In this document: in pieces, positions 1-64,000 of the stretch
How the letters are laid out: every line of letters starts with the position of its first letter
How positions within the stretch are numbered: position 1 is the first letter of the stretch
Origin: a virus
Taxonomy: Duplodnaviria > Caudoviricetes
Length of the DNA stretch: 64,000 bases
Virus record (IMG/VR): IMGVR_UViG_3300021255_000041
Coordinates: 561-64,560 of that record
Direction: 5' to 3' (one strand)
Made by a program: the position numbers and the translations under genes
Notes under the pieces: model-generated
What the model was told of the DNA's origin: nothing
Seen by the model: the letters and a program-made list of their open reading frames with translations, nothing else
Databases searched by the model: none

Positions 1-854
1 TGGCTGTATAGCATACTCGTAAGGTATTCAATCTGAGCTAATAGATTGTTTTCCACGGGACGATTCAACTGCGTAATCCTTTCAGCAGCATCTATCCAGG
101 CCACACCATACTTGGATCCGGCGAGCTGATCTTCGATCTCACTTCGTCTTTCACGTGCCTGCTGTTTCCTGATCTCAGATCTTGCTCCATAAGGAAGCTG
201 AATGATTAGATCCAATTTCCCGGAATTATTCTTCTCGTCAATCATGTCCAGAAGATTGAGCTTCCGGATAAGTCTTTGCATAGTGGAGTTCGGTTCGTTC
301 ATAACCGAGAAGAATGGATTTTCCACTATGCCGACCGAGTCTTTGGTCCTGAGCAATTCCTCTCTTCGACCGGACCAGTCGTTATAGACATACAGCTTCA
401 CTTTCCTCGGGTACCACTCAATCACTCTCCCAGTACGTATTGACTCAATCTTGTACGAGTTGTTTTCCTCCGGATCGTCGTCGGTATCGATCGGCACAAG
501 AGCAACACATCCTTCGTCAAGCATTGACTGCACTGCGTCCTGTATAAAAGCTCTGCCCGTCTGGTCGATGTTTGCTTCGATAGACAGGCAGTTATTGAGT
601 CCGGTATTCATTTCGGATACGAAACGATTGTTTTCGTCGAGTCGTACGTGGCGTATATCTATTGATGCCGCGTCAAGAGCAATCCTGTTGTAAACGGCAG
701 TCACAATCGATCGCTCATTACCGCGTGAGAAGTGCATCCGATCAGGTCTGTAAGAAAAGCCAGGTCCAATGTCTCGCCACCCCTTTGTGGGGTCTTTGTT
801 AAAAAAAGCATTCCAGGCGTGTTTCAGCCTGGAACCAAAAGAAAATTCACTCAT
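1..854 (-). CDS. Portal protein (partial, runs off window start)
   Basis: Manual translation from ATG at 854: MSEFSFGSRLKHAWNAFFNKDPT...YNRIALDAASIDIRH...EANIDQTGRAFIQD; lies directly downstream of terL; absent from ORF track because truncated. Confidence 0.75.
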   Translation of the reverse strand, partial: MSEFSFGSRLKHAWNAFFNKDPTKGWRDIGPGFSYRPDRMHFSRGNERSIVTAVYNRIALDAASIDIRHVRLDENNRFVSEMNTGLNNCLSIEANIDQTGRAFIQDAVQSMLDEGCVALVPIDTDDDPEENNSYKIESIRTGRVIEWYPRKVKLYVYNDWSGRREELLRTKDSVGIVENPFFSVMNEPNSTMQRLIRKLNLLDMIDEKNNSGKLDLIIQLPYGARSEIRKQQARERRSEIEDQLAGSKYGVAWIDAAERITQLNRPVENNLLAQIEYLTSMLYS

Positions 855-914
855 TTTGAAATTTGTCCTCCACTTGACTAAATCGAAAGCCGTGTACATC
901 ATCGGTTTTTCTTT

Positions 915-2666
915 TTAGTCGAAAGCCTCTCTATTTTGCTTATATGCTATAAAAGCGTCCATCATGGCCGCTACAGCATCAATCTTATCCTCGTTGTGCT
1001 TTTTAAGCAGCTTACGATTACCGTTGGTATCTTCAAGAACGATACAGTTACCCATCGTGAACTTCATCAGTTCTTCGTCGAACAGCAGCATACGCTCTTC
1101 TGACAATTTCTTTAATTCACCAAGCGGCACAGACTCCGTTCGCGCTCCCTGAATTACTTTGACAATGCCGAACGGCCCGTTCTCTGTCTGCCATCTCTCG
1201 ACAAACTCTTTCGCGTTATACGGGTCGTATCCGAAAGAGCGAACGTCGTACTCACTTTCGACAATATAGTTGTCGAGATTCTCGTAGACTTCCAGCATGT
1301 CCAGAACAGTCCCTTCCATGACGATCAAGCTGCCCTCGTCCATGAACGTGTTATAAAGAGTTCGCATTGCTGACGGAAGCTTTGCCAGGGTGAGTGACGA
1401 AATATAGTTTCTCGTCTTAATCCCGAAGCGCCCGTCACCTAGCGGGAACAAGAATGTGAACGAGCAGAAGTCATCGCCTCGCGATAGGTCTGCGCCAAGT
1501 GAACATGGCATCTGCCAATAATCTCTCTTACGATGAGGCAGCGTCTCTTCATACGTAAAGAAATATGTATAACCCTCCATTGGTATGCCAAATCTCTTTG
1601 CTAGTATGTCGTTTCGAGCTGCTGGTGCATTCTCCGCTCTCTCAACTTCAAGCTGATATGTCTCGTAGCTGACTGTCTTCCCGATATTCGGGTTTGCTTT
1701 AATCCACATATCCGGATTGTTGACTTCTTCAATGCTGTCAAGCTTATACCACCAGATCGAAGTATGATCGTTCTTGTAATCGCCCTTGAGAATATCCATG
1801 AGTTCAAGTTTGATCGTATCCCCGATGCCGTTTCGCACCGTTCCCTCTGAGCTCATTGCGACGATAACGTAGTCCGGAACATCGCCCTTAGCAGCACCCT
1901 GTTCTATCGCACCGATCGGATCCTCTCGGATGTCCCCGGAAAGCCATTCGTCCAGGGTCGCGTACTTAACACGGAGTCCCTGCAGTTTATTGATGCTCAG
2001 CGGCCTGATCTGCAGAAGAGAATTGGTCATGAAGTTCTCGACGCCCTTCTTGGTAGATGCGAGCTGCTGACGATTAGCCCTTGAACCGGTGGTATTTTGA
2101 AGTGAGCCTTGAGTCAGGAAATCAAAGACTGGACCTCTGTGAATTGAGATTGCCGTAGCAAGTGGTGATACAATTTCGTCCGCCATCTGCATAGTCGGCG
2201 CAGTGGTAATTTGATGTGTTGTCGACGTGTCTACGATTAACCCGTATCCATGAATACAGGTTCCGTATAAAGATTTAGCGGCTGATCGTCCGACAATAAG
2301 GTATTGCTTGTTGATCAACCGCTTTTTAATTCTTCGGAGAACGTATCGTCCTCCATGATTATTCGGGAATGGTTTATAAACACTTCGCTCGACGAAATAA
2401 TACCAGCCGAAGATCTGTTCACCCCACAGCTTGAATGTATCGAGCATATGAAGTGGACTGCCATCCGTGAGTGTTAATTCCTCTTCACAGAAAGCGATCC
2501 AGCCTTCTACCGCTTCGTCGTCGTAGTAATATTTAGGATTTTCTATCAGGGCGTCGATCCGATTCATTTCCATTGAAATGGTTTCACAAACAGGGATCTC
2601 ACCTCTGATCACGGCCTCTCGAAAACGGCCGTAGTATTTCGGCACAGCCGTGTTCGATAAAGACAT
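915..2666 (-). CDS. terL: Terminase large subunit
   Basis: 583 aa; Walker A-like VGRSAAKS, Walker B LDEW, C-terminal nuclease acidic motifs (GADLS, KIDAVAAMMD); position before portal. Confidence 0.9.
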   Translation of the reverse strand: MSLSNTAVPKYYGRFREAVIRGEIPVCETISMEMNRIDALIENPKYYYDDEAVEGWIAFCEEELTLTDGSPLHMLDTFKLWGEQIFGWYYFVERSVYKPFPNNHGGRYVLRRIKKRLINKQYLIVGRSAAKSLYGTCIHGYGLIVDTSTTHQITTAPTMQMADEIVSPLATAISIHRGPVFDFLTQGSLQNTTGSRANRQQLASTKKGVENFMTNSLLQIRPLSINKLQGLRVKYATLDEWLSGDIREDPIGAIEQGAAKGDVPDYVIVAMSSEGTVRNGIGDTIKLELMDILKGDYKNDHTSIWWYKLDSIEEVNNPDMWIKANPNIGKTVSYETYQLEVERAENAPAARNDILAKRFGIPMEGYTYFFTYEETLPHRKRDYWQMPCSLGADLSRGDDFCSFTFLFPLGDGRFGIKTRNYISSLTLAKLPSAMRTLYNTFMDEGSLIVMEGTVLDMLEVYENLDNYIVESEYDVRSFGYDPYNAKEFVERWQTENGPFGIVKVIQGARTESVPLGELKKLSEERMLLFDEELMKFTMGNCIVLEDTNGNRKLLKKHNEDKIDAVAAMMDAFIAYKQNREAFD

Positions 2667-2689
2667 AGTTTTCTCCTTATGTATATGTA

Positions 2690-2718
2690 TTGACCTCGAT
2701 TAGGCCACGGTATAAAAT
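2690..2718 (+). promoter_or_regulatory. Host sigmaA-type promoter for the 2749 gene
   Basis: TTGACC (2690-2695), 17 nt, TAAAAT (2713-2718). Confidence 0.65.
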
Positions 2719-2748
2719 ACTTATAACGTATTTCAAGGGGGTATAGAC

Positions 2749-3444
2749 ATGAGAAACGAGATTGACCTTTGCGGAACTCACATCCCAATCAATGACATAA
2801 AAGATTATCGAGTCGTATATCGCGAATACATTTATCGACCTGTGTATAAAGAATGTGAAGGCAGTCTGAAAAGACTCATTGGTGGTAAATATGAATTTGC
2901 AGAGATGATACCGTTCGCGGCTATACTCTCGAAAGAAGATCGAGAGTTTAAACTGGCAACCGCTGATTTCAACGCAAAAACAATCAGAGATTCGATTATC
3001 AAAGATGTCGCTATAGGCGCCATGTCTTTGGTTACTCATAAAATCGAAAGAAAGCATTATCGTTGTAAAAACATAGCGGGACGAGTCTTTTCGATATACC
3101 TTGATGATGTGCCAGCTTCTGTTATCCGCGCTGACGGCAGAATCATTGATGTTTATAAAAACGACGAACTATACCCGCAACTTGGAGAACCAATAGCCCC
3201 CACAATACTTACAATAAAGGCCCTTCAAATTTCAGCGTCCAAGGAAACCCATTTGTTTTATGGAAATAGAATCCAGTTAAACGACGCCGATGAAACTTAC
3301 CAGCATTTACGCCAAACGATTTCAGACTTTGAAGAATTGGCTCGTATAGAGCAGCAGCCGCAAAAACAACTATCAATAAATGCCAAAGCAGAAAAAATAT
3401 CAAACAAGCTGCCAAAATTATTTGTTCGATCCGAAAAGAAATAA
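2749..3444 (+). CDS. Hypothetical protein, moron-like; the only credible plus-strand gene
   Basis: 231 aa ORF with RBS (AAGGGGG) and own sigmaA promoter, filling the gap between minus-strand genes. Confidence 0.75.
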   Translation: MRNEIDLCGTHIPINDIKDYRVVYREYIYRPVYKECEGSLKRLIGGKYEFAEMIPFAAILSKEDREFKLATADFNAKTIRDSIIKDVAIGAMSLVTHKIERKHYRCKNIAGRVFSIYLDDVPASVIRADGRIIDVYKNDELYPQLGEPIAPTILTIKALQISASKETHLFYGNRIQLNDADETYQHLRQTISDFEELARIEQQPQKQLSINAKAEKISNKLPKLFVRSEKK

Positions 3445-3445
3445 G

Positions 3446-3991
3446 TTAGCTTTTAAGAGTATGAATTGCAACCGCGATCGATGCTGCCGAAGCGCCAATT
3501 GCAAGAACGTCCCCGGCTGTTGCCAAAACATCGGAAACATACCGTCTTCCGCTTGCAGCATTCTCGGTCACAGCATTCTTATAATTTCTTTCGAGATTCA
3601 TTCTGTTAATTGCATCCTGCAATTCTTTATTAGACATTTTAGATAAATCCATTGATTTGCGGATTTTTTCTTCCTTATGTCTTGCGGATCTCGATGCAAG
3701 ATTTGACGCTTTTTGTGCAGCTGCGCTAGCCGAATTCTGTGCGCTAGACGCGTTTCTATAATCAGACGCCACGGCATCGTGTATTCCAGCTTTGGCGTTT
3801 CTTGAAGAATTCGGATTGATTTTACCGGTTTCGGGATCAAAGTCAACACGCTTTGCGTTATCACTTATCTGACCCAATCTTCTTTTACCTGCTTCGGTCA
3901 GCGTCCCGTCTTCATTCTGATATCGTCGTACGCCCCACTTTTGGCCTTTTATTCCGTGATGATAAAGAACATCTGTATTATACTTACTCAT
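3446..3991 (-). CDS. HHGxKGQKWG-tag protein (DUF7211-like), putative virion cargo
   Basis: Start moved to MSKYNTDVLYHHGIKGQKWGVRRYQ (RBS AGGAGG); Ala/Gly-rich hydrophobic C-terminal helix. Confidence 0.8.
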   Translation of the reverse strand: MSKYNTDVLYHHGIKGQKWGVRRYQNEDGTLTEAGKRRLGQISDNAKRVDFDPETGKINPNSSRNAKAGIHDAVASDYRNASSAQNSASAAAQKASNLASRSARHKEEKIRKSMDLSKMSNKELQDAINRMNLERNYKNAVTENAASGRRYVSDVLATAGDVLAIGASAASIAVAIHTLKS

Positions 3992-4054
3992 GATAACCCT
4001 CCTATGGGGCCAAACGTAAGAGACCACGATTTTTTCGTAGCCTCTCTTTTTTAG

Positions 4055-4420
4055 TTACTTTAAAACCTTTAGTTCATCTAAAATGTCTGATAACCTTTCA
4101 CCGTTTTTCTTTCTTTTATCGATTTCGACCCATTCCGAATTTGTTAATTCTCGTCTGAGCTTCCAATAATGTCCTAAACTTCTATCGTAACAATACAGTT
4201 CCTTGAGATCCTGCTCTTTTTTCAGATTCGCTCGCCTAGCCATGCTTTTCGTTATAGCCTTGGTTGCAGCAAACGCCCCTGGTCCGCAAATCAGGATCAA
4301 TTCCTTATTGTCATTCAAGAATTTCATCGCATCAGAAACTTTCTCTCGAAACCAAATTTTCCTCTGAGCCTTCTTCGTCTGTTTCTTAAGATCTTCGAAT
4401 GTGATTCTATCAGCTTCCAT
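4055..4420 (-). CDS. Hypothetical protein in a phage-promoter cassette
   Basis: 121 aa, RBS GAGAGGAG, preceded by promoter motif 4453-4478. Confidence 0.75.
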   Translation of the reverse strand: MEADRITFEDLKKQTKKAQRKIWFREKVSDAMKFLNDNKELILICGPGAFAATKAITKSMARRANLKKEQDLKELYCYDRSLGHYWKLRRELTNSEWVEIDKRKKNGERLSDILDELKVLK

Positions 4421-4452
4421 TTTTTCTCTCCTCTCATAAAAGCTTTATTCTT

Positions 4453-4478
4453 TCATAAAAGGATGTGTAAAACACACG
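4453..4478 (-). promoter_or_regulatory. Phage promoter motif copy 1
   Basis: CG TGTGTTT TACA CATCCTT TTATGA. Confidence 0.7.
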
Positions 4479-4492
4479 TATAATTACATAAA

Positions 4493-4522
4493 AAAAAGAG
4501 CCTCGTTCAAGAAGCTCTTTTT
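4493..4522. terminator. Bidirectional intrinsic terminator
   Basis: AAAAAGAGC...GCTCTTTTT overlapping the stop of the 81-aa ORF. Confidence 0.65.
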
Positions 4523-4752
4523 AGCGTTTCAGGATCAACAAGCGTCGTTTTCTCGAAAAGACCTTCGCGTATAAAATCAGTAAATCCCATAAAAGTTACA
4601 TTATCCGTGTTTTTATTTACAACCCAGGTGATATTATTGTAATATTGGCCTGGGTTTGATTCTAAGCACACATAATAATTTACATCATCTTCTCGAATCC
4701 AAAAGATTTTTTCATGCAATAGCTCTTTCAAAGAACCGTATACTTTTTCCAT
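4507..4752 (-). CDS. Small protein, candidate immunity partner
   Basis: 81 aa, RBS GAAAGGAGG, directly downstream of the papain-fold ORF and followed by a terminator. Confidence 0.6.
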   Translation of the reverse strand: MEKVYGSLKELLHEKIFWIREDDVNYYVCLESNPGQYYNNITWVVNKNTDNVTFMGFTDFIREGLFEKTTLVDPETLKRAS

Positions 4753-4783
4753 TTGATCCTCCTTTCTTAAAATATAATGTTAA

Positions 4784-5731
4784 TCATGCGAAATTTACAT
4801 ATTTTTCCAAAGCATCAATATTAATTTCAGCGCCATCTAGGCGAGCAACTGTGAAAAAATCACGAGGGTTCATCATCTTCCAATATATCATAACACCGTT
4901 ATCTTTTTCACCAGCTTGGAAATCGTAAAACGATACTTTACCATCTTTAATATCCCAGTTAAAAGCATGTCCACCAGGACGTATTTTATGATCCCATTGA
5001 ATGCTGCAAACACCAGATGCATTTTGACCGAATTTATTTATCAAAAATTCAGCCGCATCTTCCGGTGATTTCCCAAATTTTACAGCACTGCCGTCTAACA
5101 CGCGCGCGCCCTTGAAACAATCTTCTATCAAACCGCCTAATAGTTGTTGATTACCGCCAGTTCCCTTCGCCGTGACATCATATCCAGCCATTCGCAGAAA
5201 GCCGGCAACTGCGCAATTCGTGCAATTGTTTTGACCTTCCAAAGTACTGCGTAATGGGTTCGCCTTGGCTAAGCTTTCGCTTAATGTTTCCTTACTAGCT
5301 AAACGTTTTAAACGCGAGGCGCTTTTACCGGCAACATCACTAAACGTTTCTTCGACAGAATCAACATTACCGACAAGTTTATGCTGTTTCATAAAAGTAT
5401 CGGTAACTATATTTTTGCCTATATTAATGTTGTTGTCAAGTATTCCAGACTGATACAGTTTATATCCGCCGTACGCAGCCAATGCCGTTCCTACGGCAGC
5501 AGTCCCAATCTTCAAAGCTCGTTTCTGATTATCCGTAAGGCTATATCTATCGGTACCGCCATCCTTTTTATTGTTTCTTTTATCTTTATCCAGGCTTTTT
5601 CGCCAGCCAGCTCGTCGTTCTGAAGCCGAATGATCGGATTCGCCCAATGGATATGGAGGGCCGTTTCTACGTCCCCACTTCTGCCCTAGAATCCCATGAT
5701 GATAAAGATAAGAAGGACTATAATTACTCAT
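4784..5731 (-). CDS. HHG-tag protein with C-terminal papain-fold (Tox-PL-like) domain
   Basis: Start MSNYSPSYLYHHGILGQKWG (RBS AGGAGG); NNC170TNC, GGH255AF, YD270FQ give a Cys-His-Asp triad. Confidence 0.75.
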   Translation of the reverse strand: MSNYSPSYLYHHGILGQKWGRRNGPPYPLGESDHSASERRAGWRKSLDKDKRNNKKDGGTDRYSLTDNQKRALKIGTAAVGTALAAYGGYKLYQSGILDNNINIGKNIVTDTFMKQHKLVGNVDSVEETFSDVAGKSASRLKRLASKETLSESLAKANPLRSTLEGQNNCTNCAVAGFLRMAGYDVTAKGTGGNQQLLGGLIEDCFKGARVLDGSAVKFGKSPEDAAEFLINKFGQNASGVCSIQWDHKIRPGGHAFNWDIKDGKVSFYDFQAGEKDNGVMIYWKMMNPRDFFTVARLDGAEINIDALEKYVNFA

Positions 5732-6080
5732 CAGTATCCTCCTGACTATCGAAGTCGGCCTGTATTTTAAGACGCCATTCAAACTCGTTGATCTGCTGCC
5801 GAATGACATCAATCACAGCGCCGCTCAAAGGCGGATCAAAAACAAGTTTAACTTTGAGAAACATGTACGATTTGACCAGCTGCAGCTGAGTGCTCTCCGG
5901 TATAAAATTTGTCCAGTTTTCGTCTTTGCCGGTTATGGCGAACCCATCTGTCGGTCCAACTCCGAGCTGGTGTAATATCATGAATACGGAGTTTATGTGC
6001 ATAATCAGATCCGCGTCGAAATGCTCATACTCCTCCGTGATGCCGAGCATCTTTTTTATAGAGGTCAATATACTTTCCAT
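5724..6080 (-). CDS. Head-tail connector/adaptor-like protein
   Basis: 118 aa MESILTSIKKMLGI...HINSVF, helical adaptor-like sequence in the packaging region. Confidence 0.55.
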   Translation of the reverse strand: MESILTSIKKMLGITEEYEHFDADLIMHINSVFMILHQLGVGPTDGFAITGKDENWTNFIPESTQLQLVKSYMFLKVKLVFDPPLSGAVIDVIRQQINEFEWRLKIQADFDSQEDTDE

Positions 6081-6109
6081 TTTGTTCTCCTAACCTCCAA
6101 GCTTGCATG

Positions 6110-6532
6110 TTAATGCTTCCACGGACAGGTATCATTCTTTGTCCGGAAAGTTGGTCCAAGCATAAGCTGGGACTCGTCACCATAGTGTATGGCATTGTGG
6201 GTATTATGAGTTGTGCTGATCAAGTATTCAGGATTCATCAGCATCTCACTTCTTGTCTCCAAATCCCTTTGGGATATCGGGTTCATATGATGGATAAGAA
6301 TCTTTCCAAATATCTGATAATCTTCAATTCCCAAATCACAGCCGTTGTCCCGCAAGATCACTTGATTTCGAATCGTTCGCCATTCAAGTGACTTATAGAA
6401 CTGCTGATTCATGTACCGATCGAATCCAAACGTCTCTCTGCCGACGGATCCGCTCAGTTTCAGATACTCAAAGCGTTCTTTGAACGTCGGAAGTGTTATG
6501 AGCTCAGAATACGTTCTAATCTTCGTACTCAT
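6110..6532 (-). CDS. HNH endonuclease (packaging-associated)
   Basis: RDNGCDLG, IHHMNPI, THNAIH motifs; adjacent to the small terminase candidate. Confidence 0.8.
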   Translation of the reverse strand: MSTKIRTYSELITLPTFKERFEYLKLSGSVGRETFGFDRYMNQQFYKSLEWRTIRNQVILRDNGCDLGIEDYQIFGKILIHHMNPISQRDLETRSEMLMNPEYLISTTHNTHNAIHYGDESQLMLGPTFRTKNDTCPWKH

Positions 6533-6863
6533 AGTATTCTTCCTCGTTGGTTTTCCCGCTGTATCGCTTCATCGCCGCTATAACCGCCATATACTGCTCT
6601 TCGGTTCTTCGTGCAGCCTCCAGTGTTTCGGTTTTAGCTCTGAGTAATTTCACTTCTTCTTCGAGTTTCTCCCGTTCTCGGCGTTCCCGCATCGATCCGA
6701 GCTTGAGATAGTGCGTGATCACCTGTGATGAAGCCGTTCCTTCAAGTAATTGTCGCTCTGCCAGGTCAACCGCGAGCGAAATCATCTTGTTTTCCTGTGC
6801 TTCAGGAGTGAGCGCCGGCCTGGTCTTACGAGAAGGGCCGACATTCTTCGTAGTTTTCTTCAT
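6516..6863 (-). CDS. Putative terminase small subunit
   Basis: 115 aa, first gene of the late operon, coiled-coil C-terminus; assignment positional. Confidence 0.5.
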   Translation of the reverse strand: MKKTTKNVGPSRKTRPALTPEAQENKMISLAVDLAERQLLEGTASSQVITHYLKLGSMRERREREKLEEEVKLLRAKTETLEAARRTEEQYMAVIAAMKRYSGKTNEEEYYEYED

Positions 6864-6910
6864 TAAGCACCCCGCTCTTAAGACTTTTCTTATAGTTTTG
6901 CTGTACTTTT

Positions 6911-7012
6911 ACAGTACTTAAATAGACCCGCAAACAGAAGCAACCACACCAAAGTCGAAAGGAGGAAAGCACTTATCGAACATACAGCTTTGCGGGCCTG
7001 TTTAAACACTGC
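6911..7012 (-). ncRNA. Long-stem RNA hairpin with anti-RBS loop (candidate trans-acting sRNA)
   Basis: 24-bp stem (6911-6934 with 6989-7012) with 4 G-U and 1 mismatch on the minus strand; 54-nt loop contains the reverse complement of the 32340-32371 mRNA leader. Confidence 0.65.
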
Positions 7013-7040
7013 AAATATCTTAAAAACATTTCATCAAATT

Positions 7041-7110
7041 TTCCCCCGGAGAATTTTTAAAGACCGGGGCGATCATAGAGGGGGTGGTTGTTTTTGAGAC
7101 CCCCCTCCCC
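7041..7110. other. Candidate cos/genome-end region
   Basis: Non-coding G/C tracts and inverted repeat GAGGGGG (7078-7084)/CCCCCTC (7101-7107) between the last early gene and terS. Confidence 0.4.
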
Positions 7111-7177
7111 TATGTAATCGACCAGTTACGGTGTTGCTTCGAGATCAACACTCACAGTGTCAGCGAATTTCGAGCAA

Positions 7178-7444
7178 TTATTGGGAATAAAACTCTTCAT
7201 CAGTCAATTTCTTCTTAACCTTTTTGTAGATATTCAAGAAGTCATATTTGATGATTTCGTCAATTGCGCGCTCAATTTCTTCATTATTCTCTTCATCTGT
7301 GAATTGACTTGAAGTTTTAGCAATTCTTGCTAAGTAGCCACAAGAGTTGTATCCTTTTTCGACATCATACAAGAACCATTCGCGAAAGTTATCGAACGGA
7401 TCAAACGGATTATCGAAAGTCGTTAAAGCTGCAACTTCATGCAT
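7178..7444 (-). CDS. Hypothetical protein downstream of RNAP
   Basis: 88 aa with RBS, LTTFDNPFDPF motif. Confidence 0.75.
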   Translation of the reverse strand: MHEVAALTTFDNPFDPFDNFREWFLYDVEKGYNSCGYLARIAKTSSQFTDEENNEEIERAIDEIIKYDFLNIYKKVKKKLTDEEFYSQ

Positions 7445-7462
7445 AAACGTTTTCTCCTTTCT

Positions 7463-10234
7463 TTAACTTTCTTTGTATTTGTTTACAGTTGACACTGAAA
7501 CACCTAAAGCATCAGCAATTTCCTGATTTGTGTAACCAGAAGCTTTCATTGCCTGGAGCTTATTTATTTTAGCTGGGGTCATTGTTTTTGCCGTACGAGG
7601 TGTAGCTCTTTTTCTAAGATCATCACCGTCAACATACTTAATAATCTGACGCAATTTGTTTTCTGATATTGCACCAGACTGAATTGCTTCCCATTCACGA
7701 TCAGAAAGCTTAATCGGCTGTCTTAGTGCGCCGACTCTGATTCGAGCAGAAGTCAGTTCACGTTGAGCAATCTTCTTAAGTTCTTTCTTTTCGATAGCAG
7801 GATTGTCCTGTTTTATAGCATCAACACGGGCTTTAGTCATGATCTGGGCGGTGCGCTCTCTAGGGGCGTTTTTAAGTGCCAGGTTGAGCCGGGAGTCAAG
7901 AGAATCTGCCTCTTTCTTATAAACTTTATTAGCAGAGGGGGAGTATTCTATACGCCCGGTATTGATCATCTCTTTGCGGGCCGAGTTTGCCATAGCCTTA
8001 AGGTTATTGGCATAGTTAGCATAGGCCAGCTCCACAGGGGTACGCCGGTTGGATACAAGGGTCATAGCGTCCGATGTCTCCATCATAGCGTTACTCTTCT
8101 GAGTCCTGGTAATTACTTTGCCTTTCTTATTGACATATGTCAGATTGTCAGCTGTTTTCCAGGAAACTGAGCCGTCCTCATTAATAATGGGGCTACCCTG
8201 TCTCTTAGGTACTGACCTCTGTGACTTGGCACGGGAGATGATAGTGGCGGCACCTTCGTGATACTTACCGTCTTCCCCTATATGTCCCTGATACTTTCTC
8301 TTAAGCTCAGCAATGTGGTTCTCCTTCTCGCTGCGCTTATAGTCCAGGTTATGCTTGTATGCATCAATAACTACCATATTGTGCATTGTCGCCCAGGCAA
8401 GTTCCTTTTCGGTCGCACCAAACTGGGTCATATCGCTCAGAAGGTTCGACACAGTGCCCATCTCTTTCTGAACAGCACCCTTGTTCATTCTCTTGTAGGG
8501 AACCGAGGTGCTGCCTGGACCGTATTTGTCTTTGGCATCGAAGCCCTCTAAGTCTTTGAGAGGCGGCGTCGACTGGACTTTAACTCTGTCCGATAATGGT
8601 ATGACCATAACGGTATCACCGTCAAAGTCAGCTCCGGACAGACGATCCGCAGTAGCCTTCGTAATACCGATCGCATCTTTCGGGTTCGTACCAATAACAT
8701 CTTTGCCTTCCTGCACTTTGTTGTTAACTTTGCAGATAGGGATCTGATAAGTACCCTCATGCGGGAATCTGACAAGAGCTACTCTTTCGCCGTCTCTGTA
8801 GTTAGGCGCATAGACCTCGTTATCGTTGATTGTGGTCAAAGGAAGGATGACCTGATAACTCTGACGAGGAAGTGACGCACCCTGCAGATGGACCGCAGCA
8901 GAATCGCAGTCATCCGCAAAGGACTTAAGAAGCTCTTTCTTGACCGTCGGATTGGTCAGCGATCTGATCTCCTCAAGTTCCATCTTTTTATCCGCAATGG
9001 ACAGATTGAGCTGGTTATTAATAAGCTTCATATCCTGCTTAGCAAGGAACTGTGATGGCAGCTTATTCTTCCAGTCCCCCCAGTCTCCTTCATCGCCACG
9101 TTTATTGATCAGTGAAAGGTGCTCTTTACCGTCGTCTCCTTCATAATAGCTCTGACCGCCTACTTCTTTGATCAACGACCCAAATGGGTTCTTAGGGTCG
9201 TCTGTAATCTGCTTCAATACCGAATGGTCTTTCGGTCCAAGAGCGGGAGTTCCTTTCTTCTTGTTGGTGTTAAACATGACGTCCACGCCATCAGGAAGGT
9301 TGTCGGAATATATAGCCATGCCCTTGAGGTAATGAGTACCATCGACCAGGATGCGAACCTGTGCGTAATGACTGTCTCCGAGAGAAAGGTCTTTTACACC
9401 TCTACGGATCTCGATCACGCCATCCTTCGCTTCACCACCATCTTCGGCGTAGCGAATAGCCAGTCGCTTTGAGTCCATGCTTGCAGGATATTCAAAGGCT
9501 TTTCTGATTTCCCGTCCATTGTCGACAAGGATCTTGTCGTAGTCCTTAAGCGAATGTACGTCTTCGAAGTTGTAAATGTCTTTATGCTGCGTACCGGGAG
9601 GACATAACACTTTAAGGTTGGTCTGTCTTCCGGGATTGGTTGCCTGAGGTACGCCACCGCCATAGACCTCGTATCCTTCGGCCTTGAGCAATTCAAGAGC
9701 CTGGTCGAATTTCTCTTTGGATACATTGCACTCACGCTCGACACCAGCACCAACATCGATCATACCTTTCTTATTCACAGCTTCTCTGAGATAATCGGCA
9801 GTGACCTTTGCGCTGTCCATGCGTGCTTCTGCATTCTCATTGAGAAGCGATCTGATGGAGGATTCACTGTTATAACCCATTTCTTCTGCGATCTGGGTTC
9901 GCGTTAAGCCTTTTTCCTGAAGCTCTTTTGCTTTGGCAACTTTGGCTGATCTTTCCTCGTTTTTAGCAAGGGCATAGTAAGCTCTGAACTGAGTGGTTGA
10001 TAAATTCAAAGACTTGGCAATGGCTGTATCACCTTTGAAGGTTTCGCCAGTATCAGGATCCGTCCAGGTGAATCCTTCTTTACGCATCTTCTTGACACGA
10101 CTCACGAAATCGCCGCTATGCTGATTGGGATTTTCACCGCTGCCCAATGGATATCTGCCTGATCCACGTCCAGGTGCTCCGTCCATTTTACTGACACCGT
10201 AGTGCATTAAGATGTCTTCAGCCACTTTGTTCAT
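7463..10234 (-). CDS. Single-subunit two-barrel (double-psi) RNA polymerase with HTH domains
   Basis: GADFDGD at 8615-8629 (D536-D540), R489FPH, AQVRILVDGTHYLKG (RdRP-type QxR..KG); HTHs at N- and C-termini. Confidence 0.8.
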   Translation of the reverse strand: MNKVAEDILMHYGVSKMDGAPGRGSGRYPLGSGENPNQHSGDFVSRVKKMRKEGFTWTDPDTGETFKGDTAIAKSLNLSTTQFRAYYALAKNEERSAKVAKAKELQEKGLTRTQIAEEMGYNSESSIRSLLNENAEARMDSAKVTADYLREAVNKKGMIDVGAGVERECNVSKEKFDQALELLKAEGYEVYGGGVPQATNPGRQTNLKVLCPPGTQHKDIYNFEDVHSLKDYDKILVDNGREIRKAFEYPASMDSKRLAIRYAEDGGEAKDGVIEIRRGVKDLSLGDSHYAQVRILVDGTHYLKGMAIYSDNLPDGVDVMFNTNKKKGTPALGPKDHSVLKQITDDPKNPFGSLIKEVGGQSYYEGDDGKEHLSLINKRGDEGDWGDWKNKLPSQFLAKQDMKLINNQLNLSIADKKMELEEIRSLTNPTVKKELLKSFADDCDSAAVHLQGASLPRQSYQVILPLTTINDNEVYAPNYRDGERVALVRFPHEGTYQIPICKVNNKVQEGKDVIGTNPKDAIGITKATADRLSGADFDGDTVMVIPLSDRVKVQSTPPLKDLEGFDAKDKYGPGSTSVPYKRMNKGAVQKEMGTVSNLLSDMTQFGATEKELAWATMHNMVVIDAYKHNLDYKRSEKENHIAELKRKYQGHIGEDGKYHEGAATIISRAKSQRSVPKRQGSPIINEDGSVSWKTADNLTYVNKKGKVITRTQKSNAMMETSDAMTLVSNRRTPVELAYANYANNLKAMANSARKEMINTGRIEYSPSANKVYKKEADSLDSRLNLALKNAPRERTAQIMTKARVDAIKQDNPAIEKKELKKIAQRELTSARIRVGALRQPIKLSDREWEAIQSGAISENKLRQIIKYVDGDDLRKRATPRTAKTMTPAKINKLQAMKASGYTNQEIADALGVSVSTVNKYKES

Positions 10235-10896
10235 CGTTGCTCCCCTTTCTCGATATTACTCACAAAAGAATTGATGGCTACAATCCGATCCATGATCGGA
10301 AGAATAACTTCGAAACCCGGATTTGCGATGAGGATGTCATCGGATTGATACAAACGAAGCTCTATCTCCGTCGGCTTCGCTTTGTACTCCAAACAAAAAA
10401 GAGCAGCGTATACTTCAAGCTGCTCCATGTGTGCCGGATGGTCACCGGTCTTCAAATCATGAATTTGTAATCGATCATTCCTGTAAGAGATCGTATCGGC
10501 AGTGCCGAAAAAGAAATCAGAATAAACAAGTTTCTGTTCCGGTTTCATCTTGAAACTCACACCATCATTGATGTAGTGCTTGACCGTTTCATAAACGATG
10601 TCCGGTAAGTAGTTTAGGTGTTGTAGCAACACCAGTCCGTAAGCGAGGTTGTCAAGATGCTTATATTTAGTATAAATATAATTCTCGACAGAATCCTCTA
10701 ATTTCTTGACTCCGGAAATCCGATGCCCCAACTCAATCTGGGAAGCAGCGAATTCATGGATCTCTGTGCCGATCAACGATCGGTATTGACTTTGGAACTT
10801 GTTAATAATTTTGTCGCCATCGTATCGCAGCCATGCGCTTTGACTTGGTGGAAACAAAGCGTGGCCCTCAACATCTGAATGCTCGTTGAAGATCAT
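10231..10896 (-). CDS. PD-(D/E)xK exonuclease (Cas4/lambda-exonuclease-like)
   Basis: GTEIHE, GTADTI, IHDLKTG, QLEVYA motifs. Confidence 0.75.
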   Translation of the reverse strand: MIFNEHSDVEGHALFPPSQSAWLRYDGDKIINKFQSQYRSLIGTEIHEFAASQIELGHRISGVKKLEDSVENYIYTKYKHLDNLAYGLVLLQHLNYLPDIVYETVKHYINDGVSFKMKPEQKLVYSDFFFGTADTISYRNDRLQIHDLKTGDHPAHMEQLEVYAALFCLEYKAKPTEIELRLYQSDDILIANPGFEVILPIMDRIVAINSFVSNIEKGEQR

Positions 10897-11173
10897 TAAG
10901 TACTTCCTCCTTGTTCTCAGGACATATGAATCTTGAGAAAGACATCTTGTCCATGAGTCCTACATAGTAACTTTGATTTGGTTGCTTCTTAGCCTTGGTG
11001 GTTTTCTTGCATTCTAACGTTGCCCATTTGTTTTTGTACAAAACTAAGAGATCGGGTATCCCCTGCAGGTAACCCGAATCGAGTTTCATTACAAGGCATC
11101 CTTTAAAAAGCTTTTCAAGTTCTTTTATCAGCTTAGCCTGAAAGTCTCGTTCGAGTTTCGAATTATCAGCCAT
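10868..11173 (-). CDS. VRR-NUC domain nuclease
   Basis: ERDFQAKLI, GIPDLLVL, LECK, QPNQ motifs; start MADNSK after RBS GAGGAGG. Confidence 0.8.
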   Translation of the reverse strand: MADNSKLERDFQAKLIKELEKLFKGCLVMKLDSGYLQGIPDLLVLYKNKWATLECKKTTKAKKQPNQSYYVGLMDKMSFSRFICPENKEEVLNDLQRAFRC

Positions 11174-11229
11174 GGAATATCCTCCTCTAAACAAAAGAGG
11201 GGAAGTCGCGTTTATATTCTATCTTCTCC

Positions 11230-11255
11230 TCATAAAAGGGCGTGTTATTTTTGCG
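11230..11255 (-). promoter_or_regulatory. Phage promoter motif copy 2 (heads the nuclease-RNAP operon), followed by hairpin and U tract
   Basis: CG CAAAAAT AACA CGCCCTT TTATGA; hairpin 11197-11231. Confidence 0.7.
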
Positions 11256-11319
11256 AAGGATTTTTGGGCAAAAATAAAAGGCCCGCCAATAAGCGAGCCC
11301 AATTCATATCAATAAGTTT

Positions 11320-11643
11320 TCAATCGTCATCTAGTTCCCCGTGAACTTCCTCATACATTTCGTATTCATCGTCGTCATCATCGTCCTCGTCATCGTCCTC
11401 GTCATCGTCCTCGTCATCAGGAAATATTCCTTCACGTGCGAGGACCTCTTCCTCAGTAGGATATAATTCATCATACTCTTCATCGGTAAAACCATAGTGG
11501 TCTAAGTCGTCGGAATTACCACAGTTCGGACACACCAGAGTGTCTTCGTTATCATCTTCGAACTCCATTCGTGCTCCGCATTCTCTGCAGTAATATCCGC
11601 CACCATGTAAACCTCTAATCAATGCGTCGTTGAAAAAATCCAT
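11320..11643 (-). CDS. Zinc-ribbon protein with highly acidic tail
   Basis: CRECG...CPNCG, then D/E-rich tail partly encoded by a 12-bp tandem repeat x3 (11378-11413). Confidence 0.75.
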   Translation of the reverse strand: MDFFNDALIRGLHGGGYYCRECGARMEFEDDNEDTLVCPNCGNSDDLDHYGFTDEEYDELYPTEEEVLAREGIFPDDEDDDEDDDEDDDDDDEYEMYEEVHGELDDD

Positions 11644-11711
11644 TTCTTCATCTCCTTTCTTTAAAATATAATTTTATGAAAGGTAGACAAAGAGCTCTTT
11701 ATCACTTCCCT

Positions 11712-11737
11712 TCATAAAAGGGTGTGTAAATTTGAGT
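11712..11737 (-). promoter_or_regulatory. Phage promoter motif copy 3 (lacks CG)
   Basis: AC TCAAATT TACA CACCCTT TTATGA. Confidence 0.55.
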
Positions 11738-11741
11738 AGCT

Positions 11742-12332
11742 CTACTCAATGGTCACGGAAGTGTCTATTAGTTTCTTTTCGACCCTTGCCATAACATCGA
11801 CATAATACTTGTAGTCTTCGGCACTCAGATTATCCTCATTATATGAATCAATCTTCGTCGCAAAGTCTGCGTAATCAGACATTAAAGACGTATACTTTGC
11901 TAACATGGTGGGATTGGTCGCGTCATACGACTGCATAAAGTCACAATAGTCATTCATGAACGATTCGTAAGAATCCATATATTCTTTGAACTCCGGAGTC
12001 ACACCGCCAGCGTCGGCGGCAGGAGCTTCAGTCTGCTTGTTTGTCTGCGCCTGAGTAGAAGAGGCCGTCTCCGTTGTCTTTGCAGTTGTCTCCTTCTCAG
12101 TTGTCTTTGTCGGTATCACGGACGCGACTTCCGACGGAAGCTTGTCAGCAACCTTGTTGACCATACCATTTTGATATGCGTAATACCCGGCGCCAACAAT
12201 TATGACAAGCAACAGAAGATTTCTAAAAGCATGACTCTTCTTTTGCTTTGCTCCACACTGAGGACATTTCTTTGCGCTCTTCGCTATCTCCGATCCACAG
12301 ACCCTGCAGCGAACCAATTTATCACGTGACAT
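11742..12332 (-). CDS. Zinc-ribbon single-pass membrane protein (DUF6591-like C-terminus); lysogenic-conversion candidate
   Basis: CRVCG..CPQCG, TM helix LLLLVIIVGAGYY, T/E-rich linker, FKEYMDSYESFMNDYCDFM domain; own sigmaA promoter. Confidence 0.75.
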   Translation of the reverse strand: MSRDKLVRCRVCGSEIAKSAKKCPQCGAKQKKSHAFRNLLLLVIIVGAGYYAYQNGMVNKVADKLPSEVASVIPTKTTEKETTAKTTETASSTQAQTNKQTEAPAADAGGVTPEFKEYMDSYESFMNDYCDFMQSYDATNPTMLAKYTSLMSDYADFATKIDSYNEDNLSAEDYKYYVDVMARVEKKLIDTSVTIE

Positions 12333-12381
12333 TTTTCTTTCTTCCTCCCTTTGATGAAAATTGCAAAATCAGTCCGAAATC

Positions 12382-12410
12382 ATCATACCACACCCCCTCC
12401 GAAACGGCAA
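12382..12410 (-). promoter_or_regulatory. Host sigmaA-type promoter with extended -10
   Basis: TTGCCG, 17 nt, TATGAT with TG at the extended -10 position. Confidence 0.7.
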
Positions 12411-12442
12411 TTATTATGCTTTGCGAAAAGCGGTTATTTATT

Positions 12443-12813
12443 TTTTTGTACAACAAAAATTGCCCACTTTGCCCACTTTTTTTTGGCTTTATTTTTTATA
12501 AAAAAATTTTTTTCTATTACAAAACCATAAAAAAAAGTGGGAAAGTGGGCAGAAAGCCCGGAAACCCGCATAAATACTGGGCAAAACGGCTGCCCACTTT
12601 TTTTTCAAAAGTGGGCAAAAACCCAGAAAAGTGGGCAGAAATCTCGATTTTTTGTACAACAAAAATTCAAAATTATTTTTTGTACAACAAAAATTCGCAA
12701 ATTTTGCCCACTTTTTTCAAATTTTGCCCACTTTTGGCCCTAAAAAGTGGGCAAAAAATCGATTTAATGTACAACAAAAAATCAAATTTTGCCTATTTTT
12801 TGTACAACAAAAA
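12443..12813. repeat. AT-rich iteron array, putative replication origin
   Basis: 5 copies of quasi-palindrome TTTTTGT-ACA-ACAAAAA (12443, 12649, 12677, variant 12764, 12797); 9 copies of TGCCCACTTT in both orientations. Confidence 0.7.
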
Positions 12814-12818
12814 TTCAT

Positions 12819-13046
12819 TCAAAGACACATATCGTAAAATATTTCAATAGCTCTTCGAACCACTGCACTCTCTGAAATCTGATGGTAAAAAGCAAGCTCT
12901 TCAATGTGAGTTTTTTCTTTTTCTGTCAATCTAATGCCCATGTAATACTTTCTACCATTATAACGCTTAGGTCTCCCCCTCTTCTTTTTCTCCTCCAAAA
13001 TCATCATCCCTTCTTCCATCAAAGACTCTGTCAAGGAACCCTGCAA
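12819..13046 (-). CDS. Small DNA-binding protein (ribbon-helix-helix/AT-hook-like)
   Basis: KKRGRPK, MGIRLTEKEK...ISESAVVRRAI; next to the iterons. Confidence 0.55.
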   Translation of the reverse strand: MQGSLTESLMEEGMMILEEKKKRGRPKRYNGRKYYMGIRLTEKEKTHIEELAFYHQISESAVVRRAIEIFYDMCL

Positions 13047-13260
13047 CCGCCATGCTCGGCTTCGAAATCGTTTTGAAAATCCAAATTCCGACCATCACAA
13101 TGCACCAAAACCACCACACACACAGGTTCATAAAGAATAATACAGGCAGCATATCTTCCCACTCGTCAGGATCCCAATGCAGCATTACACCCGTGCAAAA
13201 TGTGGCAGCCATGAACCAAAGTACTGTCAAGAGGATGCAGAAACAGGCATGGTACAGCAT
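12967..13260 (-). CDS. Small membrane protein
   Basis: Two hydrophobic segments. Confidence 0.5.
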   Translation of the reverse strand: MLYHACFCILLTVLWFMAATFCTGVMLHWDPDEWEDMLPVLFFMNLCVWWFWCIVMVGIWIFKTISKPSMAVAGFLDRVFDGRRDDDFGGEKEEGET

Positions 13261-13264
13261 AAAT

Positions 13265-13477
13265 TCACCCCCTCAAACTCTCTGTTTTCTCTACAGCACT
13301 CATAAAATTTGAAAACTCATCAGAGCATTTCGGACAGAAATCAAGATTACCGTTCGTCAGCCAGCCCTCGGGTTTATCCGTATATATATCACCCGTTCCG
13401 GTCAATCTCGTTAGCTTTTCAAGAAAAATAGACTCCCCACACCGGTCACAGCACACCAATTTACCTATTCTTTGCAT
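13265..13477 (-). CDS. Small Cys-rich hypothetical protein
   Basis: Start MQRIGKLVCCDRCG after RBS GGAGGTG; CxxC pairs. Confidence 0.55.
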   Translation of the reverse strand: MQRIGKLVCCDRCGESIFLEKLTRLTGTGDIYTDKPEGWLTNGNLDFCPKCSDEFSNFMSAVEKTESLRG

Positions 13478-13671
13478 AAATTCACCTCCTCTGCCCTTCT
13501 TTCTACCCAAAATACCCAGTAAATTCGAAGTTGATCTTATCATCAGAGCCCAAAACGAGCTTAATTCCGTCCTTGATCTGGCCCAAAAACGACGTTTCAA
13601 CCAGCTTTCCGTCGACAACGGCCGTCAAATCGACCCTCACGAGCCCATCTGTGTCGATTTTTCTCAAAATA

Positions 13672-13938
13672 TCAAGCTCTTTCTCCATCAACAGCCTCCA
13701 GTTCACTGTAATATCTCCTGTTCCAGGCATCGGCAACAACATCGCACGCCTCCTGAGACTTCGATGAGCAGCCATAATCCGAGATTTTTACCCTCCCGGA
13801 CCGTGCGTTACACACTGTACACCTCACAAAGGCCACTTTCGTGGTCTTCCCATCGATGAAAGCCCGGTGTGACTTCTCCAGATACGCTCTCCCCCCGCAA
13901 AACGGACATTTTTTCAGTCTCTTGATCGTAATTCTCAT
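13672..13938 (-). CDS. Lar-like restriction alleviation protein
   Basis: LKKCPFCGG...VRCTVCNA...AWNRR signature. Confidence 0.7.
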   Translation of the reverse strand: MRITIKRLKKCPFCGGRAYLEKSHRAFIDGKTTKVAFVRCTVCNARSGRVKISDYGCSSKSQEACDVVADAWNRRYYSELEAVDGERA

Positions 13939-14105
13939 ACCAGCAAAGCTCCTTTCTTCCCTGCATTACCCTGTTTCAGACTGTTTTTATCCCTTTCCGC
14001 CTTCTTTTTGCGAAGATATAAGTCCCGATCAGCCCTTATAATCGCCACTGCAGCTGTCGGATCGCTATAACCATACTGATTTCTCCAAATTCCAGGCATT
14101 ATCAT
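13935..14105 (-). CDS. 56-aa hypothetical protein (not in ORF track)
   Basis: MIMPGIWRNQYGYSDPTAAVA...; stop overlaps the Lar start (ATGA). Confidence 0.55.
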   Translation of the reverse strand: MIMPGIWRNQYGYSDPTAAVAIIRADRDLYLRKKKAERDKNSLKQGNAGKKGALLV

Positions 14106-14512
14106 GTGCTTTCCTCCTTATTCGTCCATTTTATCGATGTATATTACCGCCAGAACCACAGTCAAAATCACTCCAAACATAATTCCACTGCAAAAAATGA
14201 ACATTCCGCTCACTGAAATCACCTCCCATCGTCCACAAGATTCAAAATTTGCTTCTTCAGCTCGTTAACTTCCTCATTTTTCGAGATATAAGCCATCAAA
14301 ATGAAGGGTACACAGAGCTTGAAATCAGGATCATCTCTCTCGCACCACCCACTCTGGCTCGGACAAACCTGTTTGTACGGACATTTCACGCTCATCACCC
14401 CCGATCAAGTACAATCCAAGCGGCAAAAGCACCAAACTCATGGTCCCATCACGCAAAATTGCAATAAAAAAGAGCGCCAGCGCTACCAGCGCGACGCCCA
14501 TGAGACGAATTT

Positions 14513-14863
14513 TCATACCTCTTTTACCTCCAGACGGATCCCAGCATACTCCCAAAGATCCTTTTTAAGGTCTTCCATCTTAATTTCACCATTCTCATAC
14601 TGCTCATAATAGTCGAGAACGTGCTGAGTGAACTCCGGAATCCGTTTTTCATAGGACTTAGTCCAGTAATGATCCATCAAAACCTCAAGCGGCAGGGTCA
14701 AAAGCAGCACCAGGACCTCACTGAGGACAGCGTCATGCTCTTCCTCACGAGCTTTTCGAATCGCGTCGTCCATGATCAGGTCTAGCTGCTCCCTTGTGAC
14801 ATGGTATACAGCCTCTTTACTCTTCGATTCCCTCTCCTGACGCCGTCTTTCGCTCCTGGTCAT
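14513..14863 (-). CDS. Hypothetical protein
   Basis: 116 aa, coupled to neighbours. Confidence 0.65.
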   Translation of the reverse strand: MTRSERRRQERESKSKEAVYHVTREQLDLIMDDAIRKAREEEHDAVLSEVLVLLLTLPLEVLMDHYWTKSYEKRIPEFTQHVLDYYEQYENGEIKMEDLKKDLWEYAGIRLEVKEV

Positions 14864-15018
14864 CCATCAACATCCTTTCAAACGCCTTCGCAACAATCCT
14901 GTACTGTTTGAGCAAGGTCTTATCGCCGGTCATCGTCTCTATAAAGGTTTCGACTCGCTTCCGATTAGCTTCCAGATATAAATCTATATACGAACAATTC
15001 GCGCACTTACCGGTCAGT

Positions 15019-15567
15019 TCAAGTTTTATCGCCATTGTCCGATTCCTCCCCATACAATCTGTCTAATGTCGTTTTGATCGTGTCAAGATAACGTTCGACT
15101 GTTTTCCTGGTGCTACTCGACAGTTTCATGGTCTTTTTATGCGCATCATACCACTCAAAGATCTCGTATAGATTGCCTTTAGCGAATGAGAAAGACCACC
15201 AATCGCATATCATTTCGATAATGTACTCGATCGGCATGTCGAGGCAAATATAATTCCTCCCGGTCGACGGATCGTCTTCCAGCAAGACCCAATACTGCCA
15301 ATGGTGTGGATTATGATGAATATGATGCAGCCAGGCTCTGTTGAAATCCTCTACAACCTTATGAGACCGGTTATTACCATAGAAATAAGCGTCGTATGCG
15401 TTGTATTCCTCTGCGTCTGTCTTCGAAGCGTCATGCACGCGAATGAGATTCCCCGTATTTAGATTGCATTCCCCTGTATTGTCACAAAGCCACATATAAG
15501 CTGCCTCTACCCCGGCTTTATGCCTTTTTAAATACTCATCATACTGATAACTCATCGGCTCCCTCAC
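15019..15567 (-). CDS. HD-like protein (DUF5662-like)
   Basis: HDASK, AWLHHIHHNPHHWQYW, EMICDW motifs. Confidence 0.65.
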   Translation of the reverse strand: MREPMSYQYDEYLKRHKAGVEAAYMWLCDNTGECNLNTGNLIRVHDASKTDAEEYNAYDAYFYGNNRSHKVVEDFNRAWLHHIHHNPHHWQYWVLLEDDPSTGRNYICLDMPIEYIIEMICDWWSFSFAKGNLYEIFEWYDAHKKTMKLSSSTRKTVERYLDTIKTTLDRLYGEESDNGDKT

Positions 15568-15851
15568 TTTCTACAAAAAATACAAGAGGCATCTGAGCCT
15601 CCACAACGTGCAGGTATCGCTTTCTCGTTTCATTCATGACATACATACCCGCCATTAACCTGATTTTTAAATCACTCATCTAAACGTCCCTCCTACTTTC
15701 AACTCAAACACGAGCATTGCTACCCACCACATAAGGCAAGGAATCTTGATAACCGTCCAGAAGTTCCTGTTGTTCATCTCAAAATCCAGAGTCAGTGTGA
15801 CAGTCAAAAATAGAATCCATAACGCGTAGCAAATCAGCCGCATTGTATCCA

Positions 15852-16607
15852 TCAAAACGCCTCCTCATCCAGATGATCTTTCAGAGCCTTCTTGACCGGG
15901 AATATAATACCCTCGGCCTCCGGCAGCTCCTCGATCCACGCACAGAAGTCATGCCACTCATCGAGCTTATGGTTCTTGCGGGACTTGTAGATGTTGGCGA
16001 GAACTTCATAACTCAGCATCAAAGTCCGTTTCTGGTTATAGCTGCTCGGAAGAAGCTGGATCATCTGCCACCAGTATTTCTTGTCATGGGTCTTGAGGAA
16101 TAAATCGCGATAATGGTTAAGAATATTGCAAATCATTTCTACAAAACCTGTTGAAGTAAAATATATTTTGCAGCCGTCTACAGTAACAGCAGACAGCGCC
16201 GGATCTTTTTCAAAGGGAACGCTCTTGTCTCCGTTTATAACGTCCAAATCGTTAAACAAATGCTCCGTCGAGAAGTCGTCCAGAGTAAACTCCTTAGCAG
16301 CGATCTTATGCATGGTCGAGCAGGAATTAGCGACTGTCCCTACCTTGTACGTGTCCGCCTCTTTCCACCAGTACAAAGGTGCCGTCACATCGCAAGTTAC
16401 AACAATCATGCGCCTGTACTTGGCGTGATCTGTGCCGGCCGCAGCAAGCTTGTGCATAAGCCTCCGGTCGGCCTCCCCGAGGACAAACGCCCCCGGGTGC
16501 TTACCACCAATAAGACTGTCGGACTTATCCCACGAATTCATCGGGTTACGCATACCCCTCACCGCCGGGATCCAGCCAGTTACATCTGTTTTTTCAATTT
16601 TTATCAT
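15852..16607 (-). CDS. ThyX-like flavin-dependent thymidylate synthase homolog
   Basis: HAKYRRMI, APLYWWKEADTY, NSCSTMH, LLPSSY, RKNHKL..W pattern. Confidence 0.5.
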   Translation of the reverse strand: MIKIEKTDVTGWIPAVRGMRNPMNSWDKSDSLIGGKHPGAFVLGEADRRLMHKLAAAGTDHAKYRRMIVVTCDVTAPLYWWKEADTYKVGTVANSCSTMHKIAAKEFTLDDFSTEHLFNDLDVINGDKSVPFEKDPALSAVTVDGCKIYFTSTGFVEMICNILNHYRDLFLKTHDKKYWWQMIQLLPSSYNQKRTLMLSYEVLANIYKSRKNHKLDEWHDFCAWIEELPEAEGIIFPVKKALKDHLDEEAF

Positions 16608-16839
16608 TTGATGTCGCCTCCTTCGTATCTGGTTTTTTAAGCCATACCTTACTAAAGCCTCCTGCGATCAGGATGACCACGCATCCAATCCCGACAGAGC
16701 CTTCGTTCTTGATACCATGTGCCGCCTCAATGCTCTTCATGCAGCTGACTCCGGCAGCATACACACCCGCCACAAGGAATTCCGGGTTGTTTGTGATAAG
16801 AAAGCTGATTCCTTCTTTAATTGTTGTTGGTTGTTTCAT
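16594..16839 (-). CDS. Small membrane protein
   Basis: 81 aa, hydrophobic segments, overlapping start/stop with neighbours. Confidence 0.5.
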   Translation of the reverse strand: MKQPTTIKEGISFLITNNPEFLVAGVYAAGVSCMKSIEAAHGIKNEGSVGIGCVVILIAGGFSKVWLKKPDTKEATSNDKN

Positions 16840-17120
16840 CGTACGATACCTCCATTTCTTAATTTATTAGCTCTGCATTGCAGCTTCGTACTTGATTTTG
16901 TCGATTTTGCCTGTTTAACCACTACGTTGTTAAGGTGTCGACGGCGTGCAATATCATCGAGTTTGTGCGTTAGCGTTTCTTTTTCATTGGAAGCTTTTAT
17001 TTCGGCCTTCCAATCTATATACCTTTGACACGTATCATGGCAGGCCAACACTCTGTCTTTACAGTTTTTGCATGGCGGCTGTGTTTTATACACATATTTG
17101 TTAAATCCGTTACTCATCAT
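16836..17120 (-). CDS. Cys-rich hypothetical protein
   Basis: PCKNC..R...CHDTC..Y; related to 18087-18302 (PCQGC..R...CHSSC..Y). Confidence 0.6.
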   Translation of the reverse strand: MMSNGFNKYVYKTQPPCKNCKDRVLACHDTCQRYIDWKAEIKASNEKETLTHKLDDIARRRHLNNVVVKQAKSTKSSTKLQCRANKLRNGGIVR

Positions 17121-17520
17121 TCAATTTCCTTTCCGCATATGTAACGAACACATCAGTAATCTCGTCGTACATCCGCTTATAAGCGTCAAAATCTTCACCA
17201 ACGCCGTAGAGATCTGATCCGGGAGCAGCAAGCGTGCCTTTGGAGTTTGGCTTTAAATTTACAAACGCCACATCACAAAGTTTAAAGATGGAGGCTTCTA
17301 TATTTCTAACCAGCCTACCACGGTTATTGTCGCAAGCCGTATCTGTAAGCACATCGCCAAAATTATTCAGAACAAGTGCGCCAACGAGATCGTACAATTC
17401 CGCACTTCTCGGTCCATACACTGATGCTTTACAAGGCTTATTTCTACTTTCTTTTTCCTTTTTGATAAGTTTTTCCAAATTGTGCAGTTCTTCTGTGCTT
17501 AACGTTTTGAGATCAATCAT
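17110..17520 (-). CDS. Hypothetical protein
   Basis: 136 aa with RBS. Confidence 0.6.
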   Translation of the reverse strand: MIDLKTLSTEELHNLEKLIKKEKESRNKPCKASVYGPRSAELYDLVGALVLNNFGDVLTDTACDNNRGRLVRNIEASIFKLCDVAFVNLKPNSKGTLAAPGSDLYGVGEDFDAYKRMYDEITDVFVTYAERKLNDE

Positions 17521-17557
17521 CGCTCATCTTCCTTTCCGCAAAAACAAAAGAGCCCTC

Positions 17558-17752
17558 TCACGAGAGCTCAAAACCTTGATCTTTCAATTTGGCATACCCA
17601 ACATAATCGCCATACATCCGCAATGGCATGTTCCGCACTTCCAGCAGCTCATTGAGCGTAATAATGTCGCCTTCTTTTTTAAGCGGTTTTCCATTTAAAG
17701 CTGCGAAAAAGTTATACATAGTCAAAGCCGCTTGATAGGTCATGTTTTCCAT
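17558..17752 (-). CDS. Cassette gene (64 aa)
   Basis: RBS AAGGAGG directly after promoter 17768; flanked by 34-bp direct repeats. Confidence 0.65.
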   Translation of the reverse strand: MENMTYQAALTMYNFFAALNGKPLKKEGDIITLNELLEVRNMPLRMYGDYVGYAKLKDQGFELS

Positions 17753-17767
17753 TGGTTTGCCTCCTTT

Positions 17768-17793
17768 CCATAAAAGAGACTGTTAATATAGCG
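17768..17793 (-). promoter_or_regulatory. Phage promoter motif copy 4
   Basis: CG CTATATT AACA GTCTCTT TTATGG. Confidence 0.7.
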
Positions 17794-18086
17794 AACAAAA
17801 ACAAAAGAGCCCTCTTGCGAGAGCTCAAATAATGATACAGATATACTTCAGCGACCAATGCGTCGCCAAAACTTCGCGTTCCATCGCCTTTCTGTGAAAT
17901 ACTGGATCATGTCCAGTAAAGATCCGTAGGCGATTTCATACGGCATGAAATTATTAAGCCATTTACGCATTTCCTTTCCTCCCTTCTGAAATATAAATTG
18001 TTCCACAAAAGCCTCTGTAATTTTCGCGTCCAAACGCATATTTATACATTCATTTGTCATACACTGCGTTTTTATACACTTTTTAT

Positions 18087-18302
18087 TCATTTATCTCTAT
18101 ATTTATACTGCTTAGCGTAATGGTATTTGTTGTACTTATCCGATATCTTCTTGAGCCTTATCGCGTTCATGTTGTCGACATGTTCACGATACTCTTTATA
18201 TTCTGCACAGGAACTATGACACCCGACTTCTCTCCGCCCACAGCCTTGACAAGGTCCCTGTATCGCAAAACCGATCTTCATAGCTCTCCCCTTCAAAAAC
18301 AA
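18087..18302 (-). CDS. Cys-rich hypothetical protein
   Basis: PCQGCGRREVGCHSSCAEY. Confidence 0.55.
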   Translation of the reverse strand: MFLKGRAMKIGFAIQGPCQGCGRREVGCHSSCAEYKEYREHVDNMNAIRLKKISDKYNKYHYAKQYKYRDK

Positions 18303-18336
18303 AAGGACCCTCTGTTTCCAGAGAGCCCTCTTCGGA

Positions 18337-18720
18337 TCATTTAGTTACAGGTATGATAGTGATGTAAAACTTGGATAAAATATTTTTTCCGTTCATTAAC
18401 ATCCCGCCGATATCACAAACCTCTGTCGAGTAAAGTCGAACAAAGGTGGCTTCACGCTTATTTATCTTCTTGAGAATGTCGTCCTGCTTACGACGAATGA
18501 AGTTGCAGTATTTGGTTCCACCAAAGTCTTTGAGCTCATCATGCTCATCAACTTCGTTGTCGCCAAACTCCTCGTTCCACTTGTCGTAATGAGGGTTAAG
18601 CTCATCACAAGCAATGTTGCGTAACCTCATGTACTCTGATTCAACCAGCTGCCTTAGAGCGTTTGCTTTTTCAAGCGCCGGGTTGTCATAATGAAATCGT
18701 ACTTTATAAGTTGTTTCCAT
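18337..18720 (-). CDS. Cassette gene (127 aa)
   Basis: RBS after promoter 18752; flanked by identical 29-bp repeats at 18300-18328 and 18786-18814. Confidence 0.7.
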   Translation of the reverse strand: METTYKVRFHYDNPALEKANALRQLVESEYMRLRNIACDELNPHYDKWNEEFGDNEVDEHDELKDFGGTKYCNFIRRKQDDILKKINKREATFVRLYSTEVCDIGGMLMNGKNILSKFYITIIPVTK

Positions 18721-18751
18721 AATTATCTCCTTTCTGAACTATAACATTGTT

Positions 18752-18777
18752 CCATAAAAGAGACTGTATATTTGACG
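18752..18777 (-). promoter_or_regulatory. Phage promoter motif copy 5
   Basis: CG TCAAATA TACA GTCTCTT TTATGG. Confidence 0.7.
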
Positions 18778-18829
18778 GACAAAAGCAAAAGGACCCTCTG
18801 TTTCCAGAGAGCCCCGACTTTGGTTACAA

Positions 18830-19084
18830 TTACTTCAGTCTTGGTACATAATCTTCTTTCGCCCGAAACCAGTCTTCAGCATATTGTTCTAATTCCAATT
18901 TTCCGTTATCAGCCATATTGCAAATATCAATTATCTCTTCATCGGTTAATTCGCCAATCCCTTCAAGCCATTTCTTGAAGTCGCCTCGGCGGAATCTTTG
19001 ACCGTACTTCGACATGATCTTTACGTATGAAGCAATAAATCTGGAATAATAAATTGTGCCAACAAGTTTGTTTTCGAAACCCAT
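18830..19084 (-). CDS. Cassette gene (84 aa)
   Basis: Start MGFENKLVG after RBS AAGGAG and promoter 19118. Confidence 0.7.
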   Translation of the reverse strand: MGFENKLVGTIYYSRFIASYVKIMSKYGQRFRRGDFKKWLEGIGELTDEEIIDICNMADNGKLELEQYAEDWFRAKEDYVPRLK

Positions 19085-19117
19085 ACATATATCTCCTTTC
19101 CGAACTATAACATTGTT

Positions 19118-19143
19118 CCATAACAGCCCATGCAATACCTGCG
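19118..19143 (-). promoter_or_regulatory. Phage promoter motif copy 6
   Basis: CG CAGGTAT TGCA TGGGCTG TTATGG. Confidence 0.65.
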
Positions 19144-20376
19144 TCACATCTTACCCTCGACAAACTTCGTCTCATTGAACTTCTTCTTATTATGCAGAGC
19201 TCTGCTGATCGCCACATCAATACCACTGCGACTCTTCAAATGGTAGTAATATAAATCGGTGAATGGTGTATTCAGTCTGTCAATCCGGCCGCTGCTCTGC
19301 ACCATAACTTTGTACGAATAGTTCTGAGAGTAGAATATAATTGTGTCGGTCAGGACGCAGTTCCAGCCCTCGGCCCCTGCGTTATACTGGACAAGGTAAA
19401 TCCAACAGTCACCATCAGGTATGGGCTGATGCTTATGACCATTCCACTCAGCCACCTCAATACAATGGCAGTAATACTTCGCAAGATCCTTGAGCAACTC
19501 CAGCTCGTAGTCGAAGTTGTAAAAAATAATAGCCTTTGGATGTTTTTCAAGGATCTCCATAACGGCCGCCTGCCTGCTCTGATCGGAATTCACAACCTTC
19601 CTCAAAGCATAGCAGAACTCACCGGCGTTCTTGATGGGCTTGTTATCCCAGATATTCCATCGTTCTCTGCAAATATCCTTGTACTGCCTGACGTTGTAGT
19701 CGACATAGATATCCTCATGATGCGAGACAGTCTCTCTTCTGAAATTCATATTCACAAGAATATTGTTCCGAAGCCTGATCAGCCTGCCTGTATTCAAATA
19801 TCTTTCAACCTTCGGATACTTACAAAACCGGCTGTACACGATATGCTCACGCGTAAACTCTGTTCGGTTCTTGAAGAAGCCGTTTGCAACGAAGACGGGG
19901 ATGTAATCCTGCCATGTATCCCCAGGGGTAGCCGACAGCAGGATCCAAAAATTATTCTTCGCAATCTTTAAGAAAGATTTGACCCACTGGCCGGATCCGA
20001 CGACACGCTGCTCGTCAAATATAAAAAAGGCTCCTGACACATCGCTGTATTTTTTGATGTTATTCCAGGAGTCTATGACGATTTTATTCTTATAGGCGCT
20101 TGCATCGGGATTTGTAGAGAGCAGGAAGGGCGCCAGCTCACCCTCCCACTCGCAGGTATCCCGTTTACGCGCCGTCGTGATGATGTACAGATCCGCAGGG
20201 TTTTCAGCCATGGGTACATACTCGTCGGTGCCCAGTTTCCCGCCATTGCAGATATAATAATACGCAAGAGCTGTCCTGGACTTGCCGCTGCCTACACCGC
20301 CGCAGAGAATACATCCTCGTTTCATCTTTTTTACGGCCTCAAGCTGGTAATCCCGTAAACTTATTCCTGCCATCAC
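19144..20376 (-). CDS. Superfamily 2 helicase
   Basis: GGVGSGKS (Walker A), DEQR (motif II), LSATPG (III), QSSGRIDR (VI). Confidence 0.85.
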   Translation of the reverse strand: MMAGISLRDYQLEAVKKMKRGCILCGGVGSGKSRTALAYYYICNGGKLGTDEYVPMAENPADLYIITTARKRDTCEWEGELAPFLLSTNPDASAYKNKIVIDSWNNIKKYSDVSGAFFIFDEQRVVGSGQWVKSFLKIAKNNFWILLSATPGDTWQDYIPVFVANGFFKNRTEFTREHIVYSRFCKYPKVERYLNTGRLIRLRNNILVNMNFRRETVSHHEDIYVDYNVRQYKDICRERWNIWDNKPIKNAGEFCYALRKVVNSDQSRQAAVMEILEKHPKAIIFYNFDYELELLKDLAKYYCHCIEVAEWNGHKHQPIPDGDCWIYLVQYNAGAEGWNCVLTDTIIFYSQNYSYKVMVQSSGRIDRLNTPFTDLYYYHLKSRSGIDVAISRALHNKKKFNETKFVEGKM

Positions 20377-20716
20377 TTCTCTTTCATCATATTCAGCAGA
20401 GCTATGTATGATGCTCGCAGACTCTCGATTTCGTCAGCAGCGTCCTCAAGGATTTTCGCCTCATCCGCTGCTTCGCCCATCGGCACCATCTTCAGTTCGC
20501 TTGCGAGACACCTGCATCGCTCGACTGTTGTCATATCTTTTAGAGACTCTCTCATTTTTCTTCTCCTCGAAATATAAAGGCTTTTCCGTGTCCTGCCGTG
20601 CGCCACAGGCAAGACAGTCATTGCAGGGGTCGAACCACTCCTTCCGACCCCCGTATTTGCAGTCCGGACAATATTTGTCAAAGCGGACTTCTTTTTCGTT
20701 TATCATCAAACCCACC

Positions 20717-21226
20717 TCACTCGAACGGAGCTTCTTCCGGGGCTTCGTATTCTGCGTATTTGTCAGCCCATTTGCTGGTTTCCAGGACAACATGCATCTC
20801 CTTCAGGTAGGCTTTGATATGCCACTCGCCTGTCTCGTCATCAAGCCACCAACGCGGTCTGATGGTGAAATCGCAGGACTGGATAGCTGCTGTGTCCAGA
20901 TATCCGGCCTGGTCCTCTGAGAGCTGAGTCTTTACACGACCTGAGTAGGTGAAGATCTGTGCAGGCGGAATGTTCGGGAATGATCTGAAGCTGACGGTGA
21001 CCTGCAGTCTGTACTCCGGCTCCTGTCCTTCTTCGCGAGGCGGTCTTACTCTCACATTCCAACCATCGTCCGTCAAAGCCTGGGCCAGATCAGGATCCTC
21101 AATAACCCAGTTGAAATTCCGGTCACCTTCCCGGTTGTATCTGGAACCAACGCCGCTGAAGTTCTTAAAAATAATTCTTCCGTTTTCAACATCGATCGGT
21201 AATACTGTGTGCTTATTCATTCTCAA
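20717..21226 (-). CDS. Putative single-stranded DNA-binding protein
   Basis: IIFKNFSG..SRYNREGDRNF; acidic tail ending in PFE; between polymerase and helicase. Confidence 0.55.
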   Translation of the reverse strand: MRMNKHTVLPIDVENGRIIFKNFSGVGSRYNREGDRNFNWVIEDPDLAQALTDDGWNVRVRPPREEGQEPEYRLQVTVSFRSFPNIPPAQIFTYSGRVKTQLSEDQAGYLDTAAIQSCDFTIRPRWWLDDETGEWHIKAYLKEMHVVLETSKWADKYAEYEAPEEAPFE

Positions 21227-21524
21227 TTTCTCCTTTTTCTTTGAATTCTTTCATACGCTTTTCCCAACGCAGTGTTTTGAGACTTTCGTATTTCTGTACT
21301 TCGTTTCTGCTGATGACGCCTGCTTTGATCAAGGCATCAATTGCTACTTTTGTGTCTGATGTCTCTTCGTTCAGATGGTCGAAGAGTTCTTTCTTGGTTG
21401 CTGGCGTGGGGTTTTCATTGCGGATCTTCCGCGCAAGCTTAAGACAAGCCTGCGCAAGTTCCGTGCATTCTTCGGCGCACTGCTCCAGCATGGCAGGTAC
21501 GCCGATTTCGTTCACAAGGTTCAT
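21213..21524 (-). CDS. MazG-like nucleotide pyrophosphohydrolase
   Basis: EQCAEECTELAQA...NEETSD helical ExxE motifs. Confidence 0.55.
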   Translation of the reverse strand: MNLVNEIGVPAMLEQCAEECTELAQACLKLARKIRNENPTPATKKELFDHLNEETSDTKVAIDALIKAGVISRNEVQKYESLKTLRWEKRMKEFKEKGEIENE

Positions 21525-21539
21525 ACTTCTCCTTTCCGA

Positions 21540-22841
21540 TTAGTCTGGATCAAATGGTAATACTTCGTTTTCGGTGACCGGGACATTCATAAACTCAGGC
21601 ATGGCCGGTGGTATCGGTCCGCCGTTTACAAAGTTGTCAAAGTCGCCGTATTTCGAGATGGTGGCAACGGCCTCATCACAAAGCCTGTCATAATAGCTTC
21701 GATCGATGTCGTCCTCTTTTCCGAGTTCTTTCACCATCTCTGACTCAAGCCACCGATAGCCTTTTGTACCTGTGACAGCATAATATTTACCATCCTGAAC
21801 CCGATACAATACTCCTCCTCCTTTTCCGGGTTTGATGGGGCAGAACTGTCCGACTCTGCCTACGAAAATATAGTTGTGGCCCTCGGCTATCTTGGGCTCC
21901 AGTTCGCTTTTGATCTTGTCGAAGGTGGTATCCGACATAAGACCCTTCTTAAATTTGTCAGCCGCCCTTTCAAGATCTTTCTCGTATTCGCTGACATCCG
22001 GCAGATCCTCATTCATGTCAATAAAAATAGACCCCTTGACAACCGATTTGGTTTCACAGAGGTCTTTAAATTCTATTGGTTCCTTGCTGAATAAGGTTTT
22101 GAATACGTATGGCACCTGGAACTGAGTTGCTTTCGGTATCCATAAGCCAGGCGTATCCGGATCGTCTTCCGCGCATTTGGCGATAAATGTTGACGCATTA
22201 ACCAGGCATATTCGTTCGAAAACATTCTCAATTTCGAAATTGTAACCGTATTTTTTTCCGAACTCTTTTACAAAAGCTATGATGCTGTCGTCAGCGTTTA
22301 CGATTTTTATCGAGTCCGTCTTGATGCTTATAGGCATGTATTCGCGTTTGATAACTTCATCTCGAAGAGTAACCATGAATAAGGCCCCTCTAAGGGCGAC
22401 GATATTGTTTTTATTTCTGGCGTCGTGAAACGGATTATCAAACGATGCGGATGTAAGGCCATACACACTATTGACGCTGATCTTGAGAGCTCCTGAAAGT
22501 CCTTTAGTCATTTCGGGATCGTTTAAATATTTCGCGACTTTGCCGTTCAGCATGGTTTTCGCGGTTTCCAGATCGCCATGCTTAATGCATGTTCTCAGAT
22601 CAACCAACTCCTTGTATCTCGCGGTCTTATCGCCAAAACAGTTCATAGCGATAGTGCTTGAGGGATGCTGTCCACTTATGTCAAGAACAACGGTTCTCCC
22701 ATACATTCCAGGCTTATAATACACGTATCCGCCAAACCCAACGTCTTCCCCTCGGAATATATTGTGATATTTACCGTCCTCAAGCCGTTTGAATTCGTAT
22801 CCGGGAAAAGAGTTAATAATTCCAGCCGTTTGAGTCGTCAT
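21540..22841 (-). CDS. Family B DNA polymerase, palm/fingers/thumb part
   Basis: Motif A LDISGQHPS, motif B KISVNSVYG, motif C KTDS; start MTTQTAG after RBS GGAGAGGAG. Confidence 0.8.
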   Translation of the reverse strand: MTTQTAGIINSFPGYEFKRLEDGKYHNIFRGEDVGFGGYVYYKPGMYGRTVVLDISGQHPSSTIAMNCFGDKTARYKELVDLRTCIKHGDLETAKTMLNGKVAKYLNDPEMTKGLSGALKISVNSVYGLTSASFDNPFHDARNKNNIVALRGALFMVTLRDEVIKREYMPISIKTDSIKIVNADDSIIAFVKEFGKKYGYNFEIENVFERICLVNASTFIAKCAEDDPDTPGLWIPKATQFQVPYVFKTLFSKEPIEFKDLCETKSVVKGSIFIDMNEDLPDVSEYEKDLERAADKFKKGLMSDTTFDKIKSELEPKIAEGHNYIFVGRVGQFCPIKPGKGGGVLYRVQDGKYYAVTGTKGYRWLESEMVKELGKEDDIDRSYYDRLCDEAVATISKYGDFDNFVNGGPIPPAMPEFMNVPVTENEVLPFDPD

Positions 22842-23002
22842 ATAACAATCTCTCCTCTCCATCTTTTTGGTTTGTCTCCGATATACCAATAACAACCATA
22901 CCCAGTCGGATAATGTTTTTTACATCTAAACGTTCTGACTCGTCCTTTGTTGCTAACTTGATATCCGGAAAAACCTTTTATGTCTTTCCATATTTCTCTC
23001 AT
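22838..23002 (-). pseudogene. Truncated NUMOD4 homing-endonuclease relic (54 aa)
   Basis: MREIWKDIKGFSGYQVSNKGRVRT is a NUMOD4 signature; no HNH domain follows; stop overlaps the PolB start. Confidence 0.7.
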
Positions 23003-23012
23003 AGTCGCCCCA

Positions 23013-25760
23013 CTAATATTGCTCGCCTGTGGCGAGGTTTGTATAAATCAATTTTGGATGTTTTTCATTTCCAAATATAATTTTGGTTGTGAGAGTGTTG
23101 GTGGTATCGTTCGGAGTTCCGCCAGCCAATTCGGCCAAAATCTTTCTTGCCACAAAGTCGGCTTTCCTTTCATTAAACACCGCTTCGGTTGCCAGCACGT
23201 CGTTATCACAGTACTCAGCTACCTTCGGCCATAATTCCTCAGGCACGGGCTGATCCCAAGGTAAACCAAGCTCCTGATGATGGATACCCAGTTCAATTTC
23301 CCATTTCTTGAGAGACTGCTTCTTTGAACAGAAGTCGTATACATCCGTATAGCTGATGTTATATGCCTCGCCAAAGAACGGCTTATCCTTATCAGAGTCA
23401 CTGTTAATGATTTTACTGGACAGTTCGTAAAGCTGATAATTGCTGTAGCCGATCAGCCTTGCGTACAGAATATGATTGTCGTACTTCCTGCAGTTAAAAC
23501 CCACAAGGTTAAAACGAATCAGCTCCTCAATCTCCGCCGGACCCGGGTTGATCATCCGAACGACAGGCTTCCCCTCCCCGGCAATTTTCCAGTTGACAAG
23601 GAACAGGTTCGGAAATACCTCAACGTCATAAAAGACAAGGTCGGCCGTTGCATCGTCAACGTTCTCGGCTTCCTTCTTCGATTTGAAGTGCATTTTCTTC
23701 ATGGCGTCGAGGCAATAATCAGCATGGTGTGTACTGCCGGCTGCAAATGAGAATATATCACCCTGCATGTCAGTCACATCATACTCAAGATCACTCTTGT
23801 ACGCGTCATCAAGAATTTTCACAATAAAATCGATGGAAGGTTTCGTACCAGGATGGACTTCCTTATTCAGGTTTTTCAAAAGGATCCGCCGAAGTCCCGC
23901 TTCGCTTTTTATTCTGTCACCATTTACCACAATATCTCCTTTCTTCTTTTTTGGCAGACCGGAGCTTATGGTTGCAATCGGCATCCGGTTGCATTTTGAC
24001 AGCCTTCTCCGAAGAGAAGCTTTTCCTGAAAAGACCTTAATCTCAATGCCTGGCGCATACAGACGTTCAAGCATCTCCACATCGCCTGTGTAAATATAAT
24101 GCAGATGAATGCCTGCTCCGCCCTTGCTGATCTCGGCATAAGTCGGTGGCCACTTATTCGCCTCAGCCAGATTCAGTTCAAGGGACTTGTTACCGTTCTC
24201 GTCCTTCAGATCAAAGTCAATAACCACATGGTTGTCAGGCAGCAATACGTAATGCACAAGCGATGTATCAATGTCAGACAACTTTGTCCGTACATTCTCC
24301 CATTTCCAACGAGGCTTATCCTCTTCGTCGGCAAGCTGTGCAATACAATCCGCGTATTCCTTGTCGAAGATAGAGTCAGTCGCCTCGAAAATAATGCTGT
24401 ACGGTTTTTCTTCTTCCTCCTGCTCCGGCTCATCGGCTGTCCGATTCTCGAACTTATCCGCTCTGAACCCGATATACCGGTTTCTGACCCGCGTACCATC
24501 CTCCAAAACATCTCGATCCTTAAACTCCTGGAAGTAGTTCTTCAGTTCTTCCTTGAACGGGCGTAAAGAATATGGATAGGGCACTTTTGCATCATCGCAA
24601 TACGTCTTATACATCTCCCATGCGGCCTTCAAAGTAGTCGCGTCTTCTTTCTTGAAGAAATAATAGGAGTCGATGATAAAATTGTAGAAGTCGTTGGAGG
24701 CACCCATCATGTTGACGGGGATATAACTGTCATACCGATCAGGTTTTGCTTTGTATACATCCAGACAATGCTTTGCAATAGCACCCAACTCAAAGTCAAT
24801 ATTCTTCATAATCCGGTGGTATTCCTTCGCATTGAGTTTTTCGCCGGTCGGTGACACGTCAATAAGTCGTCTGATCAGACCAGACTTTGCATCTGTAATC
24901 TTCACCGGCTTATTCGTACCCATGAAAAGGAAACACTTAAAACGGTTTGAATATAATGACTTGTGTTTTTCGTTGATCGTCATTTCTTCGTGAGAGACGA
25001 GGCTGTTTAAACGGGTGTTATCCTCAATTCTCGACAGGTCACCATCGTGCTGGATCGCCACAAGCGGATTCATTTTAAATGGCTCCAACGCAAACGCATC
25101 ATGCGCCGACCCAATACTCTTCGCATCGAAGACGGTGTAATATCCTTCGAACAGCTTCTGGATAATATTAAGAACCGTTGACTTACCGGTTCCCATCGCT
25201 CCATAAAAGACCATAAACTTCTGGATATACTTCGAGTCCCCGGAGACGATCGCCCCAATAGCCCATTCAATTTTTTGTCTTTCTTCGGGAGAATATAAAA
25301 CAGACATGAGACGATCGTAGCTGGAGATGTCGCCATCTTCCAAAGGATAAGGAAGGCGTTTGCTGGCATAATCCTCTTTGCGAGGTTTGGTGTTTGAGAA
25401 TATAAGATTTTCGTCGAGCATATGAAACGAGTCGCGAAGCTGTCTCTGACAATACTTGTGCCACACATCTATCATGCCGGTTCCGGAGTCCCACATATGC
25501 AGGACCCGGATGTTATCGGCTTTTCGCTCAAGTTTTTCTCTGTTTTCCTCGACGTATTTGTCGAGCTCATGGTCTATCAGCTGAAGGGCGGCCCCCTCGT
25601 CAGTAGACCACAATCCGAGTTCCTCAATCCAGACAGCATAAAAGTCACCGCCTCGTATCATGAGGTCTGTGCTTTTCCTGACTGTCGGGATGATGAATTT
25701 CGGATAGACCTCTATCACGTCTTTTGACTTTCGTGTAGAAATCATCAAAAAATCCATCAT
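23013..25760 (-). CDS. SF3 helicase - primase-like - PolB 3'-5' exonuclease fusion
   Basis: FYGAMGTGKST, GTNKP; DFDLKD and SKGGAGIHLHY (AEP-like); YDVEVF, GFNCRKYD, YCDNDV (ExoI-III). Confidence 0.8.
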   Translation of the reverse strand: MMDFLMISTRKSKDVIEVYPKFIIPTVRKSTDLMIRGGDFYAVWIEELGLWSTDEGAALQLIDHELDKYVEENREKLERKADNIRVLHMWDSGTGMIDVWHKYCQRQLRDSFHMLDENLIFSNTKPRKEDYASKRLPYPLEDGDISSYDRLMSVLYSPEERQKIEWAIGAIVSGDSKYIQKFMVFYGAMGTGKSTVLNIIQKLFEGYYTVFDAKSIGSAHDAFALEPFKMNPLVAIQHDGDLSRIEDNTRLNSLVSHEEMTINEKHKSLYSNRFKCFLFMGTNKPVKITDAKSGLIRRLIDVSPTGEKLNAKEYHRIMKNIDFELGAIAKHCLDVYKAKPDRYDSYIPVNMMGASNDFYNFIIDSYYFFKKEDATTLKAAWEMYKTYCDDAKVPYPYSLRPFKEELKNYFQEFKDRDVLEDGTRVRNRYIGFRADKFENRTADEPEQEEEEKPYSIIFEATDSIFDKEYADCIAQLADEEDKPRWKWENVRTKLSDIDTSLVHYVLLPDNHVVIDFDLKDENGNKSLELNLAEANKWPPTYAEISKGGAGIHLHYIYTGDVEMLERLYAPGIEIKVFSGKASLRRRLSKCNRMPIATISSGLPKKKKGDIVVNGDRIKSEAGLRRILLKNLNKEVHPGTKPSIDFIVKILDDAYKSDLEYDVTDMQGDIFSFAAGSTHHADYCLDAMKKMHFKSKKEAENVDDATADLVFYDVEVFPNLFLVNWKIAGEGKPVVRMINPGPAEIEELIRFNLVGFNCRKYDNHILYARLIGYSNYQLYELSSKIINSDSDKDKPFFGEAYNISYTDVYDFCSKKQSLKKWEIELGIHHQELGLPWDQPVPEELWPKVAEYCDNDVLATEAVFNERKADFVARKILAELAGGTPNDTTNTLTTKIIFGNEKHPKLIYTNLATGEQY

Positions 25761-25764
25761 CGCA

Positions 25765-26022
25765 TCATTCTTCCTCCCTGCTTTCCTTTAATTCTTTGAG
25801 CTGTCTGTTCGTTTCGCGGAGCTTGTGCTCAAGTGCCTTCACCTGGAGCTGCGTAAAACCCCACATCACAAGACCTCCGATCGCGACGTTTGTGATCCTG
25901 GTGTCGAGCTTCTTGATTCTACGAACGTTAACCATCATGTTTTTATTGCAAACATCAACAACATCCTGTAAAGAATTAATCAAAATAGCGCGCATATTAT
26001 TCTCCTTTTTGAATGCAATCAT
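25765..26022 (-). CDS. Small membrane/coiled-coil protein
   Basis: 85 aa, one hydrophobic helix. Confidence 0.55.
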   Translation of the reverse strand: MIAFKKENNMRAILINSLQDVVDVCNKNMMVNVRRIKKLDTRITNVAIGGLVMWGFTQLQVKALEHKLRETNRQLKELKESREEE

Positions 26023-26545
26023 TGAGGTGCCACATCATCTGGCACCATATCTCTTCGTTTCGCATATCCAGACCCGGTGCGTCTTCGAACGTAAACAGTC
26101 CGCCATGGCCGTTCGGTTCGTATTCATGTCTTAAAAACTTCTTAATGACGTGCTCTACCTTACGTCGGTTAAAATAACGGTCCGTCATTCCGCTCAGTCC
26201 AAGACTATTAATCATTTCCCAGAACCATCGTCCTGTGCGATTTCCGATATCCTGATCCGACATAAAGTCTTCTTCACATCTCAAAGCCAGCGCCGCCATC
26301 ATCTCAAGCACGGAGCACGGCTTGCTATCTAAGAGCTTTGCGACTCTGGCCTGTTTGTCGTTTGTTTCCCAGCAGAACCTGTAACGCAAATCGACCCCGT
26401 CTTCGAACCGATTACCATCCATCGGGATTTCATAAGTGAAATCAATCGAAAACAGGGTCGCAAGCAATTTGCTGTAGTTACGATGTCTGCCGTCCGATAC
26501 CAACTTGACAATCCAGTCAAAGTATCGATCGACTAATGTCTTCAT
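25997..26545 (-). CDS. Hypothetical protein
   Basis: 182 aa, DGNRFEDGVDLR, CSVLEMM, EIWCQM. Confidence 0.7.
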   Translation of the reverse strand: MKTLVDRYFDWIVKLVSDGRHRNYSKLLATLFSIDFTYEIPMDGNRFEDGVDLRYRFCWETNDKQARVAKLLDSKPCSVLEMMAALALRCEEDFMSDQDIGNRTGRWFWEMINSLGLSGMTDRYFNRRKVEHVIKKFLRHEYEPNGHGGLFTFEDAPGLDMRNEEIWCQMMWHLNDCIQKGE

Positions 26546-27085
26546 TTATTTAACTCTATACCTCGCTTTCTTGTAATATTCCTCAAAAGGCTCAAGGTCT
26601 CTGAGGATCTCATAGTCGCAATTCCGCTGGTCGTTACGAATATAAACGGCGTTACGCTTTGTGTCGCTGAAATAGGACTCAAAGTTCAGCCCGACAGAGG
26701 CCATGATATCATCGTCGTCCATCGGATCGCCGACATCATCAGCAAGAATGCCATCAGCGTAATAAGTCAGGCTGATTTTCTCGTATTCGTACTCGTCGTC
26801 GAACTCGTCCGGAGAGATCTCATAGGGGTCATTGTCTGATTTGTTTTCGTCCTGATCGTACCCGTATTTTTTGAGCAGTTCCTCGTAACGCTGCTGCGCT
26901 CTTTTCTCAAGTTCAGCTTCTTCATGTTCGTGGCTTTTTGCGGGTTCTTCTTTTTCGGGCTCCTCTTTGTCTGAAAGATCGATCGGGATCTCCTCGTATT
27001 CAACTTTCATGAGATTATATGTCACGATCGAGCCGATAATGGCTCCGCTTATTAAACCTACAAGATAATAAAAGCCTTTCATCAT
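26546..27085 (-). CDS. N-terminally membrane-anchored acidic protein
   Basis: TM helix at residues 5-23; PYEISPDEF, LTYYADGILAD. Confidence 0.7.
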   Translation of the reverse strand: MMKGFYYLVGLISGAIIGSIVTYNLMKVEYEEIPIDLSDKEEPEKEEPAKSHEHEEAELEKRAQQRYEELLKKYGYDQDENKSDNDPYEISPDEFDDEYEYEKISLTYYADGILADDVGDPMDDDDIMASVGLNFESYFSDTKRNAVYIRNDQRNCDYEILRDLEPFEEYYKKARYRVK

Positions 27086-27336
27086 TCTTCCCCCATATTC
27101 ATAGTCATGGTGGTCAATGCAAGTCCACCGAACAGTAAAGATACACTGAGTAAGATTCCGCCAACAATATGGCGTTTTCTCTTTGTGTCGAGCGTTATGT
27201 CCAAAATGCTTACAACCGTTTCGATTACATCCATACTGTCATCAACCCTTTCTTTCGACCAGGACAGCGAGTCCTGTGATGAAGCAGATTCCGGAGAGGG
27301 CCGATAAGACATATGATACGAATATTGTTCCTCCAC
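27082..27336 (-). CDS. Small membrane protein
   Basis: C-terminal TM HIVGGILLSVSLLFGGLALT. Confidence 0.6.
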   Translation of the reverse strand: MEEQYSYHMSYRPSPESASSQDSLSWSKERVDDSMDVIETVVSILDITLDTKRKRHIVGGILLSVSLLFGGLALTTMTMNMGEE

Positions 27337-27415
27337 TCATGTTGGCCTCCTTTCAAATATAAAAAAGCCACGGGAAATCCAGAATATCTCGCTCTGGAAT
27401 CCCGCAGCCTACACT

Positions 27416-28327
27416 TCACACCATCCGTTCGTAGATGCAGCCATCCACATTGAAGTCGATCGAGTACGCAAGCTCGCGTCCGCCGTCTTCTGTCGGCAGA
27501 TATACCTTGTGAATGTTGAAATCCACAAAGTTGTCGCCAACAGGATTCGCTTCGTCATATACCCATCCGACAACCATGCCGGCCTTCGTGTGTTTGAAGC
27601 CGAGCATCTCATACACCTCATTCAAGGTAAGACTCTTATTGGCACGCAGTTTATCGTTTGCGAAATTCTGCTGCGCCTTTAAGAACATCTCGTTATAGGC
27701 AGGGTTCTTTTCCCAATACGGGTTGCCCTTGGCGAAGTACTTGACGTAATCACTCTCGGTGTTCGGATCAGCAACGTCGACCGTCTTTTTAACTTTCTTT
27801 TCTTTACCGTTCTCATCTACGACGGTCTCTTCGATCTTCTCCTGTTTAATGTTGTGCAGTAACTGATTGTCCACCTCCTCTCCAAATCGCTCTACCACAC
27901 GTGAGCGGTACTCGTCAAAGCTCTTCTCCACTGCTGCATATGCCGCTGCAATGGCTGCATTCCGCTTCTTCAGGATGTTATTAGAGGTAAGGATCGACGC
28001 GAGGGCAATAGCTCCGACCATGACAGCCGGGACGTAAAGCTTCACGTATTTGATCTTGGTGCTGATCTTGATCACTTTCTCTTTTTTCACAAGAGTTTCT
28101 TCCGGGAGATCATTTTCCTCGGCTTCTTTCTTGCATTCCTCAAGGAGTTCCTTTTCCTCCTCTTTGATCTTGCTGAGCTTCGTTGTGGCTTTGCACGCCA
28201 TGACGGCCGCAACAACAGTGCCGACTGCTCCGAATATCACAAGAGCTTCCGGAGAATGCTTGTCGCATTTGAAAGCTACTTTATTTGCTGCTGTTAACGC
28301 ATTATTGATGAATGCAGGGATTTTCAT
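27416..28327 (-). CDS. DUF6353-like protein (paralog 1)
   Basis: KHSPEALV..G.VG, Y..Y.PAV, AAAYAAVEKSFDEYR, LNEVYEMLG..GW. Confidence 0.7.
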   Translation of the reverse strand: MKIPAFINNALTAANKVAFKCDKHSPEALVIFGAVGTVVAAVMACKATTKLSKIKEEEKELLEECKKEAEENDLPEETLVKKEKVIKISTKIKYVKLYVPAVMVGAIALASILTSNNILKKRNAAIAAAYAAVEKSFDEYRSRVVERFGEEVDNQLLHNIKQEKIEETVVDENGKEKKVKKTVDVADPNTESDYVKYFAKGNPYWEKNPAYNEMFLKAQQNFANDKLRANKSLTLNEVYEMLGFKHTKAGMVVGWVYDEANPVGDNFVDFNIHKVYLPTEDGGRELAYSIDFNVDGCIYERMV

Positions 28328-28329
28328 TA

Positions 28330-28782
28330 TTAATTTTCTCCTTTCTTTGCAAGAGTTTCAATTAACTCGTAAATATAATTTCTGCTGCTGTCGAAATCCA
28401 TATCCTTTGCCAGCTTCGATAAAGCCGAAATCGCAAAGTTGATCGTATCCTCTTCGACGTCATTGTAACGAAGAACGATCCTGGTGATTCTGTTGGCAGC
28501 ATCTTTTCTACTTCTGTCAAAATCAAAATTAGCCGCGCCATCCATAATAGAGGCAATAGCTGTCTCGATGCTGTTATGGCAAAACAGATTGGTTGTGAAA
28601 TCAGCGCTGGTATACGCTTTTCCACGAGGGTATCTGGGGCTAATATTGATCGGTACCTTAGCGATTTTGCAGATGCCAATAAGCACGGCTGAGCCGATGG
28701 CACTGACGATAACCTCTCTGTTATCGCTGCAAATATCACAAACGGTCTTCTTAATCGACTCAGTATTGATGTTAATTTTCAT
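28330..28782 (-). CDS. Hypothetical protein with internal helical repeat
   Basis: AIASIMDGAANFDFD / AISALSKLAKDMDFD. Confidence 0.6.
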   Translation of the reverse strand: MKININTESIKKTVCDICSDNREVIVSAIGSAVLIGICKIAKVPINISPRYPRGKAYTSADFTTNLFCHNSIETAIASIMDGAANFDFDRSRKDAANRITRIVLRYNDVEEDTINFAISALSKLAKDMDFDSSRNYIYELIETLAKKGEN

Positions 28783-29132
28783 TTTTTAATCCTTTCCGCA
28801 GCGGCTTTGGCTGCATCTTCAATTGTTTTATCGTGATTCCCGAGCCATGCGTTTTTCTTGCGCTGCTTGTCGAGAAGCTCTCCCCCGCACGCAGCATATC
28901 CGGCTAGATCCACAAAGCTGTCGTCTGTACCTCCGCCATTTGAGATCCGTGCGATCTTGAGAAGAGCCATCATCGCTGCTACATCAACGGCGGTAATACT
29001 AAACGGATGGCCGAGGTATGTATTCCACAGGCATGCGATTTTTGAAAAGTTGTCTTCCGGTGTCCCATAATCCTGTTCTCGCTGCCCGTTTACACACTCA
29101 TCCGCCTTCTGCAATATTTCTTTTCTTGTCAT
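28779..29132 (-). CDS. DUF6378-like protein
   Basis: REQDYG.PEDNF..IA.LW, LLKIAR, DSFVDLAGYAA. Confidence 0.7.
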   Translation of the reverse strand: MTRKEILQKADECVNGQREQDYGTPEDNFSKIACLWNTYLGHPFSITAVDVAAMMALLKIARISNGGGTDDSFVDLAGYAACGGELLDKQRKKNAWLGNHDKTIEDAAKAAAERIKK

Positions 29133-29142
29133 TCTTTCCTCC

Positions 29143-29736
29143 TTAGTCTAAAGCCATGGCCTTCGGCAGCTTAATCAGGTAACCGTCAGCGGTGCTGATT
29201 ATTCCTGCATTACGAAGGTCGCTCCAACCATATTTATTATCGGTATATGAGCTTTTCATGCCGACCATGTCGTAAAAATCGGCAATACTGAGGACACCAT
29301 ACCGTTTGATCGCATCCTCCATCGACCTCAACAAAGCTTCAGCCTCGCCCCGGTTGTCGATGATGATGTTGTTGTAATTACCGTTCATCTGGTAAGAAGG
29401 TTCAACGCTCCGATCATCCGGGTTTTCGTAATACTTTCGGTACGATACCTTTGTACCGTTGTGCTGTCTGTCGTTTTTGGCCTTCTTACCATAGAGAATC
29501 ATATTGACAGTGTCGCTGAGTCCTCTCTTGATCGAGGGAATAATAACATCAGTCATGATCGTTCTCTTGATGGTTTCAGGATCCTCCTGCACGAGGACAT
29601 CCAGGATTTTCTGAAGCGGCTTCCTTTTCCGCACCTTGGCTGAGCTAACTACTCGCTCGATCTTTTTCTCCGGAGACTGCTCCTTTTTATGATCAACGCT
29701 CTTCGAGCGATACGAATTCGATTTGTATTCGTCCAT
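29143..29736 (-). CDS. Hypothetical protein sharing a C-terminal motif with the DUF6353-like paralogs
   Basis: SIADFYDMVG...YGW. Confidence 0.7.
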   Translation of the reverse strand: MDEYKSNSYRSKSVDHKKEQSPEKKIERVVSSAKVRKRKPLQKILDVLVQEDPETIKRTIMTDVIIPSIKRGLSDTVNMILYGKKAKNDRQHNGTKVSYRKYYENPDDRSVEPSYQMNGNYNNIIIDNRGEAEALLRSMEDAIKRYGVLSIADFYDMVGMKSSYTDNKYGWSDLRNAGIISTADGYLIKLPKAMALD

Positions 29737-29750
29737 TCATTTCCTCCTTT

Positions 29751-29942
29751 CTAAGAGACCTTTTCAAGTTTTCCCGGTAATATAATTTTTGTGCCGGGTA
29801 TTCTGTTGTTTCGTTTCTTCCATCTATATGCAAGATTGCTTTTCGCTTTGCCCGGTGATGTCGCCATTGTTTCGGCTTCCCATTTGTCCTGCACGCAGCG
29901 ATCGAATTCCATAACCGGTCCGCGATATATGTATTTATCCAT
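29751..29942 (-). CDS. Small hypothetical protein
   Basis: MDKYIYRGPVMEF...KAKSNLAYRWK; RBS GAGGTG. Confidence 0.6.
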   Translation of the reverse strand: MDKYIYRGPVMEFDRCVQDKWEAETMATSPGKAKSNLAYRWKKRNNRIPGTKIILPGKLEKVS

Positions 29943-30000
29943 AGACACCTCGCAAACAAAAAAGAGAAGCACCTGCGTTTTGCAGATGCCTCTCGGCGAA

Positions 30001-30324
30001 TTACTGTTCTTCCTCCTTTCCATCGTCGGTCTTGTCCGGAACTTCGTCAAGATCAACAAAGTCTACATCTACGGGTTCCCCGGCTTTCTTATTCTCCTCC
30101 TTTCTTTTCTTTCTGGCCGACCATTTCGCCTTCGCCTTCGCGACGATAGGCTTACCGAATTTGTCGTAACCTGCTTTAAGCAGGAATCCGCCAATTCCGG
30201 CAGCACCCATCAATGTCGCCAAAGCGATTGTCCCACGATCAATGCCTCCAGAACTTTCAGTTGTTTCAGTAGTCTGATTAACCTCATTGTTGAGTTCTTC
30301 GTTTCTCATTTCTTCGTTTTCCAT
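30001..30324 (-). CDS. Single-pass membrane protein (cassette gene)
   Basis: Start MENEEMR after RBS AAGGAGG and promoter 30357; terminator follows at about 29955-29995. Confidence 0.65.
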   Translation of the reverse strand: MENEEMRNEELNNEVNQTTETTESSGGIDRGTIALATLMGAAGIGGFLLKAGYDKFGKPIVAKAKAKWSARKKRKEENKKAGEPVDVDFVDLDEVPDKTDDGKEEEQ

Positions 30325-30356
30325 TTTTTCCTCCTTTGGAATTTGAATTATAGTCT

Positions 30357-30382
30357 TCATAAAACTGCTTGTTTTTTTCGCG
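30357..30382 (-). promoter_or_regulatory. Phage promoter motif copy 7
   Basis: CG CGAAAAA AACA AGCAGTT TTATGA. Confidence 0.7.
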
Positions 30383-30384
30383 AA

Positions 30385-31167
30385 TCAATGCAAGGATCTG
30401 AAATCCGGCCTTGGGGCTATCCGATAGTCGACGACCAGGCACGGTACGCCGTCCTCATCAAGCTGAGCACTGAACTCCATGTCGATCAGTCCGTCCTCGA
30501 TATACCACCCGATGTCGTCACCATCTTTTACCGGGGAAAGCCCTATCTCGTAGTAGTATTCGTTCAAAGAAATAAACATCTCGCTGAGAAGGCGTTTATT
30601 CAATTCATTCTCAACCCGTCTCAGCTTTTCAATATCGGACTTAAACCTTCTGGCTCTGAAAGTATCGAAGCATCTGGTTTCGCCTCCACCGGTAATGATT
30701 ATTTCTTTATTGACCAGAGGTTCCCGCTCAAGATGTTCTTTTGCGATAGCATCTCTCACATCCCGCTCTTTTTTCTCGCCGACGGTCTCGATCACCTTTT
30801 CCTGGTATTCTTTGAGCGCCGTCTCGGTCATGGTGTAAGCGGTCGCGAGTGCTGTATTGCGTCTTTTGTTGATGGACTGTCCACCAATGATGCAAGCTGA
30901 TGACGCCACACCAGATAATGCCGTCGGGACATAGCACGTCCAAGTAGCTTTGACTGTATCTGCCGTAGACAATTTATCGGTTTTCAGTTCCTTCTTCTTT
31001 TTCTCGATCCTCTCCATCGCCTTCGGTGTAGCTCTGACTGCGAGCACAACGGTTAACAGCATCCCGGCAAGACCAAGACCCGTCAGAATCTCCGGACTGT
31101 TCTTCTTATAGCCATTAACCAATGATTTACTGGCCTCTGTGGCACATTTCAAAAAGCTCATACTCAT
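30385..31167 (-). CDS. DUF6353-like protein (paralog 2)
   Basis: KNSPEILTGLG, YVPTA, ALATAY, ISLNEYYYEIG..IGW. Confidence 0.7.
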   Translation of the reverse strand: MSMSFLKCATEASKSLVNGYKKNSPEILTGLGLAGMLLTVVLAVRATPKAMERIEKKKKELKTDKLSTADTVKATWTCYVPTALSGVASSACIIGGQSINKRRNTALATAYTMTETALKEYQEKVIETVGEKKERDVRDAIAKEHLEREPLVNKEIIITGGGETRCFDTFRARRFKSDIEKLRRVENELNKRLLSEMFISLNEYYYEIGLSPVKDGDDIGWYIEDGLIDMEFSAQLDEDGVPCLVVDYRIAPRPDFRSLH

Positions 31168-31478
31168 TCCCCTTCTAAATATGAATAATCATCGTTTAAT
31201 ACATCCACCGCACAGAGCCCTATGTCATATGCGATGGAGAATATAAAACTGTTTTTGTTATCGACTGTAGACAGCTCATCCATCGTCTTGCAGAATTTCT
31301 CGACAACAATGCTCGGCGGCTCTGGCGACTCAATGATTTCGCTCATAAGCTCCTGCAGCGCCCATCTCTGATAAGACAGATTTACAAAGCGCAGGGTTTT
31401 CATACCCACTTTCGGTTCATCGAGATAGTCTTCGCCGAACTTTTTCAATTTAGACAGGACGAGCTGCTTGTATGTCAT
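31164..31478 (-). CDS. Hypothetical protein
   Basis: Start MTYKQLV after RBS AAGGAGG. Confidence 0.6.
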   Translation of the reverse strand: MTYKQLVLSKLKKFGEDYLDEPKVGMKTLRFVNLSYQRWALQELMSEIIESPEPPSIVVEKFCKTMDELSTVDNKNSFIFSIAYDIGLCAVDVLNDDYSYLEGE

Positions 31479-31709
31479 ACCGTCCTCCTTTCTCAAAAAT
31501 AAAAGAGCCCTTTTCAGGACTCTTCATCTTTTTTGTTTTCGTTTTCTTTTTTCGCCAGCTCGTCTCTGACGATTTCTCGCACCTGCTCCTCGGCCGCTTT
31601 GCTACCAGCCCAGTCACACAGCATCGACGCCGCGAAACCAAGAGCTGATCCGCCAAGACCGACGAGCCTCATGACATTTTTATTCATCATTCTTCCGAGC
31701 TACCTCCTT

Positions 31710-32339
31710 TCATAACACAAGGTGAAATTTTTGCGAATGAAAACTGAAACTGTAAATATGATTGCTGAGCACGTCGGATGGATCGAGAGTCTTGTTCACT
31801 TCCTCGACTATGTCTCTCAGAAACGCTGGATTCTCAATGTCCTCCGCCGGCACAAACATCAGCTCATGAATGCTTGAGGGAATCACGTAATACTCTCCTG
31901 CCGGTAGACCCGAGATATACTCCGGATAAAGCATCAATACGCCTCCGTTATACATATCTTTTGAACCGACTACGTAAATCGGCGTAGACGAATCCATGTC
32001 AAACGGCAAGAATACGTTGTTTACACTGTAGAGTATCTCATCCAGCAAACGCACACAAACATCCATGTTTCGAATGGTGTTCGTGTATGCCATATCATAG
32101 AGCAAATCGAAGCTGACTCCCAGGAACTCCAGAGCATCGTTCTTCACTGTCGCCACGCACTTTGACCCATCAGGAAAATCGCCAAAGTTAATCTTGATGA
32201 TTACGGCGATATCCGGGAATGGTAGCAGGCGATGCGGTACCTCTTTGAGCATCTCAACGTTGTTGTCATAGTTTACGAGTTGCAAAAACGTTCTACCGGG
32301 AATATCCTCCTTTCGAATTTTGGTTAATCCTTCACTCAT
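31710..32339 (-). CDS. DUF5688-like protein; putative sRNA target
   Basis: YYVIPSSIHEL, VEEVN, VLSNHIY signature; leader complementary to the 6942-6973 hairpin loop. Confidence 0.75.
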   Translation of the reverse strand: MSEGLTKIRKEDIPGRTFLQLVNYDNNVEMLKEVPHRLLPFPDIAVIIKINFGDFPDGSKCVATVKNDALEFLGVSFDLLYDMAYTNTIRNMDVCVRLLDEILYSVNNVFLPFDMDSSTPIYVVGSKDMYNGGVLMLYPEYISGLPAGEYYVIPSSIHELMFVPAEDIENPAFLRDIVEEVNKTLDPSDVLSNHIYSFSFHSQKFHLVL

Positions 32340-32369
32340 AGTACTTTCCTCCTTTCGACTTTGGTGTGG

Positions 32370-32525
32370 TTAATATATACATTCATGCAGTAATACTGCA
32401 TTGCGCTTTGAGTTATACTCGGCTGACACAGCCTCATGCTCGTCACCGATCAATTCGTGTACCAATAAAACGATCGCGTCGCCAGGCATATCCGCGATCA
32501 GTTCTTTCAATTCATCAACCGTCAT
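32370..32525 (-). CDS. 51-aa hypothetical protein (not in ORF track)
   Basis: MTVDELKELIADMPGDA...; RBS GGAGGT. Confidence 0.6.
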   Translation of the reverse strand: MTVDELKELIADMPGDAIVLLVHELIGDEHEAVSAEYNSKRNAVLLHECIY

Positions 32526-32537
32526 TTTCATACCTCC

Positions 32538-33176
32538 TTAACTAGCGAGCGATAAACCAAGCTCAGCGAGTTTCGACACGATTTCCTCGTAACTCCGCTG
32601 TCCGAGATTCCGAATACCAATGACTTCGCCAGGTCTGAGCTGTATAAGATCACCTATCGTCTCGATACCGCGTCTTGTGAGGCAGTTGTAAGTTCTTACA
32701 GACAGGTTTAACTCGTCGATACCAGATTCACTGATGTCTGGTTCCGGTATAAGCTCTACGACTTCGCCAAGCAGATATTCAAGTCGTTCGTTTTCCTTTT
32801 TCAGTTTCTCGTTTTCGACACGTAGGTCGCAGGCTGCCTGCATGGTGTCGAAAGTCCATTTAATACGTCTTCTCGGATGTCTAAGCTTGCGAAGCGCCTT
32901 GGCCTGTATTTGCTGAATGCGTCCTCTTGATATGCCAAATTCTTTTCCGGTGCGCTCTAACGTAAAGCCCTCTTCAAAACGGTAAAAAAGCACCTTTTGC
33001 TCCCTTTCAGTCAAATCCGACAAAGTCTCAAGAAACCCTGGAACATATGCTTCATATACCTCGTTTCGCATGTCTTCGTCCGGAAGATTGAACGGGTTGC
33101 CTATCACAGCGGCAATTAAGTTGTACGGATAAACTTTTAAAATGTCGACTTTGATTGTAGGTTGTTTGCGGCTCAT
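32538..33176 (-). CDS. Sigma70 region-4 / RNAP alpha-CTD fusion protein
   Basis: [11 protein letters not shown]...[30 protein letters not shown] (sigma4); [22 protein letters not shown]...[14 protein letters not shown] (alphaCTD). Confidence 0.85.
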
Positions 33177-33237
33177 CTAAATTCTCCTTTCTGCAAAAGC
33201 ATTGACAAAAAATAAAAGAGAACCGTCATTGTGTTCT

Positions 33238-33263
33238 CCATAATAAGCTTTGTAAATTTTGCG
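33238..33263 (-). promoter_or_regulatory. Phage promoter motif copy 8, followed by hairpin and U tract
   Basis: CG CAAAATT TACA AAGCTTA TTATGG; hairpin 33218-33238. Confidence 0.7.
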
Positions 33264-33284
33264 AAGAAAAAGAAAAGGAGTCGC

Positions 33285-33473
33285 TTAGGACCCCTCCTCG
33301 TTTTTGTTTCGTTTCCGTATAATAAGGTATCTTATGATGATACCTAATACGCCAATACATATGATCACATCGCCGAATACGATGAGTCCCACGGCTCCGG
33401 CCAAACCGGCCACAATCACCGTAAAGATCACCAAAAATATCAATGTGATTGTCAATATGGTTAGTAGTATCAT
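33285..33473 (-). CDS. Cassette gene, small membrane protein
   Basis: 62 aa, two TM helices. Confidence 0.7.
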   Translation of the reverse strand: MILLTILTITLIFLVIFTVIVAGLAGAVGLIVFGDVIICIGVLGIIIRYLIIRKRNKNEEGS

Positions 33474-33488
33474 GATAGATTCCTCCTT

Positions 33489-33514
33489 TCATACAAGGAG
33501 CTGTATTTCCTGCG
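33489..33514 (-). promoter_or_regulatory. Phage promoter motif copy 9
   Basis: CG CAGGAAA TACA GCTCCTT GTATGA, immediately followed by RBS AAGGAGG. Confidence 0.7.
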
Positions 33515-33556
33515 GGAAAAAATAAAAGCCCATGCGTTTTGCACAGGCTTTTGATG

Positions 33557-33748
33557 TTATTTTTTCTGTACCGTCTTCACTGACACATCGTAGTTGTTGC
33601 TGATCCCCCTCCAGAGGACATACAAAGTTTTGTCGTCTGCCACCGACTTCAGGTCGCGTTCGACACGAAACCTCTCAAACGCAACGCCTCCCATGAAAGC
33701 AGCCACGAACACGACAAAACGCACAAGCCTTTTGATTTTTTTCAGCAT
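33557..33748 (-). CDS. Cassette gene, small membrane protein
   Basis: Start MLKKIKR after RBS AAGGAG. Confidence 0.65.
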   Translation of the reverse strand: MLKKIKRLVRFVVFVAAFMGGVAFERFRVERDLKSVADDKTLYVLWRGISNNYDVSVKTVQKK

Positions 33749-33779
33749 ATAAAACTCCTTTCTGCAATCAGTTATTACT

Positions 33780-33805
33780 TCATAAAGAGCCATGTATTTC
33801 CTGCG
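33780..33805 (-). promoter_or_regulatory. Phage promoter motif copy 10
   Basis: CG CAGGAAA TACA TGGCTCT TTATGA. Confidence 0.7.
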
Positions 33806-33831
33806 GGCAAAAATAAAAGCCCTTGCAGGGC

Positions 33832-34053
33832 TTAAATCTTTGAAATCACCCCCTTCAAAATGTTATTTAGTTCATCGCGTTGGATATCTGTAGTCGCGCC
33901 AAGAATTATACGAGCTTTATCGTCGAAATTGAAGACCTGTAATTCGGTGATCTGAATATCAATATCATATCCGATTTTCTTTTTAACAATTTTCTTCAAT
34001 ATCTTTGATATAATAGTTTGCATAAATTTCGACTCTAAAATCATTTGATCCAC
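33832..34053 (-). CDS. Cassette gene (73 aa)
   Basis: GTG start after RBS AAGGAG. Confidence 0.65.
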   Translation of the reverse strand: MDQMILESKFMQTIISKILKKIVKKKIGYDIDIQITELQVFNFDDKARIILGATTDIQRDELNNILKGVISKI

Positions 34054-34084
34054 GATTTTCTCCTTTCTGAAACAGGTTTATTTC

Positions 34085-34110
34085 TCATAGGAGCCATTGT
34101 GAACTCCGCG
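34085..34110 (-). promoter_or_regulatory. Phage promoter motif copy 11
   Basis: CG CGGAGTT CACA ATGGCTC CTATGA. Confidence 0.6.
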
Positions 34111-34238
34111 AAAAAGACAAGAGGCCCTGTTTCCAGAGCCCGCAAGATATGTTTTTGGATGTGAAGCAGATATGGTAATGGCGGGCGCAACTCCGCCGGA
34201 TGTGAAATACGCCTGCTACCAGGTCAACCTCCTTTCCA
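34111..34238 (-). ncRNA. Cassette with promoter and terminator but no clear ORF (candidate small RNA)
   Basis: After AAAGGAGG there is no ATG/GTG start; GGCGG/CCGCC hairpin, TTCACATCC x2, terminator at 34111-34142. Confidence 0.4.
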
Positions 34239-34261
34239 TAACATGCCTTGCAAATTTTGCG
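34236..34261 (-). promoter_or_regulatory. Phage promoter motif copy 12
   Basis: CG CAAAATT TGCA AGGCATG TTATGG. Confidence 0.7.
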
Positions 34262-34300
34262 GACAAAAAGAAAAGGGCCCGTAAACCGAGCCCAGATCTC

Positions 34301-34369
34301 TTACTTCCGATTGTCGACTATAATAAGAAATACACAAATGATAATCCCGATACAAGCAATTAACGTCAT
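34301..34369 (-). CDS. 22-aa hydrophobic peptide (not in ORF track)
   Basis: MTLIACIGIIICVFLIIVDNRK; RBS AAGGTG; ATGA overlap with the upstream ORF. Confidence 0.55.
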   Translation of the reverse strand: MTLIACIGIIICVFLIIVDNRK

Positions 34370-34482
34370 TCCGTATCACCTTCTTTCCGATTCACGAGTT
34401 TCTGCACCGGCTCAACGATGCAAACAACCCAGCAAAATGTCCAGAACGAAATCTTCAAAACTTCAATTAAACGCTTTTTCAT
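34366..34482 (-). CDS. 38-aa membrane peptide (not in ORF track)
   Basis: MKKRLIEVLKISFWTFCWVVCIVEPVQKLVNRKEGDTE; RBS AAGGAG. Confidence 0.55.
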   Translation of the reverse strand: MKKRLIEVLKISFWTFCWVVCIVEPVQKLVNRKEGDTE

Positions 34483-34512
34483 AGTAACTCCTTTCTGTAC
34501 TAAATATAGTCT

Positions 34513-34538
34513 CCATAAAGGAGTCTGTATTTTTTGCG
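34513..34538 (-). promoter_or_regulatory. Phage promoter motif copy 13
   Basis: CG CAAAAAA TACA GACTCCT TTATGG. Confidence 0.7.
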
Positions 34539-34556
34539 AAAAAACAGGAGCCCTTG

Positions 34557-34853
34557 TTAGGACTCCAACCGAATTTCACAGTTATCCAAATCGGTATCCG
34601 GAAATGCGGCGTAACCATTATTCGCATAGTTGTATTCTTCCGTAAGTTTGGTATATTTTCCTTCAAATACTTTGTAGCGTTCTAACTCCTCACAAAGATC
34701 TTCGTATCGTCCTTCGGACTCCATATAACGTTCCTTCCAGACAAACGCTCTCTCTTGCCAGAAGTCAATTTCGCTATCATCATGCTTGATGACAAAAATC
34801 ATAACCAATACTCCTGCAATCAGTAACATAAGCAAATCAAGTGGTCCTGCCAT
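34557..34853 (-). CDS. Cassette gene, membrane-anchored coiled coil
   Basis: Start MAGPLDLL after RBS AAGGAGG. Confidence 0.6.
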   Translation of the reverse strand: MAGPLDLLMLLIAGVLVMIFVIKHDDSEIDFWQERAFVWKERYMESEGRYEDLCEELERYKVFEGKYTKLTEEYNYANNGYAAFPDTDLDNCEIRLES

Positions 34854-34885
34854 TTTCTTTCCTCCTTTGAAATAGGATAATAGTT

Positions 34886-34911
34886 TCATAAAGGGACGTG
34901 TGTTTATTGCG
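34886..34911 (-). promoter_or_regulatory. Phage promoter motif copy 14
   Basis: CG CAATAAA CACA CGTCCCT TTATGA. Confidence 0.7.
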
Positions 34912-34971
34912 GACAAAAAATAAAAGCCCATGCGTTTTGCACAGGCTTTAACTTTGTTTGGCAGTTACAAA

Positions 34972-35400
34972 TTACTTTCTCTTACAGATTTTGAATGACT
35001 TAGACAAGCCATCCACTTTCTGGGCCGCTCGGGAGCTAAATGTCCCAGTTTCTTCGAACCGTAAGTAACGCTTGTGCCAGGTCCAGGTTGCTAAGTATTC
35101 CAGCAGGAACATTCCACCGCTCAACCCGATCTGGAACCAACGATTCCGTTTTTCGTCTTTTGCTTCCTTCTCTTTGAGTTCCTCTTCCTGCTTCTGATGG
35201 GCTTTGTCCATCTCTCTACGGAAGCACTTCTCATCGAAGTCGCAATCAACCTTAACCTCGTCAATTCCGAGTCGGTAGAGCTTGGTAATGTTCTCTACTG
35301 CGGCTGTCTCCTCCTCGGATCCAGGCAACGAGTCTCTTAAGTTCTGAAACTGAGACATAATAGCCTCGTTCAACCCTTCGGTTATTCTCTCGTCCATCAT
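34972..35400 (-). CDS. Cassette gene (142 aa)
   Basis: RBS GGAGG; FEETGTFSS near the C-terminus. Confidence 0.7.
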   Translation of the reverse strand: MMDERITEGLNEAIMSQFQNLRDSLPGSEEETAAVENITKLYRLGIDEVKVDCDFDEKCFRREMDKAHQKQEEELKEKEAKDEKRNRWFQIGLSGGMFLLEYLATWTWHKRYLRFEETGTFSSRAAQKVDGLSKSFKICKRK

Positions 35401-35435
35401 TTTTCAACCTCCAAAATAGTAAGTTATTTATAGTG

Positions 35436-35461
35436 TCATAACAGGACTTGTTATTTCTGTG
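35436..35461 (-). promoter_or_regulatory. Phage promoter motif copy 15
   Basis: CA CAGAAAT AACA AGTCCTG TTATGA (overlaps the upstream stop codon). Confidence 0.6.
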
Positions 35462-35666
35462 GGTTGTCCAGGATTTGGACAGTCAGGGTCACAATGTCTC
35501 CCTCTTTGAGGGACTCTGCACTGACGTGCTTAAGAGACATATATGTGTAATACCCATCCTCGTCATGGGCGATCAGCATGTCTCCGTCGGTTTGAGCGGC
35601 CTGTGTCGCTTTGAGAAAAACGGTCGTTGCCGCAATGGTGATTAAAACTAATGCGAAATAAGTCAT
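35451..35666 (-). CDS. Small membrane-anchored protein
   Basis: 71 aa, N-terminal TM, RBS AAGGAGG. Confidence 0.65.
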   Translation of the reverse strand: MTYFALVLITIAATTVFLKATQAAQTDGDMLIAHDEDGYYTYMSLKHVSAESLKEGDIVTLTVQILDNPQK

Positions 35667-35715
35667 GGTTTCCTCCTTTGCTCAAAAAGAAAAAGCCCTT
35701 GCGGGCTTAATCTTG

Positions 35716-35922
35716 TTAGATGGCTAATCTGCCATAGTTTTTATTGTATGGATATATTTTTCCATTCGTGACTTCTCTCTCGGGTTTACAGAACGGGCAT
35801 TCGCCGTCCTTATACTTTGCGTGTGCATTTAAGCAGTTGCAAAGCACTTTGTCGGGTAAATCCTTTATACTGTACTTTCCGAAACAAGGTCTGCTGTCAT
35901 TACAAGTTGGTACGTATCCCAT
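35716..35922 (-). CDS. Cassette gene, Cys-rich (68 aa)
   Basis: C..S.PCFG...CNCL...CPFCKP; RBS AAGGAGG. Confidence 0.65.
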   Translation of the reverse strand: MGYVPTCNDSRPCFGKYSIKDLPDKVLCNCLNAHAKYKDGECPFCKPEREVTNGKIYPYNKNYGRLAI

Positions 35923-35956
35923 ATTTTCCTCCTTTATACATAATTAGCAATCAGTT

Positions 35957-35982
35957 TCATAATATGAGATGTTAATTTTGCG
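35957..35982 (-). promoter_or_regulatory. Phage promoter motif copy 16
   Basis: CG CAAAATT AACA TCTCATA TTATGA. Confidence 0.7.
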
Positions 35983-36019
35983 TAAAAAAATAAGAGCCTC
36001 CGTAGTGGAGACTCCCATG

Positions 36020-36445
36020 TCAACTTTTCTCTGCGGAAAGCAGCCAGAAGAATTTCCTATATCTGTCGTAGAACATCTTTTTCTCGCAGGGTATGTCATA
36101 TAGCATTTTGAGGGTAACAAAAGAAGCTCCCTCGGTAACAGCTTTGAGGATATATGGTGAGATGGCCGTGTCAGCCTCTTCTGCAGTCTGTTCGACGATT
36201 TTGATATTGTGTTCCAGTCGAACTCTCGCAATGGCTATGTCGGCCGTTTTGTCGGTTATATGGGGATGTTTAATGGGGAGTTTATCGGGCTTTGTGGAAA
36301 CCATGCCGAGATCTGCTGTCAATTCAGCATAACGCTGTTTCCAGTCTTTGTATTGGAGGCAGAAGTGTTTTAATTCGTAGTAACGATGTTTACTGATTCG
36401 GTATTTGTTGCTTGGTGACAGCTCCGCTCTGATAGTTGTGCTCAT
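36020..36445 (-). CDS. RinA/ArpU-like transcriptional regulator candidate
   Basis: Start MSTTIRAEL after RBS AAGGAG; coiled coil, then YILKAVTEG..F..L.....CEKKMFYDRYRKFF HTH-like end. Confidence 0.55.
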   Translation of the reverse strand: MSTTIRAELSPSNKYRISKHRYYELKHFCLQYKDWKQRYAELTADLGMVSTKPDKLPIKHPHITDKTADIAIARVRLEHNIKIVEQTAEEADTAISPYILKAVTEGASFVTLKMLYDIPCEKKMFYDRYRKFFWLLSAEKS

Positions 36446-36592
36446 GTTCTTAACTCCTTTCTTTATCAGATTGGAGTGAGAATATAATAAAGCGTTGTCA
36501 CCTGCGTACTCCACTTTTTTGTACTTTTTTAGTCCATTTTGGACTATTACAAATAATAGACTGCGCTTTCTCCTTTCTTCGAACTTGTGTTC

Positions 36593-36787
36593 TGGTGATT
36601 TTAGTGGTGACTTTTCAATTTCGGAGAGAATCGAAAAAGCCCGGAAACCCGCATTCCTGCGGTGTTTCTCAGGCTTTCGTTTCATGGAAGGTACAGGAAT
36701 CGAACCTGCGGTCAAAGCCCAAATTTCCGCATACTTGCGACATTTCTCCAACTTCGCTATGGTGATTTCCGGTGATAAACCGGTGAC
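36593..36787. mobile_element. attP: tRNA 3'-end core with arm-type repeats
   Basis: Core 36685-36709 reads GCAGGTTCGATTCCTGTACCTTCCA on the minus strand (T-arm plus acceptor 3' strand); GGTGAY repeats x2 left (36594, 36606) and x3 right (36761, 36771, 36782); abuts the integrase stop. Confidence 0.75.
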
Positions 36788-36789
36788 TT

Positions 36790-38004
36790 TTACATAAACT
36801 GGGGTATTTTGTCGAAAGCCTCCTGCTTCTCCTGAAGCTTCCTTCGATCCCTATGATAATACTGTTCGGTACAGGCTATGGTCGTGTGTCCCATCTGACT
36901 CTCAATCAACTTCTGATCCATTCCATAGTCGAGTAGTATCGTACCATATGTCTTACGGATCTTGTGCGGTGATCTTGGCGGGATACCGACTTTTCCACAG
37001 ATCAGATATAGCCGTTTACGAATCTTGACTGTGTTTACACGCTCGCCATGCCTGTCCAAAAATATAAACTCCCCAAACGGATTGCAGAGTTTCAGCTTGT
37101 CCACAATCCACTTCTGACTCGTCGGGACAATGACGGTACGGTATCCTGCCGGCGTCTTAGGAAAGTCGTCGACGTAATAGATATACCGCCCTGTCTCAGA
37201 ATCCCTCTTTCGAGTCTCCGTTCGCTTGATATTAAAGACCGTCCCATGGAAGTCCTCATGTTTCAAGGCTACAAGCTCCCCAACTCGTATCCCCGTCACA
37301 AACATCAAAGCGATCCCGATGTTCCTCGGATCAGGATTAGCCCGAATGTAATCCATGATCTTCTCAATCTCGTCATCGTAGAACACCTCTTTCTCGTCGT
37401 CCACAACTCTCTTCTTGAAATCGCTGTCCGACACATCCAGCTCAAGAAAGAAATGCTCCACGTCCATGGCAGTCAGCTTTCTTTTCTTAGCTCTCTTGAG
37501 AAACCCTTTGGTGATCCCTTTGAGATTCGCAAAAGCTTTTGCAGTGAGATTAAAATCCACAATGCAGTCGCAGAGAAAATCCTCCCAGTCCGTCTCGTCA
37601 AGATGCTTAATACGGTTTTTGCCGAATGAGCCATAAAACCGGTTAAAGATCTGTGTGTTAATCAAATGGGTACTCGGCTTGATCTGCCTCCTTGCAAGCC
37701 TCCTGTCGTTCCACTCGCTAAACACTTCCCTGACTGTAGGGTTCTCGATCTCCTCTTTCCAGTAGTCTACAATTATGTCGTATAATTCTTCTTTTGTACT
37801 CCTCCTGTATAATTTTCTATGCTCTGGTGTGTCCTCTGCGGGCAAGTATGTACACCATTGTCCTTTTTGGTTAACCCAGATCTTATGCGTATGCATCTCA
37901 AGATATTTATTGCGCTCTCTCATTTCGATCCGCGCTTCTATTATTTGTAAATCTAATATATCATTCTCGATAGCATATCGCAATAATTCGCTCTGACTAA
38001 TCAT
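36790..38004 (-). CDS. int: Tyrosine integrase
   Basis: TGIRVGEL (R), HKIR (HxxR), MGH, QYY catalytic residues; start MISQSE. Confidence 0.9.
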   Translation of the reverse strand: MISQSELLRYAIENDILDLQIIEARIEMRERNKYLEMHTHKIWVNQKGQWCTYLPAEDTPEHRKLYRRSTKEELYDIIVDYWKEEIENPTVREVFSEWNDRRLARRQIKPSTHLINTQIFNRFYGSFGKNRIKHLDETDWEDFLCDCIVDFNLTAKAFANLKGITKGFLKRAKKRKLTAMDVEHFFLELDVSDSDFKKRVVDDEKEVFYDDEIEKIMDYIRANPDPRNIGIALMFVTGIRVGELVALKHEDFHGTVFNIKRTETRKRDSETGRYIYYVDDFPKTPAGYRTVIVPTSQKWIVDKLKLCNPFGEFIFLDRHGERVNTVKIRKRLYLICGKVGIPPRSPHKIRKTYGTILLDYGMDQKLIESQMGHTTIACTEQYYHRDRRKLQEKQEAFDKIPQFM

Positions 38005-38109
38005 GGTAAACTGACGCCTCACCCGATAAAAATAAAAGGGCGTGTAAGAGATTTCCTCCACAGCCCTTTATCAAATTAATACGGTTTTACGTCACCTGCG
38101 TCTCCCTGT

Positions 38110-38220
38110 TTAGTCCTTCCACATGGCTTTGTCACAGAAATTGCCGACGCCTTCAGCAAGAATATAAACACATGCGAGTACCGCAGCAAGGACACCGATT
38201 ACGACAAATACAGCTTTCAA
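38110..38220 (-). CDS. 36-aa membrane peptide coupled to the holin (not in ORF track)
   Basis: TTG start overlapping holin TGA; MKAVFVVIGVLAAVLACVYILAEGVGNFCDKAMWKD; RBS GAGGTG. Confidence 0.5.
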   Translation of the reverse strand: MKAVFVVIGVLAAVLACVYILAEGVGNFCDKAMWKD

Positions 38221-38684
38221 GATGTCTTCACCTCTTCTTTATCGGTCTTTGTCATGTCTTCGATATGGTCCTGGATCTGGTCGATTGGACTGTACATGAA
38301 CTGTGGAACCTTGACTCCGATGTCCCTGAGGTTCTCCAGAATGGACAGGAATTCGTTACAAATAATCCAGACGCACACGATGCACGCAAATAAATAGTTC
38401 ACAGGGAAATTAATCCCGAGTTGCTTGGATGCATAAGCCAGCAGCATATCGATCATGGCTCCTACCGCCACAAGCAGCCACATGCCTATCTTTTTGGCTA
38501 TTCCGTGAATGTGCTTGTATGACTTCGGCGTATCTCCTCTATAGGGAATGGCCATGAGGCCGGATGCGTAGTCGATAATGTTACTGGTCAGCATAAGGAC
38601 CAGGGGCAGCGCCAACACCCCGAACAGAGATGTCAGCACTCCCCAGATAGTAACGAAGATTGCTTTTGTGTATGTTTCTTCCAT
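38217..38684 (-). CDS. Holin (phage holin 4-like)
   Basis: Three TM segments, IIDYASG, NEFLSILENL..IGV.VP. Confidence 0.85.
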   Translation of the reverse strand: MEETYTKAIFVTIWGVLTSLFGVLALPLVLMLTSNIIDYASGLMAIPYRGDTPKSYKHIHGIAKKIGMWLLVAVGAMIDMLLAYASKQLGINFPVNYLFACIVCVWIICNEFLSILENLRDIGVKVPQFMYSPIDQIQDHIEDMTKTDKEEVKTS

Positions 38685-38909
38685 GATTGAAGCTCCTTTA
38701 GGGATAAAATTAAAGAGGGCCGCGCCAACAATTTGGCAACGACCCTCGCGACCTATGAAAGTATCTTTAGTGTAACAGGTTGGATTTACAGGTACAATGA
38801 ATACTTTGTATGAGTTTAGGCGATAAGCGCTTTAACGGCCTTTCTTGAGAATTGGGGGTCATATGGCTGTGCTACAATAAATTTTTGGGTTGGTGAGGGA
38901 AAGGATTAG

Positions 38910-41900
38910 TTAGTTGGTGCAGAAACCGATGACAACGCCGTAACCGCCGGTTACGGGACCAGCATCCTGCCCACCGCCAGTATCTACAAGTCTAACATTT
39001 TCTGCCGTATAGCTTGTTCTTGTCCACCAATATACAAAAGTTCCATTCGCGGTGCTCTTTATACGATTCATTGTATAACTGGCATAATCTTCGTATGCAT
39101 CACTTCGAAAAACTTCTCCATGGCTCGGTATCCATAGATCATCCGTAGTTGTTTGTCCATTTTTAACACGACTTCCATTCTCATAAGTTCCCGTTTTTTT
39201 AGTCACACTAACTATTGCATTTTGAATTATTGTTGGAAGATAAGATTTGAATGTACTGTTAAGCCATGACCTTAACGAAAAGCTCGCCCATCCCCCATTC
39301 GTAGACTTAGTTGCATTCAGGTTTCTTTTTGTTACAGCCTTTTTAAATATCCAAGTAATACCTGCTTTCCCTTGTCCATCTGCACGATCATCTGCGTTAA
39401 ATGCTACAATTTCCGCAAGATACTTTGCGTGGTATGTTCCATAGTCCAAATCAATCATCTTCGTATCACCAATAGCATAGTCCGTAGCATAATTCTGATT
39501 TGCAAGGATAGTAGCCCAGTCATCTTCGATTGTTTCTGATTCTAAGCCGAGACAGAAACCTAAGCAAACGCCGTAAGAAGTTACAACTGCCATATTTTGA
39601 TACGTTCCTGATACAGAGATAACAGAGATTGACCGTGTCCACCAAGCTGTAAATTCTGACTCTCCGACTTTTTTCTTTTTTCTAACGTTAGCAGAATTGT
39701 AAATTTTATAATAAGTCGGGCCAAGTGTATCAAAAATTCTATCGTTTAAGATTTCCCTCCTACTCGGTATCCATACATCTTCTGTCGATAACAAATCGGT
39801 TTCACCATAATGACCGCAGTATTTTTTTACTGGATTTATTCTGTTTCTTACCAATACCGGTATAAGTGGTTTAACAGTCTCTTTGATATAACTTCTCAAA
39901 GCCATGTTAGGCCAACCGCCTTCTTCGGTTCGTGAGGTATTCATAGCTTGCATTGTATTTAACAATTCCATTCCCAAGAATGTTAATGGAGCATATCCAC
40001 CACTGACCAGTTCGTCAGCATCCATAGCAACAATCTGCATGTTGATCGTACCTTCTGTACCAAGATCGAGTGGCTTATAGTTACCCACTTTATACTTAGT
40101 CGAGTATGTGCCGTTATCAATATTTGCAATAATTGTATCCCAACTATCAGTGATTTCAGCAACCTCTACTACACTTTCAAATGCCGCATACACAGTAGTA
40201 GATGCCTGAATGTTTGTCAGCACGGCATTTGCAGTATGACTGTTTGCACTTGTAGCCCAACCAAGGAAGGCGAGAGAAGCATCCTCACTTGATACTGGAG
40301 CCGTACCACCATAAGTAGCAGTCTGACCCTGTACAACTCTTTGTGTGTCAAGCGTTGTACTGCCAGTGTCGTTCTTGAACGTAATTGTGTATACAGGCAG
40401 ATAGACAGCATTGATTGTGGTATTACCAGTAATCGGCTGTGTAATATCATAATCCCAACCTGTAGAAGTCTGACCGTCATATGTAGGCGTGGTGCCATTG
40501 AAAGTAGGCTTGGTGCCCCACGGAACATCCGAATCGGTCTCAACGGTAGTACCCTGGTTCACCCACTTCACCGTATACTTCTTCACCGTCTTGCTATAAG
40601 CCGGATACACGGTCCGATCGCCGCTTACATTCGTCAGAGCAGCAGGATCGTTAACCTCGGAGTCTGCCACGGTATTCCAGCCGACACCGGTATACGAGTA
40701 ATGCCCATCAGCCGAATCAGCTTTGCTCGGTACACTAGGCGCGGTATCCTGCATCACACCATCAATACAGGTCACGGTCTTCAGCACAGTCGTATTGTCC
40801 GCGCCGACAAATGTCAGATAGCTCGTCGTGTGATCGGCCTGGATCCGCAGATACCTGTACCGCTCATTGAATGACGCGATCTGAGCGCCTGTCAGGCTGC
40901 TGGTGTGGATGATGCCGGAAACCTGAGCCTGGTCGACGTTGTTGCCGTTCTCGTCCAGACCTCTCATGGTGTCCAGAAGATCCAGCATATCCTCAATCTC
41001 GTCAGCATCCTGCGCTTCCCACGTAAAACCGATCAGACGCACACGGCTTGCAGCCGGGATGGACTGCAGAATGGTATACGTGTCAATCACCGAGCTGTTG
41101 TTCTCAAGTCTCAGTGTCGAGATATTATTATAAGAAGGAATAGAAAACTCTGTGATAGCTTTCTGATTCTGGATCGTCAGATTAGTCATGGTCGCAGGCA
41201 CATGCAGCTTCTTCAGGATACCGCCATTCGGCAGAGTCAGACCTGTGATCTGCGTACCATCAAAGTAGACCTCCTCGACATTCTTGCAGCCGGAAATATC
41301 AACAGACTTCATATCCCCAGTACCCAGACCAACGCAGTTCCGCAAATCAATCTTCCGCAGAAGCCGGTTGTTGCCCAGATACAGTTCCTTCATGTTGCCA
41401 TTACTGTAGTTGGCGTCAGCATCGCCCAGCTTAAGCTCCTGAAGCTTCAGAGCCGTACTGAAATCGGCATAGCCCACCTGTAATCCGGACAAGTCACCCA
41501 CAGAGGCAAGCTGTTTGGAGCTGTAAATATAAATTTCCGTGTCGTTGATGTTGTCAAGCGGACACGGAATGGTGTAATTCTGGTTCCTGTGAGCTCTGAC
41601 CTGCTGCAGATAAGAACCGTATTTAATTGAGGCATAAATATCAGCGTACGGTCTGACCGTAATATCAGCCTTGGCGTAGCCACGAAGCGTGATAACGTCT
41701 GTCAAGGCATCGCCGGCATTGTATTTTGAATCTTCATATCTGAAGCGGTTTGTCAGCCACCACTTACGCTGCTGCTCCTTCGAACCCTGCAGCATACTCA
41801 GATACGACCCATTCCCTTTCTCGATAAGCGGCAGCAGATATTTGAACCGAGAGTCCTCAATCCAGATCGCCTCCGGCCACTTAGCCTGATGGTCTTCAAA

Positions 41901-42149
41901 CATCTTCTCGACGACATCATAAGACAGAACGCCTCTCGACCGAAGATCCTGATACATGGCCCGGATCTCGTCAAAGAAAGCCTGTCTGACATTAATCCAG
42001 AGAACACTGTCCTGACCATTGTAAACGTCAGCACCGGACTCCGTCTTGTCGATGTCTTCGAGGTTGTAACTGAATACAAGCGCACCCTCGTTATTAATAC
42101 CGATCGCGGTATCAAAGTCGTAGGGCAGTATTACTAATTTTTTTCTCAC
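38910..42149 (-). CDS. Tail fibre/receptor-binding protein: CotH C-terminal part, LRR-like region, beta repeats, two DUF6273-like tip domains
   Basis: PYDFDTAIG; LxxLxLxN repeats; YTITFKN/YTVKWVN repeats; tandem WWTRS..YGV.LGFC modules. Confidence 0.7.
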   Translation of the reverse strand: MRKKLVILPYDFDTAIGINNEGALVFSYNLEDIDKTESGADVYNGQDSVLWINVRQAFFDEIRAMYQDLRSRGVLSYDVVEKMFEDHQAKWPEAIWIEDSRFKYLLPLIEKGNGSYLSMLQGSKEQQRKWWLTNRFRYEDSKYNAGDALTDVITLRGYAKADITVRPYADIYASIKYGSYLQQVRAHRNQNYTIPCPLDNINDTEIYIYSSKQLASVGDLSGLQVGYADFSTALKLQELKLGDADANYSNGNMKELYLGNNRLLRKIDLRNCVGLGTGDMKSVDISGCKNVEEVYFDGTQITGLTLPNGGILKKLHVPATMTNLTIQNQKAITEFSIPSYNNISTLRLENNSSVIDTYTILQSIPAASRVRLIGFTWEAQDADEIEDMLDLLDTMRGLDENGNNVDQAQVSGIIHTSSLTGAQIASFNERYRYLRIQADHTTSYLTFVGADNTTVLKTVTCIDGVMQDTAPSVPSKADSADGHYSYTGVGWNTVADSEVNDPAALTNVSGDRTVYPAYSKTVKKYTVKWVNQGTTVETDSDVPWGTKPTFNGTTPTYDGQTSTGWDYDITQPITGNTTINAVYLPVYTITFKNDTGSTTLDTQRVVQGQTATYGGTAPVSSEDASLAFLGWATSANSHTANAVLTNIQASTTVYAAFESVVEVAEITDSWDTIIANIDNGTYSTKYKVGNYKPLDLGTEGTINMQIVAMDADELVSGGYAPLTFLGMELLNTMQAMNTSRTEEGGWPNMALRSYIKETVKPLIPVLVRNRINPVKKYCGHYGETDLLSTEDVWIPSRREILNDRIFDTLGPTYYKIYNSANVRKKKKVGESEFTAWWTRSISVISVSGTYQNMAVVTSYGVCLGFCLGLESETIEDDWATILANQNYATDYAIGDTKMIDLDYGTYHAKYLAEIVAFNADDRADGQGKAGITWIFKKAVTKRNLNATKSTNGGWASFSLRSWLNSTFKSYLPTIIQNAIVSVTKKTGTYENGSRVKNGQTTTDDLWIPSHGEVFRSDAYEDYASYTMNRIKSTANGTFVYWWTRTSYTAENVRLVDTGGGQDAGPVTGGYGVVIGFCTN

Positions 42150-45100
42150 GCGCTCACCTCCGATCCGATAAACGACGGGAACATATTCTTAGCACGGCTA
42201 TCCACCATGAGGAAAATATCAGTGAACAGGTAATAGAACAGAACACTGTCCATCTCCATGTAGTCCGGAGCTTCCGCTTTGAACTTCGCGAGACGGTATT
42301 CGGCAGTGTCGTTTGTATAGGTTGTCTCGCCATAAGTCACAGGACTTGCCAGAGCGTCGCCGGTTGCCGTGCTCTGATCGGTAGACATAACCCAGGTCGC
42401 GAATTCCTGAAGCTGCGTGTAGTCAAGATTGTCTTCCGGATACCTTGCTTCAAAGTCATTCGTCCATGCCGGGATCGTCTTGCCGTCTTTATCGACCATG
42501 GTGGCAGTGAAGTCGTTGTTCTTCCACAGTACGCGATCTGAGGTGTTGTTAAGCACTTCCCAGCTCTCATCACCCTCAACAAAGCCGAATACCTCTTCAG
42601 TACCCTTATCGTTGTTGAAGTTATACTTGCCCAGGAAGGTGACATTCTCGCCATCGCTCCAGAAGATAACCATCGGGAATCCGTCAATACCCTGTCTGAC
42701 AGCACTGTTCTTACGCTGTCCAGGAGTCTTGTACGGGCAGATATTGTTATACAGGATTGCAAGCTCGACGTTGTTCGCACCCTCCGAAGAAGCTACGTCA
42801 GCCTTCATGGTGAAGGTGTCAGTCACAATCGCGCCGACCCTGATCGCAAAGCCGTCAACGTGCGTGCCATTGAAAGTCATGGTCATGCCGTTCTTATATT
42901 TGATCTTGTAGTTCTTACGCTCGTAGTACTGAGAAGACGTACCCTGTACATCCGCCTGAGCACTGGTCGCGGTAAAGCTCCTCGATGGTGTTACCGGGTC
43001 GACATAAGTAATATTCACAACCTTCTTGTCGCCCTTATACTGTGGGAGCTCAACACACTCGATAATCATGTATGGCAGGTCATTCGGCAGCTTCGAAATA
43101 ACGATGTTACCGTATTCGTCGTACACGTCATTGTGCTGGTATCTCATCAGCATATCGTCGATCAGCGCCGTATCAGCAATCCAGTTGTCAAGTACCTGCT
43201 GAGAAGTCAGATCATTGTCATACACCCGGATGCTGTAAATATCAGTCGTGCAGTAATTTGAGCCGATGGTGATGTTGACCGGTTCAGCCTGTGAGAAGTC
43301 ATCATCATCCGGATACACGACAGTACCGCAAGGAATACTGTTGATGTAACACAGGATCAGACGGTTCTCGCTTCTCTTCTGCACGGTGAATGTGATGCTG
43401 ATATGCTCGTCCTCACCATACTGTGTACCGATGTTAGACTGCTCTGATGCAAGCCGCACCATCTGCGGAGTTACGATAAAGCCTCTCCCGCCCGAATAAC
43501 AGGAAATAATGGTGGCGTCGTAGTCCATGACATCACTCGTGGCAAAGTCAAGCGTAATGGTCTTGCCGGAAGTTCTGAAGTCTGTAGCGAACATTTTATA
43601 CGGGATCGTGAGTCTCGCATCGCCAGTGACACGCATGACCGTGATACCGTCTTCGTCAGGCTGCCAACCATCAGTCGTCCAGTTGAACCCTTCGAATGTC
43701 GATTTGATGTCGTTGTATTCCCATGTGGCCGGATTCGCTTCGTTGTTGGAGCGACCGGAACTTGAGAGATACAGAGCCAGAGCGTCAGTCACCGGCTTCA
43801 GCTCAATGTCGGATTCCTCAACTGTAATAGTGAACGTCTTGGTCTGGCCGCCAGAGCTGATCTCGATCGTCATGGTGCCGATATCGTCTGCTCTCGTCGC
43901 AAAGACCTGCTGCGTTCTGTCAACGGTCTGCTCTGAGACAACATTGTTGTTGACTTTAATCGTGACTTCGGCTGTCAGGTCTGCCGGGTTGTAGACGTTA
44001 TACGCCACAAAGATATTCGAGAACTGTTTCGTCTTTGTGGTATTGAACGAGCTGGTGATGATGGTCTCGTTCGCAGTCGGATCAATACAGATGATCTCGT
44101 GGTACAGAGTATTACTCCGGACTGTCTCGCCATTGATTGTGCAGGTGAAGTAGCACTCGATTCTATGCGCGCCATGACTCTGCTTCGGGAAGGTATATGT
44201 CATCTGACGACCTGTCACAGAGGTTACGTTCGTGCCAACCTCCGCACCATCCATCAGGTAATGGATCGTCTTCTCCAGAGCACCGGTCGGTGTATGAGGA
44301 TACATGATCAGACCGGAATACTGCTGTGACGCGTCAAATGTCGTTGAGATTTCCAGTACCATGGCTGCAATCGTGAACTTGACCGTCTTCGAGAGACCAT
44401 TTGTATCGTTGATTCTGACCTTGACTGTGTTCGACCCAGAGCTCAGATACGGGCCGACGTCCACAGAGACATTACCCTGTGCGATATTCATGACGGCCTT
44501 CTGAACCTCATTCACCAAAATCGTCATGGTACCAGGACCATTTGCGACACTCTCATTCTCTCCGACCTGTTCTCTGGAATACCAGTTAAAGGTCAGGACA
44601 CACTCGTCTCCGAGAGAGATGGTCTTTGACAGCCAGCCGGTTGTGTTGGTCGCATTGAAATCAGCTGTCGTAGCTGTTCCGCCGCCTCCTCCGCCACCGC
44701 CGGCAAGAGGAATACCGTTCTCGCTCCGGACACCTTTATAAACCGGATACACAAGACCGGTCTCAGCATCCTGCTCAAGAGCCAGATCGTCCGGATCGAT
44801 GCTGACATTTTGAAGTTGGTTTTTGAGTGAGTTTATCTCATTATCAGTTACAGCCAGATGGTTGTCCGCGTTCGTGGCTTTCTCCACCGCCTCGGCCACA
44901 GAAGCCTCGATGCTGTCTTTCACCTCGACAACAGAATTCTTTGCGTTGTTCGCCTGATTGGCAGACGTAACAGCTGTCTCTTTCGCTTCCTGCGCCGCAG
45001 TATTCGCGGTCGTTGCCGTCTCCGCTGCCGATGATGCAGCCTGGGCTGCGTTCTGAGCAGTGTTCCTGTAATCTCTGGCTGTATCCAGGACATTCACGTT

Positions 45101-45202
45101 TTCGTCATTGATCGCTGAGATAGCGTCATGGATCGAATCGCGGACGTCCTCGCCGTAAACGGCGTTCTTAATTAATCTTAAATAGGTTGCTATAGACGCC
45201 AT
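42146..45202 (-). CDS. Tail/baseplate upper protein with N-terminal half of a CotH-like kinase
   Basis: Coiled-coil N-terminus, GGGGGG linker, lectin-like region, RKNYKIK, GKYNFNNDK, VDSRAKN. Confidence 0.7.
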   Translation of the reverse strand: MASIATYLRLIKNAVYGEDVRDSIHDAISAINDENVNVLDTARDYRNTAQNAAQAASSAAETATTANTAAQEAKETAVTSANQANNAKNSVVEVKDSIEASVAEAVEKATNADNHLAVTDNEINSLKNQLQNVSIDPDDLALEQDAETGLVYPVYKGVRSENGIPLAGGGGGGGGTATTADFNATNTTGWLSKTISLGDECVLTFNWYSREQVGENESVANGPGTMTILVNEVQKAVMNIAQGNVSVDVGPYLSSGSNTVKVRINDTNGLSKTVKFTIAAMVLEISTTFDASQQYSGLIMYPHTPTGALEKTIHYLMDGAEVGTNVTSVTGRQMTYTFPKQSHGAHRIECYFTCTINGETVRSNTLYHEIICIDPTANETIITSSFNTTKTKQFSNIFVAYNVYNPADLTAEVTIKVNNNVVSEQTVDRTQQVFATRADDIGTMTIEISSGGQTKTFTITVEESDIELKPVTDALALYLSSSGRSNNEANPATWEYNDIKSTFEGFNWTTDGWQPDEDGITVMRVTGDARLTIPYKMFATDFRTSGKTITLDFATSDVMDYDATIISCYSGGRGFIVTPQMVRLASEQSNIGTQYGEDEHISITFTVQKRSENRLILCYINSIPCGTVVYPDDDDFSQAEPVNITIGSNYCTTDIYSIRVYDNDLTSQQVLDNWIADTALIDDMLMRYQHNDVYDEYGNIVISKLPNDLPYMIIECVELPQYKGDKKVVNITYVDPVTPSRSFTATSAQADVQGTSSQYYERKNYKIKYKNGMTMTFNGTHVDGFAIRVGAIVTDTFTMKADVASSEGANNVELAILYNNICPYKTPGQRKNSAVRQGIDGFPMVIFWSDGENVTFLGKYNFNNDKGTEEVFGFVEGDESWEVLNNTSDRVLWKNNDFTATMVDKDGKTIPAWTNDFEARYPEDNLDYTQLQEFATWVMSTDQSTATGDALASPVTYGETTYTNDTAEYRLAKFKAEAPDYMEMDSVLFYYLFTDIFLMVDSRAKNMFPSFIGSEVSA

Positions 45203-45219
45203 TTATTTGTTTCCTCCAT

Positions 45220-46329
45220 TTATGGTTCTTCAAGATAGTCGAATATTTCATCTTCCAGAAGTTGTTCGTTGTCAGCAGACCAGCTAATTGTCGAGGTTCC
45301 ACTGTACGAACCCGTCTGACAACGGAAAGCAAACCACTCAATACTTACCGCAAAATCGGTAATAGCACTCGATCCGGTATTAACGAATGTTGCGCCAACC
45401 TGGTTCTTGCTAGGGTGTGTGGCGAACTGTGTCAGCCTACAGAGATTTGCGTGATTCGTACATATCTCCCTGATCCCAGCAAGAGCATACCCACTTGGAA
45501 CGCTTACGGTAACTGTCACCGTCTTATTTTTCCCAGCACCGATAGTAGCTTTGGGCGATTTAGCGGTTCCCGTCAGCATGAACTGATTGGCTGTTAATAC
45601 CTCGTAACCATTGACCTTAACTTTTCTGTTGCCATAAGTCGTTATATCAACGCCGTCATTGCTGGCTATCACAGAGGCAACAGTAACGTTGTTAATAATA
45701 GCCTGAATACCCGCTCTGGGATTAGCTATGCTGGTCAATTGCGCGACTACTTCCGCTTTAGTTTTCTTATCTGAAGACGACTGACTTAATCCAGACGCAG
45801 TTTCGCCCGAAATGACAAGTACGTTGTTGTCGAGATCGATCAGTCCTCTTCCCCCGCTCAGTCTAACACGAGCAAAGTCTCCACCAGACGGGCCAAGATC
45901 TATTGCAGAACCGGCGAAATGTCCAAGTACCATTCCGTTTCCATCAACAACGTAATATCCGTCATCAGCGATCAAAACATGAATTCCGGTTATCTGATCG
46001 TTATCATTAACTTTCCCAACCTCAAGCCCGTCTTCAGTCATCTGCATATACATCTTGCCAGCTCTTGTGATGGCTGGAGCTGTGACATTCCCAATGACTG
46101 TGGCGACGTGGTTGCTGATCGTGACCATAACACGGTCTCCGTCAACTACCTGAGCGGTTGTAACCACCGGCGTAAGGTTGTCAGAGCCGTCTATTTTGAC
46201 GTAGATTTTCTCGCCCTGCATGACGATCGTGCCCTTCATCGTGACACTTGTCGGTCTTGACACAGCGCCGCCTTTCGCCGTCGAGGCAAAGTCTTTCAAC
46301 AGATTTGTATCAAGTTTCGTAGTTCTCAC
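45220..46329 (-). CDS. Minor tail protein
   Basis: 369 aa, beta-rich, in the baseplate cluster. Confidence 0.65.
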   Translation of the reverse strand: MRTTKLDTNLLKDFASTAKGGAVSRPTSVTMKGTIVMQGEKIYVKIDGSDNLTPVVTTAQVVDGDRVMVTISNHVATVIGNVTAPAITRAGKMYMQMTEDGLEVGKVNDNDQITGIHVLIADDGYYVVDGNGMVLGHFAGSAIDLGPSGGDFARVRLSGGRGLIDLDNNVLVISGETASGLSQSSSDKKTKAEVVAQLTSIANPRAGIQAIINNVTVASVIASNDGVDITTYGNRKVKVNGYEVLTANQFMLTGTAKSPKATIGAGKNKTVTVTVSVPSGYALAGIREICTNHANLCRLTQFATHPSKNQVGATFVNTGSSAITDFAVSIEWFAFRCQTGSYSGTSTISWSADNEQLLEDEIFDYLEEP

Positions 46330-46333
46330 CTCC

Positions 46334-47506
46334 TTATTCCGGTATCAGGTAGTCAAAGTACTCCGGTTCCTCTGTAGTGCTTGTGGAAGTCTGTACTGGC
46401 TTATAGCCTGTCGACTCCGTTTTCGGCGAAGAAGTGACTGTGCTGCTACCGTAAAAGCTTTGTGTGTACACCGCCGTTTCCTCGACAGGACATCCAGGTT
46501 CGCATTTGATCGTCTGACTGATCACTTTTGCGTTGATGTTTTCGAGGCCGGCTCTTTTATAGTTAAGTCTCACACAGTCGCCCACCCTGACCGGACAGTA
46601 ACCATGAGAGTACGAAATTTTATACTCGATAGACGATAAACTCCTCAGCAAATTCTCTGCGTATTCGTCAAGCTGAACCTGAGTCGGAATACCGACCAGA
46701 TCCGGGTTGTCCGACCTGTGAATGATCTCCCGTCCCCTGCTCACTGTCGAGACAGGGCTGCTCGGATCGTTATTCTCAACGCGAGAATATAAAACGGTAT
46801 TGCTATGAGAATAAGAGACCTCCACGACGTTAGGAATGCCATAGAGATCTCTGCTGAGGGTAATATCGGGAAATAGAATTGAACTGTTATCGTCTGTATA
46901 GACCCAGACAGGCTGCATGGATAGCAGATCCTGCTTGGGGACAAATAATATCCTCCCCATTTCGTCGATGTCATACTCATAGCCGGCATTCCCGATGAAG
47001 TCCGTCAGGAATGTCAACCATGTGTCATCCGAGTTCGCAACGAAATCGAACGGGATTGTCGCCCCATCGACGGCCTGAACCACCGGAGCACGGACATTGT
47101 TCTCAGTCAATGTCGAGGCAATATCCATGATGTTTCGACCGGCAATAATCGCGTAGCCGATCGGAGGCATCTTTTCTTTAAGTTCCAGCAGAGGTGTATA
47201 CGCATCCATGGAAATGTCTTTTACTCTGCCGTCAAACTTGAAACTCGGTGTCTGATAGAGGTGAGTGCCGAGAGGCTTCTTATCTTCCACGCCATTTTGA
47301 TTTGTCACAAGATATGCTCTGATGTAGCATTCTGGTAATTCTTCTGTCGTGGTGATTGAAGCGTGTCCCAGCGTCTCATTTTCTCTGTCACGCGTAATAT
47401 CGCAGGAGAGAATATTTGTCAGCCGTTTTTTGTCGCCCCATGTGCCCGGATCTACTTCGTAAAACTCGTATGTCTGCTGCATGGAGTTAAACCAGTTAGG
47501 CATCAA
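46334..47506 (-). CDS. Tail hub (Tal-like) protein
   Basis: 390 aa, YCPVRVGDCV near C-terminus; second gene after TMP. Confidence 0.65.
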   Translation of the reverse strand: MMPNWFNSMQQTYEFYEVDPGTWGDKKRLTNILSCDITRDRENETLGHASITTTEELPECYIRAYLVTNQNGVEDKKPLGTHLYQTPSFKFDGRVKDISMDAYTPLLELKEKMPPIGYAIIAGRNIMDIASTLTENNVRAPVVQAVDGATIPFDFVANSDDTWLTFLTDFIGNAGYEYDIDEMGRILFVPKQDLLSMQPVWVYTDDNSSILFPDITLSRDLYGIPNVVEVSYSHSNTVLYSRVENNDPSSPVSTVSRGREIIHRSDNPDLVGIPTQVQLDEYAENLLRSLSSIEYKISYSHGYCPVRVGDCVRLNYKRAGLENINAKVISQTIKCEPGCPVEETAVYTQSFYGSSTVTSSPKTESTGYKPVQTSTSTTEEPEYFDYLIPE

Positions 47507-49926
47507 ATCCCTCCTTCTACTCTCTTGATGTCAAAGCTCACCGGTATCGTCACAGCACAGTGCGTCAGACTGAACGAGACAATGACCTGTGCCCAGTAAC
47601 CGGTGCCTGATGGTTCTCTGACATAAACGTCTCCCATATACGCGGCAAGCCGTCTGAGAGCGTAAATAGTCTCTTTGTCGTCTGCCGGAATCTCCGTACT
47701 CCATGAAGACGTTACACCTTTTTGCGTTCCGTAATAAGAAACCGGATGCTCTCTGCCGATATAGTTGGCAAAAGAAACATCCGGAGAATAACTGTCTTGT
47801 ACATCTACATTGTAAGGGAGCCTGAGCATTGAGCCCGTCTGGACCGGTGTCGCCAGCTGGTCGATGTCCGCCGGGGAGTCTGCATCGGGAATAAGATCAA
47901 ACGAGCTGTACTCCTCTTCCCACTGGATGATGATCGAAGGCTCGTTTACCGGATAACCGGGTAAATCGTAGTAACTGACAGCGCCAGTCGTCTTTGACAT
48001 TGCGACGATCCTGTATCTTGCGAAATCCAGTGATGGATGCGGGTCAACAACCGTTGTCTCTTTATAGTTCTCGACAAATTCCTCAATCGCCGTGAACGAG
48101 CCGTCAGCTTCGCGCCTGTAGACAGAAAGAACAATCCCGTCCACAAGGTTGCCGTCATCCCCCACACAGTATGGCTGAATGTTGGCACTGAAGTTCGTCG
48201 GGTCAATGCCGATCTCAGCGTCTGGTTCGTACTCAACCTCTGCAAAGTCGACCATGACGTTGATAGAAGCTTCGGCCGTTAAACCGGAGTCCATGGCAGC
48301 TTTGAGCGTCAGCTTGTAGCTTACTTCGTCCTCAAGTCTGACGTCTCCTGCCGAGATCAGTGTGAGGAAGTCATTGCTGCTTGCGGCGTAGAAGCCTGAG
48401 AAGACCTCCGTGCCGGCTGCTATAATAACCTCCTTACCGTCAAAGTCTGTTGACTTGTATGTCTCATTCGCCGATATGGTCAACGAGTATGAGATCGCAT
48501 TTTGACTTGACGGAGTGACTGTTGCCTGTATATAAAACGGGAAAGACGTAATCGTGTCGATTGCAGTCCCGACCGTGTCATATGAATTGTAGATAGTATC
48601 CTGTGTGAAGTTAAACGGATCCCACCGCCAGTTCTGTATTGCCCGTACGCCGAAATTACTGAACGATGGCGGTATATACACAACGACTTTTCTCTGAGCT
48701 GACCATTCGCCGTAATCAGGCATAACGCCCTTTGTGCGAACACGCCAGAGAATCTCACCGCCCTGGTACATACTTGCCGTATTATACTCATACTGTCTTG
48801 TCTGAACCGCATCTTCATCGGTAGACGTAGATGATGAGTTGTTCATGACAAGCTGCGTCGTTTTATTTCCGTTCACCGTCAGCTCTACCTGAGCCTGTGT
48901 CTCAGCCGACCCATCCTGGGAATTGTGCACCCAGTAAAGGTGAAGTTTTTGACCGATGATGGCTGAGGTAGTCTCCGACCATGTGGTCGGTGCTGCAGGC
49001 GGCTTGCCAAGGAGAATTTCCTTGATCGCGGACCATGGCGAGTCTCCAGAGCTGTTCGTTGCCTTTGCTCTGAAGAACCATTTCCGGCCGGTTTCGAGAC
49101 CATTTATGATCGCGCTGCCGTAGCCATTATCCACAGTCGCTGACTGTACTTCACTTGACCGACCGAAGTAAGTTCTATCTGTAGCGTATTCGACCGTGAA
49201 GGATTCCGCGTTTCTGACCGTGGAAAGTCCGACCTCGACTGACTCAGCGGATCGTGCCTTAATCCACGGGATCCTGACCTCACCAGCCGCTGAAGAGACC
49301 TCATTCGAATACTCCGACCATGCGCTGGTAATTTTAGTATTGTCCACACTAATTGCCTGGCATCGTACTTTGTAGTTGTATCCAGGCGTCATCGTGAAAG
49401 TAGTCGAGACATGATTTTTCACAACGCTGACATATGCCTTGTGAACGATCCTCGTATCATCACGGACTACTTCGAAGCGGATCGCCAAAGTGTTCTTATC
49501 GTAGCAGTCAAGTTCGGCTGTGAGTTTATATCCATCGGCACTGACCGTCGGAACAGACGGGACAGCGGGTGTTGTGTTTTCTTTGAAATAGTAATAAACC
49601 CATTTCGACCATGAACCAGTGAAATAGCTTGTAGTGGCACCATTCTTCTGATAAGTGGTCGAAACGGGCTTCACTCTTACCGCAACACGCAGTGCATTAC
49701 TCGGGGCATTGTAGGTGACCTGAGTTCTTTTTGAGGAGGTTTCCGAGCCGATGAACCAACGGTTATTTCGAGTGAGATACTGAAACTCAACCGAATAACT
49801 CGCTATATGCGCTCCGGAACAGGTCCATGCCGCATAAAGTGTCCGATCTGTATCGGCCTGAAATCCTAGTATAAGATTTTTGATCGTCGGCCTTTTCTGA
49901 ACATCGTCAATTATTACCGGCATCAC
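47503..49926 (-). CDS. Distal tail protein with Fn3-like domains
   Basis: 807 aa, Y.VRC.A/W.FRAKA..S..WS Fn3 patterns; first gene after TMP. Confidence 0.65.
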   Translation of the reverse strand: MMPVIIDDVQKRPTIKNLILGFQADTDRTLYAAWTCSGAHIASYSVEFQYLTRNNRWFIGSETSSKRTQVTYNAPSNALRVAVRVKPVSTTYQKNGATTSYFTGSWSKWVYYYFKENTTPAVPSVPTVSADGYKLTAELDCYDKNTLAIRFEVVRDDTRIVHKAYVSVVKNHVSTTFTMTPGYNYKVRCQAISVDNTKITSAWSEYSNEVSSAAGEVRIPWIKARSAESVEVGLSTVRNAESFTVEYATDRTYFGRSSEVQSATVDNGYGSAIINGLETGRKWFFRAKATNSSGDSPWSAIKEILLGKPPAAPTTWSETTSAIIGQKLHLYWVHNSQDGSAETQAQVELTVNGNKTTQLVMNNSSSTSTDEDAVQTRQYEYNTASMYQGGEILWRVRTKGVMPDYGEWSAQRKVVVYIPPSFSNFGVRAIQNWRWDPFNFTQDTIYNSYDTVGTAIDTITSFPFYIQATVTPSSQNAISYSLTISANETYKSTDFDGKEVIIAAGTEVFSGFYAASSNDFLTLISAGDVRLEDEVSYKLTLKAAMDSGLTAEASINVMVDFAEVEYEPDAEIGIDPTNFSANIQPYCVGDDGNLVDGIVLSVYRREADGSFTAIEEFVENYKETTVVDPHPSLDFARYRIVAMSKTTGAVSYYDLPGYPVNEPSIIIQWEEEYSSFDLIPDADSPADIDQLATPVQTGSMLRLPYNVDVQDSYSPDVSFANYIGREHPVSYYGTQKGVTSSWSTEIPADDKETIYALRRLAAYMGDVYVREPSGTGYWAQVIVSFSLTHCAVTIPVSFDIKRVEGGI

Positions 49927-52900
49927 GCCCTCCTTTCTATTCGTGCTGCTCTGACTAACGTACGGATAGCCTCTGTGATGTTGCTACCGTCGTCGTAAGT
50001 AATACCGTTAATCGTGTTGTACGTGTTTCCGGAAGGCTGAAGCTGCCTGCCGAGAGCGTCGATCGCAGATATTACGTCATCATTCGTTGCATTTTGATTT
50101 CTGTTCGCCATCGCCGTATTGATCGCATTGATCCCGCCTGTAAGACCGATTGTACGTCTTGCAGTGAGCATACTGTCGATCGCTCCGACTCCCGAACGAA
50201 CGTTGCTGAGATCCAGGACAGGACTGACTGTCGGCTGAATGTCGAAACCGCTTGATACCAGATCAGCGATGTTACCCATGGATCTTGCCAGACCGCTTTT
50301 AGCGGACAGTGCAACATCCTTACCGGCGTTGTACGACAGCGGAATATAGTCTGCGAGAGCATTCACGAATCCCTCACCCGAGTAACTACCGATCTTGTAG
50401 AATACTTTTGAAGGTGAGTTGATGTCGAGAACTCTCTGTGCCGCGTTAACCGCTGCCTGAGCCACAGCTGCTCCCCAGATTTCTGCTTTGTAGGTGTTCG
50501 CGCTGATACCGGAAATGAAACCGGATACAACGTAAGAACCTGCATTGTAGAAATAGGAGTAGTATCCATAGATACTCGTGAGAGCTGCGGAAAGAGCTGT
50601 TGAGAAGGAGTATTTCAGCCTTAAATCGTAACTGTCGATGCCGGCTTTGAGTCTTTCGGACAATTTTGCGCCGGCTGCTTCGAAATCTTTACTTTTGTTT
50701 GTAACCTTTTTCAACGTCGAAGACATCAGTTTACCCATGGCGTCTTTCACAGCCTTGAGCTTTTTCTCATTGCTTAATCCATTCTTCAGATTACTGATGA
50801 GAACTTTGCCCGCATCTTCAAATTGTGTTTTCTCGCCAACGAGAGCGTTAGCTGCAGCAGTAACTAGGTCCTGCGCCGCAAGCTCCACATCTTCATCGGA
50901 CGTATCGATGGTATCAACAAAGTCATTAATGGCTGTTGCGATCTCGGTCAGTTTTGTCGAATCGATCGAGCTGAGCTTATCCCAATCAGCAGAAGTGAGC
51001 GAATTGAGAATATCATCGAATTTGCTCATATCTTCGGGATTTGTATTCTTGAGACGATTCGCCATCAAGACGAGCGATTTGGCACTTTCAGAAATGCTAG
51101 CCAAACGTTCTGTGTTGATTTCGACATCAGAAAATTCTTTAAGCTTACCACCAAACGAAACAATGGCTTCGCCAAACTTGGTCAGATCGCCCTTGGCTAA
51201 GAAGCCATCGTAATTCACATCGCCAACCGCTTTTTGCAATTCGGCAATCATGTTTGCAGCTGCTCCTGCCGTTTCGATCTTTGTAGCGTCCATATCCGAA
51301 CCGAGATTATCCGAATATGCTTTTAGTGCAGTTCCCAATGCAGGAAGCTGCTTAGCGAAGTTTGTAATCTTATCGTCGTTGCCAGACAACCATCCAAGAA
51401 TTCCGCCATCGGGAATCTCATTGCTTGCCAAATTGGCCAACATTGATGCCATTTTCCCTGAGAGTTCGACTTGATCGTCGGTGATTGTCATATCCGCCAT
51501 AGAATCGGCAAACGTCGACAACCCCTCGGCTAAAGACGGAAGCTGTTCTGCGAACACTGAGATTTTATCGCTATTACCCTTCAGCCAGCCAATCACGCCA
51601 CCCTCTGGTATTTCGTCGCCCGCCAAAGAAGCGAGCATCGATGCCATATTAATTGAAGCGTTGATTTTATCCTGATCAAATGTCGTGGTATTGATAAGAG
51701 CCGCGTAGGAGGACAAGCCCGTAGCCAATGGGACTAACTGTTTTCCAAACTCTGATAAATCCGACTCACCCTCTATAAATCCCAACACCCCACCCTTTTT
51801 CAAGGACTCTTCTCCAGCGAGCGAAGCAAGTAAAGATGCGAGATTAATAGAGGCATCAATTTTATCCTGGTCAAACGTTGTGGTATTTATAAGCATTGCA
51901 TAAGACGTTAGCCCCATAGCAAGCGGGACTAAATCTTTTCCGAATTCCGATAAATCACTTTCTCCCTTGATAAAGCCTAAAACGCCTCCGGTTTTCAGGT
52001 TATCGTCCCCGGCCAAGGAAGCAAGTAACGAAGCCAGATTAATGGATGCATCGATTTTATCAGGATCAAATGTGGTCGTATTTATCAATTCGGCATACGA
52101 GGCAAGCCCAGTGGCTAAAGTTGGAAGCTGTTCGCCGAATTTATCCAACCCGATGCTTTCCCCTTTGATAAAGCCCATTACGCCGCCGGTTTTAAGGTCT
52201 TCACTTCCGGCTAATGTGGCCAGTAAAGATGCTAAATTAGTCGAAGCGTCAATCTTTGTCGTGTCGTTCAAGCTTTCTCCGAGATTATCAGCATACGCGG
52301 TCAACGCACTACCGAGTTCCGGTAAAGTTTTCGCGAATGAGGAAACCGAGCTCTCTCCCGTTATCCATCCGGCGATACCTTCAAGCAAATCCGCAGCCGT
52401 TATTTTGAGTATTGCCGTCGCCAAATCTCCAACAGAAGAAAATACCTCCGGCCCCATCGCTGATATACCGTCGAAAAACGGTTGGGCATTGGTCATAAAA
52501 TCAGCAAGATGTGTTCCGATTTGCGGTAATGTCGAGGTAGCTCCTTCTGCTATCCCACCGATAATATTCCCAATGAAACTGCCAATGGCATGACCGATGA
52601 GATCGGCGAAATTACTTCCTTCGTCGACAAGCCACGTTATTCCTGGTATTTGTGCAAGCGCTCCAAGCGCCAGGAATATAGCCCCTAACTCTGCAATCAC
52701 GATACCCAAACCAAGGATTCCGACCATTGCTCCCGGAATAAACCCTGCTAAAAGGGACATCGCAACCATCAAACCAGCCAATGCACCAATACCCAAAACT
52801 ATTTCGGTCAATGCATTTGTGTCAATTTCTCCCAGCGCATCAGTAATCCCTTTGAAAATAGATCCAAACAGATTCATAACAGACTGAATGATCATTGGGA

Positions 52901-55900
52901 TGTTCTTTGCGATTTCGTCGAGCACAAGAGCCCCAACTGTTAAAAGTTTCGAAACTATCTGCGGAACATATGTAATCATCCCGTCAAGTACTGTTATAAT
53001 CAAGTTGAAGAAACTCTCAACAATCCTCGGAGCGCATTCATCGAGTACGTCCAAGACCATGAGCACAAGCGCTTTTACAGCTTCCCCAATTGCAGGGGCC
53101 GCCTCAACAACAGCATCGCATATTGCCACGATTGCTTTCGCAACGACTGGTGCTAGTTTTGGTATAAAATCAATAAAAGTTTTAAGCGCTTCATCTTGAA
53201 TATCGGCTACCATCGCGATGGCTTCGACTATTGCTCTAACGAGCAAATATATTCCAGCGCCAACCCCAGCCAGCCCTACGCCGATCGCTACAATAGCAAC
53301 GCCAAGAACCGCAATCGCCGCTGCTAGTCCGAGTATGGCTGGAATAAGTGGCGACAACACTGCAGCGGCAACGCCTAATATCACAAAAACACCGGCCAAC
53401 GCCAGCAATGCTTTACCAATATTGGCAAGCGGCATTGATCCAAGAAGCATCAGCACCGGTGTTAGTACAAGCAACGCAGCCGATACTACAAGAATTGCTG
53501 CAGCCCCAGCTAATGTACCTTTCATAGCGTTAACGGCAACGACGATAATCGCCAAAGCGCCGCCCATTGCTACCAATCCTTTAGCAATGGAACTCCACTT
53601 CATTTTTCCGAGTTTCCCAAACGCTTTAACCAATAGCAGAAGACCAGCGCTTACGGCAATCAATCCCACTCCTATGCCTACCATACCCTTTGGCATAAAG
53701 TTAACTGCTACAGTGAGAACCGCCATAGAAGCGGCTAGAGTTATCAATCCCTTAGATAATTCATCAGTAGACATGGTGCCAAAAGATTGAATAACCCCGA
53801 CGAGCATTTTCATCGCTGCTGCAATAGCGATAAAACCGATACCCATGGATATCATATGGCGAGGATCTCCTGACAGCCTCATAAATATTGCCATTTCAGC
53901 AAGAATTGCACCCAAAGTCAGTAAACCTTGCTTAAGCTCATCAACGTCCATTGCGGCAAATGTTTTGACGGATCCTGTAAGAAGTTTTATTGCAAGTGCA
54001 AATATAACCATACCTGCTGCCGCCGACATCATTTTTCCATCGAATTTTGCGGTTCGTAAGAAAATGGATATCTCTGCCAAAAGAACGCCTACGCCGACCA
54101 GTCCTTTGCCTAACTCTTCCCAGTTCAACGACGACAGCGATTTACAAGCCGAAGCAAGTATCCAAACAGCCGCTGCAAATAGAATGATCTTTCCAGCACC
54201 CTCGATTGCTTTGGCCTCGCCAAGACTAAGAATCTCTATCGCTCCTACAAGTAGTGCAATTAAACCAGTTATTCCTAAAAGCCCTGTGGTCAGCTGATCC
54301 GTATCAAGAGAACCGACTTTTTTCAATGCGAAAGCAAGAATCAGCACCGAAGCGGCTAAAGCTATCATTAGCTTTCCAGCTTTCGGTATGGAGTCGTCAT
54401 CTATAGTTTCAGATATCAACTTGAGAGTTCCGACCAATTCGCCTATAAGAACCGATATAGCTCCCAATGCACCAGCTAATTTATCACTATCAATCAATGA
54501 AATAACAAACAACGATCCGGCTAAAACAGCAATTGCGGTAGCAATTTTCATCAGCACCCCTGCTTTTAACTGCTCTTGAAATGCTGATAACGTATCTTTA
54601 ACGCCGTTAAGGATACCGACAACGCCATTTCCATCTTTATCGGTAAAATCGCTTATAGCACCTTTGAAATCTTTTATAAGCTGAAAAATCGTCACACCGA
54701 TTCCTGCTCCCACAATAGAATTAAAAAGATCTATAATCCCATTAAAGTCAGCATTAGCTAATTTTTCTGCTATAAATCCAAGTCCACTCCCTAAAACGTT
54801 AAATAGCGCTGCACCAACACTTTTAACGATATTCCATAGAGACTGTAAAGCTTTCACGAACGTGCTTTGTGAAAGTGTTTCACCAAGTTCCTGAAAAATG
54901 TTGGACACTTTGTCTCTTGTTTGCGATGCGGCATCGGAAATTCCGGAAAATCTTAGACCAACGCGTTCCAGTATAGACAATACAATGGACCAGCCCGGCA
55001 TTACAATTTTCTCTTTCAACAAGGAAAACAAAGAAGTTAAAACCGAAAAGGCTCCGTCACTGAGCGAAAATATAACAGAGAAGACCGTTCTTAAAGCAGA
55101 GGCAATAGTCTGCGCAACTTTCACAAAAATGTCAGTTTCTTCTACATATGCCTTTACTCTTCCTATTAAATAACTTAATGATGTCGTACCGCTTAATATA
55201 CGATCAACTACTTCACCAAGAGCTTCAGCTAGGACAGGTAAAACAATACTGCCAAAGGCTGTAAATGCTTGTTTAACGATGCTTAACGCGTTAAATAACC
55301 CACGAAAAGTCGCAACCAACTTGTATGATGTATTAAGAGACGGTGACAAGTTTTCGGTAAACTTATGCACTCCTTCTATCAACGCGTATAATTGTTCGGA
55401 AGTAGTCGCCGGAAACACGCTTCGCCATGCCCTGCCAACTAATCCCATGACGTTCTCAAGGGCTTGAAAGGCATTTTTAAACGAATCAATGAATAATTCT
55501 CTACCGGTCGGCCTATTAAGTTCGGTCATAAGCTCGTTCAGCGGCGTTCCGGTTTCTTCAGCCTGTTTGGCGAGTCTGCGAAGAGCTATAATCTGTTCGT
55601 CAGTATATCCAAGCTCTTTAAGTTGGGCATCGGACATGCTCTCGATCGTAGCGATATTGCCAGCTTGAGCGTCAGCTTCCTCAAGAATTGCATCGGTTAT
55701 ATCCCAGGTTCCGTTCGTTAACTTACTTACAACGTTAACATAATCCTGAACCTGCTGAGGATCGAAACCTTCTTCTGCGAGTTTGGCAAAACGGGCTTCC
55801 ATGTCATTTCCGTAATCACCGCGAATAACCCCTAAAGCTGCCTCTCGAAGTTCATCCAGGTTTTTTACCGCAGTTTCCGTATTACTACCGGTAATTTTGG

Positions 55901-57221
55901 AAATTGCCTCGTTGAAGATATCGCCCGTCAGCCATCCGTTCTTCAAGGTAGCCTCAAAGCTTCCTTCTTTCTCGATCATCTCATCGAGAGCGACACCATG
56001 AGCTTTGGCTGTATCCGATACGAGTTTTTGCAGTGCGGTCCATGCGTTCGGATCGCTTATTCTGTCCTGGATTTTCGTCAAATCCTTGTTGAAATCGGTT
56101 TCATCCAGAAACCCTTTTCCTTGAAATGCTCCTTCGAGTAATTCATTGAGACCATTCACCGGTTCCGCAAAGATGTCGTACATAGCATTAGCCATGCCCG
56201 TCCACAACTTTGTGGCTTCTTCGTAGTTACCAAATATAATCTCGAATGTATGCATGAAAGACGTGCTTACAGCGTCCTGAGTGGCGTCAACGACATCTCT
56301 CCAGGTACGAGCTTCCTGAGCGGACTTAAAAGCCTTGAGCCCAAACTCGTCAAGTTTATCTCCGAGAGCTTCTATTGCTTCAGATGCTGTTACACCATGC
56401 TCTTCTGCATATTCGTAAATCTGATCAACGGCTGCAGAATACTCGTTGAACACTTTCATCATGACATCGGAAGTCAGCCACTCGTCAGTAGTCAAGTAAT
56501 TGGCGAATTTGTTAATATCAAACTCGTGGCCTTCGAGTGTAGCGTACATTCCTTCTGATGTTTTAGTCAGGGTACCTAACGCAACAGCAGCATCTAAACA
56601 ATGCTGTCTGAACTCGCGAGTGTCCATGCTGGCATTTTGAATTGATTTAAAATCATCCCAGCGAAGAGAGCCCTTTCCCATAGCCTGAGAAAGCTGGTAC
56701 ATGGCCTGGCTTGCTTTTGTCGCATTCTGTCCGGAAAGGGCTGCCCAGTTCGCAATACCTTCCATGGCAGTTACAGAAGTATTAAGATCTTGTCCAACTG
56801 CTGTAAACTTTGCTATATTCTCGACCATGTCCGTAAAGTTATAACTGGTCTCATCTGTAAACCAGTTTAACCTTTCGAGCTGTGAGTTTACGTCTTCAAG
56901 CTCGTAACCTTGTGATACGAGCGTCGCTACGGAACTGGTTTTATTCCCAAACTTTTCCCAACCGTTACGAACATTATCTATCGTGAGTGAATCCGCAAGA
57001 CGTTTGCCAGCGTTCACTGCCGAATTAGTAATGTTTGCCAAGGTCGTCGTGATCACAGTGTCCATCGCCGAGAATTTAGCCTGGACAGTTTGTACCGCGC
57101 CTTCGAAGTTCAACGAGGTTTTCAGTTTATCCAAAATCGCGAGGGTATCATTTACGCCTTTTGCGAATTGCTCGTTGTCAAATCGCATCTCGACGACTTT
57201 GGAATCTACCACCTGACTCAT
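49923..57221 (-). CDS. Tape measure protein
   Basis: 2432 aa, Ala/Gly-rich helical, tape-measure domain near N-terminus (TDETSYNFTDM). Confidence 0.9.
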   Translation of the reverse strand: MSQVVDSKVVEMRFDNEQFAKGVNDTLAILDKLKTSLNFEGAVQTVQAKFSAMDTVITTTLANITNSAVNAGKRLADSLTIDNVRNGWEKFGNKTSSVATLVSQGYELEDVNSQLERLNWFTDETSYNFTDMVENIAKFTAVGQDLNTSVTAMEGIANWAALSGQNATKASQAMYQLSQAMGKGSLRWDDFKSIQNASMDTREFRQHCLDAAVALGTLTKTSEGMYATLEGHEFDINKFANYLTTDEWLTSDVMMKVFNEYSAAVDQIYEYAEEHGVTASEAIEALGDKLDEFGLKAFKSAQEARTWRDVVDATQDAVSTSFMHTFEIIFGNYEEATKLWTGMANAMYDIFAEPVNGLNELLEGAFQGKGFLDETDFNKDLTKIQDRISDPNAWTALQKLVSDTAKAHGVALDEMIEKEGSFEATLKNGWLTGDIFNEAISKITGSNTETAVKNLDELREAALGVIRGDYGNDMEARFAKLAEEGFDPQQVQDYVNVVSKLTNGTWDITDAILEEADAQAGNIATIESMSDAQLKELGYTDEQIIALRRLAKQAEETGTPLNELMTELNRPTGRELFIDSFKNAFQALENVMGLVGRAWRSVFPATTSEQLYALIEGVHKFTENLSPSLNTSYKLVATFRGLFNALSIVKQAFTAFGSIVLPVLAEALGEVVDRILSGTTSLSYLIGRVKAYVEETDIFVKVAQTIASALRTVFSVIFSLSDGAFSVLTSLFSLLKEKIVMPGWSIVLSILERVGLRFSGISDAASQTRDKVSNIFQELGETLSQSTFVKALQSLWNIVKSVGAALFNVLGSGLGFIAEKLANADFNGIIDLFNSIVGAGIGVTIFQLIKDFKGAISDFTDKDGNGVVGILNGVKDTLSAFQEQLKAGVLMKIATAIAVLAGSLFVISLIDSDKLAGALGAISVLIGELVGTLKLISETIDDDSIPKAGKLMIALAASVLILAFALKKVGSLDTDQLTTGLLGITGLIALLVGAIEILSLGEAKAIEGAGKIILFAAAVWILASACKSLSSLNWEELGKGLVGVGVLLAEISIFLRTAKFDGKMMSAAAGMVIFALAIKLLTGSVKTFAAMDVDELKQGLLTLGAILAEMAIFMRLSGDPRHMISMGIGFIAIAAAMKMLVGVIQSFGTMSTDELSKGLITLAASMAVLTVAVNFMPKGMVGIGVGLIAVSAGLLLLVKAFGKLGKMKWSSIAKGLVAMGGALAIIVVAVNAMKGTLAGAAAILVVSAALLVLTPVLMLLGSMPLANIGKALLALAGVFVILGVAAAVLSPLIPAILGLAAAIAVLGVAIVAIGVGLAGVGAGIYLLVRAIVEAIAMVADIQDEALKTFIDFIPKLAPVVAKAIVAICDAVVEAAPAIGEAVKALVLMVLDVLDECAPRIVESFFNLIITVLDGMITYVPQIVSKLLTVGALVLDEIAKNIPMIIQSVMNLFGSIFKGITDALGEIDTNALTEIVLGIGALAGLMVAMSLLAGFIPGAMVGILGLGIVIAELGAIFLALGALAQIPGITWLVDEGSNFADLIGHAIGSFIGNIIGGIAEGATSTLPQIGTHLADFMTNAQPFFDGISAMGPEVFSSVGDLATAILKITAADLLEGIAGWITGESSVSSFAKTLPELGSALTAYADNLGESLNDTTKIDASTNLASLLATLAGSEDLKTGGVMGFIKGESIGLDKFGEQLPTLATGLASYAELINTTTFDPDKIDASINLASLLASLAGDDNLKTGGVLGFIKGESDLSEFGKDLVPLAMGLTSYAMLINTTTFDQDKIDASINLASLLASLAGEESLKKGGVLGFIEGESDLSEFGKQLVPLATGLSSYAALINTTTFDQDKINASINMASMLASLAGDEIPEGGVIGWLKGNSDKISVFAEQLPSLAEGLSTFADSMADMTITDDQVELSGKMASMLANLASNEIPDGGILGWLSGNDDKITNFAKQLPALGTALKAYSDNLGSDMDATKIETAGAAANMIAELQKAVGDVNYDGFLAKGDLTKFGEAIVSFGGKLKEFSDVEINTERLASISESAKSLVLMANRLKNTNPEDMSKFDDILNSLTSADWDKLSSIDSTKLTEIATAINDFVDTIDTSDEDVELAAQDLVTAAANALVGEKTQFEDAGKVLISNLKNGLSNEKKLKAVKDAMGKLMSSTLKKVTNKSKDFEAAGAKLSERLKAGIDSYDLRLKYSFSTALSAALTSIYGYYSYFYNAGSYVVSGFISGISANTYKAEIWGAAVAQAAVNAAQRVLDINSPSKVFYKIGSYSGEGFVNALADYIPLSYNAGKDVALSAKSGLARSMGNIADLVSSGFDIQPTVSPVLDLSNVRSGVGAIDSMLTARRTIGLTGGINAINTAMANRNQNATNDDVISAIDALGRQLQPSGNTYNTINGITYDDGSNITEAIRTLVRAARIERRA
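51400..52400 (-). repeat. About 195-bp (65-aa) tandem repeats within TMP
   Basis: Repeat registers at 51658, 51853, 52048, 52246 encoding TTFDQDKIDASINLASLLASLAG..GGVLGFIKGE; ends approximate. Confidence 0.75.
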
Positions 57222-57601
57222 ACGCGCTTAACCTCCTCCCAAGCATCTTTCGCCAGTCGATCAAAAATAGGCTGAATAGCAGGATTGATGTAATCTCTTC
57301 CTTCTACCCAGCCCCCATTGGACGTTGCGTGCCCGTATTGTAATACCAGTGCAATCGGTACACCGTTATTCACATTCGAGTTATGAAACTCTATTGAAAC
57401 CGAATTTTGATCTTTCTTTATTTCGTAATACCATGAACTTGCTGTCACACCCGTATCAACCGGCGTTGCAGACATTAAAGCGATTACGCCTTCCTTGCCA
57501 TATTTATCGAGGACACCCATATGAGCAAATTCTTTGGCTTTCTCCAGATATCCGGTCAGCTTTGAAAAATCGCCTTTCTGCCTGAAACTAACAATATTCA
57601 T
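57218..57601 (-). CDS. HK97 gp10-like tail completion protein
   Basis: SATPVDTG.TASSW, LQYGHAT, GRDYINPA. Confidence 0.7.
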   Translation of the reverse strand: MNIVSFRQKGDFSKLTGYLEKAKEFAHMGVLDKYGKEGVIALMSATPVDTGVTASSWYYEIKKDQNSVSIEFHNSNVNNGVPIALVLQYGHATSNGGWVEGRDYINPAIQPIFDRLAKDAWEEVKRV

Positions 57602-57612
57602 GGTTTACTCCT

Positions 57613-59133
57613 TTATACCGTTCGAACTACGTGATCGAGAGAAATCCAGCCGACTCCGGACTTCAACTTGCCCCATCCGGACTTGGATCCGAGACCAGGC
57701 TTAACGCCAACGATCGTGTATACACCGGGTTCAATAAACTGAACTCTTGTGTAGCCTTTTCCAGGACCAGTCCTGATGTTCAGATTATCAATCGTTACTT
57801 TAACTTTGAACGAGTTATCGGAACTCGCCGCAGTATTCTTCCCCGTGTAAACGAGCTTCCCATCGTTGTCGAATACGCTGTAGCCTGAATGTTCATCTGC
57901 GCATTTCTTTGCCAGATCGAGGTTATGGAACGCTCCAAGCTGGCTATTTTGATTTTCCCATTTGAGTCTCACACGATACCAGCTTTCCTCTTCGACCGGC
58001 TCGTCATCGATCACCACATCAGATACTTCGACCATCTCCTCGTCGAACTTTGTAAGATTAAACCGCTCGATGATAGAGCAGATCTTGCTTACATAGTTCG
58101 GATCAGTCGCATAGCCGCCATTCTTGATGATAGAAATAGCTTTCTTATAATCTGTGCAGCCCTTCAGACCGGCATAACGAAGCTTCGAACCGTTCTTTGC
58201 GCCAAGCAAATATGCGGAATGATCCGCAATAGAATCTTCAATACACGGATACTTCCTGAAATCAGCAGGTACAGTGATATACTGTTCGTTGACAAATTCC
58301 TTGGTGTTCTTTGTGTAGATGGACTTCCCATCCCAAGTGCTTCCAGACCATGAATTGCCAGAAAGTTTTTTCTTCATCCCGAAACAGTTATTTGCGTTCT
58401 GAGCCAGATCGGTCTTGCCGTATCCACTCTCAAGAACAAACTGTGCCAAGGTAACACTTGCCAGAATTCCAGATTTCTTCATATCAGCCGTACAAGACGG
58501 ACCGACTTTATTGATCGTCTCTTCTTCAGACAGGTGTCTTAAATCGGTCGCCTGAAGTCCGGAAGCTTTTACTGCCGTTTTCGGCTGTGTTTTCTTATTG
58601 GTTGTTTTTACTCCGAGAAGAGCGTTGACTTCATCGGCGATCTGTCCGAGCCTGTTGTAAATGTAGTCGCCGGGACAAGCTTTGTTTGCAAACCAGCGAT
58701 GCACAGTCATGTTCTGTTTATCGACCTGTCCGATAAGAGATTTATCAGCTTTCCATTTAAGCTCTTTGATACCGTTCCGCTTACAGATATCGGCACAGAG
58801 CTTAATCAGCGATTTATAAACAGCGTCGTTGATCGCGTATGGATGCGTCTTGTCCGATGCACACTCAATAGTGACGGCTCGATTATCATTTGAACTTGAT
58901 GACGAGCACCAGCTGCGATCACCTTCGTCAACGCAAAGTGCAATCCGACCATCAGTACCGATCCCGTAATTACAGCTGGCGCCGACGCTAGGGCTTGTAA
59001 AACAAGCACAAATCCCCTCCGCCGTGAGCTGTCCCACTACGCAGTGGATTGTGATGGTATCAATCTTGTGGTTTCTCGGACTATTTTTATTCGGGCTAAT
59101 TAGCGTATAGCTCACTAAAGGACTATTGCTCAT
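57613..59133 (-). CDS. Modular endolysin: amidase_2 + glucosaminidase + SH3-like
   Basis: ITIHC, SCNY, TIEC, HRWFANKACPG; AQFVLESGYG, NNCFGMK, GYATD; LNIRTGPG..WGKLKSG.GWISL. Confidence 0.85.
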   Translation of the reverse strand: MSNSPLVSYTLISPNKNSPRNHKIDTITIHCVVGQLTAEGICACFTSPSVGASCNYGIGTDGRIALCVDEGDRSWCSSSSSNDNRAVTIECASDKTHPYAINDAVYKSLIKLCADICKRNGIKELKWKADKSLIGQVDKQNMTVHRWFANKACPGDYIYNRLGQIADEVNALLGVKTTNKKTQPKTAVKASGLQATDLRHLSEEETINKVGPSCTADMKKSGILASVTLAQFVLESGYGKTDLAQNANNCFGMKKKLSGNSWSGSTWDGKSIYTKNTKEFVNEQYITVPADFRKYPCIEDSIADHSAYLLGAKNGSKLRYAGLKGCTDYKKAISIIKNGGYATDPNYVSKICSIIERFNLTKFDEEMVEVSDVVIDDEPVEEESWYRVRLKWENQNSQLGAFHNLDLAKKCADEHSGYSVFDNDGKLVYTGKNTAASSDNSFKVKVTIDNLNIRTGPGKGYTRVQFIEPGVYTIVGVKPGLGSKSGWGKLKSGVGWISLDHVVRTV

Positions 59134-59139
59134 TGGTTT

Positions 59140-59682
59140 TTACCCCCTTGTTCCTAAACGTTTCTTTCTGGCGGCATTAAGCGCAGCTCTTGCACTAAGC
59201 TTATTGCTGCCTTTCGCGCCTTTCTTCGGACGCTCTTCAGCCTCGCAGACACGAATAAGGGTGATCAATCTGTTCAAATGCCATTTCTGGCATTCAAAAG
59301 GAATTCCAAACTTGATCATCCAATAGTAAATAAGCTCCGATGTTACCACTCTTCTACTAGTCTTCTTATTATCTTCTTTAGAAAACCATGTGGCTGTCAT
59401 CGGAGCTTCTATATACTTCATTACTTCTTCAATATTTTCATAGGAAAGATTATTGTATACGTTCGGGTCGACACATTGAGTCAGTGTCATACACTTGATG
59501 TAATCCAGCATTTCCTCCGAAGTCTTTTCCTTCTTTGAAATGAACTCTTTCCCGTATTTTGATTCCCATTTTGAAATTGAGACAAGAGAATGCTCTAGCT
59601 GTAAACGGCATTCTTTTGTGGTGATAAATTCACCTGTCGCTTCGTCCCATCTTTCTGCTCCGGGAACGGTAATTGAAAGCAT
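59140..59682 (-). CDS. Tail assembly chaperone-like protein
   Basis: LEHSLVSISKWE, IPFECQKWHLNRL; position after the first chaperone. Confidence 0.6.
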   Translation of the reverse strand: MLSITVPGAERWDEATGEFITTKECRLQLEHSLVSISKWESKYGKEFISKKEKTSEEMLDYIKCMTLTQCVDPNVYNNLSYENIEEVMKYIEAPMTATWFSKEDNKKTSRRVVTSELIYYWMIKFGIPFECQKWHLNRLITLIRVCEAEERPKKGAKGSNKLSARAALNAARKKRLGTRG

Positions 59683-59700
59683 TCTCTCACCTCGCTCATG

Positions 59701-60153
59701 TTAGGTCGCCGGCATCAGCGTCGGTGCAGCATCTTCGACGATTGTTTTTCTATCCATCTTGGAAATTTCAGTTGCAAGATCCGCCGGGACAACGCCCTTG
59801 ACGAATTCCGTCGCCGCCCGATCATCGGATGCGAGCTCCATGAAGATGTCGGAATAAGCCTGCGTCTGAGCAAAGGCATCCCTTACTTCATCATTCTTGA
59901 TAAACCGCTTACCATCCAGGCTCTTCTCGCCGTATGATCTCAGTACAAGATCTTTAAAGATCCGCACCAGGGTCGGTTTGTTGTCCGTGCTGATCACCTG
60001 TCGCATCATCTCAGAAAGACCGCCGTTCACGCTGGTCTCCATCTCCATAAGTTCGGCTTTGGTCAGATTGAAATAGAAATCTTCAGTTCTTGTCTGGCCA
60101 TTAAAATCTTCGTAAGTTACTCTTTTCTTTAACATAGGTCGTTCTCCTTTCAA
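59701..60153 (-). CDS. Tail assembly chaperone
   Basis: MLKK.VTYEDFNG..RTEDFYFNLTKAEL; position after the tail tube genes. Confidence 0.65.
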   Translation of the reverse strand: MKGERPMLKKRVTYEDFNGQTRTEDFYFNLTKAELMEMETSVNGGLSEMMRQVISTDNKPTLVRIFKDLVLRSYGEKSLDGKRFIKNDEVRDAFAQTQAYSDIFMELASDDRAATEFVKGVVPADLATEISKMDRKTIVEDAAPTLMPAT

Positions 60154-60861
60154 TCAATCGGATTTTGCTGTAAAGACGGTGTCCTGTTCAAACTTGAACG
60201 GATCCCATAGCCATTTACCGTCTGTGTTGAAAATCCTTGGCAAGGTTGCTTCATGTTTCTCGTTTCCATATAAAAGCTGTTCGAAACCATGGAAAGCATC
60301 GATCAATCCGGCTTCTTCAAATCTTCGAGAATCCAGAACAACCGAAGCTGTCCTAAAATTCCCGTTAACAAGGACTGCCCCGGTCTGCACATCCCATGAA
60401 TAAGTCAGCGGATCAGGGCTGTCATTCCTGGAATTGTGGCTCTTCTCAGAGCTAGACGCGAGGCAGTCAAAAATGAGGTGAATTTTATAATGGTTAGTAC
60501 CATACAACGGGTTACCGACAAGGGATCGGTAGCTAAAGCCAAAGTGCTTTTTGCTCTGACCCCCTATCGATATCCCAGGGAGGAAGCTTGTCTCTCCGAT
60601 GCACCGTTTAAAGCCCGGGGGATACGAATAGGCTTCGATGGTGAAGGATAGTTCTTCATAACTGACAAGATTTAGATACTTGCGATTGTTCGCATAAAAC
60701 GGAACAGGCTCTCCGCCAGTTGGTGACTCGTTAACCGAAATCAGACCGTTCCACGCCTCCCCGGTTCCGTATTTGCCAGACTCGTACGGGTAGAAAACGC
60801 CACGGTCGACGCCAGTCTCATACACCCTTTTTCTGGCTTCATCCCATACCATTTTGAACAT
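60154..60861 (-). CDS. Second major-tail-protein paralog
   Basis: YETGVDRGV, AWNGL.SV.ESP.GGE, shared with 60870-61541. Confidence 0.75.
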   Translation of the reverse strand: MFKMVWDEARKRVYETGVDRGVFYPYESGKYGTGEAWNGLISVNESPTGGEPVPFYANNRKYLNLVSYEELSFTIEAYSYPPGFKRCIGETSFLPGISIGGQSKKHFGFSYRSLVGNPLYGTNHYKIHLIFDCLASSSEKSHNSRNDSPDPLTYSWDVQTGAVLVNGNFRTASVVLDSRRFEEAGLIDAFHGFEQLLYGNEKHEATLPRIFNTDGKWLWDPFKFEQDTVFTAKSD

Positions 60862-60869
60862 CTAAATCA

Positions 60870-61541
60870 TCAACCCTCCCCGCCTGTCTGCTCTTCTGTC
60901 GGGAACAGAGCTACAATAGCATCCGGCGTCGGAAGTGTCGGTTCAGAATCTGCACTACCGTACAGAAGGTCTTCGATCTGTTTCAGAACGTTAGCCGGCA
61001 CCTTACGGGAGTCGATCGTCAGGGAAGCAGACGGTTTGAAGTTTTCAACTGCGATCGGCGTAGTAGTCACATCCCAGGAGAATGTATCGGCTTCCGGGCT
61101 GTCGTTTACAGTACTGTGGTTCTTCTCAGTCGGAGAAGCCAGGCAGTCATACACCAGGTGCAGCTTATATCCGAGATCCGTTCCTTCTTCGTCATTACCG
61201 ATCATAGACCTATAAGTGAATCCGAAATGTTTCCGGTTCTGCTGGCCGATCATCACACCAGGTTTGATCTCTTTTGTTCCGTCGCACTCAGCGAATTTGT
61301 CCGGATAAGTATATGCCTCAATACTCAGGCCGAGTTCTTCGACAGACATGAGGTTCAGATACTTGATGTTATCAGCATAAAGCGCAGTCGCTTCGCCGCC
61401 GGAAGGGGTTTCATTTACAGCGGTGAGCCCGTTCCAGGCTTCGCCAGCTTCGTATGTGCCGCCGGTCATCGGGTAAACAACGCCATGGTCGACACCAGTT
61501 TCGTAAAAATGTTCACCGGATTTATCCCATACCAGTCTCAT
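60870..61541 (-). CDS. Major tail (tube) protein
   Basis: MRLVWD..GE..YETGVDHGV, AWNGLTAV.E.PSG, YADNIKY, IEAYTYP. Confidence 0.85.
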   Translation of the reverse strand: MRLVWDKSGEHFYETGVDHGVVYPMTGGTYEAGEAWNGLTAVNETPSGGEATALYADNIKYLNLMSVEELGLSIEAYTYPDKFAECDGTKEIKPGVMIGQQNRKHFGFTYRSMIGNDEEGTDLGYKLHLVYDCLASPTEKNHSTVNDSPEADTFSWDVTTTPIAVENFKPSASLTIDSRKVPANVLKQIEDLLYGSADSEPTLPTPDAIVALFPTEEQTGGEG

Positions 61542-61555
61542 AATTCTTTTCTCCT

Positions 61556-61864
61556 TTAATAGTATAAAACAAACACATTGTGATTCAGATTATTGGCCGT
61601 ATATGGCCGATCATACCGGCATCTCGGTAAGCGGGAAATCTTGATTGGTAATTCACTATCGGGGTCTTTGTCGATGGTCGTGATTCGATATGCAAGTTCC
61701 TGCTTATACACCGAGTTGTCAGCAAAATCGTTCGCAATTCTCTCGCGAGCATAAACGATTGCGGGATACTTCAGTTTCACGCTTTCAGGCGGCTGGAAAT
61801 ATACATTCCGGCTGCCAAGAAGTTCGCAAAGCAATTCGTGAAGCTCAAGTCTCTTCTCCATCAC
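61556..61864 (-). CDS. Tail terminator
   Basis: NVYFQPP....YPAIVY; start probably MTVMEKR. Confidence 0.65.
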   Translation of the reverse strand: MMEKRLELHELLCELLGSRNVYFQPPESVKLKYPAIVYARERIANDFADNSVYKQELAYRITTIDKDPDSELPIKISRLPRCRYDRPYTANNLNHNVFVLYY

Positions 61865-62177
61865 CGTCATTGTATACACCTCCAACCGTCAGTATCAGCC
61901 GTGGGTACTGAACCTCGACTGATGTTACTTTCCACTTAGCTCCCATGAACTCTACGTATCGCATAGAATGAAAATTCTCATAGGCAAAGGGGTCGGCTAC
62001 AATGCTAATGGTGTTGGAAATATTAAGGTTGTCGTTCGCCTGATTTGAAGATTCGTATCGCCTAGTGTTGCGAGTCACATCGCCGAAATACGGTCGTCTT
62101 GTTTCTTTGACGACATTGACACCCGGCCTCTCTTCTACCGTCTCACCGTAGCCGATAATCCCATAAAACTTTGCCAT
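61845..62177 (-). CDS. Head closure/stopper protein
   Basis: MAKFYGIIGY, NTISIVADPFA, YPRLIL..GG.YN. Confidence 0.7.
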   Translation of the reverse strand: MAKFYGIIGYGETVEERPGVNVVKETRRPYFGDVTRNTRRYESSNQANDNLNISNTISIVADPFAYENFHSMRYVEFMGAKWKVTSVEVQYPRLILTVGGVYNDGDGEET

Positions 62178-62198
62178 TTTGATTTCTCCTTCTAATTA

Positions 62199-64000
62199 TC
62201 AGCCCTCGCCAGGATCAGTAGTCGCAGAACCGGTCACGTCTTCCTCGATGGCGATCGCAGAATAGACTCTCGTCAGAGCACCAGAGCAGCGAGTCTCAAG
62301 CAGGGATTTCTCCTGGTTGAAGTCGATATCGAACTGAGTGAAGTGAGTGATCTGACCGCCCTTGGTCGCGCCAAGAAAATAGTCGGACAGGTTGCAGATC
62401 AGAGCGACCAGCTTCTTAGTCTTCTGAGCGCCGTCCACAGTAGTCGTGCGGGTCTTATCGGCGAACTGCTCTGCGGTGTAGATAGCGCCGACATTCAGCG
62501 CGGTTGCCAGTTCGGCCTTGGAGGAGTAAATTCTGCGGCCATTCCGGTCACGGGCCAGCAGCATCACATTCAGCATATGCGGAGTAATGAACATATCCGG
62601 CGTTCCGGTGCCTTTGAATTTCTCCCTGGCATACAAGCAGGTGTTTATCATAGCTTCGGCCTGGATATAGTTCTCGCCGAAATATCCCTCGGTGTTTGTA
62701 CCCTGCAGAGTGGGGTCAGAAGTATCCAGGTCCACGTGAAGCGTATACAGGTCATCGTCGGTCCAAACCGGACGGATGTGCTCCGGATAGATCTTGCCGT
62801 CGGCACCGTCTTCACGACCGTCACCAAGCATGATAGCCGTCGCAAGCTCCTCGTTCAGCATCATGCGGTCGATGTTGTACATGTACTGCACATAATCAAA
62901 GTCGACGATATCGGTGATATCATCTTTGTGCAGGGCGTTCTTCACATATACGGTCTGCGGATCGTGTGTCCGGCGAACCAGGTTAAAGTTACCGGTAATC
63001 GTTTTCTTCTTACCCTTCTCGTAACCCTTTGCCCGGAGCGCATCGATATTCCTGATGTCAACCTGCTGGGTACGAATTCTGCTGATCGGGGATTTATGCA
63101 CTTTATTCATGACCACGCTGATCCAACCCTGGTCATTAGTGATCAGTTCCGGAGCACCGGGACGAACGTCTTTATATTCCGGGAACAGCCAGGTCACATT
63201 ACCGTTCTGGTTCGTCGCCTGAACAAATCCGCTGGCAGATGCCACTTCGTCGGAATGCTGGATTGTAATGTCGTGATCTTCGCAGTAAATATTGAGCGCG
63301 TTCCGGAATGTACCGACTCGGCTGTTCTTGGCCAGTTCCAGAATCGCGGTCTCGTCAGAATGAGCCAGGACATTCTGCTGAGTGTCTTCGGTTCTATCAA
63401 ACGCATTGTGTTTCATGTCGTCTCCTCCTTCGGATTCATCTTTTTCTTTGTTCTCTTCAGCCATTGCTGCGCCAACCAGAGCATAGACCACATTTTTCTG
63501 ATCTTCGTTCATAGTGTCGAACACGTCCTGTACAGTCTTCTCTTTTTTAGCGCTTTCGTTGGTATCTTCATCATTCTCTGATTCGGTTTCAGTATCGTCT
63601 GCATGGTACAGTTCGATCGTTTCTCCAGTGTAGATGATCGCCTCTGTCTCTGTGTCGGATCCATGGGCAAGGGTGATCTGATCGATAAAGGCGCCGGGAT
63701 TTGCCGGTGCAATCACCATGCTGACTTCTTTAATGTCGCCATGAATGACATTATTGCCATGCTGTTTCAGCTGGTTGGCATAAATTGATAACGCTTTAAT
63801 ATCCCCGTTCTGAAGAACGAGCTTTGCGTTCTGTCCCTGCTCTGTATCGTTGAGATAGCAATACGCTCTTACGCCGTCTTTATCATTCTTGAGCAGAGCA
63901 TGACCGAGCACGTTGAAAATATCTTTGTGCTGGTGGTTCCACACAAGGGGAACCTCTTGTCCATCGTTTCCGATGAAGGCGTCTTTCATGATCACACGAC
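62199..64000 (-). CDS. Prohead protease - scaffold - major capsid protein fusion (5' end beyond window)
   Basis: PLVWNH, VLGHA, KEVSMV (HK97-type protease His/Ser); acidic linker; capsid region from LFPE onward; internal RBS and ATG at 63416. Confidence 0.85.
   Translation of the reverse strand, partial: RVIMKDAFIGNDGQEVPLVWNHQHKDIFNVLGHALLKNDKDGVRAYCYLNDTEQGQNAKLVLQNGDIKALSIYANQLKQHGNNVIHGDIKEVSMVIAPANPGAFIDQITLAHGSDTETEAIIYTGETIELYHADDTETESENDEDTNESAKKEKTVQDVFDTMNEDQKNVVYALVGAAMAEENKEKDESEGGDDMKHNAFDRTEDTQQNVLAHSDETAILELAKNSRVGTFRNALNIYCEDHDITIQHSDEVASASGFVQATNQNGNVTWLFPEYKDVRPGAPELITNDQGWISVVMNKVHKSPISRIRTQQVDIRNIDALRAKGYEKGKKKTITGNFNLVRRTHDPQTVYVKNALHKDDITDIVDFDYVQYMYNIDRMMLNEELATAIMLGDGREDGADGKIYPEHIRPVWTDDDLYTLHVDLDTSDPTLQGTNTEGYFGENYIQAEAMINTCLYAREKFKGTGTPDMFITPHMLNVMLLARDRNGRRIYSSKAELATALNVGAIYTAEQFADKTRTTTVDGAQKTKKLVALICNLSDYFLGATKGGQITHFTQFDIDFNQEKSLLETRCSGALTRVYSAIAIEEDVTGSATTDPGEG

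Follow-up and report, generated by a model that had tools for sequence, protein, structure and literature searches.

We suggest that the Pfam family DUF7211 is a short, unstructured N-terminal peptide that probably marks a changeable set of proteins as head cargo in one siphophage lineage. The lineage is a large one, made up of siphophages of Clostridia, Lactococcus and Actinobacteria that have a protease-spacer-capsid fusion and their own single-chain RNA polymerase (RNAP). The stretch analyzed here (64,000 nucleotides, hereafter the window) belongs to a temperate gut phage with an integrase at 36790..38061. Three unrelated minus-strand genes, starting at 3991 (P1), 5731 (P2) and 10234 (RNAP), encode a common N-terminal peptide (Table 1), a leader of 8 residues followed by L-x-H-[HY]-G, with Leu as residue 9 and His as residue 11 in all of them. 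The sequence-only reading had reported this tag on three unrelated proteins; all the strings that it quoted lie at these starts, and the DUF7211 model matches the three proteins. The motif is already known to Pfam as a 25-position family of unknown function, and the entry apparently does not link it to capsid His sites, the RNAP or polyprotein junctions. A literature search returned no paper mentioning DUF7211 and none on the system of tag and His sites.

Table 1. Features of the window discussed in the text, with positions counted from its first nucleotide.
Feature	Position	Strand	Match or remark
P1, 181 aa, "core" tagged protein	3446..3991	-	PF23847 31.7 bits; phrog_32444
DUF7211 tag of P1, residues 6-25	3917..3976	-	L9-Y-H11 at 3967..3959
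P2, 315 aa, tagged	4784..5731	-	PF15644 38.7 bits; DUF7211 19.1 bits
Tag of P2	5642..5719	-	L9-Y-H11, G-Q-K-W-G, then P-Y-P-L-G
Gln_amidase (Papain fold toxin 1) domain of P2, residues 168-274	4910..5230	-	Pfam
81-aa ORF directly after P2	4507..4752	-	immunity-gene position only
RNAP, 923 aa, single-chain two-barrel (YonO / RdRP-like)	7463..10234	-	phrog_4291, 1174 bits, full length
RNAP tag variant, residues 7-33	10136..10216	-	D-I-L9-M-H11-Y-G, 7-residue insertion, G-R-Y-P-L-G-S-G
Connector / virion structural protein	5724..6080	-	PF24829 131 bits; phrog_4247
Large terminase	915..2666	-	Pfam, PHROG
L-K-H-A near portal N-terminus	816..827	-	possible further protease site
Capsid precursor, 596 aa from ATG 63989	62199..63989	-	phrog_3270 647 bits; PF04586 35.8 bits
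Site S1, L-A-H109-G, just after protease domain	63660..63671	-	disordered stretch 93-150
Site S2, L-Y-H129-A	63600..63611	-	disordered; 58/62 homologues
Site S3, L-A-H210-S-D-E	63357..63368	-	60/62 homologues
Site S4, I-Q-H245-S-D-E, spacer / capsid N-arm border	63252..63263	-	edge of disordered 245-263

In a six-frame scan of the window, L-x-H-[HY]-G and G-x-K-W-G were confined to the tag positions of these three proteins. Against the six frames of the whole 64.5-kb record, the DUF7211 model scored 33.9 bits for P1 (E 2e-9), 22.8 bits for P2 (E 7e-6) and 14.6 bits for the RNAP (E 3e-3); in the protein search, only P1 is above the curated DUF7211 (PF23847) cut-off of 27 bits. The RNAP has just the first 12 columns in common with the canonical tag, D-x-L-x-H-Y-G-[VIT] (hhalign 86%, E 5e-6), followed by R-Y-P-x-G-S-G. 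Both K-W-G and Y-P-L-G are present in the P2 tag which, judged by these motifs, is a bridge between the canonical tag and the RNAP variant. Among unique RNAP N-termini, phi-x-H-[YHF]-G is found in 30/32 and [RK]-[YF]-P-x-G in 31/32. The tags of P1 and P2 differ by 5 synonymous changes across 12 codons, and thus the conservation is at the protein level and does not reflect a DNA repeat. The motif is kept across a range that extends from phages of Actinobacteria to those of Clostridia, with an overall identity of 40%, and the tag profile retrieved at least 7987 database proteins.

The leader before L-x-H is short and unconserved (median 9 aa), the L and H are invariant, and a conserved stretch, 25-35 residues long, comes after the His and makes the tag strongly basic (K-W-G-V-R-R, followed by a K/R-rich part). 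The P1'-P2' positions are H/Y/F-G in 331 of 337 tags. AlphaFold predicts the tag as unstructured (pLDDT about 45-52 across the first 20 residues), as would be expected of a linear docking or processing motif.

P1 is the one tagged protein found in every related phage. According to the alignment of orthologues, the linker that follows the tag is variable, the helical motif after it is conserved (M-S-x-x-E-L-x4-R-[ML]-x-[LM]-E-x-x-Y), and the C-terminus is a hydrophobic helix rich in Gly/Ala; in its AlphaFold model, residues 1-23 are unstructured and helices span 66-113 and 121-180. P2 combines a hydrophobic helix with a glutamine-deamidase toxin domain of the papain fold at its C-terminus, and the small ORF that follows it has no match in Pfam or PHROG. 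The RNAP, present in 250 phage records, has a D-F-D-G-D loop and HTHs at both termini and belongs to the two-barrel YonO / RdRP-like class (bioRxiv 10.1101/842583), with no detectable sequence match to solved structures. Immediately upstream, the tagged genes are preceded by the conserved connector gene, an order kept in Gordonia phage Rickmore, Arthrobacter phage Circum, Lactococcus phage P078, Streptomyces phage HotFries and L108, and in all relatives the tagged genes are located just upstream of the large terminase or between the terminase and portal genes. The portal L-K-H-A is present in 28 of 41 unique portal N-termini.

The occurrence of the tag strictly follows that of this head module and the RNAP, not that of lysis or replication genes. 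Where a viral locus extends 5 kb or more beyond the capsid gene on the upstream side, tags are present in 38 of 40 cases, and all 127 tags in viral loci are co-oriented with the capsid gene and 0.6 to 9.6 kb upstream of it. Conversely, among prophage loci located by tag matches in bacterial and MAG contigs, all 29 with at least 9 kb downstream contain the capsid fusion, and the RNAP is upstream in most prophage loci whose flank extends far enough. The RNAP and the capsid fusion (244 records) have identical host distributions.

The capsid precursor is a single chain composed of an S78 prohead protease (residues 1-92 in the AlphaFold model), an acidic spacer/scaffold and an HK97-fold major capsid protein (from about residue 265); an alternative GTG start at 63995 is possible. 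The [LI]-x-H sites claimed by the sequence-only reading are found exactly at His 109, 129, 210 and 245, counting from ATG 63989. Four [LI]-x-H-[GAS] motifs, including 4 of the 6 His residues of the region, occur in the 171-aa spacer, when 0.13 would be expected (the rate over the window is 0.6 per 1000 aa), and none of 20,000 shuffles reached this number. In 62 homologues with 41-67% identity, the sites are conserved amid an acidic spacer whose remaining sequence is poorly conserved: P3 is L/I/M/V, His occupies P1 with a single Gln as the exception, and P1' is G/S/A/D. The S1 column has phi-x-H-[GSAD] in 62/62, S3 shows Val at P4, Leu at P3 and Asp at P2', and S4 is present in 59/62, spread over two adjacent alignment columns. 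All four fall within or border on linkers modeled with low confidence, which connect the protease, helices and HK97 fold. Conserved and in disordered linkers at domain borders, they are located as maturation sites should be.

Related phages encode polyproteins with 2 to 7 tags. Among the best-scoring 120 of at least 7987 tag-profile matches, 118 have 2-7 tags, and nearly all are polyproteins (330-1872 aa) with GNAT acetyltransferase, Gln-deamidase and other modules between the tags. Up to 30 residues upstream of the tag, [AILVMF]-x-H-[STAGD]-[SDAETG] was found for 63 of 109 non-redundant internal tags (58%) against 1.6% of control windows, and for 78 of 109 against 5.6% when His or Gln was permitted; the motif that the sequence-only reading gave a priori precedes 27% of internal tags and 1.2% of controls. 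For about 28-40% of internal tags, the upstream region lacks a clear site. As these samples of polyproteins and loci are best-scoring and phylogenetically related, the counts overstate independence despite a 50% redundancy filter. Counted from the tag His, the junction sites cluster between -25 and -6 and are nearly absent between -5 and +90, and only 2 of 42 N-terminal leaders of at least 12 aa have a site of this type. The leader left after a junction cut would be mostly 7-11 aa, matching natural leaders. With a scoring matrix derived from the capsid sites, the median window upstream of internal tags is at the 95th percentile of controls, and only 12 of 109 junction windows exceed the 99th percentile with the full 9-position matrix, so the similarity between capsid and junction sites is mainly at P3, P1, P1' and P2'. 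Both have S/G/A/D-D/E/A at P1'-P2', in contrast with the H/Y/F-G of the tag. In L108, a 6-tag polyprotein is encoded between the terminase and portal genes, with junction sites resembling the capsid sites of the same phage.

Given the conserved capsid sites, the polyprotein junction sites and the linkage, it is reasonable to infer that a His-specific prohead protease acts on the tagged proteins, which would therefore be inside the prohead. From the sequences, we infer their encapsidation, docking, cleavage and ejection as follows. Tagged proteins would enter the prohead during its assembly, most likely by substrate-like docking of D-x-L-x-H-[HY]-G on the protease or spacer part that faces inward on every capsid subunit. 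The S78 protease would then cut after the His of hydrophobic-x-His-small residue, a placement made by analogy, removing itself and the spacer from the capsid protein at the four sites. In relatives with polyproteins, it would also cut 6-25 residues before each internal tag, and each piece would start with a short leader and a tag, like separately encoded cargo. The tag would stay on the cargo, since its conserved part comes after the His and is not itself followed by a site; its own L-x-H may be a docking or pseudo-substrate element, considering that its P1'-P2' is unlike that of the capsid and junction sites. The cargo, in the window the RNAP, the protein with the glutamine-deamidase-type toxin domain and a helical protein with a hydrophobic tail, would be expected to exit with the DNA at infection. 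Delivery would suit the range of cargo, which includes a polymerase, domains of toxins and acetyltransferases, hydrophobic-tailed helices and a 2H phosphoesterase, the last one being tagged gp15 of Rickmore. It counts against this model that a temperate phage has no injected polymerase after induction, and therefore the host RNAP must be able to start the program. The literature search found neither a virion proteome nor N-terminal protein sequences from this phage group.

It is rather unlikely that the tag is a T4-like targeting leader, which would direct the protein into the prohead and then be cut after its own L-x-H, freeing the mature protein. Positions P5-P1 of the tag (D/N/E, V/I/F, L, x, H, with L and H invariant) do resemble S3 and S4, the capsid matrix ranks its L-x-H first or second among the His sites of P1, P2 and the RNAP, and the RNAP shares precisely this part; a few polyproteins (e.g. 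P0068, P0076) also have no other candidate site before some tags. However, this cut would take off only an unconserved leader of 2-38 residues, while the conserved residues, able to carry the targeting information, would remain, with no His site up to 90 residues after the tag. Moreover, the small residues that capsid and junction sites have at P1' never occur at P1' of the tag, and efficient cutting of the tag would make the upstream sites (at 58-72% of internal tags) redundant. Thus, from the proposal of a T4-like loading and maturation signal cut after His, the link with a His-specific protease is retained, given the capsid sites, the junctions and the linkage, but not the removed leader.

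The tag could also bind another partner (the portal, the terminase, packaged DNA or the P1-type core protein), its L-x-H being a structural feature unrelated to proteolysis while the protease still cuts the junctions. We consider this unlikely, even though the basic tag contrasts with the acidic capsid spacer, the tagged genes sit between connector, terminase and portal, the universal core protein could be a hub, and MuF-type cargo of other Firmicutes phages is held by the portal (PMC5576092), because no specific partner is indicated and it leaves unexplained why the RNAP variant shares only the substrate-like D-x-L-x-H-Y-G. That the tagged proteins are not virion cargo at all seems quite improbable. 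In this case, the tag would be an intracellular interaction or localization motif (to the membrane, the assembly site or each other), and the His junctions would be processed either by another protease or, ahead of assembly, by the one fused to the capsid protein. YonO-type polymerases can work as late, non-virion enzymes, and YonO itself, related to the RNAP, is not known as a virion enzyme; an injected RNAP cannot be essential after induction of a temperate phage, and many tagged modules have hydrophobic helices. Nevertheless, prohead proteases are normally active only within assembled proheads, and the present one is built covalently into the shell subunit; the strict linkage with the head module and the toxin and acetyltransferase cargos also fit delivery better. 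An origin of the resemblance by chance, or from a repeat at the DNA level such as a regulatory element or recombination cassette, was considered, given that the motifs are short and polymorphic toxin loci often retain conserved 5' ends for cassette exchange. It is effectively refuted by the six-frame E-values, down to 2e-9, the synonymous differences, and the wide conservation and large number of proteins.

Head cargo remains our preferred role for the tag, and a close counterpart is in T4, where the internal proteins IPI-III and Alt have a capsid-targeting sequence, removed by the prohead protease gp21 at L/I-x-E, and are injected with the DNA, as proposed here. Both systems have an N-terminal signal on otherwise unrelated proteins and a hydrophobic-x-P1 motif common to capsid or scaffold maturation and cargo. 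On the other hand, P1 would be His instead of Glu, the S78 protease is fused to the capsid protein while gp21 is free, the conserved part of the tag is after the candidate cut and would be kept, the cargo can be a multi-tag polyprotein, and these are siphophages of Gram-positive hosts. The giant phages phiKZ and SPN3US (proteases gp175 and gp245) also have many internal head proteins, including a virion RNAP, with propeptides cut at several motif copies. SPN3US gp245 cleaves A/S/G-x-E, with Val favored at P4 and Ser at P1' (PMC10052503), and S3 and S4 have the same residues at these positions. In favor of the proposed cut, these related clan proteases (T4 gp21, SPN3US gp245) follow the same logic of a hydrophobic or small P3, any residue and a defined P1. 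Giant phages differ in removing long N-terminal propeptides, with no short common tag, in their multisubunit polymerase, whereas the RNAP here is single-chain, and in that most SPN3US head proteins, vRNAP subunits included, are reported uncut.

The non-canonical RNAP is comparable to N4 vRNAP and crAss-like gp66, sharing the two-barrel D-x-D-G-D class with YonO and gp66, and for it too travel in the capsid is proposed; we know of no common loading tag in the N4 and crAss enzymes. The MuF polymorphic toxins of temperate Firmicutes phages (Jamet et al. 2017, PMC5576092) likewise attach variable toxin domains to an N-terminal module that stays constant; their genes, too, belong to the packaging module in temperate phages of gut Firmicutes, and virion delivery was proposed for them. 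Unlike the MuF domain, a folded portal-binding domain not found in the tagged proteins by Pfam search, the constant module here is a 25-35-residue peptide, also present on a polymerase and repeated inside polyproteins. The herpesvirus assemblin cleavage motif is V/L-x-A|S, and the same logic of hydrophobic P3, P1 and small P1' is shared by HK97-type Peptidase S78, the family (PF04586) matched by the N-terminal domain of the capsid precursor. To our knowledge, a preference for His at P1 was not previously described in the S78/assemblin clan. Unlike in HK97 and assemblin, protease, spacer and capsid protein are one chain here, and a protease-capsid single chain was also noted for Arthrobacter phage clusters AM/AU (PMC5513430).

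The sequence-only reading had proposed that three window proteins with different bodies begin with the same L-x-H-[HY]-G tag, and both halves of this proposal held. The 181-aa core tagged protein P1, the 315-aa toxin-domain tagged protein P2 and the 923-aa single-chain polymerase RNAP start as quoted there, with Leu as residue 9 and His as residue 11 in each. P1 is helical and has a hydrophobic tail, the body of P2 includes a papain-fold glutamine-deamidase toxin domain (PF15644), and RNAP is a two-barrel polymerase with a D-F-D-G-D loop that matches phrog_4291 with 1174 bits over residues 2-922. Judging from its sequence, RNAP is of the two-barrel YonO/RdRP-like single-chain class, for which an HHpred match to PF05183 has been described (bioRxiv 10.1101/842583).

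The motif is Pfam DUF7211 (PF23847), a family of 25 positions annotated without function. P1 passes the gathering cut-off of 27 bits, a whole-protein score (31.7 bits; 33.9 bits in a six-frame search), while P2 (19.1-22.8 bits) and RNAP (14.6 bits) are under it. The homology of these two is supported by the invariant L, H and G of the pattern, by the full G-Q-K-W-G in P2 and by the hhalign comparison between the RNAP and tag families (86%), where only the first half of the tag, D-x-L-x-H-[HY]-G, is common to RNAP. The P1 and P2 tags show five synonymous differences in twelve codons, which therefore indicates selection on the peptide and rules out a DNA-level repeat as the source of the shared tag. 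The tag is predicted to be unstructured in the AlphaFold model, so it would be a linear motif and not a domain. Literature searches returned nothing usable on DUF7211 or the motif strings, nor on virion proteomics for Arthrobacter, Lactococcus 1706 and Rhodococcus Pepy6 phages, and no solved structure had a sequence match to the capsid precursor or RNAP.

The record of 64,560 bp has terminal repeats and the window, its bases 561-64560, is nearly the whole phage genome, with every sizeable gene on the minus strand. The portal gene runs off the window end, and the terminal repeat leads back to the capsid gene.

Main features of the window, listed in the direction of transcription down to the portal
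Feature	Coordinates	Strand	Position or remark
Capsid precursor	63989..62199	minus	First in order
Two major tail proteins, 2432-aa tape measure, tail genes		minus	After capsid precursor
506-aa endolysin-like protein	57613-59133	minus	Tail module, just before tape-measure gene
Integrase	38061..36790	minus	After tail genes; early and replication genes next
RecB-like exonuclease		minus	After early and replication genes
RNAP	10234..7463	minus	After exonuclease
HNH	6532..6110	minus	After RNAP
Connector	6080..5724	minus	Between HNH and P2
P2	5731..4784	minus	After connector; small ORFs next
P1	3991..3446	minus	After small ORFs
Large terminase	2666..915	minus	After P1
Portal	ORF 3..902, likely true start 854	minus	After large terminase
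231-aa ORF	2749..3444	plus	P1-terminase gap; sole sizeable plus-strand ORF nearby
Promoter-like pattern	4453-4478, 11230-11255, 17768-19143, 30357-35982	minus	Exact matches

The phage is a member of a supercluster that includes Streptomyces BI, several Arthrobacter, Gordonia and Rhodococcus clusters, and Lactococcus 1706-like and Faecalibacterium phages; its members have in common HNH, connector, terminase, portal, a 'capsid maturation protease' and an HTH protein proposed as a YonO/RdRP-like polymerase (bioRxiv 10.1101/842583). Fusion of the protease with the capsid protein was recorded for Arthrobacter clusters AM/AU (PMC5513430). No near-identical DNA was found in the phage collection. The endolysin-like protein has two domains (amidase and peptidase matches) and its gene is not at the genome end. 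For the promoter-like pattern C-G-N7-H-R-C-A-N8-T-A-T-G-R, 14 exact matches stand against 0.34 expected, and every one is on the coding strand; one is found between P2 (with its 81-aa follower) and the 121-aa ORF preceding P1, and another precedes the exonuclease and RNAP genes. The motif is real as a pattern.

The RNAP homologues of Lactococcus phage P078, Arthrobacter phage Circum, Gordonia phage Rickmore, Streptomyces phage HotFries (annotated with a start that is too late) and one phage from the human gut start with [LA]-x-H-Y-G-x-x-R-x-S-G-R-Y-P-[YW]-G-S-G. Prophage and MAG contigs supplied 32 further unique RNAP N-termini; the L-x-H-Y-G part is present in 30 of them and the R-Y-P-x-G part in 31, and 8 residues is their most frequent leader length. 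Several homologues (e.g. at the related loci L004:2426-2500, L133, L149 and L178-L180) have a degenerate half-tag I-x-x-Y-[FYL]-G, His missing, 15-25 residues before the real L-x-H-Y-G, which suggests a past duplication of the first half of the tag.

Canonical DUF7211 genes are located between connector, terminase and portal, one to four in each of P078, Circum, Rickmore, HotFries and the human-gut phage (one in HotFries, four in Rickmore). Tags were found in 38 of 40 viral contigs having enough upstream sequence, and all 127 tags of the 40 contigs are upstream of the capsid gene in the same orientation. The capsid fusion was present in 29/29 tag-matched bacterial/MAG loci with 9 kb of downstream sequence. 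The tag-first loci come mostly from Lachnospiraceae, Ruminococcus, Oscillospiraceae and Faecalibacterium, and RNAP is upstream in most of those with a long enough flank. The hosts of the phage records are distributed identically for the RNAP (250 records) and the capsid fusion (244 records). Conservation of the tag thus spans several phyla, always together with a single type of head module.

The core tagged gene of relatives lies directly against the terminase, and in the window the P1 stop and the terminase start are about 780 bp apart (2677-3444); besides the plus-strand ORF, this gap contains a 126-aa minus-strand ORF. Neither of the two, nor the 81-aa and 121-aa ORFs between P2 and P1, matches a Pfam or PHROG family. 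Many P1-type core proteins keep the stretch A-H-E-D-Y-x-K-A-H-S-x-K-S between the tag and the helical motif, which adds two His (alignment A6 of core orthologues, e.g. loci L046, L052, L060 and L103); P1 itself has just a loose counterpart. No small terminase gene was recognised beside the large terminase. The position of P1 before TerL would suit a small terminase, an assignment we rejected because P1 has a C-terminal hydrophobic helix and neither a DNA-binding fold nor an oligomerisation signature. The C-terminal HTH of RNAP (window 7463-7540, residues about 885-922) weakly matches small-terminase HTH models (PF10668, PF06056, phrog_309, phrog_7067), and in isolates the RNAP gene is the final large gene before the genome end.

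The capsid precursor, a protease-spacer-capsid fusion, contains [LI]-x-H-[GAS] at His 109, 129, 210 and 245 (S1 to S4), in agreement with the earlier claim. These are four occurrences in a spacer of 171 residues, against 0.13 expected by shuffling, and 4 of the 6 spacer His residues fall within the motif. Across an alignment of 62 capsid precursors (41-67% identity), sites S1-S4 (hydrophobic, x, His, G/S/A/D) are kept in 62, 58, 60 and 59 sequences, respectively, the spacer around them being acidic, variable in length and poorly conserved. At position P1 (positions around a putative cut are distinct from the proteins P1 and P2), His is present in all cases except one. In P078, site S3 has Gln for His. 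The precursor N-terminus matches PF04586 (35.8 bits against a cut-off of 21, residues 8-102) and is a putative Peptidase S78 prohead protease, with a beta-rich domain at residues 1-92 of the AlphaFold model. In this model S1 and S2 are inside the disordered stretch 93-150, S3 starts the helix following a second disordered stretch, and S4 is at the edge of the disordered segment before the HK97-fold capsid domain. The His sites thus look like maturation sites, and their layout is as predicted for a protease that releases itself, together with the spacer, from the shell. The portal N-terminus reads R-L-K-H-A-W-N-A-F (window 816-827, minus); as in the tags, its Leu and His come about 10-12 residues after the likely start. 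Of 41 unique portal homologues, 28 have a hydrophobic-x-H-small motif within their first 55 residues, and the others have R/K/N/S for His. The motif may be one more target of the protease, or simply something that portals conserve.

A profile built from 14 tags matched at least 7987 proteins in a large protein collection. Nearly all of the best 120 matches are polyproteins of 330-1872 residues, and 118 of these 120 have two to seven tags. The modules between tags are GNAT acetyltransferases, Gln-deamidase domains, coiled coils and hydrophobic helices. Such multi-tag polyproteins with His junctions (sites before an internal tag) are new in this analysis. One of these polyproteins is located between terminase and portal in the phage of locus L108, whose connector, terminase, portal and capsid fusion are of the same kind as here. 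Isolates have internal tags as well (Rickmore gp15, Circum gp7 with two tags, P078 gene 8). Rickmore gp15 (L022:7335-9047) has a 2H (LigT-like) phosphoesterase with two H-x-T motifs before the internal tag and core module, a candidate for a delivered anti-defence enzyme.

For 63 of 109 non-redundant internal tags, [AILVMF]-x-H-[STAGD]-[SDAETG] was found within 30 residues upstream, against 1.6% of control windows taken within these proteins; with Gln accepted besides His at position P1, the figures are 78/109 and 5.6%. The stricter motif of the sequence-only reading, set in advance, is 22-fold enriched before internal tags. The junction logo has L/A/I/M/V at P3, H (63) or Q (15) at P1, S/D/T at P1', D/A at P2' and I/F/L at P3', and its core is the same as in capsid sites S2-S4. 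Junction sites concentrate 6-25 residues before the tag His, with essentially none from -5 to +90, and only 2 of 42 N-terminal leaders long enough to contain such a site have one. A cut at the junctions would leave a leader of 7-11 residues plus the tag, as in separately encoded cargo. In these samples, composed of related sequences and top-scoring matches, a clear junction site is missing at about a quarter to 40% of internal tags. A 9-position capsid-site matrix placed the median junction window at the control 95th percentile and 12 of 109 windows above the 99th; it is too bound to the capsid flanks for sharp junction prediction.

The tag had been compared to the T4 targeting peptide, which precedes the cut and is then discarded. 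The logic of this analogy, a protease motif common to shell and cargo, probably stands, but the anatomy does not. Leaders before L-x-H are unconserved (2-38 aa), the conserved residues are C-terminal to L-x-H, and no His site that could remove the tag was found within 90 residues downstream; therefore the tag would remain on the mature protein and the claim of a removed leader is abandoned. The conserved sequence N-P-x-Q-H-S-G-D-F after the RNAP tag was considered as a removal site and rejected, as it lacks a hydrophobic residue at P3 and about one RNAP homologue in four has Arg instead of its His. P3 and P1 agree between the tag and the capsid sites and the junction sites agree well, whereas the tag's own P1'-P2' differ from both.

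Because the junctions use the capsid-maturation motif and the protease sits in the shell subunit, the simplest and most likely reading is that tagged proteins are in the prohead when the protease activates, and would thus be head-internal proteins. In the model that we favour, the tag docks on the protease/spacer part of the capsid precursor and acts there as a poor or pseudo-substrate, since D-x-L-x-H-[HY]-G is protease-site-like on the P side but has H/Y/F-G in place of small residues on the P' side. A trimming cut after the tag's own His would be a possible, optional addition to such docking. We infer that tagged proteins are encapsidated and ejected; their nature (polymerase, toxin, acetyltransferase domains, phosphoesterase, membrane-type helices) suggests action in the newly infected cell. 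As the phage is temperate, an injected polymerase would not be indispensable after induction.

A wider scheme of programmable loading, which we advance tentatively and consider rather doubtful as a whole, would have DUF7211 dock as a substrate mimic on the capsid-fused protease, so that any protein bearing it gets built into the prohead. A protease with His (or Gln) specificity at P1, to our knowledge previously undescribed among prohead proteases, would free the shell and split the multi-tag 'cargo trains' into single tagged effectors, and the whole set would be injected, the phage's own two-barrel RNA polymerase included. A widespread Gram-positive siphophage lineage would then begin infection equipped with a transcription enzyme of its own and with an exchangeable set of toxins, acetyltransferases and phosphoesterases.

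If true, this would assign a function to a Pfam DUF that counts many thousands of proteins from gut, dairy and soil phages, add a new specificity (a cut after His) to those of prohead proteases, and reveal a new way of encoding phage cargo, as multi-tag polyproteins. Polymerases and effectors inside the capsid are documented so far mainly for N4, crAss-like and giant phages; here, a siphophage supercluster infecting Clostridia, Lactococcus, Arthrobacter, Gordonia, Streptomyces and Rhodococcus would carry a single-chain RNA polymerase and variable effectors in its capsid. The 25-residue tag could also be a practical tool for loading Gram-positive phage heads. Several members of the lineage are cultivable teaching-collection phages.

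Among known systems, the nearest are T4 with its capsid-targeting sequence and gp21, phiKZ/SPN3US with their processed ejection proteins and virion RNAP, N4 and crAss-like phages with their virion RNAPs (vRNAP and gp66, respectively), and the MuF polymorphic toxins (PMC5576092). The phiKZ/SPN3US protease recognizes A/S/G-x-E with Val at P4 and Ser at P1' (PMC10052503). P2 resembles MuF toxins in its C-terminal PF15644 domain and in its gene position between connector and terminase, in the packaging module, but no MuF (SPP1 gp7-like) domain matched in P1, P2 or their neighbours. Five points set the present system apart from all of these: the peptide would be retained, His is proposed at P1, protease and capsid protein are joined in a fusion, multi-tag polyproteins can encode the cargo, and one tag family would serve both a polymerase and polymorphic effectors.

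Follow-up and report, generated by a model that had tools for sequence, protein, structure and literature searches.

Cellular RNA polymerase has its smallest relatives in the YonO-like single-chain two-barrel polymerases, and how these find their promoters is an explicit question of the YonO paper (PMC5467207). YonO itself, from the temperate Firmicutes phage SPbeta, is such an enzyme, and its promoter sequence is undefined (Forrest et al. 2017, PMC5467207). In Thermus phage P23-45, the polymerases gp96 (virion) and gp64 (non-virion) have their own conserved motifs within -30 to +1 of starts mapped with ONT-cappable-seq and ChIP-seq (10.1101/2022.12.01.518664; PMC10770324), and the motifs are present only in enzyme-carrying relatives (PMC10770324). 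That these motifs follow the enzyme provides a precedent for inferring the promoters of two-barrel phage polymerases. Like the P23-45 enzymes, the putative polymerase described here is a single-chain two-barrel phage polymerase, with gp64 and its homologue gp62 among its best structural matches. Unlike it, the P23-45 enzymes are without fused HTH modules, and their motifs are AT-rich and GC-rich and unrelated in sequence to ours.

T7-type promoters (T7, T3, SP6) are contiguous elements of about 23-26 bp that occur in many copies on one strand and, in T7, have TATA followed by GGGAGA. The element reported here is likewise contiguous, high in information and repeated on one strand, with a T/A-rich putative melting segment that precedes a purine-rich start (TTTAT, GARRRR), but the resemblance is functional only, as the T7 enzyme has a right-hand Pol-I-like fold and ours is predicted to be two-barrel. 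As with the virion RNA polymerase of coliphage N4, the polymerase may enter together with the DNA and recognize early promoters specific to the phage; N4 promoters, however, are DNA hairpins and the N4 vRNAP has a T7-like fold, whereas our 26-mers have no hairpin potential above shuffles (mean MFE -1.55 vs -1.67 kcal/mol), and an N4-type hairpin promoter was rejected for this motif. YonO differs in being without HTH ends and in driving one long late operon, whereas our motif would drive early cassettes.

The only earlier description of the motif that we found in the literature is a note on the Gordonia phage Vardy (cluster DJ), in which a 50-bp intergenic motif with five mid-genome copies, containing TATAAT, was assigned to the sigma-70 -10 promoters (Henson et al. 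2022, PMC9671010). That report concerned one phage only and, unlike the present analysis, drew no link to a polymerase gene or to Firmicutes phages. The Vardy motif, which matches the cluster-DJ phage Duffington, is almost certainly the Actinobacteria form of the element described here, and a motif published as a sigma-70 promoter can be re-read as a probable phage-polymerase promoter.

A strand-specific 26-bp element

The stretch of DNA analysed (the window) comprises 64 kb of a temperate gut phage (IMGVR_UViG_3300021255_000041:561-64560). The strict pattern CG-N7-HRCA-N8-TATGR, which has the same geometry as the N7-NTATGR form given in the first-pass annotation, matches 14 times in the 64-kb window, always on the minus strand, against 0.34 matches expected and a maximum of two in shuffles. 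The annotation had listed 16 copies, all of them with identically spaced CA and TATG(A/G) and 14 with the CG; all 16 were found, and the two without the CG, at 11712 and 35436, align in register with the strict matches. A weight matrix trained on these 16 copies and scored against shuffled sequence gives them 24-36 bits and extends the list by two copies, at 18003 and 31710, together with a borderline one at 4765. The phage thus carries 18 or 19 copies before its early and middle genes, every one on the coding (minus) strand (Table 1), and the 26-bp consensus is C1-G2-C3-R-A-A-A-A-W-W-A11-C12-A13-N4-C18-T-N-T-T-A-T-G25-R.

By the same matrix, no site exceeds 10.4 bits on the plus strand of the whole window, and none exceeds 11.1 bits on the minus strand of 1-4400 and 36000-64000, the capsid/tail module, from which copies had already been reported absent. 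Twelve copies begin no more than 12 nt beyond the T-run of a terminator-like hairpin, in agreement with their earlier description as usually lying just after a terminator. The copy at 4453, whose place is not conserved among relatives, is the last before some 30 kb with no copies at all. The copy at 34236 heads a unit of about 115 nt that holds no ORF and ends at terminator 34141-34122, with no SD-ORF before +173.

Table 1. Motif copies, the putative polymerase and its neighbours in the 64-kb window (bits are weight-matrix scores; promoter function is predicted)
Feature	Coordinates	Strand	Remarks
Putative promoter copy 1	35957..35982	-	strict match, 32.0 bits; just 3' of terminator 36018-35990; would drive 68-aa ORF 35716-35922
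Copy without CG (CACA...)	35436..35461	-	27.5 bits; overlaps last codons of upstream ORF; would drive 142-aa ORF; ATG +38
Putative promoter copy	34886..34911	-	strict match, 35.1 bits; 3' of terminator 34949-34923
Putative promoter copy	34513..34538	-	strict match, 35.0 bits; 3' of terminator 34566-34547
Putative promoter copy	34236..34261	-	strict match, 36.1 bits; 3' of terminator 34293-34275
Putative promoter copy	34085..34110	-	strict match, 24.3 bits; 3' of terminator 34141-34122
Putative promoter copy	33780..33805	-	strict match, 31.6 bits; 3' of terminator 33833-33817
Putative promoter copy	33489..33514	-	strict match, 32.9 bits; 3' of terminator 33552-33524; SD from +3 (counted from G of TATG)
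Putative promoter copy	33238..33263	-	strict match, 34.7 bits; 3' of terminator 33299-33272; would drive 212-aa ORF
Added copy, not in earlier list	31710..31735	-	25.0 bits; TCAC replaces ACA; overlaps 3' end of ORF 31710-32339; SD +4
Putative promoter copy	30357..30382	-	strict match, 29.3 bits; directly past stop codon of DUF6353 gene 30385-31167
Putative promoter copy	19118..19143	-	strict match, 25.3 bits; directly past stop codon of helicase gene 19144-20376
Putative promoter copy	18752..18777	-	strict match, 34.2 bits; 3' of terminator 18815-18790
Added copy, not in earlier list	18003..18028	-	28.9 bits; TGTG replaces TATG; ATG +35
Putative promoter copy	17768..17793	-	strict match, 33.4 bits; 3' of terminator 17826-17807; SD +4
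Copy without CG (ACTC...)	11712..11737	-	26.2 bits; directly after ORF 11742-12332
Putative promoter of VRR-NUC/exonuclease/RNA polymerase operon	11230..11255	-	strict match, 35.3 bits; hairpin and T-run directly 3'
VRR-NUC endonuclease (10868-11194) and PD-(D/E)XK exonuclease (10231-10896)	10231..11194	-	same transcription unit as polymerase
Predicted 923-aa single-chain two-barrel RNA polymerase, proposed motif reader	7463..10234	-	phrog_4291 match; HTH modules at N- and C-terminus
88-aa ORF directly past polymerase gene	7178..7444	-	conserved in all five compared phages (tblastn); no Pfam family
Weak candidate copy	4765..4790	-	19.3 bits; TAAG replaces TATG; borderline vs shuffles (best 18.3)
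Putative promoter copy heading packaging/structural module	4453..4478	-	strict match, 28.4 bits; 3' of terminator 4522-4493

Distribution among relatives and the predicted start site

The same architecture, namely the spacing of CGC, CA and a T-rich hexamer plus G, recurs in other phages and always on the coding strand, with 15 copies in Faecalibacterium phage FP_oengus, 12 in Lactococcus phage 1706 (variant CACAwGTTTTACA-N5-CTATAGTAG), and 8 and 10 in Gordonia phage Duffington (cluster DJ) and Arthrobacter phage CapnMurica, respectively (variant ...TATAATGAGA). Among 75 IMG/VR relatives, 168 matches lie on the polymerase strand, with none on the other strand and none in shuffles. A copy precedes the polymerase gene by 0.5-1.6 kb in 70 of these 75 loci, corresponding to the 11230 position, the one that is conserved, and in most relatives the late region is free of copies. 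When loci were retrieved by the DNA pattern alone, 75 of 77 carried homologues of this phage's proteins, and in the remaining two the record has a polymerase gene at another place. Of the 38 matches found in five Lachnospiraceae genomes (18.9 Mb), 35 fall within prophages of this phage group, leaving three in host DNA vs one for a reversed-pattern control. The scan of relatives and hosts proposed in the first-pass annotation thus finds that the motif tracks the PHROG-4291 gene in Firmicutes and Actinobacteria phages, and this co-occurrence, along with the absence from host chromosomes outside such prophages, supports the annotation's suggestion that the motif would be the promoter of the phage RNA polymerase.

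A position upstream of genes would also suit a regulator's operator, the fallback named in that annotation, or a 5'-UTR element acting at the RNA level. We regard either as extremely improbable, given the total strand exclusivity in both the window and the relatives, the lack of dyad symmetry (the matrix correlates at -0.02 with its own reverse complement) and the location of sites directly past terminators, where a new start is needed. The UTR form is further opposed by tRNA genes that begin 1-4 nt after the motif, as the motif cannot belong to those RNAs.

These tRNA genes, which exceed the Rfam gathering score and were found in six different relatives, also bear on the start site. Because they begin 1-4 nt past the G of TATG, transcription probably starts at about this G (G25), and the T-rich hexamer is unlikely to be a sigma-70 -10 box, as had been argued from the window. 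Counted from the same G, 11 of the 19 copies have a Shine-Dalgarno sequence at +21 to +26 and a start codon at +32 to +38, four have an SD that begins at +3 or +4, and in none does the SD lie further upstream.

The main competing interpretation, namely that host sigma-A (sigma-70-type) recognizes the hexamer at 19-24 as a -10 box, with the upstream part serving as an UP-like or activator site, draws on the variants of this hexamer, which is TATAAT in the Gordonia and Arthrobacter phages, TATAGT in phage 1706 and TATTAT in many Lachnospiraceae prophages, and on the reading of the Vardy motif by Henson et al. 2022 (PMC9671010). We nevertheless consider it very unlikely, as transcription from a sigma-70 site would begin 6-9 nt beyond the hexamer and truncate the six tRNA genes and four SD sequences. 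Moreover, the window hexamer is mostly TTTTAT or CTTTAT, without A at position 2; most window copies have T at position 20, where just 34% of 147 related sites have A. An A at -10 position 2 combined with a T at position 6 is found in the Actinobacteria variants and is not the rule in the window. The family logo has no TTGACA-like element 16-18 bp upstream and no TGn, but instead CGC at the -35 end and C/T-C/T-C at the TGn place, and scans of the window with the sigma-70 consensus stay at chance level. Matches in host chromosomes are almost confined to these prophages, and one 26-bp architecture is kept across hosts of two phyla with differing sigma-A preferences. Host sigma-A could also use some copies, however, because of the TATAAT and TATTAT hexamers.

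The phage polymerase as probable reader

The 923-aa ORF at 7463-10234 matches phrog_4291 ("phage 1706 orf75") with 1173.8 bits, residues 2-922 covering profile positions 5-906 of 909, and is 35-49% identical over at least 98% of its length to proteins of 250 phage records. The catalytic signature of two-barrel enzymes, with a DxDGD loop, an RxP upstream of it and basic residues in the second barrel, is present: R489-x-P491, D536-F-D-G-D540 (the DxDGD loop), Q292, R294, K304-G305 and K627 are invariant in 79 homologues. The C-terminus has HTH and sigma-70 region-4-like matches, and PF00940 has no match in the ORF. An AF2 model (pLDDT 88.1, pTM 0.80) was matched by Foldseek at probability 1.00 to QDE-1 (E 1.8e-8), P74-26 gp62, P23-45 gp64 and RDR2, and more weakly to P23-45 gp96 and crAss gp66, the global TM of only about 0.3 indicating that the common part is the core alone. 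By sequence and model, the ORF is a PHROG-4291 two-barrel RNA polymerase of predicted activity; in Koert et al. the activity of 1706 orf75-type proteins is a proposal, and a separate '1706' group was described by Ruprich-Robert and Thuriaux. In keeping with that group, the relation to YonO is confined to fold and motifs: aligned with YonO by hhalign, the 79-sequence profile gives a probability of 0.2%, and no profile similarity is detected.

We therefore think it likely that the 26-bp element is the promoter of the phage's own two-barrel RNA polymerase. With its fused HTH modules the enzyme would contact the DNA duplex, open the T/A-rich hexamer at 19-24 and initiate at or beside G25 into a purine-only initial transcribed stretch, so that the element would act, like a T7-type promoter, as one contiguous unit from -24 to +1 and not as a bipartite -35/-10 site. 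The 18 or 19 copies would drive short promoter-SD-ORF-terminator cassettes of early genes beside the integrase as well as several replication-module units, the copy before the polymerase's own operon could provide positive feedback, and the one at 4453 would, in this phage, drive the head of the packaging/structural module. Upon infection, the initial round of transcription might be carried out by virion-borne polymerase, as suggested by one database label, 'structural protein', on the 1706 orthologue. Late transcription is not obviously explained by the polymerase, because most relatives have no late-region copy.

A phage cofactor may act together with the polymerase, and the 88-aa ORF is a possible candidate. 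Going further, another phage protein could be the actual reader, either redirecting host RNA polymerase or being required by the phage enzyme for initiation: two DUF6353 paralogues, a 197-aa ORF and the 88-aa ORF are conserved in all compared motif-bearing phages and have no assigned function, and Forrest et al. left open whether YonO requires a factor (PMC5467207). We hold this to be improbable, as sigma and HTH domains are missing from every candidate, whereas HTH modules are present at the two termini of the polymerase, and a factor made from a motif-driven gene would be unable to start the cascade. The conserved core genes of the compared phages include no sigma factor, and among the conserved core proteins the polymerase alone has domains for DNA binding or transcription.

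Proposed recognition by the phage polymerase brings the question of promoter finding within reach of a direct test, for which a single recombinant protein and a short template with the 26-bp element and its predicted +1 would suffice, and the natural variants across two phyla offer a basis for designing specificity swaps. The pair might also serve Gram-positive hosts as a compact orthogonal transcription system. More speculatively, and with appreciable doubt, the element could be the factor-independent promoter of a virion-delivered polymerase with its own sigma-4-like HTH readers, a 'sigma fused to core' used by thousands of Firmicutes and Actinobacteria phages and prophages. The start core of the element, TTTAT-G/A-RG, would then recur in the late promoter region that has been mapped for SPbeta YonO. 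The yonN-yonK gap of SPbeta holds two copies of ATTTATGARGG, the 3' core of our motif and the only two in 35 kb, one of them lying at the centre of the primer-extension amplicon that was published; SPbeta does not contain the 5' two-thirds of the motif. If true, this would suggest that YonO-like polymerases, although otherwise unalignable, have an initiator element in common. With this assignment, many proteins that at present carry the label 'HTH DNA-binding protein' or 'RNA-dependent RNA polymerase' would also be better annotated, the 1706-type family comprising 2,156 clusters at 50% identity, among them those of prophages in common gut Lachnospiraceae.

Motif copies and gene order in the window

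The window takes in 64,000 of the 64,560 bases of one contig (GC 45%), whose 107-bp terminal overlap indicates a circular assembly. The minus strand carries all long ORFs, in the gene order given in the table. The phage is a temperate siphophage whose relatives are prophages in Lachnospiraceae and other Clostridia. Phage records searched by megablast gave no match to the early region. The primase-polymerase homologue (21540-25760, minus strand) consists of two ORFs (915 aa and 451 aa) that lie 117 nt apart; a single ORF of ~1,300 aa spans both parts in FP_oengus, phage 1706, Duffington and CapnMurica.

The first-pass annotation listed sixteen minus-strand copies of a 26-bp element with fixed spacing, and this count stood: a strict pattern, for which 0.34 matches are expected, finds 14 sites in the window, every one of them on the minus strand, and the two copies without the CG align in register with the rest. 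A weight matrix built from these 16 sites, which score 24-36 bits, adds two copies, 18003 at 28.9 bits and 31710 at 25.0 bits, along with a borderline match at 4765 (19.3 bits, with shuffles reaching up to 18.3). On the plus strand and in the ~32 kb of structural genes the matrix finds nothing comparable, in agreement with the claim that the tail and capsid region has no copies. The copies had also been said to stand usually just past a terminator, and a terminator T-run indeed lies within about 12 nt upstream of 12 sites, while terminator-like hairpins on the motif strand exceed expectation (21 vs 9.1, and 20 vs 12.8). Counting from G25, the G of TATG at motif position 25, 11 of 19 sites have a Shine-Dalgarno (SD) sequence at +21 to +26 and their start codon at +32 to +38. 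The SD starts at +3 or +4 in four sites, the earliest position found. Given these positions of terminators, SDs and start codons around the copies, the early region is a string of promoter-SD-ORF-terminator cassettes.

Some cassettes depart from this layout. At 34111-34261 (minus strand) a promoter copy is followed by ~115 nt without an SD-ORF and then by a terminator, so that the product would be a small non-coding RNA, and the cassette with the ORF starting at 35664 (35450-35664) has a terminator upstream (35693-35708, minus strand) and no motif copy in front. A purine-rich hairpin with a T-run begins at about +1 of the polymerase-operon promoter (11189-11255, minus strand), as also at L001:605, L009:9073 and L011:9082 in relatives, and could serve as an attenuator or 5' stabiliser for a self-transcribed polymerase gene.

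Features of the window, of SPbeta and of related loci
Feature	Location	Strand	Remark
Tyrosine integrase	36790-38061	-	first in minus-strand gene order
Array of very small genes		-	second block, after integrase
Replication module (primase-polymerase, helicase, ssDNA-binding protein)		-	after small-gene array
Nuclease-polymerase operon, then HNH endonuclease		-	after replication module
Large terminase	915-2666	-	after HNH endonuclease
Capsid/tail genes	past terminase, across contig junction	-	last in order
SPbeta ATTTATGARGG copy 1	L287:15602; SPBc2 record about 60,601	-	
SPbeta copy 2 of ATTTATGAGGG	L287:15445; SPBc2 record about 60,444	-	possible YonO start at the G/A after TTTAT, about 60,438
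tRNA gene (FP_oengus)	L003:2936-3005		2 nt past G25
tRNA gene	L288:10893-10961		4 nt past G25
tRNA gene	L095:6733-6803		4 nt past G25
tRNA gene	L173:7865-7934	-	1 nt past G25
tRNA gene	L196:2840-2910		3 nt past G25
tRNA gene	L186:12045-12121	-	4 nt past G25

Association of the motif with the polymerase gene

Four phages with homologues of the polymerase (ORF 7463-10234, minus strand) carry the motif as well. In FP_oengus (47% identity) ACGCGAAAAAnnCA-N7-CTTTATGR occurs 15 times, phage 1706 (35%) has 12 copies of CACAwGTTTTACA-N5-CTATAGTAG, and Gordonia phage Duffington and Arthrobacter phage CapnMurica (both 45%) have 8 and 10, respectively, of TCGCA-N5-TTACA-N5-TATAATGAGA. The spacing of the anchors CGC/CAC, CA and T/A hexamer is constant in all four, and every copy lies on the coding strand of the early or middle region; natural variants of the 3' end are TTTATG, TATAGTAG and TATAATG. 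In 75 IMG/VR loci with a polymerase homologue (47-64% identity), the window matrix found 168 sites, all on the polymerase strand, with none on the opposite strand and none in shuffles, and in 70 of the 75 a site lies 0.5-1.6 kb ahead of the polymerase gene, the position of the 11230 copy in the window. In the reverse direction, viral stretches matching the 26-bp IUPAC pattern numbered at least 118, and 77 new ones among them were assessed: 75 encode homologues of proteins of this phage, 46 of them including the polymerase, and the other two have the polymerase elsewhere in their records. All compared motif-bearing phages share two DUF6353 paralogues, DNA polymerase, helicase, ssDNA-binding protein, VRR-NUC, exonuclease, RNA polymerase and ORFs of 197 and 88 aa, and among these common genes no sigma or other DNA-binding domain was found except in the polymerase. 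MT835495.1, the closest GenBank record, has the structural and polymerase modules in common with the window phage but is uninformative here, with only two copies and no homologues of the early/replication genes; it has either a different early module or is a chimeric 'UNVERIFIED' scaffold.

A host promoter class or sigma regulon was rejected as an explanation of the motif. Five Lachnospiraceae genomes with such prophages (18.9 Mb) gave 38 matches to a relaxed pattern, 35 of them inside prophages and co-oriented with the polymerase gene and three without phage context, against one for the reversed-pattern control. A palindromic operator and a hairpin promoter were likewise dismissed, as dyad symmetry and hairpin potential are both absent from the motif. 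Strong comparative evidence supports the proposal of the first-pass annotation that the copies are promoters of the phage RNA polymerase, the motif following the polymerase gene in both directions of search.

Promoters specific to a phage polymerase are a known kind; here, they would serve a further polymerase class. The best-studied analogue is P23-45 (PMC10770324): each of its two two-barrel polymerases has a separate motif, located between -30 and +1 relative to mapped starts, and relatives without the enzyme lack the motif. For the 1706-type family, our literature search found no described promoter except in a note on the cluster-DJ phage Vardy (Henson et al. 2022, PMC9671010), where a 50-bp motif was seen in five copies and its TATAAT taken for the -10 element of a sigma-70 promoter. 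In Actinobacteria phages the hexamer matches TATAAT perfectly, and it is conceivable that host sigma-A also uses the copies there.

Transcription start and late genes

The start was expected at about the G of TATG, with TATG not a -10 box, and both parts of this expectation agree with the sites in relatives. In six of them a tRNA gene, whose match to the full Rfam model exceeds the gathering threshold, begins 1-4 nt past G25, and its transcript would therefore have next to no 5' leader. These offsets and the SD positions place the start at or before motif positions 26-29; were the hexamer at positions 19-24 read by sigma-70, the predicted start would be at ~31-33 and the six RNAs would be truncated. 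Positions 25-31 are nearly all purine in 147 distinct related sites, position 31 lying outside the scoring matrix, and resemble an initial transcribed sequence. From these bounds and the purine stretch, we infer that +1 is G25 or an adjacent base.

ARAGORN labels four of the six tRNAs 'tRNA-???' with abnormal anticodon loops, and that of FP_oengus has 6 nt where Rfam expects 9; these may be non-standard or decoy tRNAs. A tRNA-Met gene lies between the polymerase-operon promoter and VRR-NUC at L073:9064, L075:9080, L080:8861, L089:9073, L090:8884 and L001:1391, and was rejected as a bound on the start, being 36-95 nt downstream and thus too far.

Most relatives have no motif copy downstream of the polymerase gene, so that late genes may depend on read-through from the polymerase operon or on another signal. 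A 3'-half matrix gave only few, coding-looking matches there; hence the 4453 copy, which stands past a terminator, is a re-start specific to this lineage.

The polymerase and a lead to YonO

The 923-aa product has only HTH matches in Pfam, and PHROG 4291 covers its whole length (1174 bits). The residues by which two-barrel polymerases are defined (R489-x-P491, D536-F-D-G-D540, Q292/R294, K304-G305, K627) do not vary among 79 aligned homologues. The AlphaFold model (pLDDT 88, pTM 0.80) matches QDE-1, RDR2 and P23-45 gp64/P74-26 gp62, its similarity to P23-45 gp96 and crAss gp66 being weaker; these relatives came from the fold search only, phmmer against PDB sequences giving no match. The protein belongs to the '1706' group of YonO-like proteins (Ruprich-Robert and Thuriaux) and is the 'HTH-RdRP-HTH' protein proposed by Koert et al. 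as a signature polymerase of an Actinobacteria and Firmicutes phage supercluster. Its family is very large, with 250 GenBank phage records and, when clustered, over 8,000 groups at 90% identity (word search) and 2,156 at 50%. Membership in the YonO family itself was rejected, since the profile-profile comparison with SPbeta YonO failed and the sequences are not alignable.

The promoter of YonO was stated as unknown by Forrest et al. (2017, PMC5467207). The full motif was not found in SPbeta; its 3' core, ATTTATGARGG, occurs only twice in the 35 kb searched, both times on the strand of the late operon within the yonN-yonK gap, with CAGTT ~20 nt upstream. Copy 2 falls in the middle of the amplicon of the P(YonO) primer-extension primers of Forrest et al., the reverse primer having its 5' end ~108 nt away; the YonO start, given as coordinate 2225998 of B. 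subtilis 168, was placed on the SPbeta record by these published primers only. As a lead, copy 2 is a candidate YonO promoter core resembling the 3' end of the motif.

The database label 'structural protein' on the phage 1706 orthologue hints that the polymerase is delivered along with the DNA. S-G-R-Y-P-x-G-S-G at residues 25-33 (10138-10165, minus strand) is invariant within a disordered N-terminal segment (pLDDT below 50), is carried by no other protein of the window and may serve as a tag for packaging or interaction.

Follow-up and report, generated by a model that had tools for sequence, protein, structure and literature searches.

A putative Tox-PL1 papain-fold toxin and its candidate immunity protein on a small tagged carrier in the head-gene block of a temperate phage

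It seems on balance rather probable that the two genes described here, a toxin and its immunity gene, form a cassette that a phage carries among its head genes as interchangeable cargo, and that its enzyme is addressed to the virion for use in the next host. They lie in a window of 64,000 nucleotides (the whole stretch of DNA analysed, to which the coordinates of features refer) taken from a complete phage genome of 64,560 bp, a 64.5-kb phage, and every gene of the locus is on the minus strand. The toxin gene, P0001 (4784..5731, minus strand), encodes a protein of 315 residues composed of an N-terminal tag, a basic linker, a Gly/Ala helix and a Tox-PL1 domain, and the candidate immunity or inhibitor gene 3' of it, P0002 (4507..4752, minus strand), encodes 81 residues. 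In the mechanism that we propose the enzyme would be made late, along with the connector gene, and would possess a catalytic centre of Cys170, His255 and Asp270 in addition to Asn169 and Gln272. In the producing cell the 81-residue partner would lie across the catalytic cleft and keep the enzyme inactive, while tag, basic linker and Gly/Ala helix would most likely address it to the procapsid or virion, and it would then, no longer bound by its inhibitor, pass with the DNA into the cell infected next and modify a cytoplasmic host protein there. That the enzyme is toxic, that it is packaged, ejected and freed of its inhibitor, and what it acts on are what we infer, and its toxicity is not a given.

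The C-terminal domain (aa 140-315; 4787..5314, minus strand) belongs by its Pfam match and by its model to the Tox-PL1 / Gln_amidase papain-fold domains. It covers profile positions 1-113 of the 114 in PF15644 with 38.7 bits against a cut-off of 24.1 (E 2.5e-9), and a six-frame search of the genome gave 40.8 bits for the same family. The signature NC-H-DxQ, which defines Tox-PL1 (Zhang et al. 2012, PMC3482391), is found at exactly the positions proposed in a first-pass annotation made from the DNA alone, the minus-strand codons being N169 at 5225-5227, C170 at 5222-5224, H255 at 4967-4969, D270 at 4922-4924 and Q272 at 4916-4918, and among 42 relatives reaching down to 25% identity C170 and H255 are invariant while conservation reaches 90% or more at N169, D270 and Q272. 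The papain-like domain that the same annotation had predicted is borne out by the structural model as well, since pLDDT exceeds 90 over the C-terminal 176 residues (aa 140-315) and the modelled fold is papain-like. A PDB sequence search with P0001 found no match, and all strong structural matches are papain-fold cysteine enzymes, among them SpvD (Z 11.7, rmsd 3.3 A, 154 aligned residues; also the top Foldseek match, E 9.5e-4), OspI (Z 9.6, rmsd 3.9 A, 142 aligned), C39 leader-peptide peptidases (Z about 8.5, rmsd 3.9 A, about 130 aligned), the Cpe1 toxin (PDB 9l5u; Z 8.0, rmsd 3.7 A, 122 aligned) and pseudomurein endoisopeptidase (Z 7.9, rmsd 3.9 A, 130 aligned).

Sequence and model are thus best explained by a Tox-PL1 cysteine hydrolase with putative activity as a protease or glutamine deamidase. 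The nearest solved structures, those of Shigella OspI, the Ubc13 glutamine deamidase, and of the Salmonella cysteine hydrolase SpvD, share the papain-like fold and the Cys-His-Asp centre with the model, a likeness from which cleavage and deamidation by the phage enzyme cannot be told apart; these two proteins are however only 14-18% identical to it and, being type III effectors, have eukaryotic proteins as their targets and lack an immunity partner. The bacterial Tox-PL1 polymorphic toxins are closer in arrangement, for here as there PF15644 is matched above its cut-off, NC-H-DxQ and the papain fold are present, the domain is C-terminal and an immunity gene, in our case a candidate, lies downstream. 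Their immunity proteins are however of the Imm35 or SUKH type, and they are delivered by T7SS, T6SS, TcdB/TcaC and other routes and not by way of a phage tag.

N-terminal to the catalytic domain, model and hydropathy place a long helix with a weakly hydrophobic, Gly/Ala-rich stretch at aa 67-95 (5447..5533, minus strand), which is kept in relatives and is preceded by a basic region with a net charge of +7 over aa 1-73. A Gly/Ala hydrophobic helix had been noted at first pass and is indeed present, although its hydropathy maximum at aa 72-88 (Kyte-Doolittle 17-mer mean 1.14) stays well under the usual transmembrane level of 1.6. This value bears directly on the notion that the basic N-terminus and the helix form a signal-anchor and that the protein is a membrane-anchored, SAR-type cell-wall hydrolase, an NlpC/P60- or CHAP-like peptidase working outside the membrane in lysis or entry. 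Such a function would account for the order of a basic region followed by a Gly/Ala-rich helix, and papain-fold enzymes do include cell-wall peptidases, as the match to pseudomurein endoisopeptidase illustrates, but besides the low hydropathy of the helix the family is Tox-PL1 with effectors working in the cytosol as its best structural matches, the partner protein has no signal peptide and could meet the enzyme only in the cytoplasm, and the phage has holin and endolysin-type genes of its own. We regard this explanation as very improbable indeed and set it aside on these grounds.

The tag itself comprises aa 1-30 (5642..5731, minus strand) and is of the DUF7211 type, reading L-x-H-H-G-I-L-G-Q-K-W-G ... 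N-G-P-P-Y-P-L with the first part numbered L9-x-H11-H12-G13...W19-G20. The invariant H-x-G..G..W-G core is present in P0001, and G13, G16 and W19 are invariant among its relatives. The tag had been part of the early reading. Against a tag profile that we made from 205 relatives P0001 scores 61 bits, and its scores against the 25-position DUF7211 profile (PF23847) lie below the curated cut-off of 27 bits, both in hmmscan (19.1 bits, E 8.5e-4) and in the genome search (22.8 bits, E 7e-6); many full-length homologues of P0001 do carry a precomputed PF23847 match. The tag has pLDDT below 50 and is, as far as the model goes, disordered on its own. A literature search found no paper on DUF7211 or PF23847, and no experiment on P0001, its family or the DUF7211 tag.

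In related phages the same tag is found on at least 74 unrelated protein bodies. Across 79 viral loci, which were retrieved by their likeness to P0001, it stands at the head of 205 ORFs whose bodies fall into 74 clusters, and when 63 body representatives were compared with Pfam GNAT domains were found in two and Tox-PL1 in one, and the rest gave nothing known apart from the DUF7211 tag. Proteins that match P0001 in the tag alone are 65-83% identical to it there, compared with at most 55% for full-length relatives. A second tagged, cargo-like gene of 181 aa occurs in the phage itself (3446..3991, minus strand, with its ATG at 3991 and the ORF open from a GTG at 4027); its DUF7211 scores (31.6 and 33.9 bits) are above the cut-off, and it belongs to phrog_32444 and encodes a C-terminal Gly/Ala hydrophobic helix. 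In Lactococcus phage 1706, orf7 lies between connector and TerL and shows the DUF7211 motif twice, at 27.6 and 24.8 bits; its record calls it a 'structural protein', the one bench-derived hint towards packaging and a label that is said to derive from the virion mass spectrometry of Garneau and co-workers in 2008. The arrangement agrees with that of polymorphic toxin systems, in which a conserved N-terminal trafficking module is joined to varied C-terminal bodies and followed by a cognate immunity gene (Zhang et al. 2012), and it upholds the earlier description of the locus as polymorphic insofar as one tag recurs on many bodies with no relation to each other and the slot of the cassette varies, but not with regard to the C-terminus of P0001, which is not hypervariable. 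A homologue search with P0001 gave 1463 matches, the best 120 of which are full length at about 50% identity, and as judged from sequence the full-length architecture is a large and stable family.

The setting of these tagged genes is relevant to the question of whether the enzyme is packaged at all. One might imagine that the pair works in the producing cell, for instance as a late host-takeover or anti-defence enzyme dosed by its inhibitor, or as an addiction or exclusion module resembling a toxin-antitoxin system, with the tag serving in targeting to a membrane, a complex or the like; the tag is after all disordered in the model and listed only as a DUF, and the Gly/Ala helix could be an element of membrane association. 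We find this distinctly unlikely, since tagged genes cluster with connector, TerL and portal genes (TerL or portal being found in the flank of 111 of 155 loci), since the tagged phage 1706 protein is annotated as structural, since actinophage Tox-PL1 domains are fused to head proteins or encoded beside them, and since a 1:1 stoichiometric inhibitor made together with an enzyme meant for the same cell is hard to rationalize. A virion address is the preferred reading, and a working analogy for it is offered by phage T4, where capsid-targeting sequences, short N-terminal peptides, are found on the otherwise unrelated proteins IPI-III and Alt that are loaded into the head, lose this leader to the head protease and are co-injected with the DNA. 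The DUF7211 tag would act in a similar way, but it has no sequence relation to the T4 leader, and the second motif copy in phage 1706 orf7 is internal, which would be needless for a purely N-terminal leader.

The 81-residue partner is preceded by a strong ribosome binding site, AAAGGAGGA, and begins after a gap of 31 nt from the toxin stop codon. No signal peptide or transmembrane segment was seen in it and it is predicted to be cytoplasmic. A search for its family converged on 24 ORFs in the 79 viral loci, and directly upstream of all 24 lies a Tox-PL1 ORF, whereas none is preceded by another tagged gene. The linkage, which had been suspected from the single locus, furthermore holds in bacterial genomes (76 loci), where 21 of 30 Tox-PL1 ORFs have a member of the family directly downstream and 21 of 24 members directly follow Tox-PL1, the remaining three being second copies or located nearby. 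The family, which comprises 382 representative clusters (about 380 at 50% identity), is evolutionarily locked to Tox-PL1 genes. Identities of toxin and partner co-vary (Pearson 0.56, with none of 2000 Mantel permutations as high), a correlation that may reflect shared descent alone.

The partner belongs to an unnamed family. No match to a Pfam immunity family was found among the 24 members at E up to 1, Imm35, SUKH and phrog_3585 gave no match when tested on the 81-residue protein and its relatives, and Pfam, NCBIfam and PHROG returned no family for it. A comparison of the partner profile with PDB sequences yielded chance-level rows only (E 0.2 or worse). The model of P0002 has a pLDDT of 89.8 and finds no clear solved relative, since the best Foldseek E is 0.14 and the best VIA-align match (Z 4.5, 3.5 A, 56 aligned residues) is in the noise range. 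A protein atlas gave no feature match and, by structure, only unnamed viral clusters and a weak PepSY-like row (TM 0.46). PepSY was also touched by one member of the family (E 0.021), which is a lead and not a finding. The partners in actinophages, annotated 'immunity protein' and matching phrog_3585 with E values from 1e-29 to 1e-37, are another family; profile comparison with two of them gave a probability of 4-10%, over a common Y-D-x(4)-V-x-K-x-T-G stretch, and a very distant relation is possible on this basis.

Co-folding of toxin and partner supports a predicted binding of P0002 across the catalytic cleft, as expected from the first-pass reading of the two as a pair. The score was 0.89 compared with 0.49 for the best of three controls. 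Among solved complexes 58 of 80 came up to that mark, as did 2 of 110 mismatched pairs, although these calibration counts apply only roughly here because our own alignments were used. Contacts agreed to at least 94% between runs and the partner had a pLDDT of at least 88. As its fold is unlike that of any solved inhibitor, a pass owed to recall of a known structure by the predictor is unlikely. The modelled interface takes in residues 164-171, 250-256, 270 and 272-273 and thereby the catalytic centre. A comparable system is the Cpe1-Cpi1 pair, in which a papain-like protease toxin cleaving GyrB and ParE is accompanied by its immunity protein (PMC12136450); there too an antibacterial papain-fold toxin, which is also a structural neighbour of our enzyme, has a small cognate immunity gene adjoining it. 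Cpe1 is however a toxin of Gram-negative bacteria that travels by T6SS or CDI, and the interface predicted here would cover the catalytic residues themselves.

An inhibitor of this kind might also serve to time a processing enzyme, and we have therefore considered whether the Tox-PL1 protein trims the tags, linkers or helices of other cargo or of itself, in the capsid or after ejection, with the partner keeping it from cutting too early in the cytoplasm. A releasing-peptidase role has been called probable for some Tox-PL1 versions (Zhang et al. 2012, PMC3482391; PMC10318531), the enzyme and its possible substrates bear the same tag, and the structural neighbours include C39 leader-peptide peptidases. 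Nevertheless the 79 viral loci with the tag contained no more than 33 Tox-PL1 ORFs, despite having been picked by likeness to P0001, and both FP_oengus and phage 1706 have tagged proteins with no such enzyme nearby, so that tagged cargo does not generally depend on it. In addition the capsid protein of the phage already comes with a head maturation protease fused to it (phrog_3270), and it is toxins that typically have a fast-evolving active-site inhibitor of their own. A role as releasing peptidase is unlikely for these reasons, and a toxin destined for the next host remains the reading that we prefer.

The position of the cassette is consistent with late expression. A head-to-tail connector gene (5724..6080, minus strand; PF24829, E 2e-38; phrog_4247, 'virion structural protein') overlaps with its 3' end the start of the toxin gene, which is therefore read together with the late structural genes; the toxin gene lies between the connector and TerL genes and has the ribosome binding site GGAGGA 7 nt 5' of its ATG. 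That the 81-aa ORF (4752-4507) is followed by a terminator had been observed before and agrees with our analysis, in that a hairpin with a 12-pair stem, a 6-nt loop and a T run (4493..4522, minus strand) begins where the small ORF has its stop codon. This terminator-like element would close a connector-toxin-immunity transcription unit. The segment was also said to look AT-rich, and its overall GC content of 39.8% is indeed at the 4th percentile relative to a window mean of 45.4%, but while this holds for the small ORF at 33.7% (1st percentile) and for the spacer that follows at 29.1%, the toxin gene at 41.9% is not strongly AT-rich. The cassette occurs in differing slots of a conserved HNH-connector-TerL-portal backbone in which TerL is 65-79% identical. 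The 3' neighbour of the immunity gene, which encodes a basic protein of 121 aa, P0136 (4055..4420, minus strand), recurs in many related loci and follows the toxin and immunity genes in at least 12 of them regardless of the backbone slot; a similarity search with P0136 found unnamed viral clusters only.

The phage is temperate, as a tyrosine integrase gene is present at 36790-38061, and it is best explained as a siphophage of the 1706/Oengus lineage infecting gut Clostridia. Related phages reside as prophages in the genomes of Ruminococcus, Oscillospiraceae and Lachnospiraceae, and a megablast search of the locus against cultured phages gave no match. Such a lifestyle invites the model put forward for MuF toxins followed by a small downstream ORF (PMC5576092), according to which toxin on or with particles from a few induced cells would harm non-lysogenic competitors or newly infected cells while immunity protects kin carrying the prophage, so that the lysogen population and not the infecting phage benefits. 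Tandem second copies of the immunity family are found in two loci, as in polyimmunity loci, and would fit this model. However, the immunity gene follows the toxin by those 31 nt in a late operon, and the region has no more promoter-like sites than shuffled sequence does; no promoter of its own was detected for the immunity gene, and expression from the prophage, and with it protection of the lysogen, is therefore not evident. We consider a weapon of the lysogen rather unlikely, and it should also be mentioned that the packaging step, which we infer, is common to this model and to delivery into the next host for the benefit of the infecting phage, so that the difference is one of purpose and not of mechanism.

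Temperate phages are known to carry MuF polymorphic toxins, some of them MuF-Tox-PL1 fusions (Zhang et al. 2012, PMC3482391; Jamet et al. 2017, PMC5576092), and the present locus resembles these in that a toxin domain is encoded among the DNA-packaging or head genes of a temperate phage that infects Gram-positive bacteria, in that a small ORF immediately downstream is the presumed immunity gene, and in that virion delivery is a proposal in both. The same Tox-PL1 domain is found on the MuF side in gp4 of Arthrobacter phage BarretLemon and in gene 4 of Microbacterium phage GardenState, the latter being annotated as a capsid maturation protease/MuF-like fusion, and in actinophages Tox-PL1 is fused to or located beside head proteins and followed by the gene annotated 'immunity protein'. 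Here, however, the carrier is not a folded head protein but a disordered tag of about 30 residues with a linker and a helix, and independence of MuF, as first proposed, is confirmed by the absence of a MuF domain (PF04233) from P0001 and, at E up to 1, from the complete 64,560-bp genome. To our knowledge the other toxin/immunity pairs that phages carry all sit on the MuF head protein, and for those, too, delivery is a proposal.

A bolder version of the preferred reading holds that tag, linker and helix constitute a general, previously undescribed address for head loading and ejection across the 1706/Oengus lineage, in place of the MuF carrier, and that the 81-residue protein is an active-site plug of new fold that would be left behind at packaging, so that the enzyme would be active only in the next host; this we put forward tentatively, as a conceivable extension that may well not hold in full. 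By analogy the locus may be seen as the known phage theme of toxin and antidote on a new carrier, with virion delivery as a proposal. The same toxin domain that MuF proteins carry is found here on a different and much smaller carrier, a tag of about 30 residues known to Pfam only as a DUF, and a large lineage of gut-Clostridia phages joins this tag to dozens of unrelated proteins. The partner family, confidently folded and with no recognizable solved relative, furthermore provides a new candidate inhibitor of papain-type enzymes. If the tag is indeed a packaging address, it would give a simple rule for which proteins these phages inject with their DNA, a possible means of directing proteins of choice into phage heads, and a catalogue of candidate host-takeover and anti-defence effectors in abundant gut phages.

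The toxin gene P0001 runs on the minus strand from its ATG at 5731 to a stop codon at 4784-4786 and encodes 315 residues; its start overlaps the 3' end of the preceding connector gene, with a GGAGGA ribosome-binding site 7 nt 5' of the ATG. A gap of 31 nt separates its stop from the partner ORF P0002 (4752-4507, minus strand), which encodes 81 residues behind a strong ribosome-binding site and at whose stop codon a terminator-like hairpin begins (4522-4493, minus strand; 12-pair stem and T run). Coordinates, ribosome-binding sites and hairpin thus agree with the order of tag, helix, catalytic motif, small ORF and terminator proposed in the first-pass annotation. Its further statement that the segment is more AT-rich than its flanks holds for the partner ORF, which together with the spacer following it (29.1% GC) forms the GC minimum (33.7%, 1st percentile), but not for the toxin gene, which at 41.9% is not markedly AT-rich; the toxin-partner segment as a whole has 39.8% GC against 45.4% in the window (4th percentile).

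Residues 168-274 of P0001 match the Pfam family PF15644 (Gln_amidase, 'papain fold toxin 1') with 38.7 bits (cut-off 24.1), and a six-frame search found this to be the single such domain in the genome (40.8 bits). Across 42 aligned relatives, with identities as low as 25%, C170 and H255 do not vary and N169, D270 and Q272 are conserved in at least 90%, so that by sequence the conserved residues match the NC-H-DxQ signature defining Tox-PL1 (Zhang et al., PMC3482391). The AlphaFold model made from this alignment is confident for residues 140-315 (pLDDT >90), with the first 60 residues disordered and residues 67-116 helical at lower confidence, and its top structure matches are papain-fold cysteine enzymes only, namely SpvD (Z 11.7; 3.3 Å over 154 residues), OspI (Z 9.6; 3.9 Å over 142 residues), C39 peptidases (Z about 8.5), staphopain (Z 8.1) and the Cpe1 toxin (Z 8.0). 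SpvD is likewise the best Foldseek match (E 9.5e-4), and the papain-like Tox-PL domain read from the sequence at first is hence upheld by Pfam, motif and model alike. A function as cell-wall hydrolase is highly improbable. Sequence and fold cannot tell a protease from a deamidase here, since the nearest structures include both kinds. The Tox-PL1 literature leaves the choice between 'releasing peptidase or poison' open (PMC10318531), and that P0001 is a peptidase processing other cargo seems unlikely.

The small partner has no family in Pfam, NCBIfam or PHROG, but it is closely tied to Tox-PL1. When all ORFs in the 79 viral loci fetched with P0001 were searched with an iterated profile until convergence, the family comprised 24 members, all 24 directly downstream of a Tox-PL1 ORF and none after other tagged genes. 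Conversely, 23 of the 33 Tox-PL1 ORFs in these loci have a recognised partner directly downstream, the others mostly being followed by an unclassified ORF of 54-88 aa at the same place or by the contig end. The linkage was replicated in 76 loci from bacterial genomes (21 of 30 Tox-PL1 ORFs), where three further family members either form a second copy in tandem or are located nearby. Such second copies, placed right behind the first at L096:5343-5552 and L099:3367-3636, resemble the polyimmunity arrays in polymorphic toxin loci of bacteria. Pairwise identities of toxin domain and partner furthermore co-vary (Pearson 0.56, with none of 2000 permutations as high), for which shared descent alone could suffice. 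Searched exhaustively with the partner profile, 1.84 billion representatives yielded 382 clusters with E of at most 0.001, and almost all of these are stand-alone proteins 64-108 aa in length. A handful of repetitive, very long proteins (P0137 of 2121 aa, P0214, P0249 and others) match profile positions 37-66 up to 21 times, probably by resemblance of beta-hairpin repeats and not by homology.

The model of P0002 is confident (pLDDT 89.8) and shows a short helix, a meander of four strands and helices at the C-terminus. Co-folding of P0001 residues 140-315 with P0002, each with its own alignment, scored 0.89 against 0.49 for the best of three controls and passed a mark that solved complexes attained in 58 of 80 cases and mismatched pairs in 2 of 110, counts that are only rough here because own alignments were used. 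The runs share at least 94% of contacts with partner pLDDT of at least 88, and the predicted interface joins partner residues 31-41 and 54-62 to residues 164-171, 250-256, 270 and 272-273 of the enzyme, which constitute the catalytic centre. As a prediction, the model supports binding of P0002 to the catalytic domain. No solved inhibitor among the structure matches resembles the partner fold, and it is therefore unlikely that the pass reflects a memorised known complex.

Fusions of Tox-PL1 to the head protein MuF were described from prophages in 2012 (PMC3482391), and a 2017 study catalogued MuF toxins with small ORFs behind them (PMC5576092). The complete genome of 64,560 bp has no MuF domain, in keeping with the original description of the effector as MuF-independent. 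Cultured actinophages also carry Tox-PL1 in head-module genes, and in BarretLemon (gp4) and Equemioh13 (gp3) the next gene is annotated 'immunity protein' (phrog_3585), whereas the P0002 family matches neither phrog_3585 nor any Pfam immunity family; profile comparison with two actinophage partners gave only 4-10% probability, over a common Y-D-x(4)-V-x-K-x-T-G stretch.

With Pfam DUF7211 the N-terminal tag of P0001 reaches 19.1 and 22.8 bits, short of the 27-bit cut-off, and a profile made from 205 tagged relatives gives it 61 bits. DUF7211 was not mentioned in the literature searched. A basic region of net charge +7 precedes the helix at residues 72-88, which is weakly hydrophobic and below transmembrane level (17-residue hydropathy mean 1.14). 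The only other clearly tagged gene of the genome (3446-3991, minus strand; 181 aa; phrog_32444) has DUF7211 above cut-off and a C-terminal Gly/Ala-rich hydrophobic helix, and since a stretch with hydropathy of at least 1.0 occurs in 222 of the 354 tagged ORFs from the fetched loci, such a helix may be part of the carrier module. The start of the YonO-like RNA polymerase gene (7463-10234, minus strand; 923 aa) half-matches DUF7211 profile positions 4-13 at 10193-10222 (14.6 bits; genome-search E 0.0025). Two Tox-PL1 proteins (L043:4100-5272 and L054:5198-6628) lack the canonical tag and have another leader containing I-A-H, which may be a variant address peptide.

Orf7 of Lactococcus phage 1706 (L162:2501-3889), annotated 'structural protein', lies between connector and TerL, exactly the cargo-gene place of the present phage, and has two DUF7211 motifs (27.6 and 24.8 bits) near residues 31 and 181. 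The second shows that the motif can also stand elsewhere than at the N-terminus; orf7 would be either two fused cargo units or a case of the tag acting from within the protein. The label reportedly goes back to virion mass spectrometry by Garneau et al. in 2008. The orf7 annotation is the sole bench-derived hint that tagged proteins reside in the virion, and an indirect one. An intracellular module that is never packaged is quite improbable.

The tag occurs on 205 ORFs across the 79 viral loci with bodies falling into 74 clusters, among which Pfam recognised only GNAT and Tox-PL1 domains (63 representatives). The backbone genes show good conservation (TerL identities of 65-79% across related phages), while the toxin-partner cassette sits between HNH and connector, connector and TerL, or TerL and portal depending on the phage. 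The label 'polymorphic' is justified for tag and cassette because of these body clusters and shifting slots; it does not extend to the 315-aa architecture, which by its sequence matches is a stable family (the best 120 of 1463 being full length at about 50% identity). P0136, a basic 121-aa protein resembling only unnamed viral clusters, is encoded after the partner gene beyond the terminator (4055-4420, minus strand), and since such a gene follows the partner gene in at least 12 related loci, whatever the slot, it may be a third cassette member. Between the second tagged gene and TerL a 231-aa plus-strand ORF (2749-3444) overlaps a 126-aa minus-strand ORF (2677-3057); neither has a family match, and one of the two is presumably the real gene.

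The window covers almost all of a virus record that is complete and has direct terminal repeats. Besides the possible source sample, a second sample from that study, with the label gut metagenome, contains most of the window. Relatives have hosts among Ruminococcus, Oscillospiraceae, Lachnospiraceae and related Clostridia. The YonO-like single-subunit RNA polymerase and the HNH-connector-TerL-portal-protease block mark a lineage including Lactococcus phage 1706, Faecalibacterium phage FP_oengus and several actinophage clusters (bioRxiv 10.1101/842583). The phage also has a protease-capsid fusion and holin and endolysin-type genes; a 506-aa two-domain endolysin/amidase-type gene (57613-59133, minus strand) lies among the tail genes, well away from the holin gene (38217-38684, minus strand) next to the integrase. 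With its tyrosine integrase the phage is temperate, and a weapon benefiting the lysogen has a small but real chance. We favour a virion-delivered effector instead. Its first step is well supported by computation: a cytoplasmic partner would cap the catalytic cleft of a late-expressed papain-fold hydrolase and so prevent its activity in the producing cell. The tag-linker-helix module would then load the enzyme into the particle, and upon ejection into a new cell the enzyme would be rid of its inhibitor and may cleave or deamidate a host protein.
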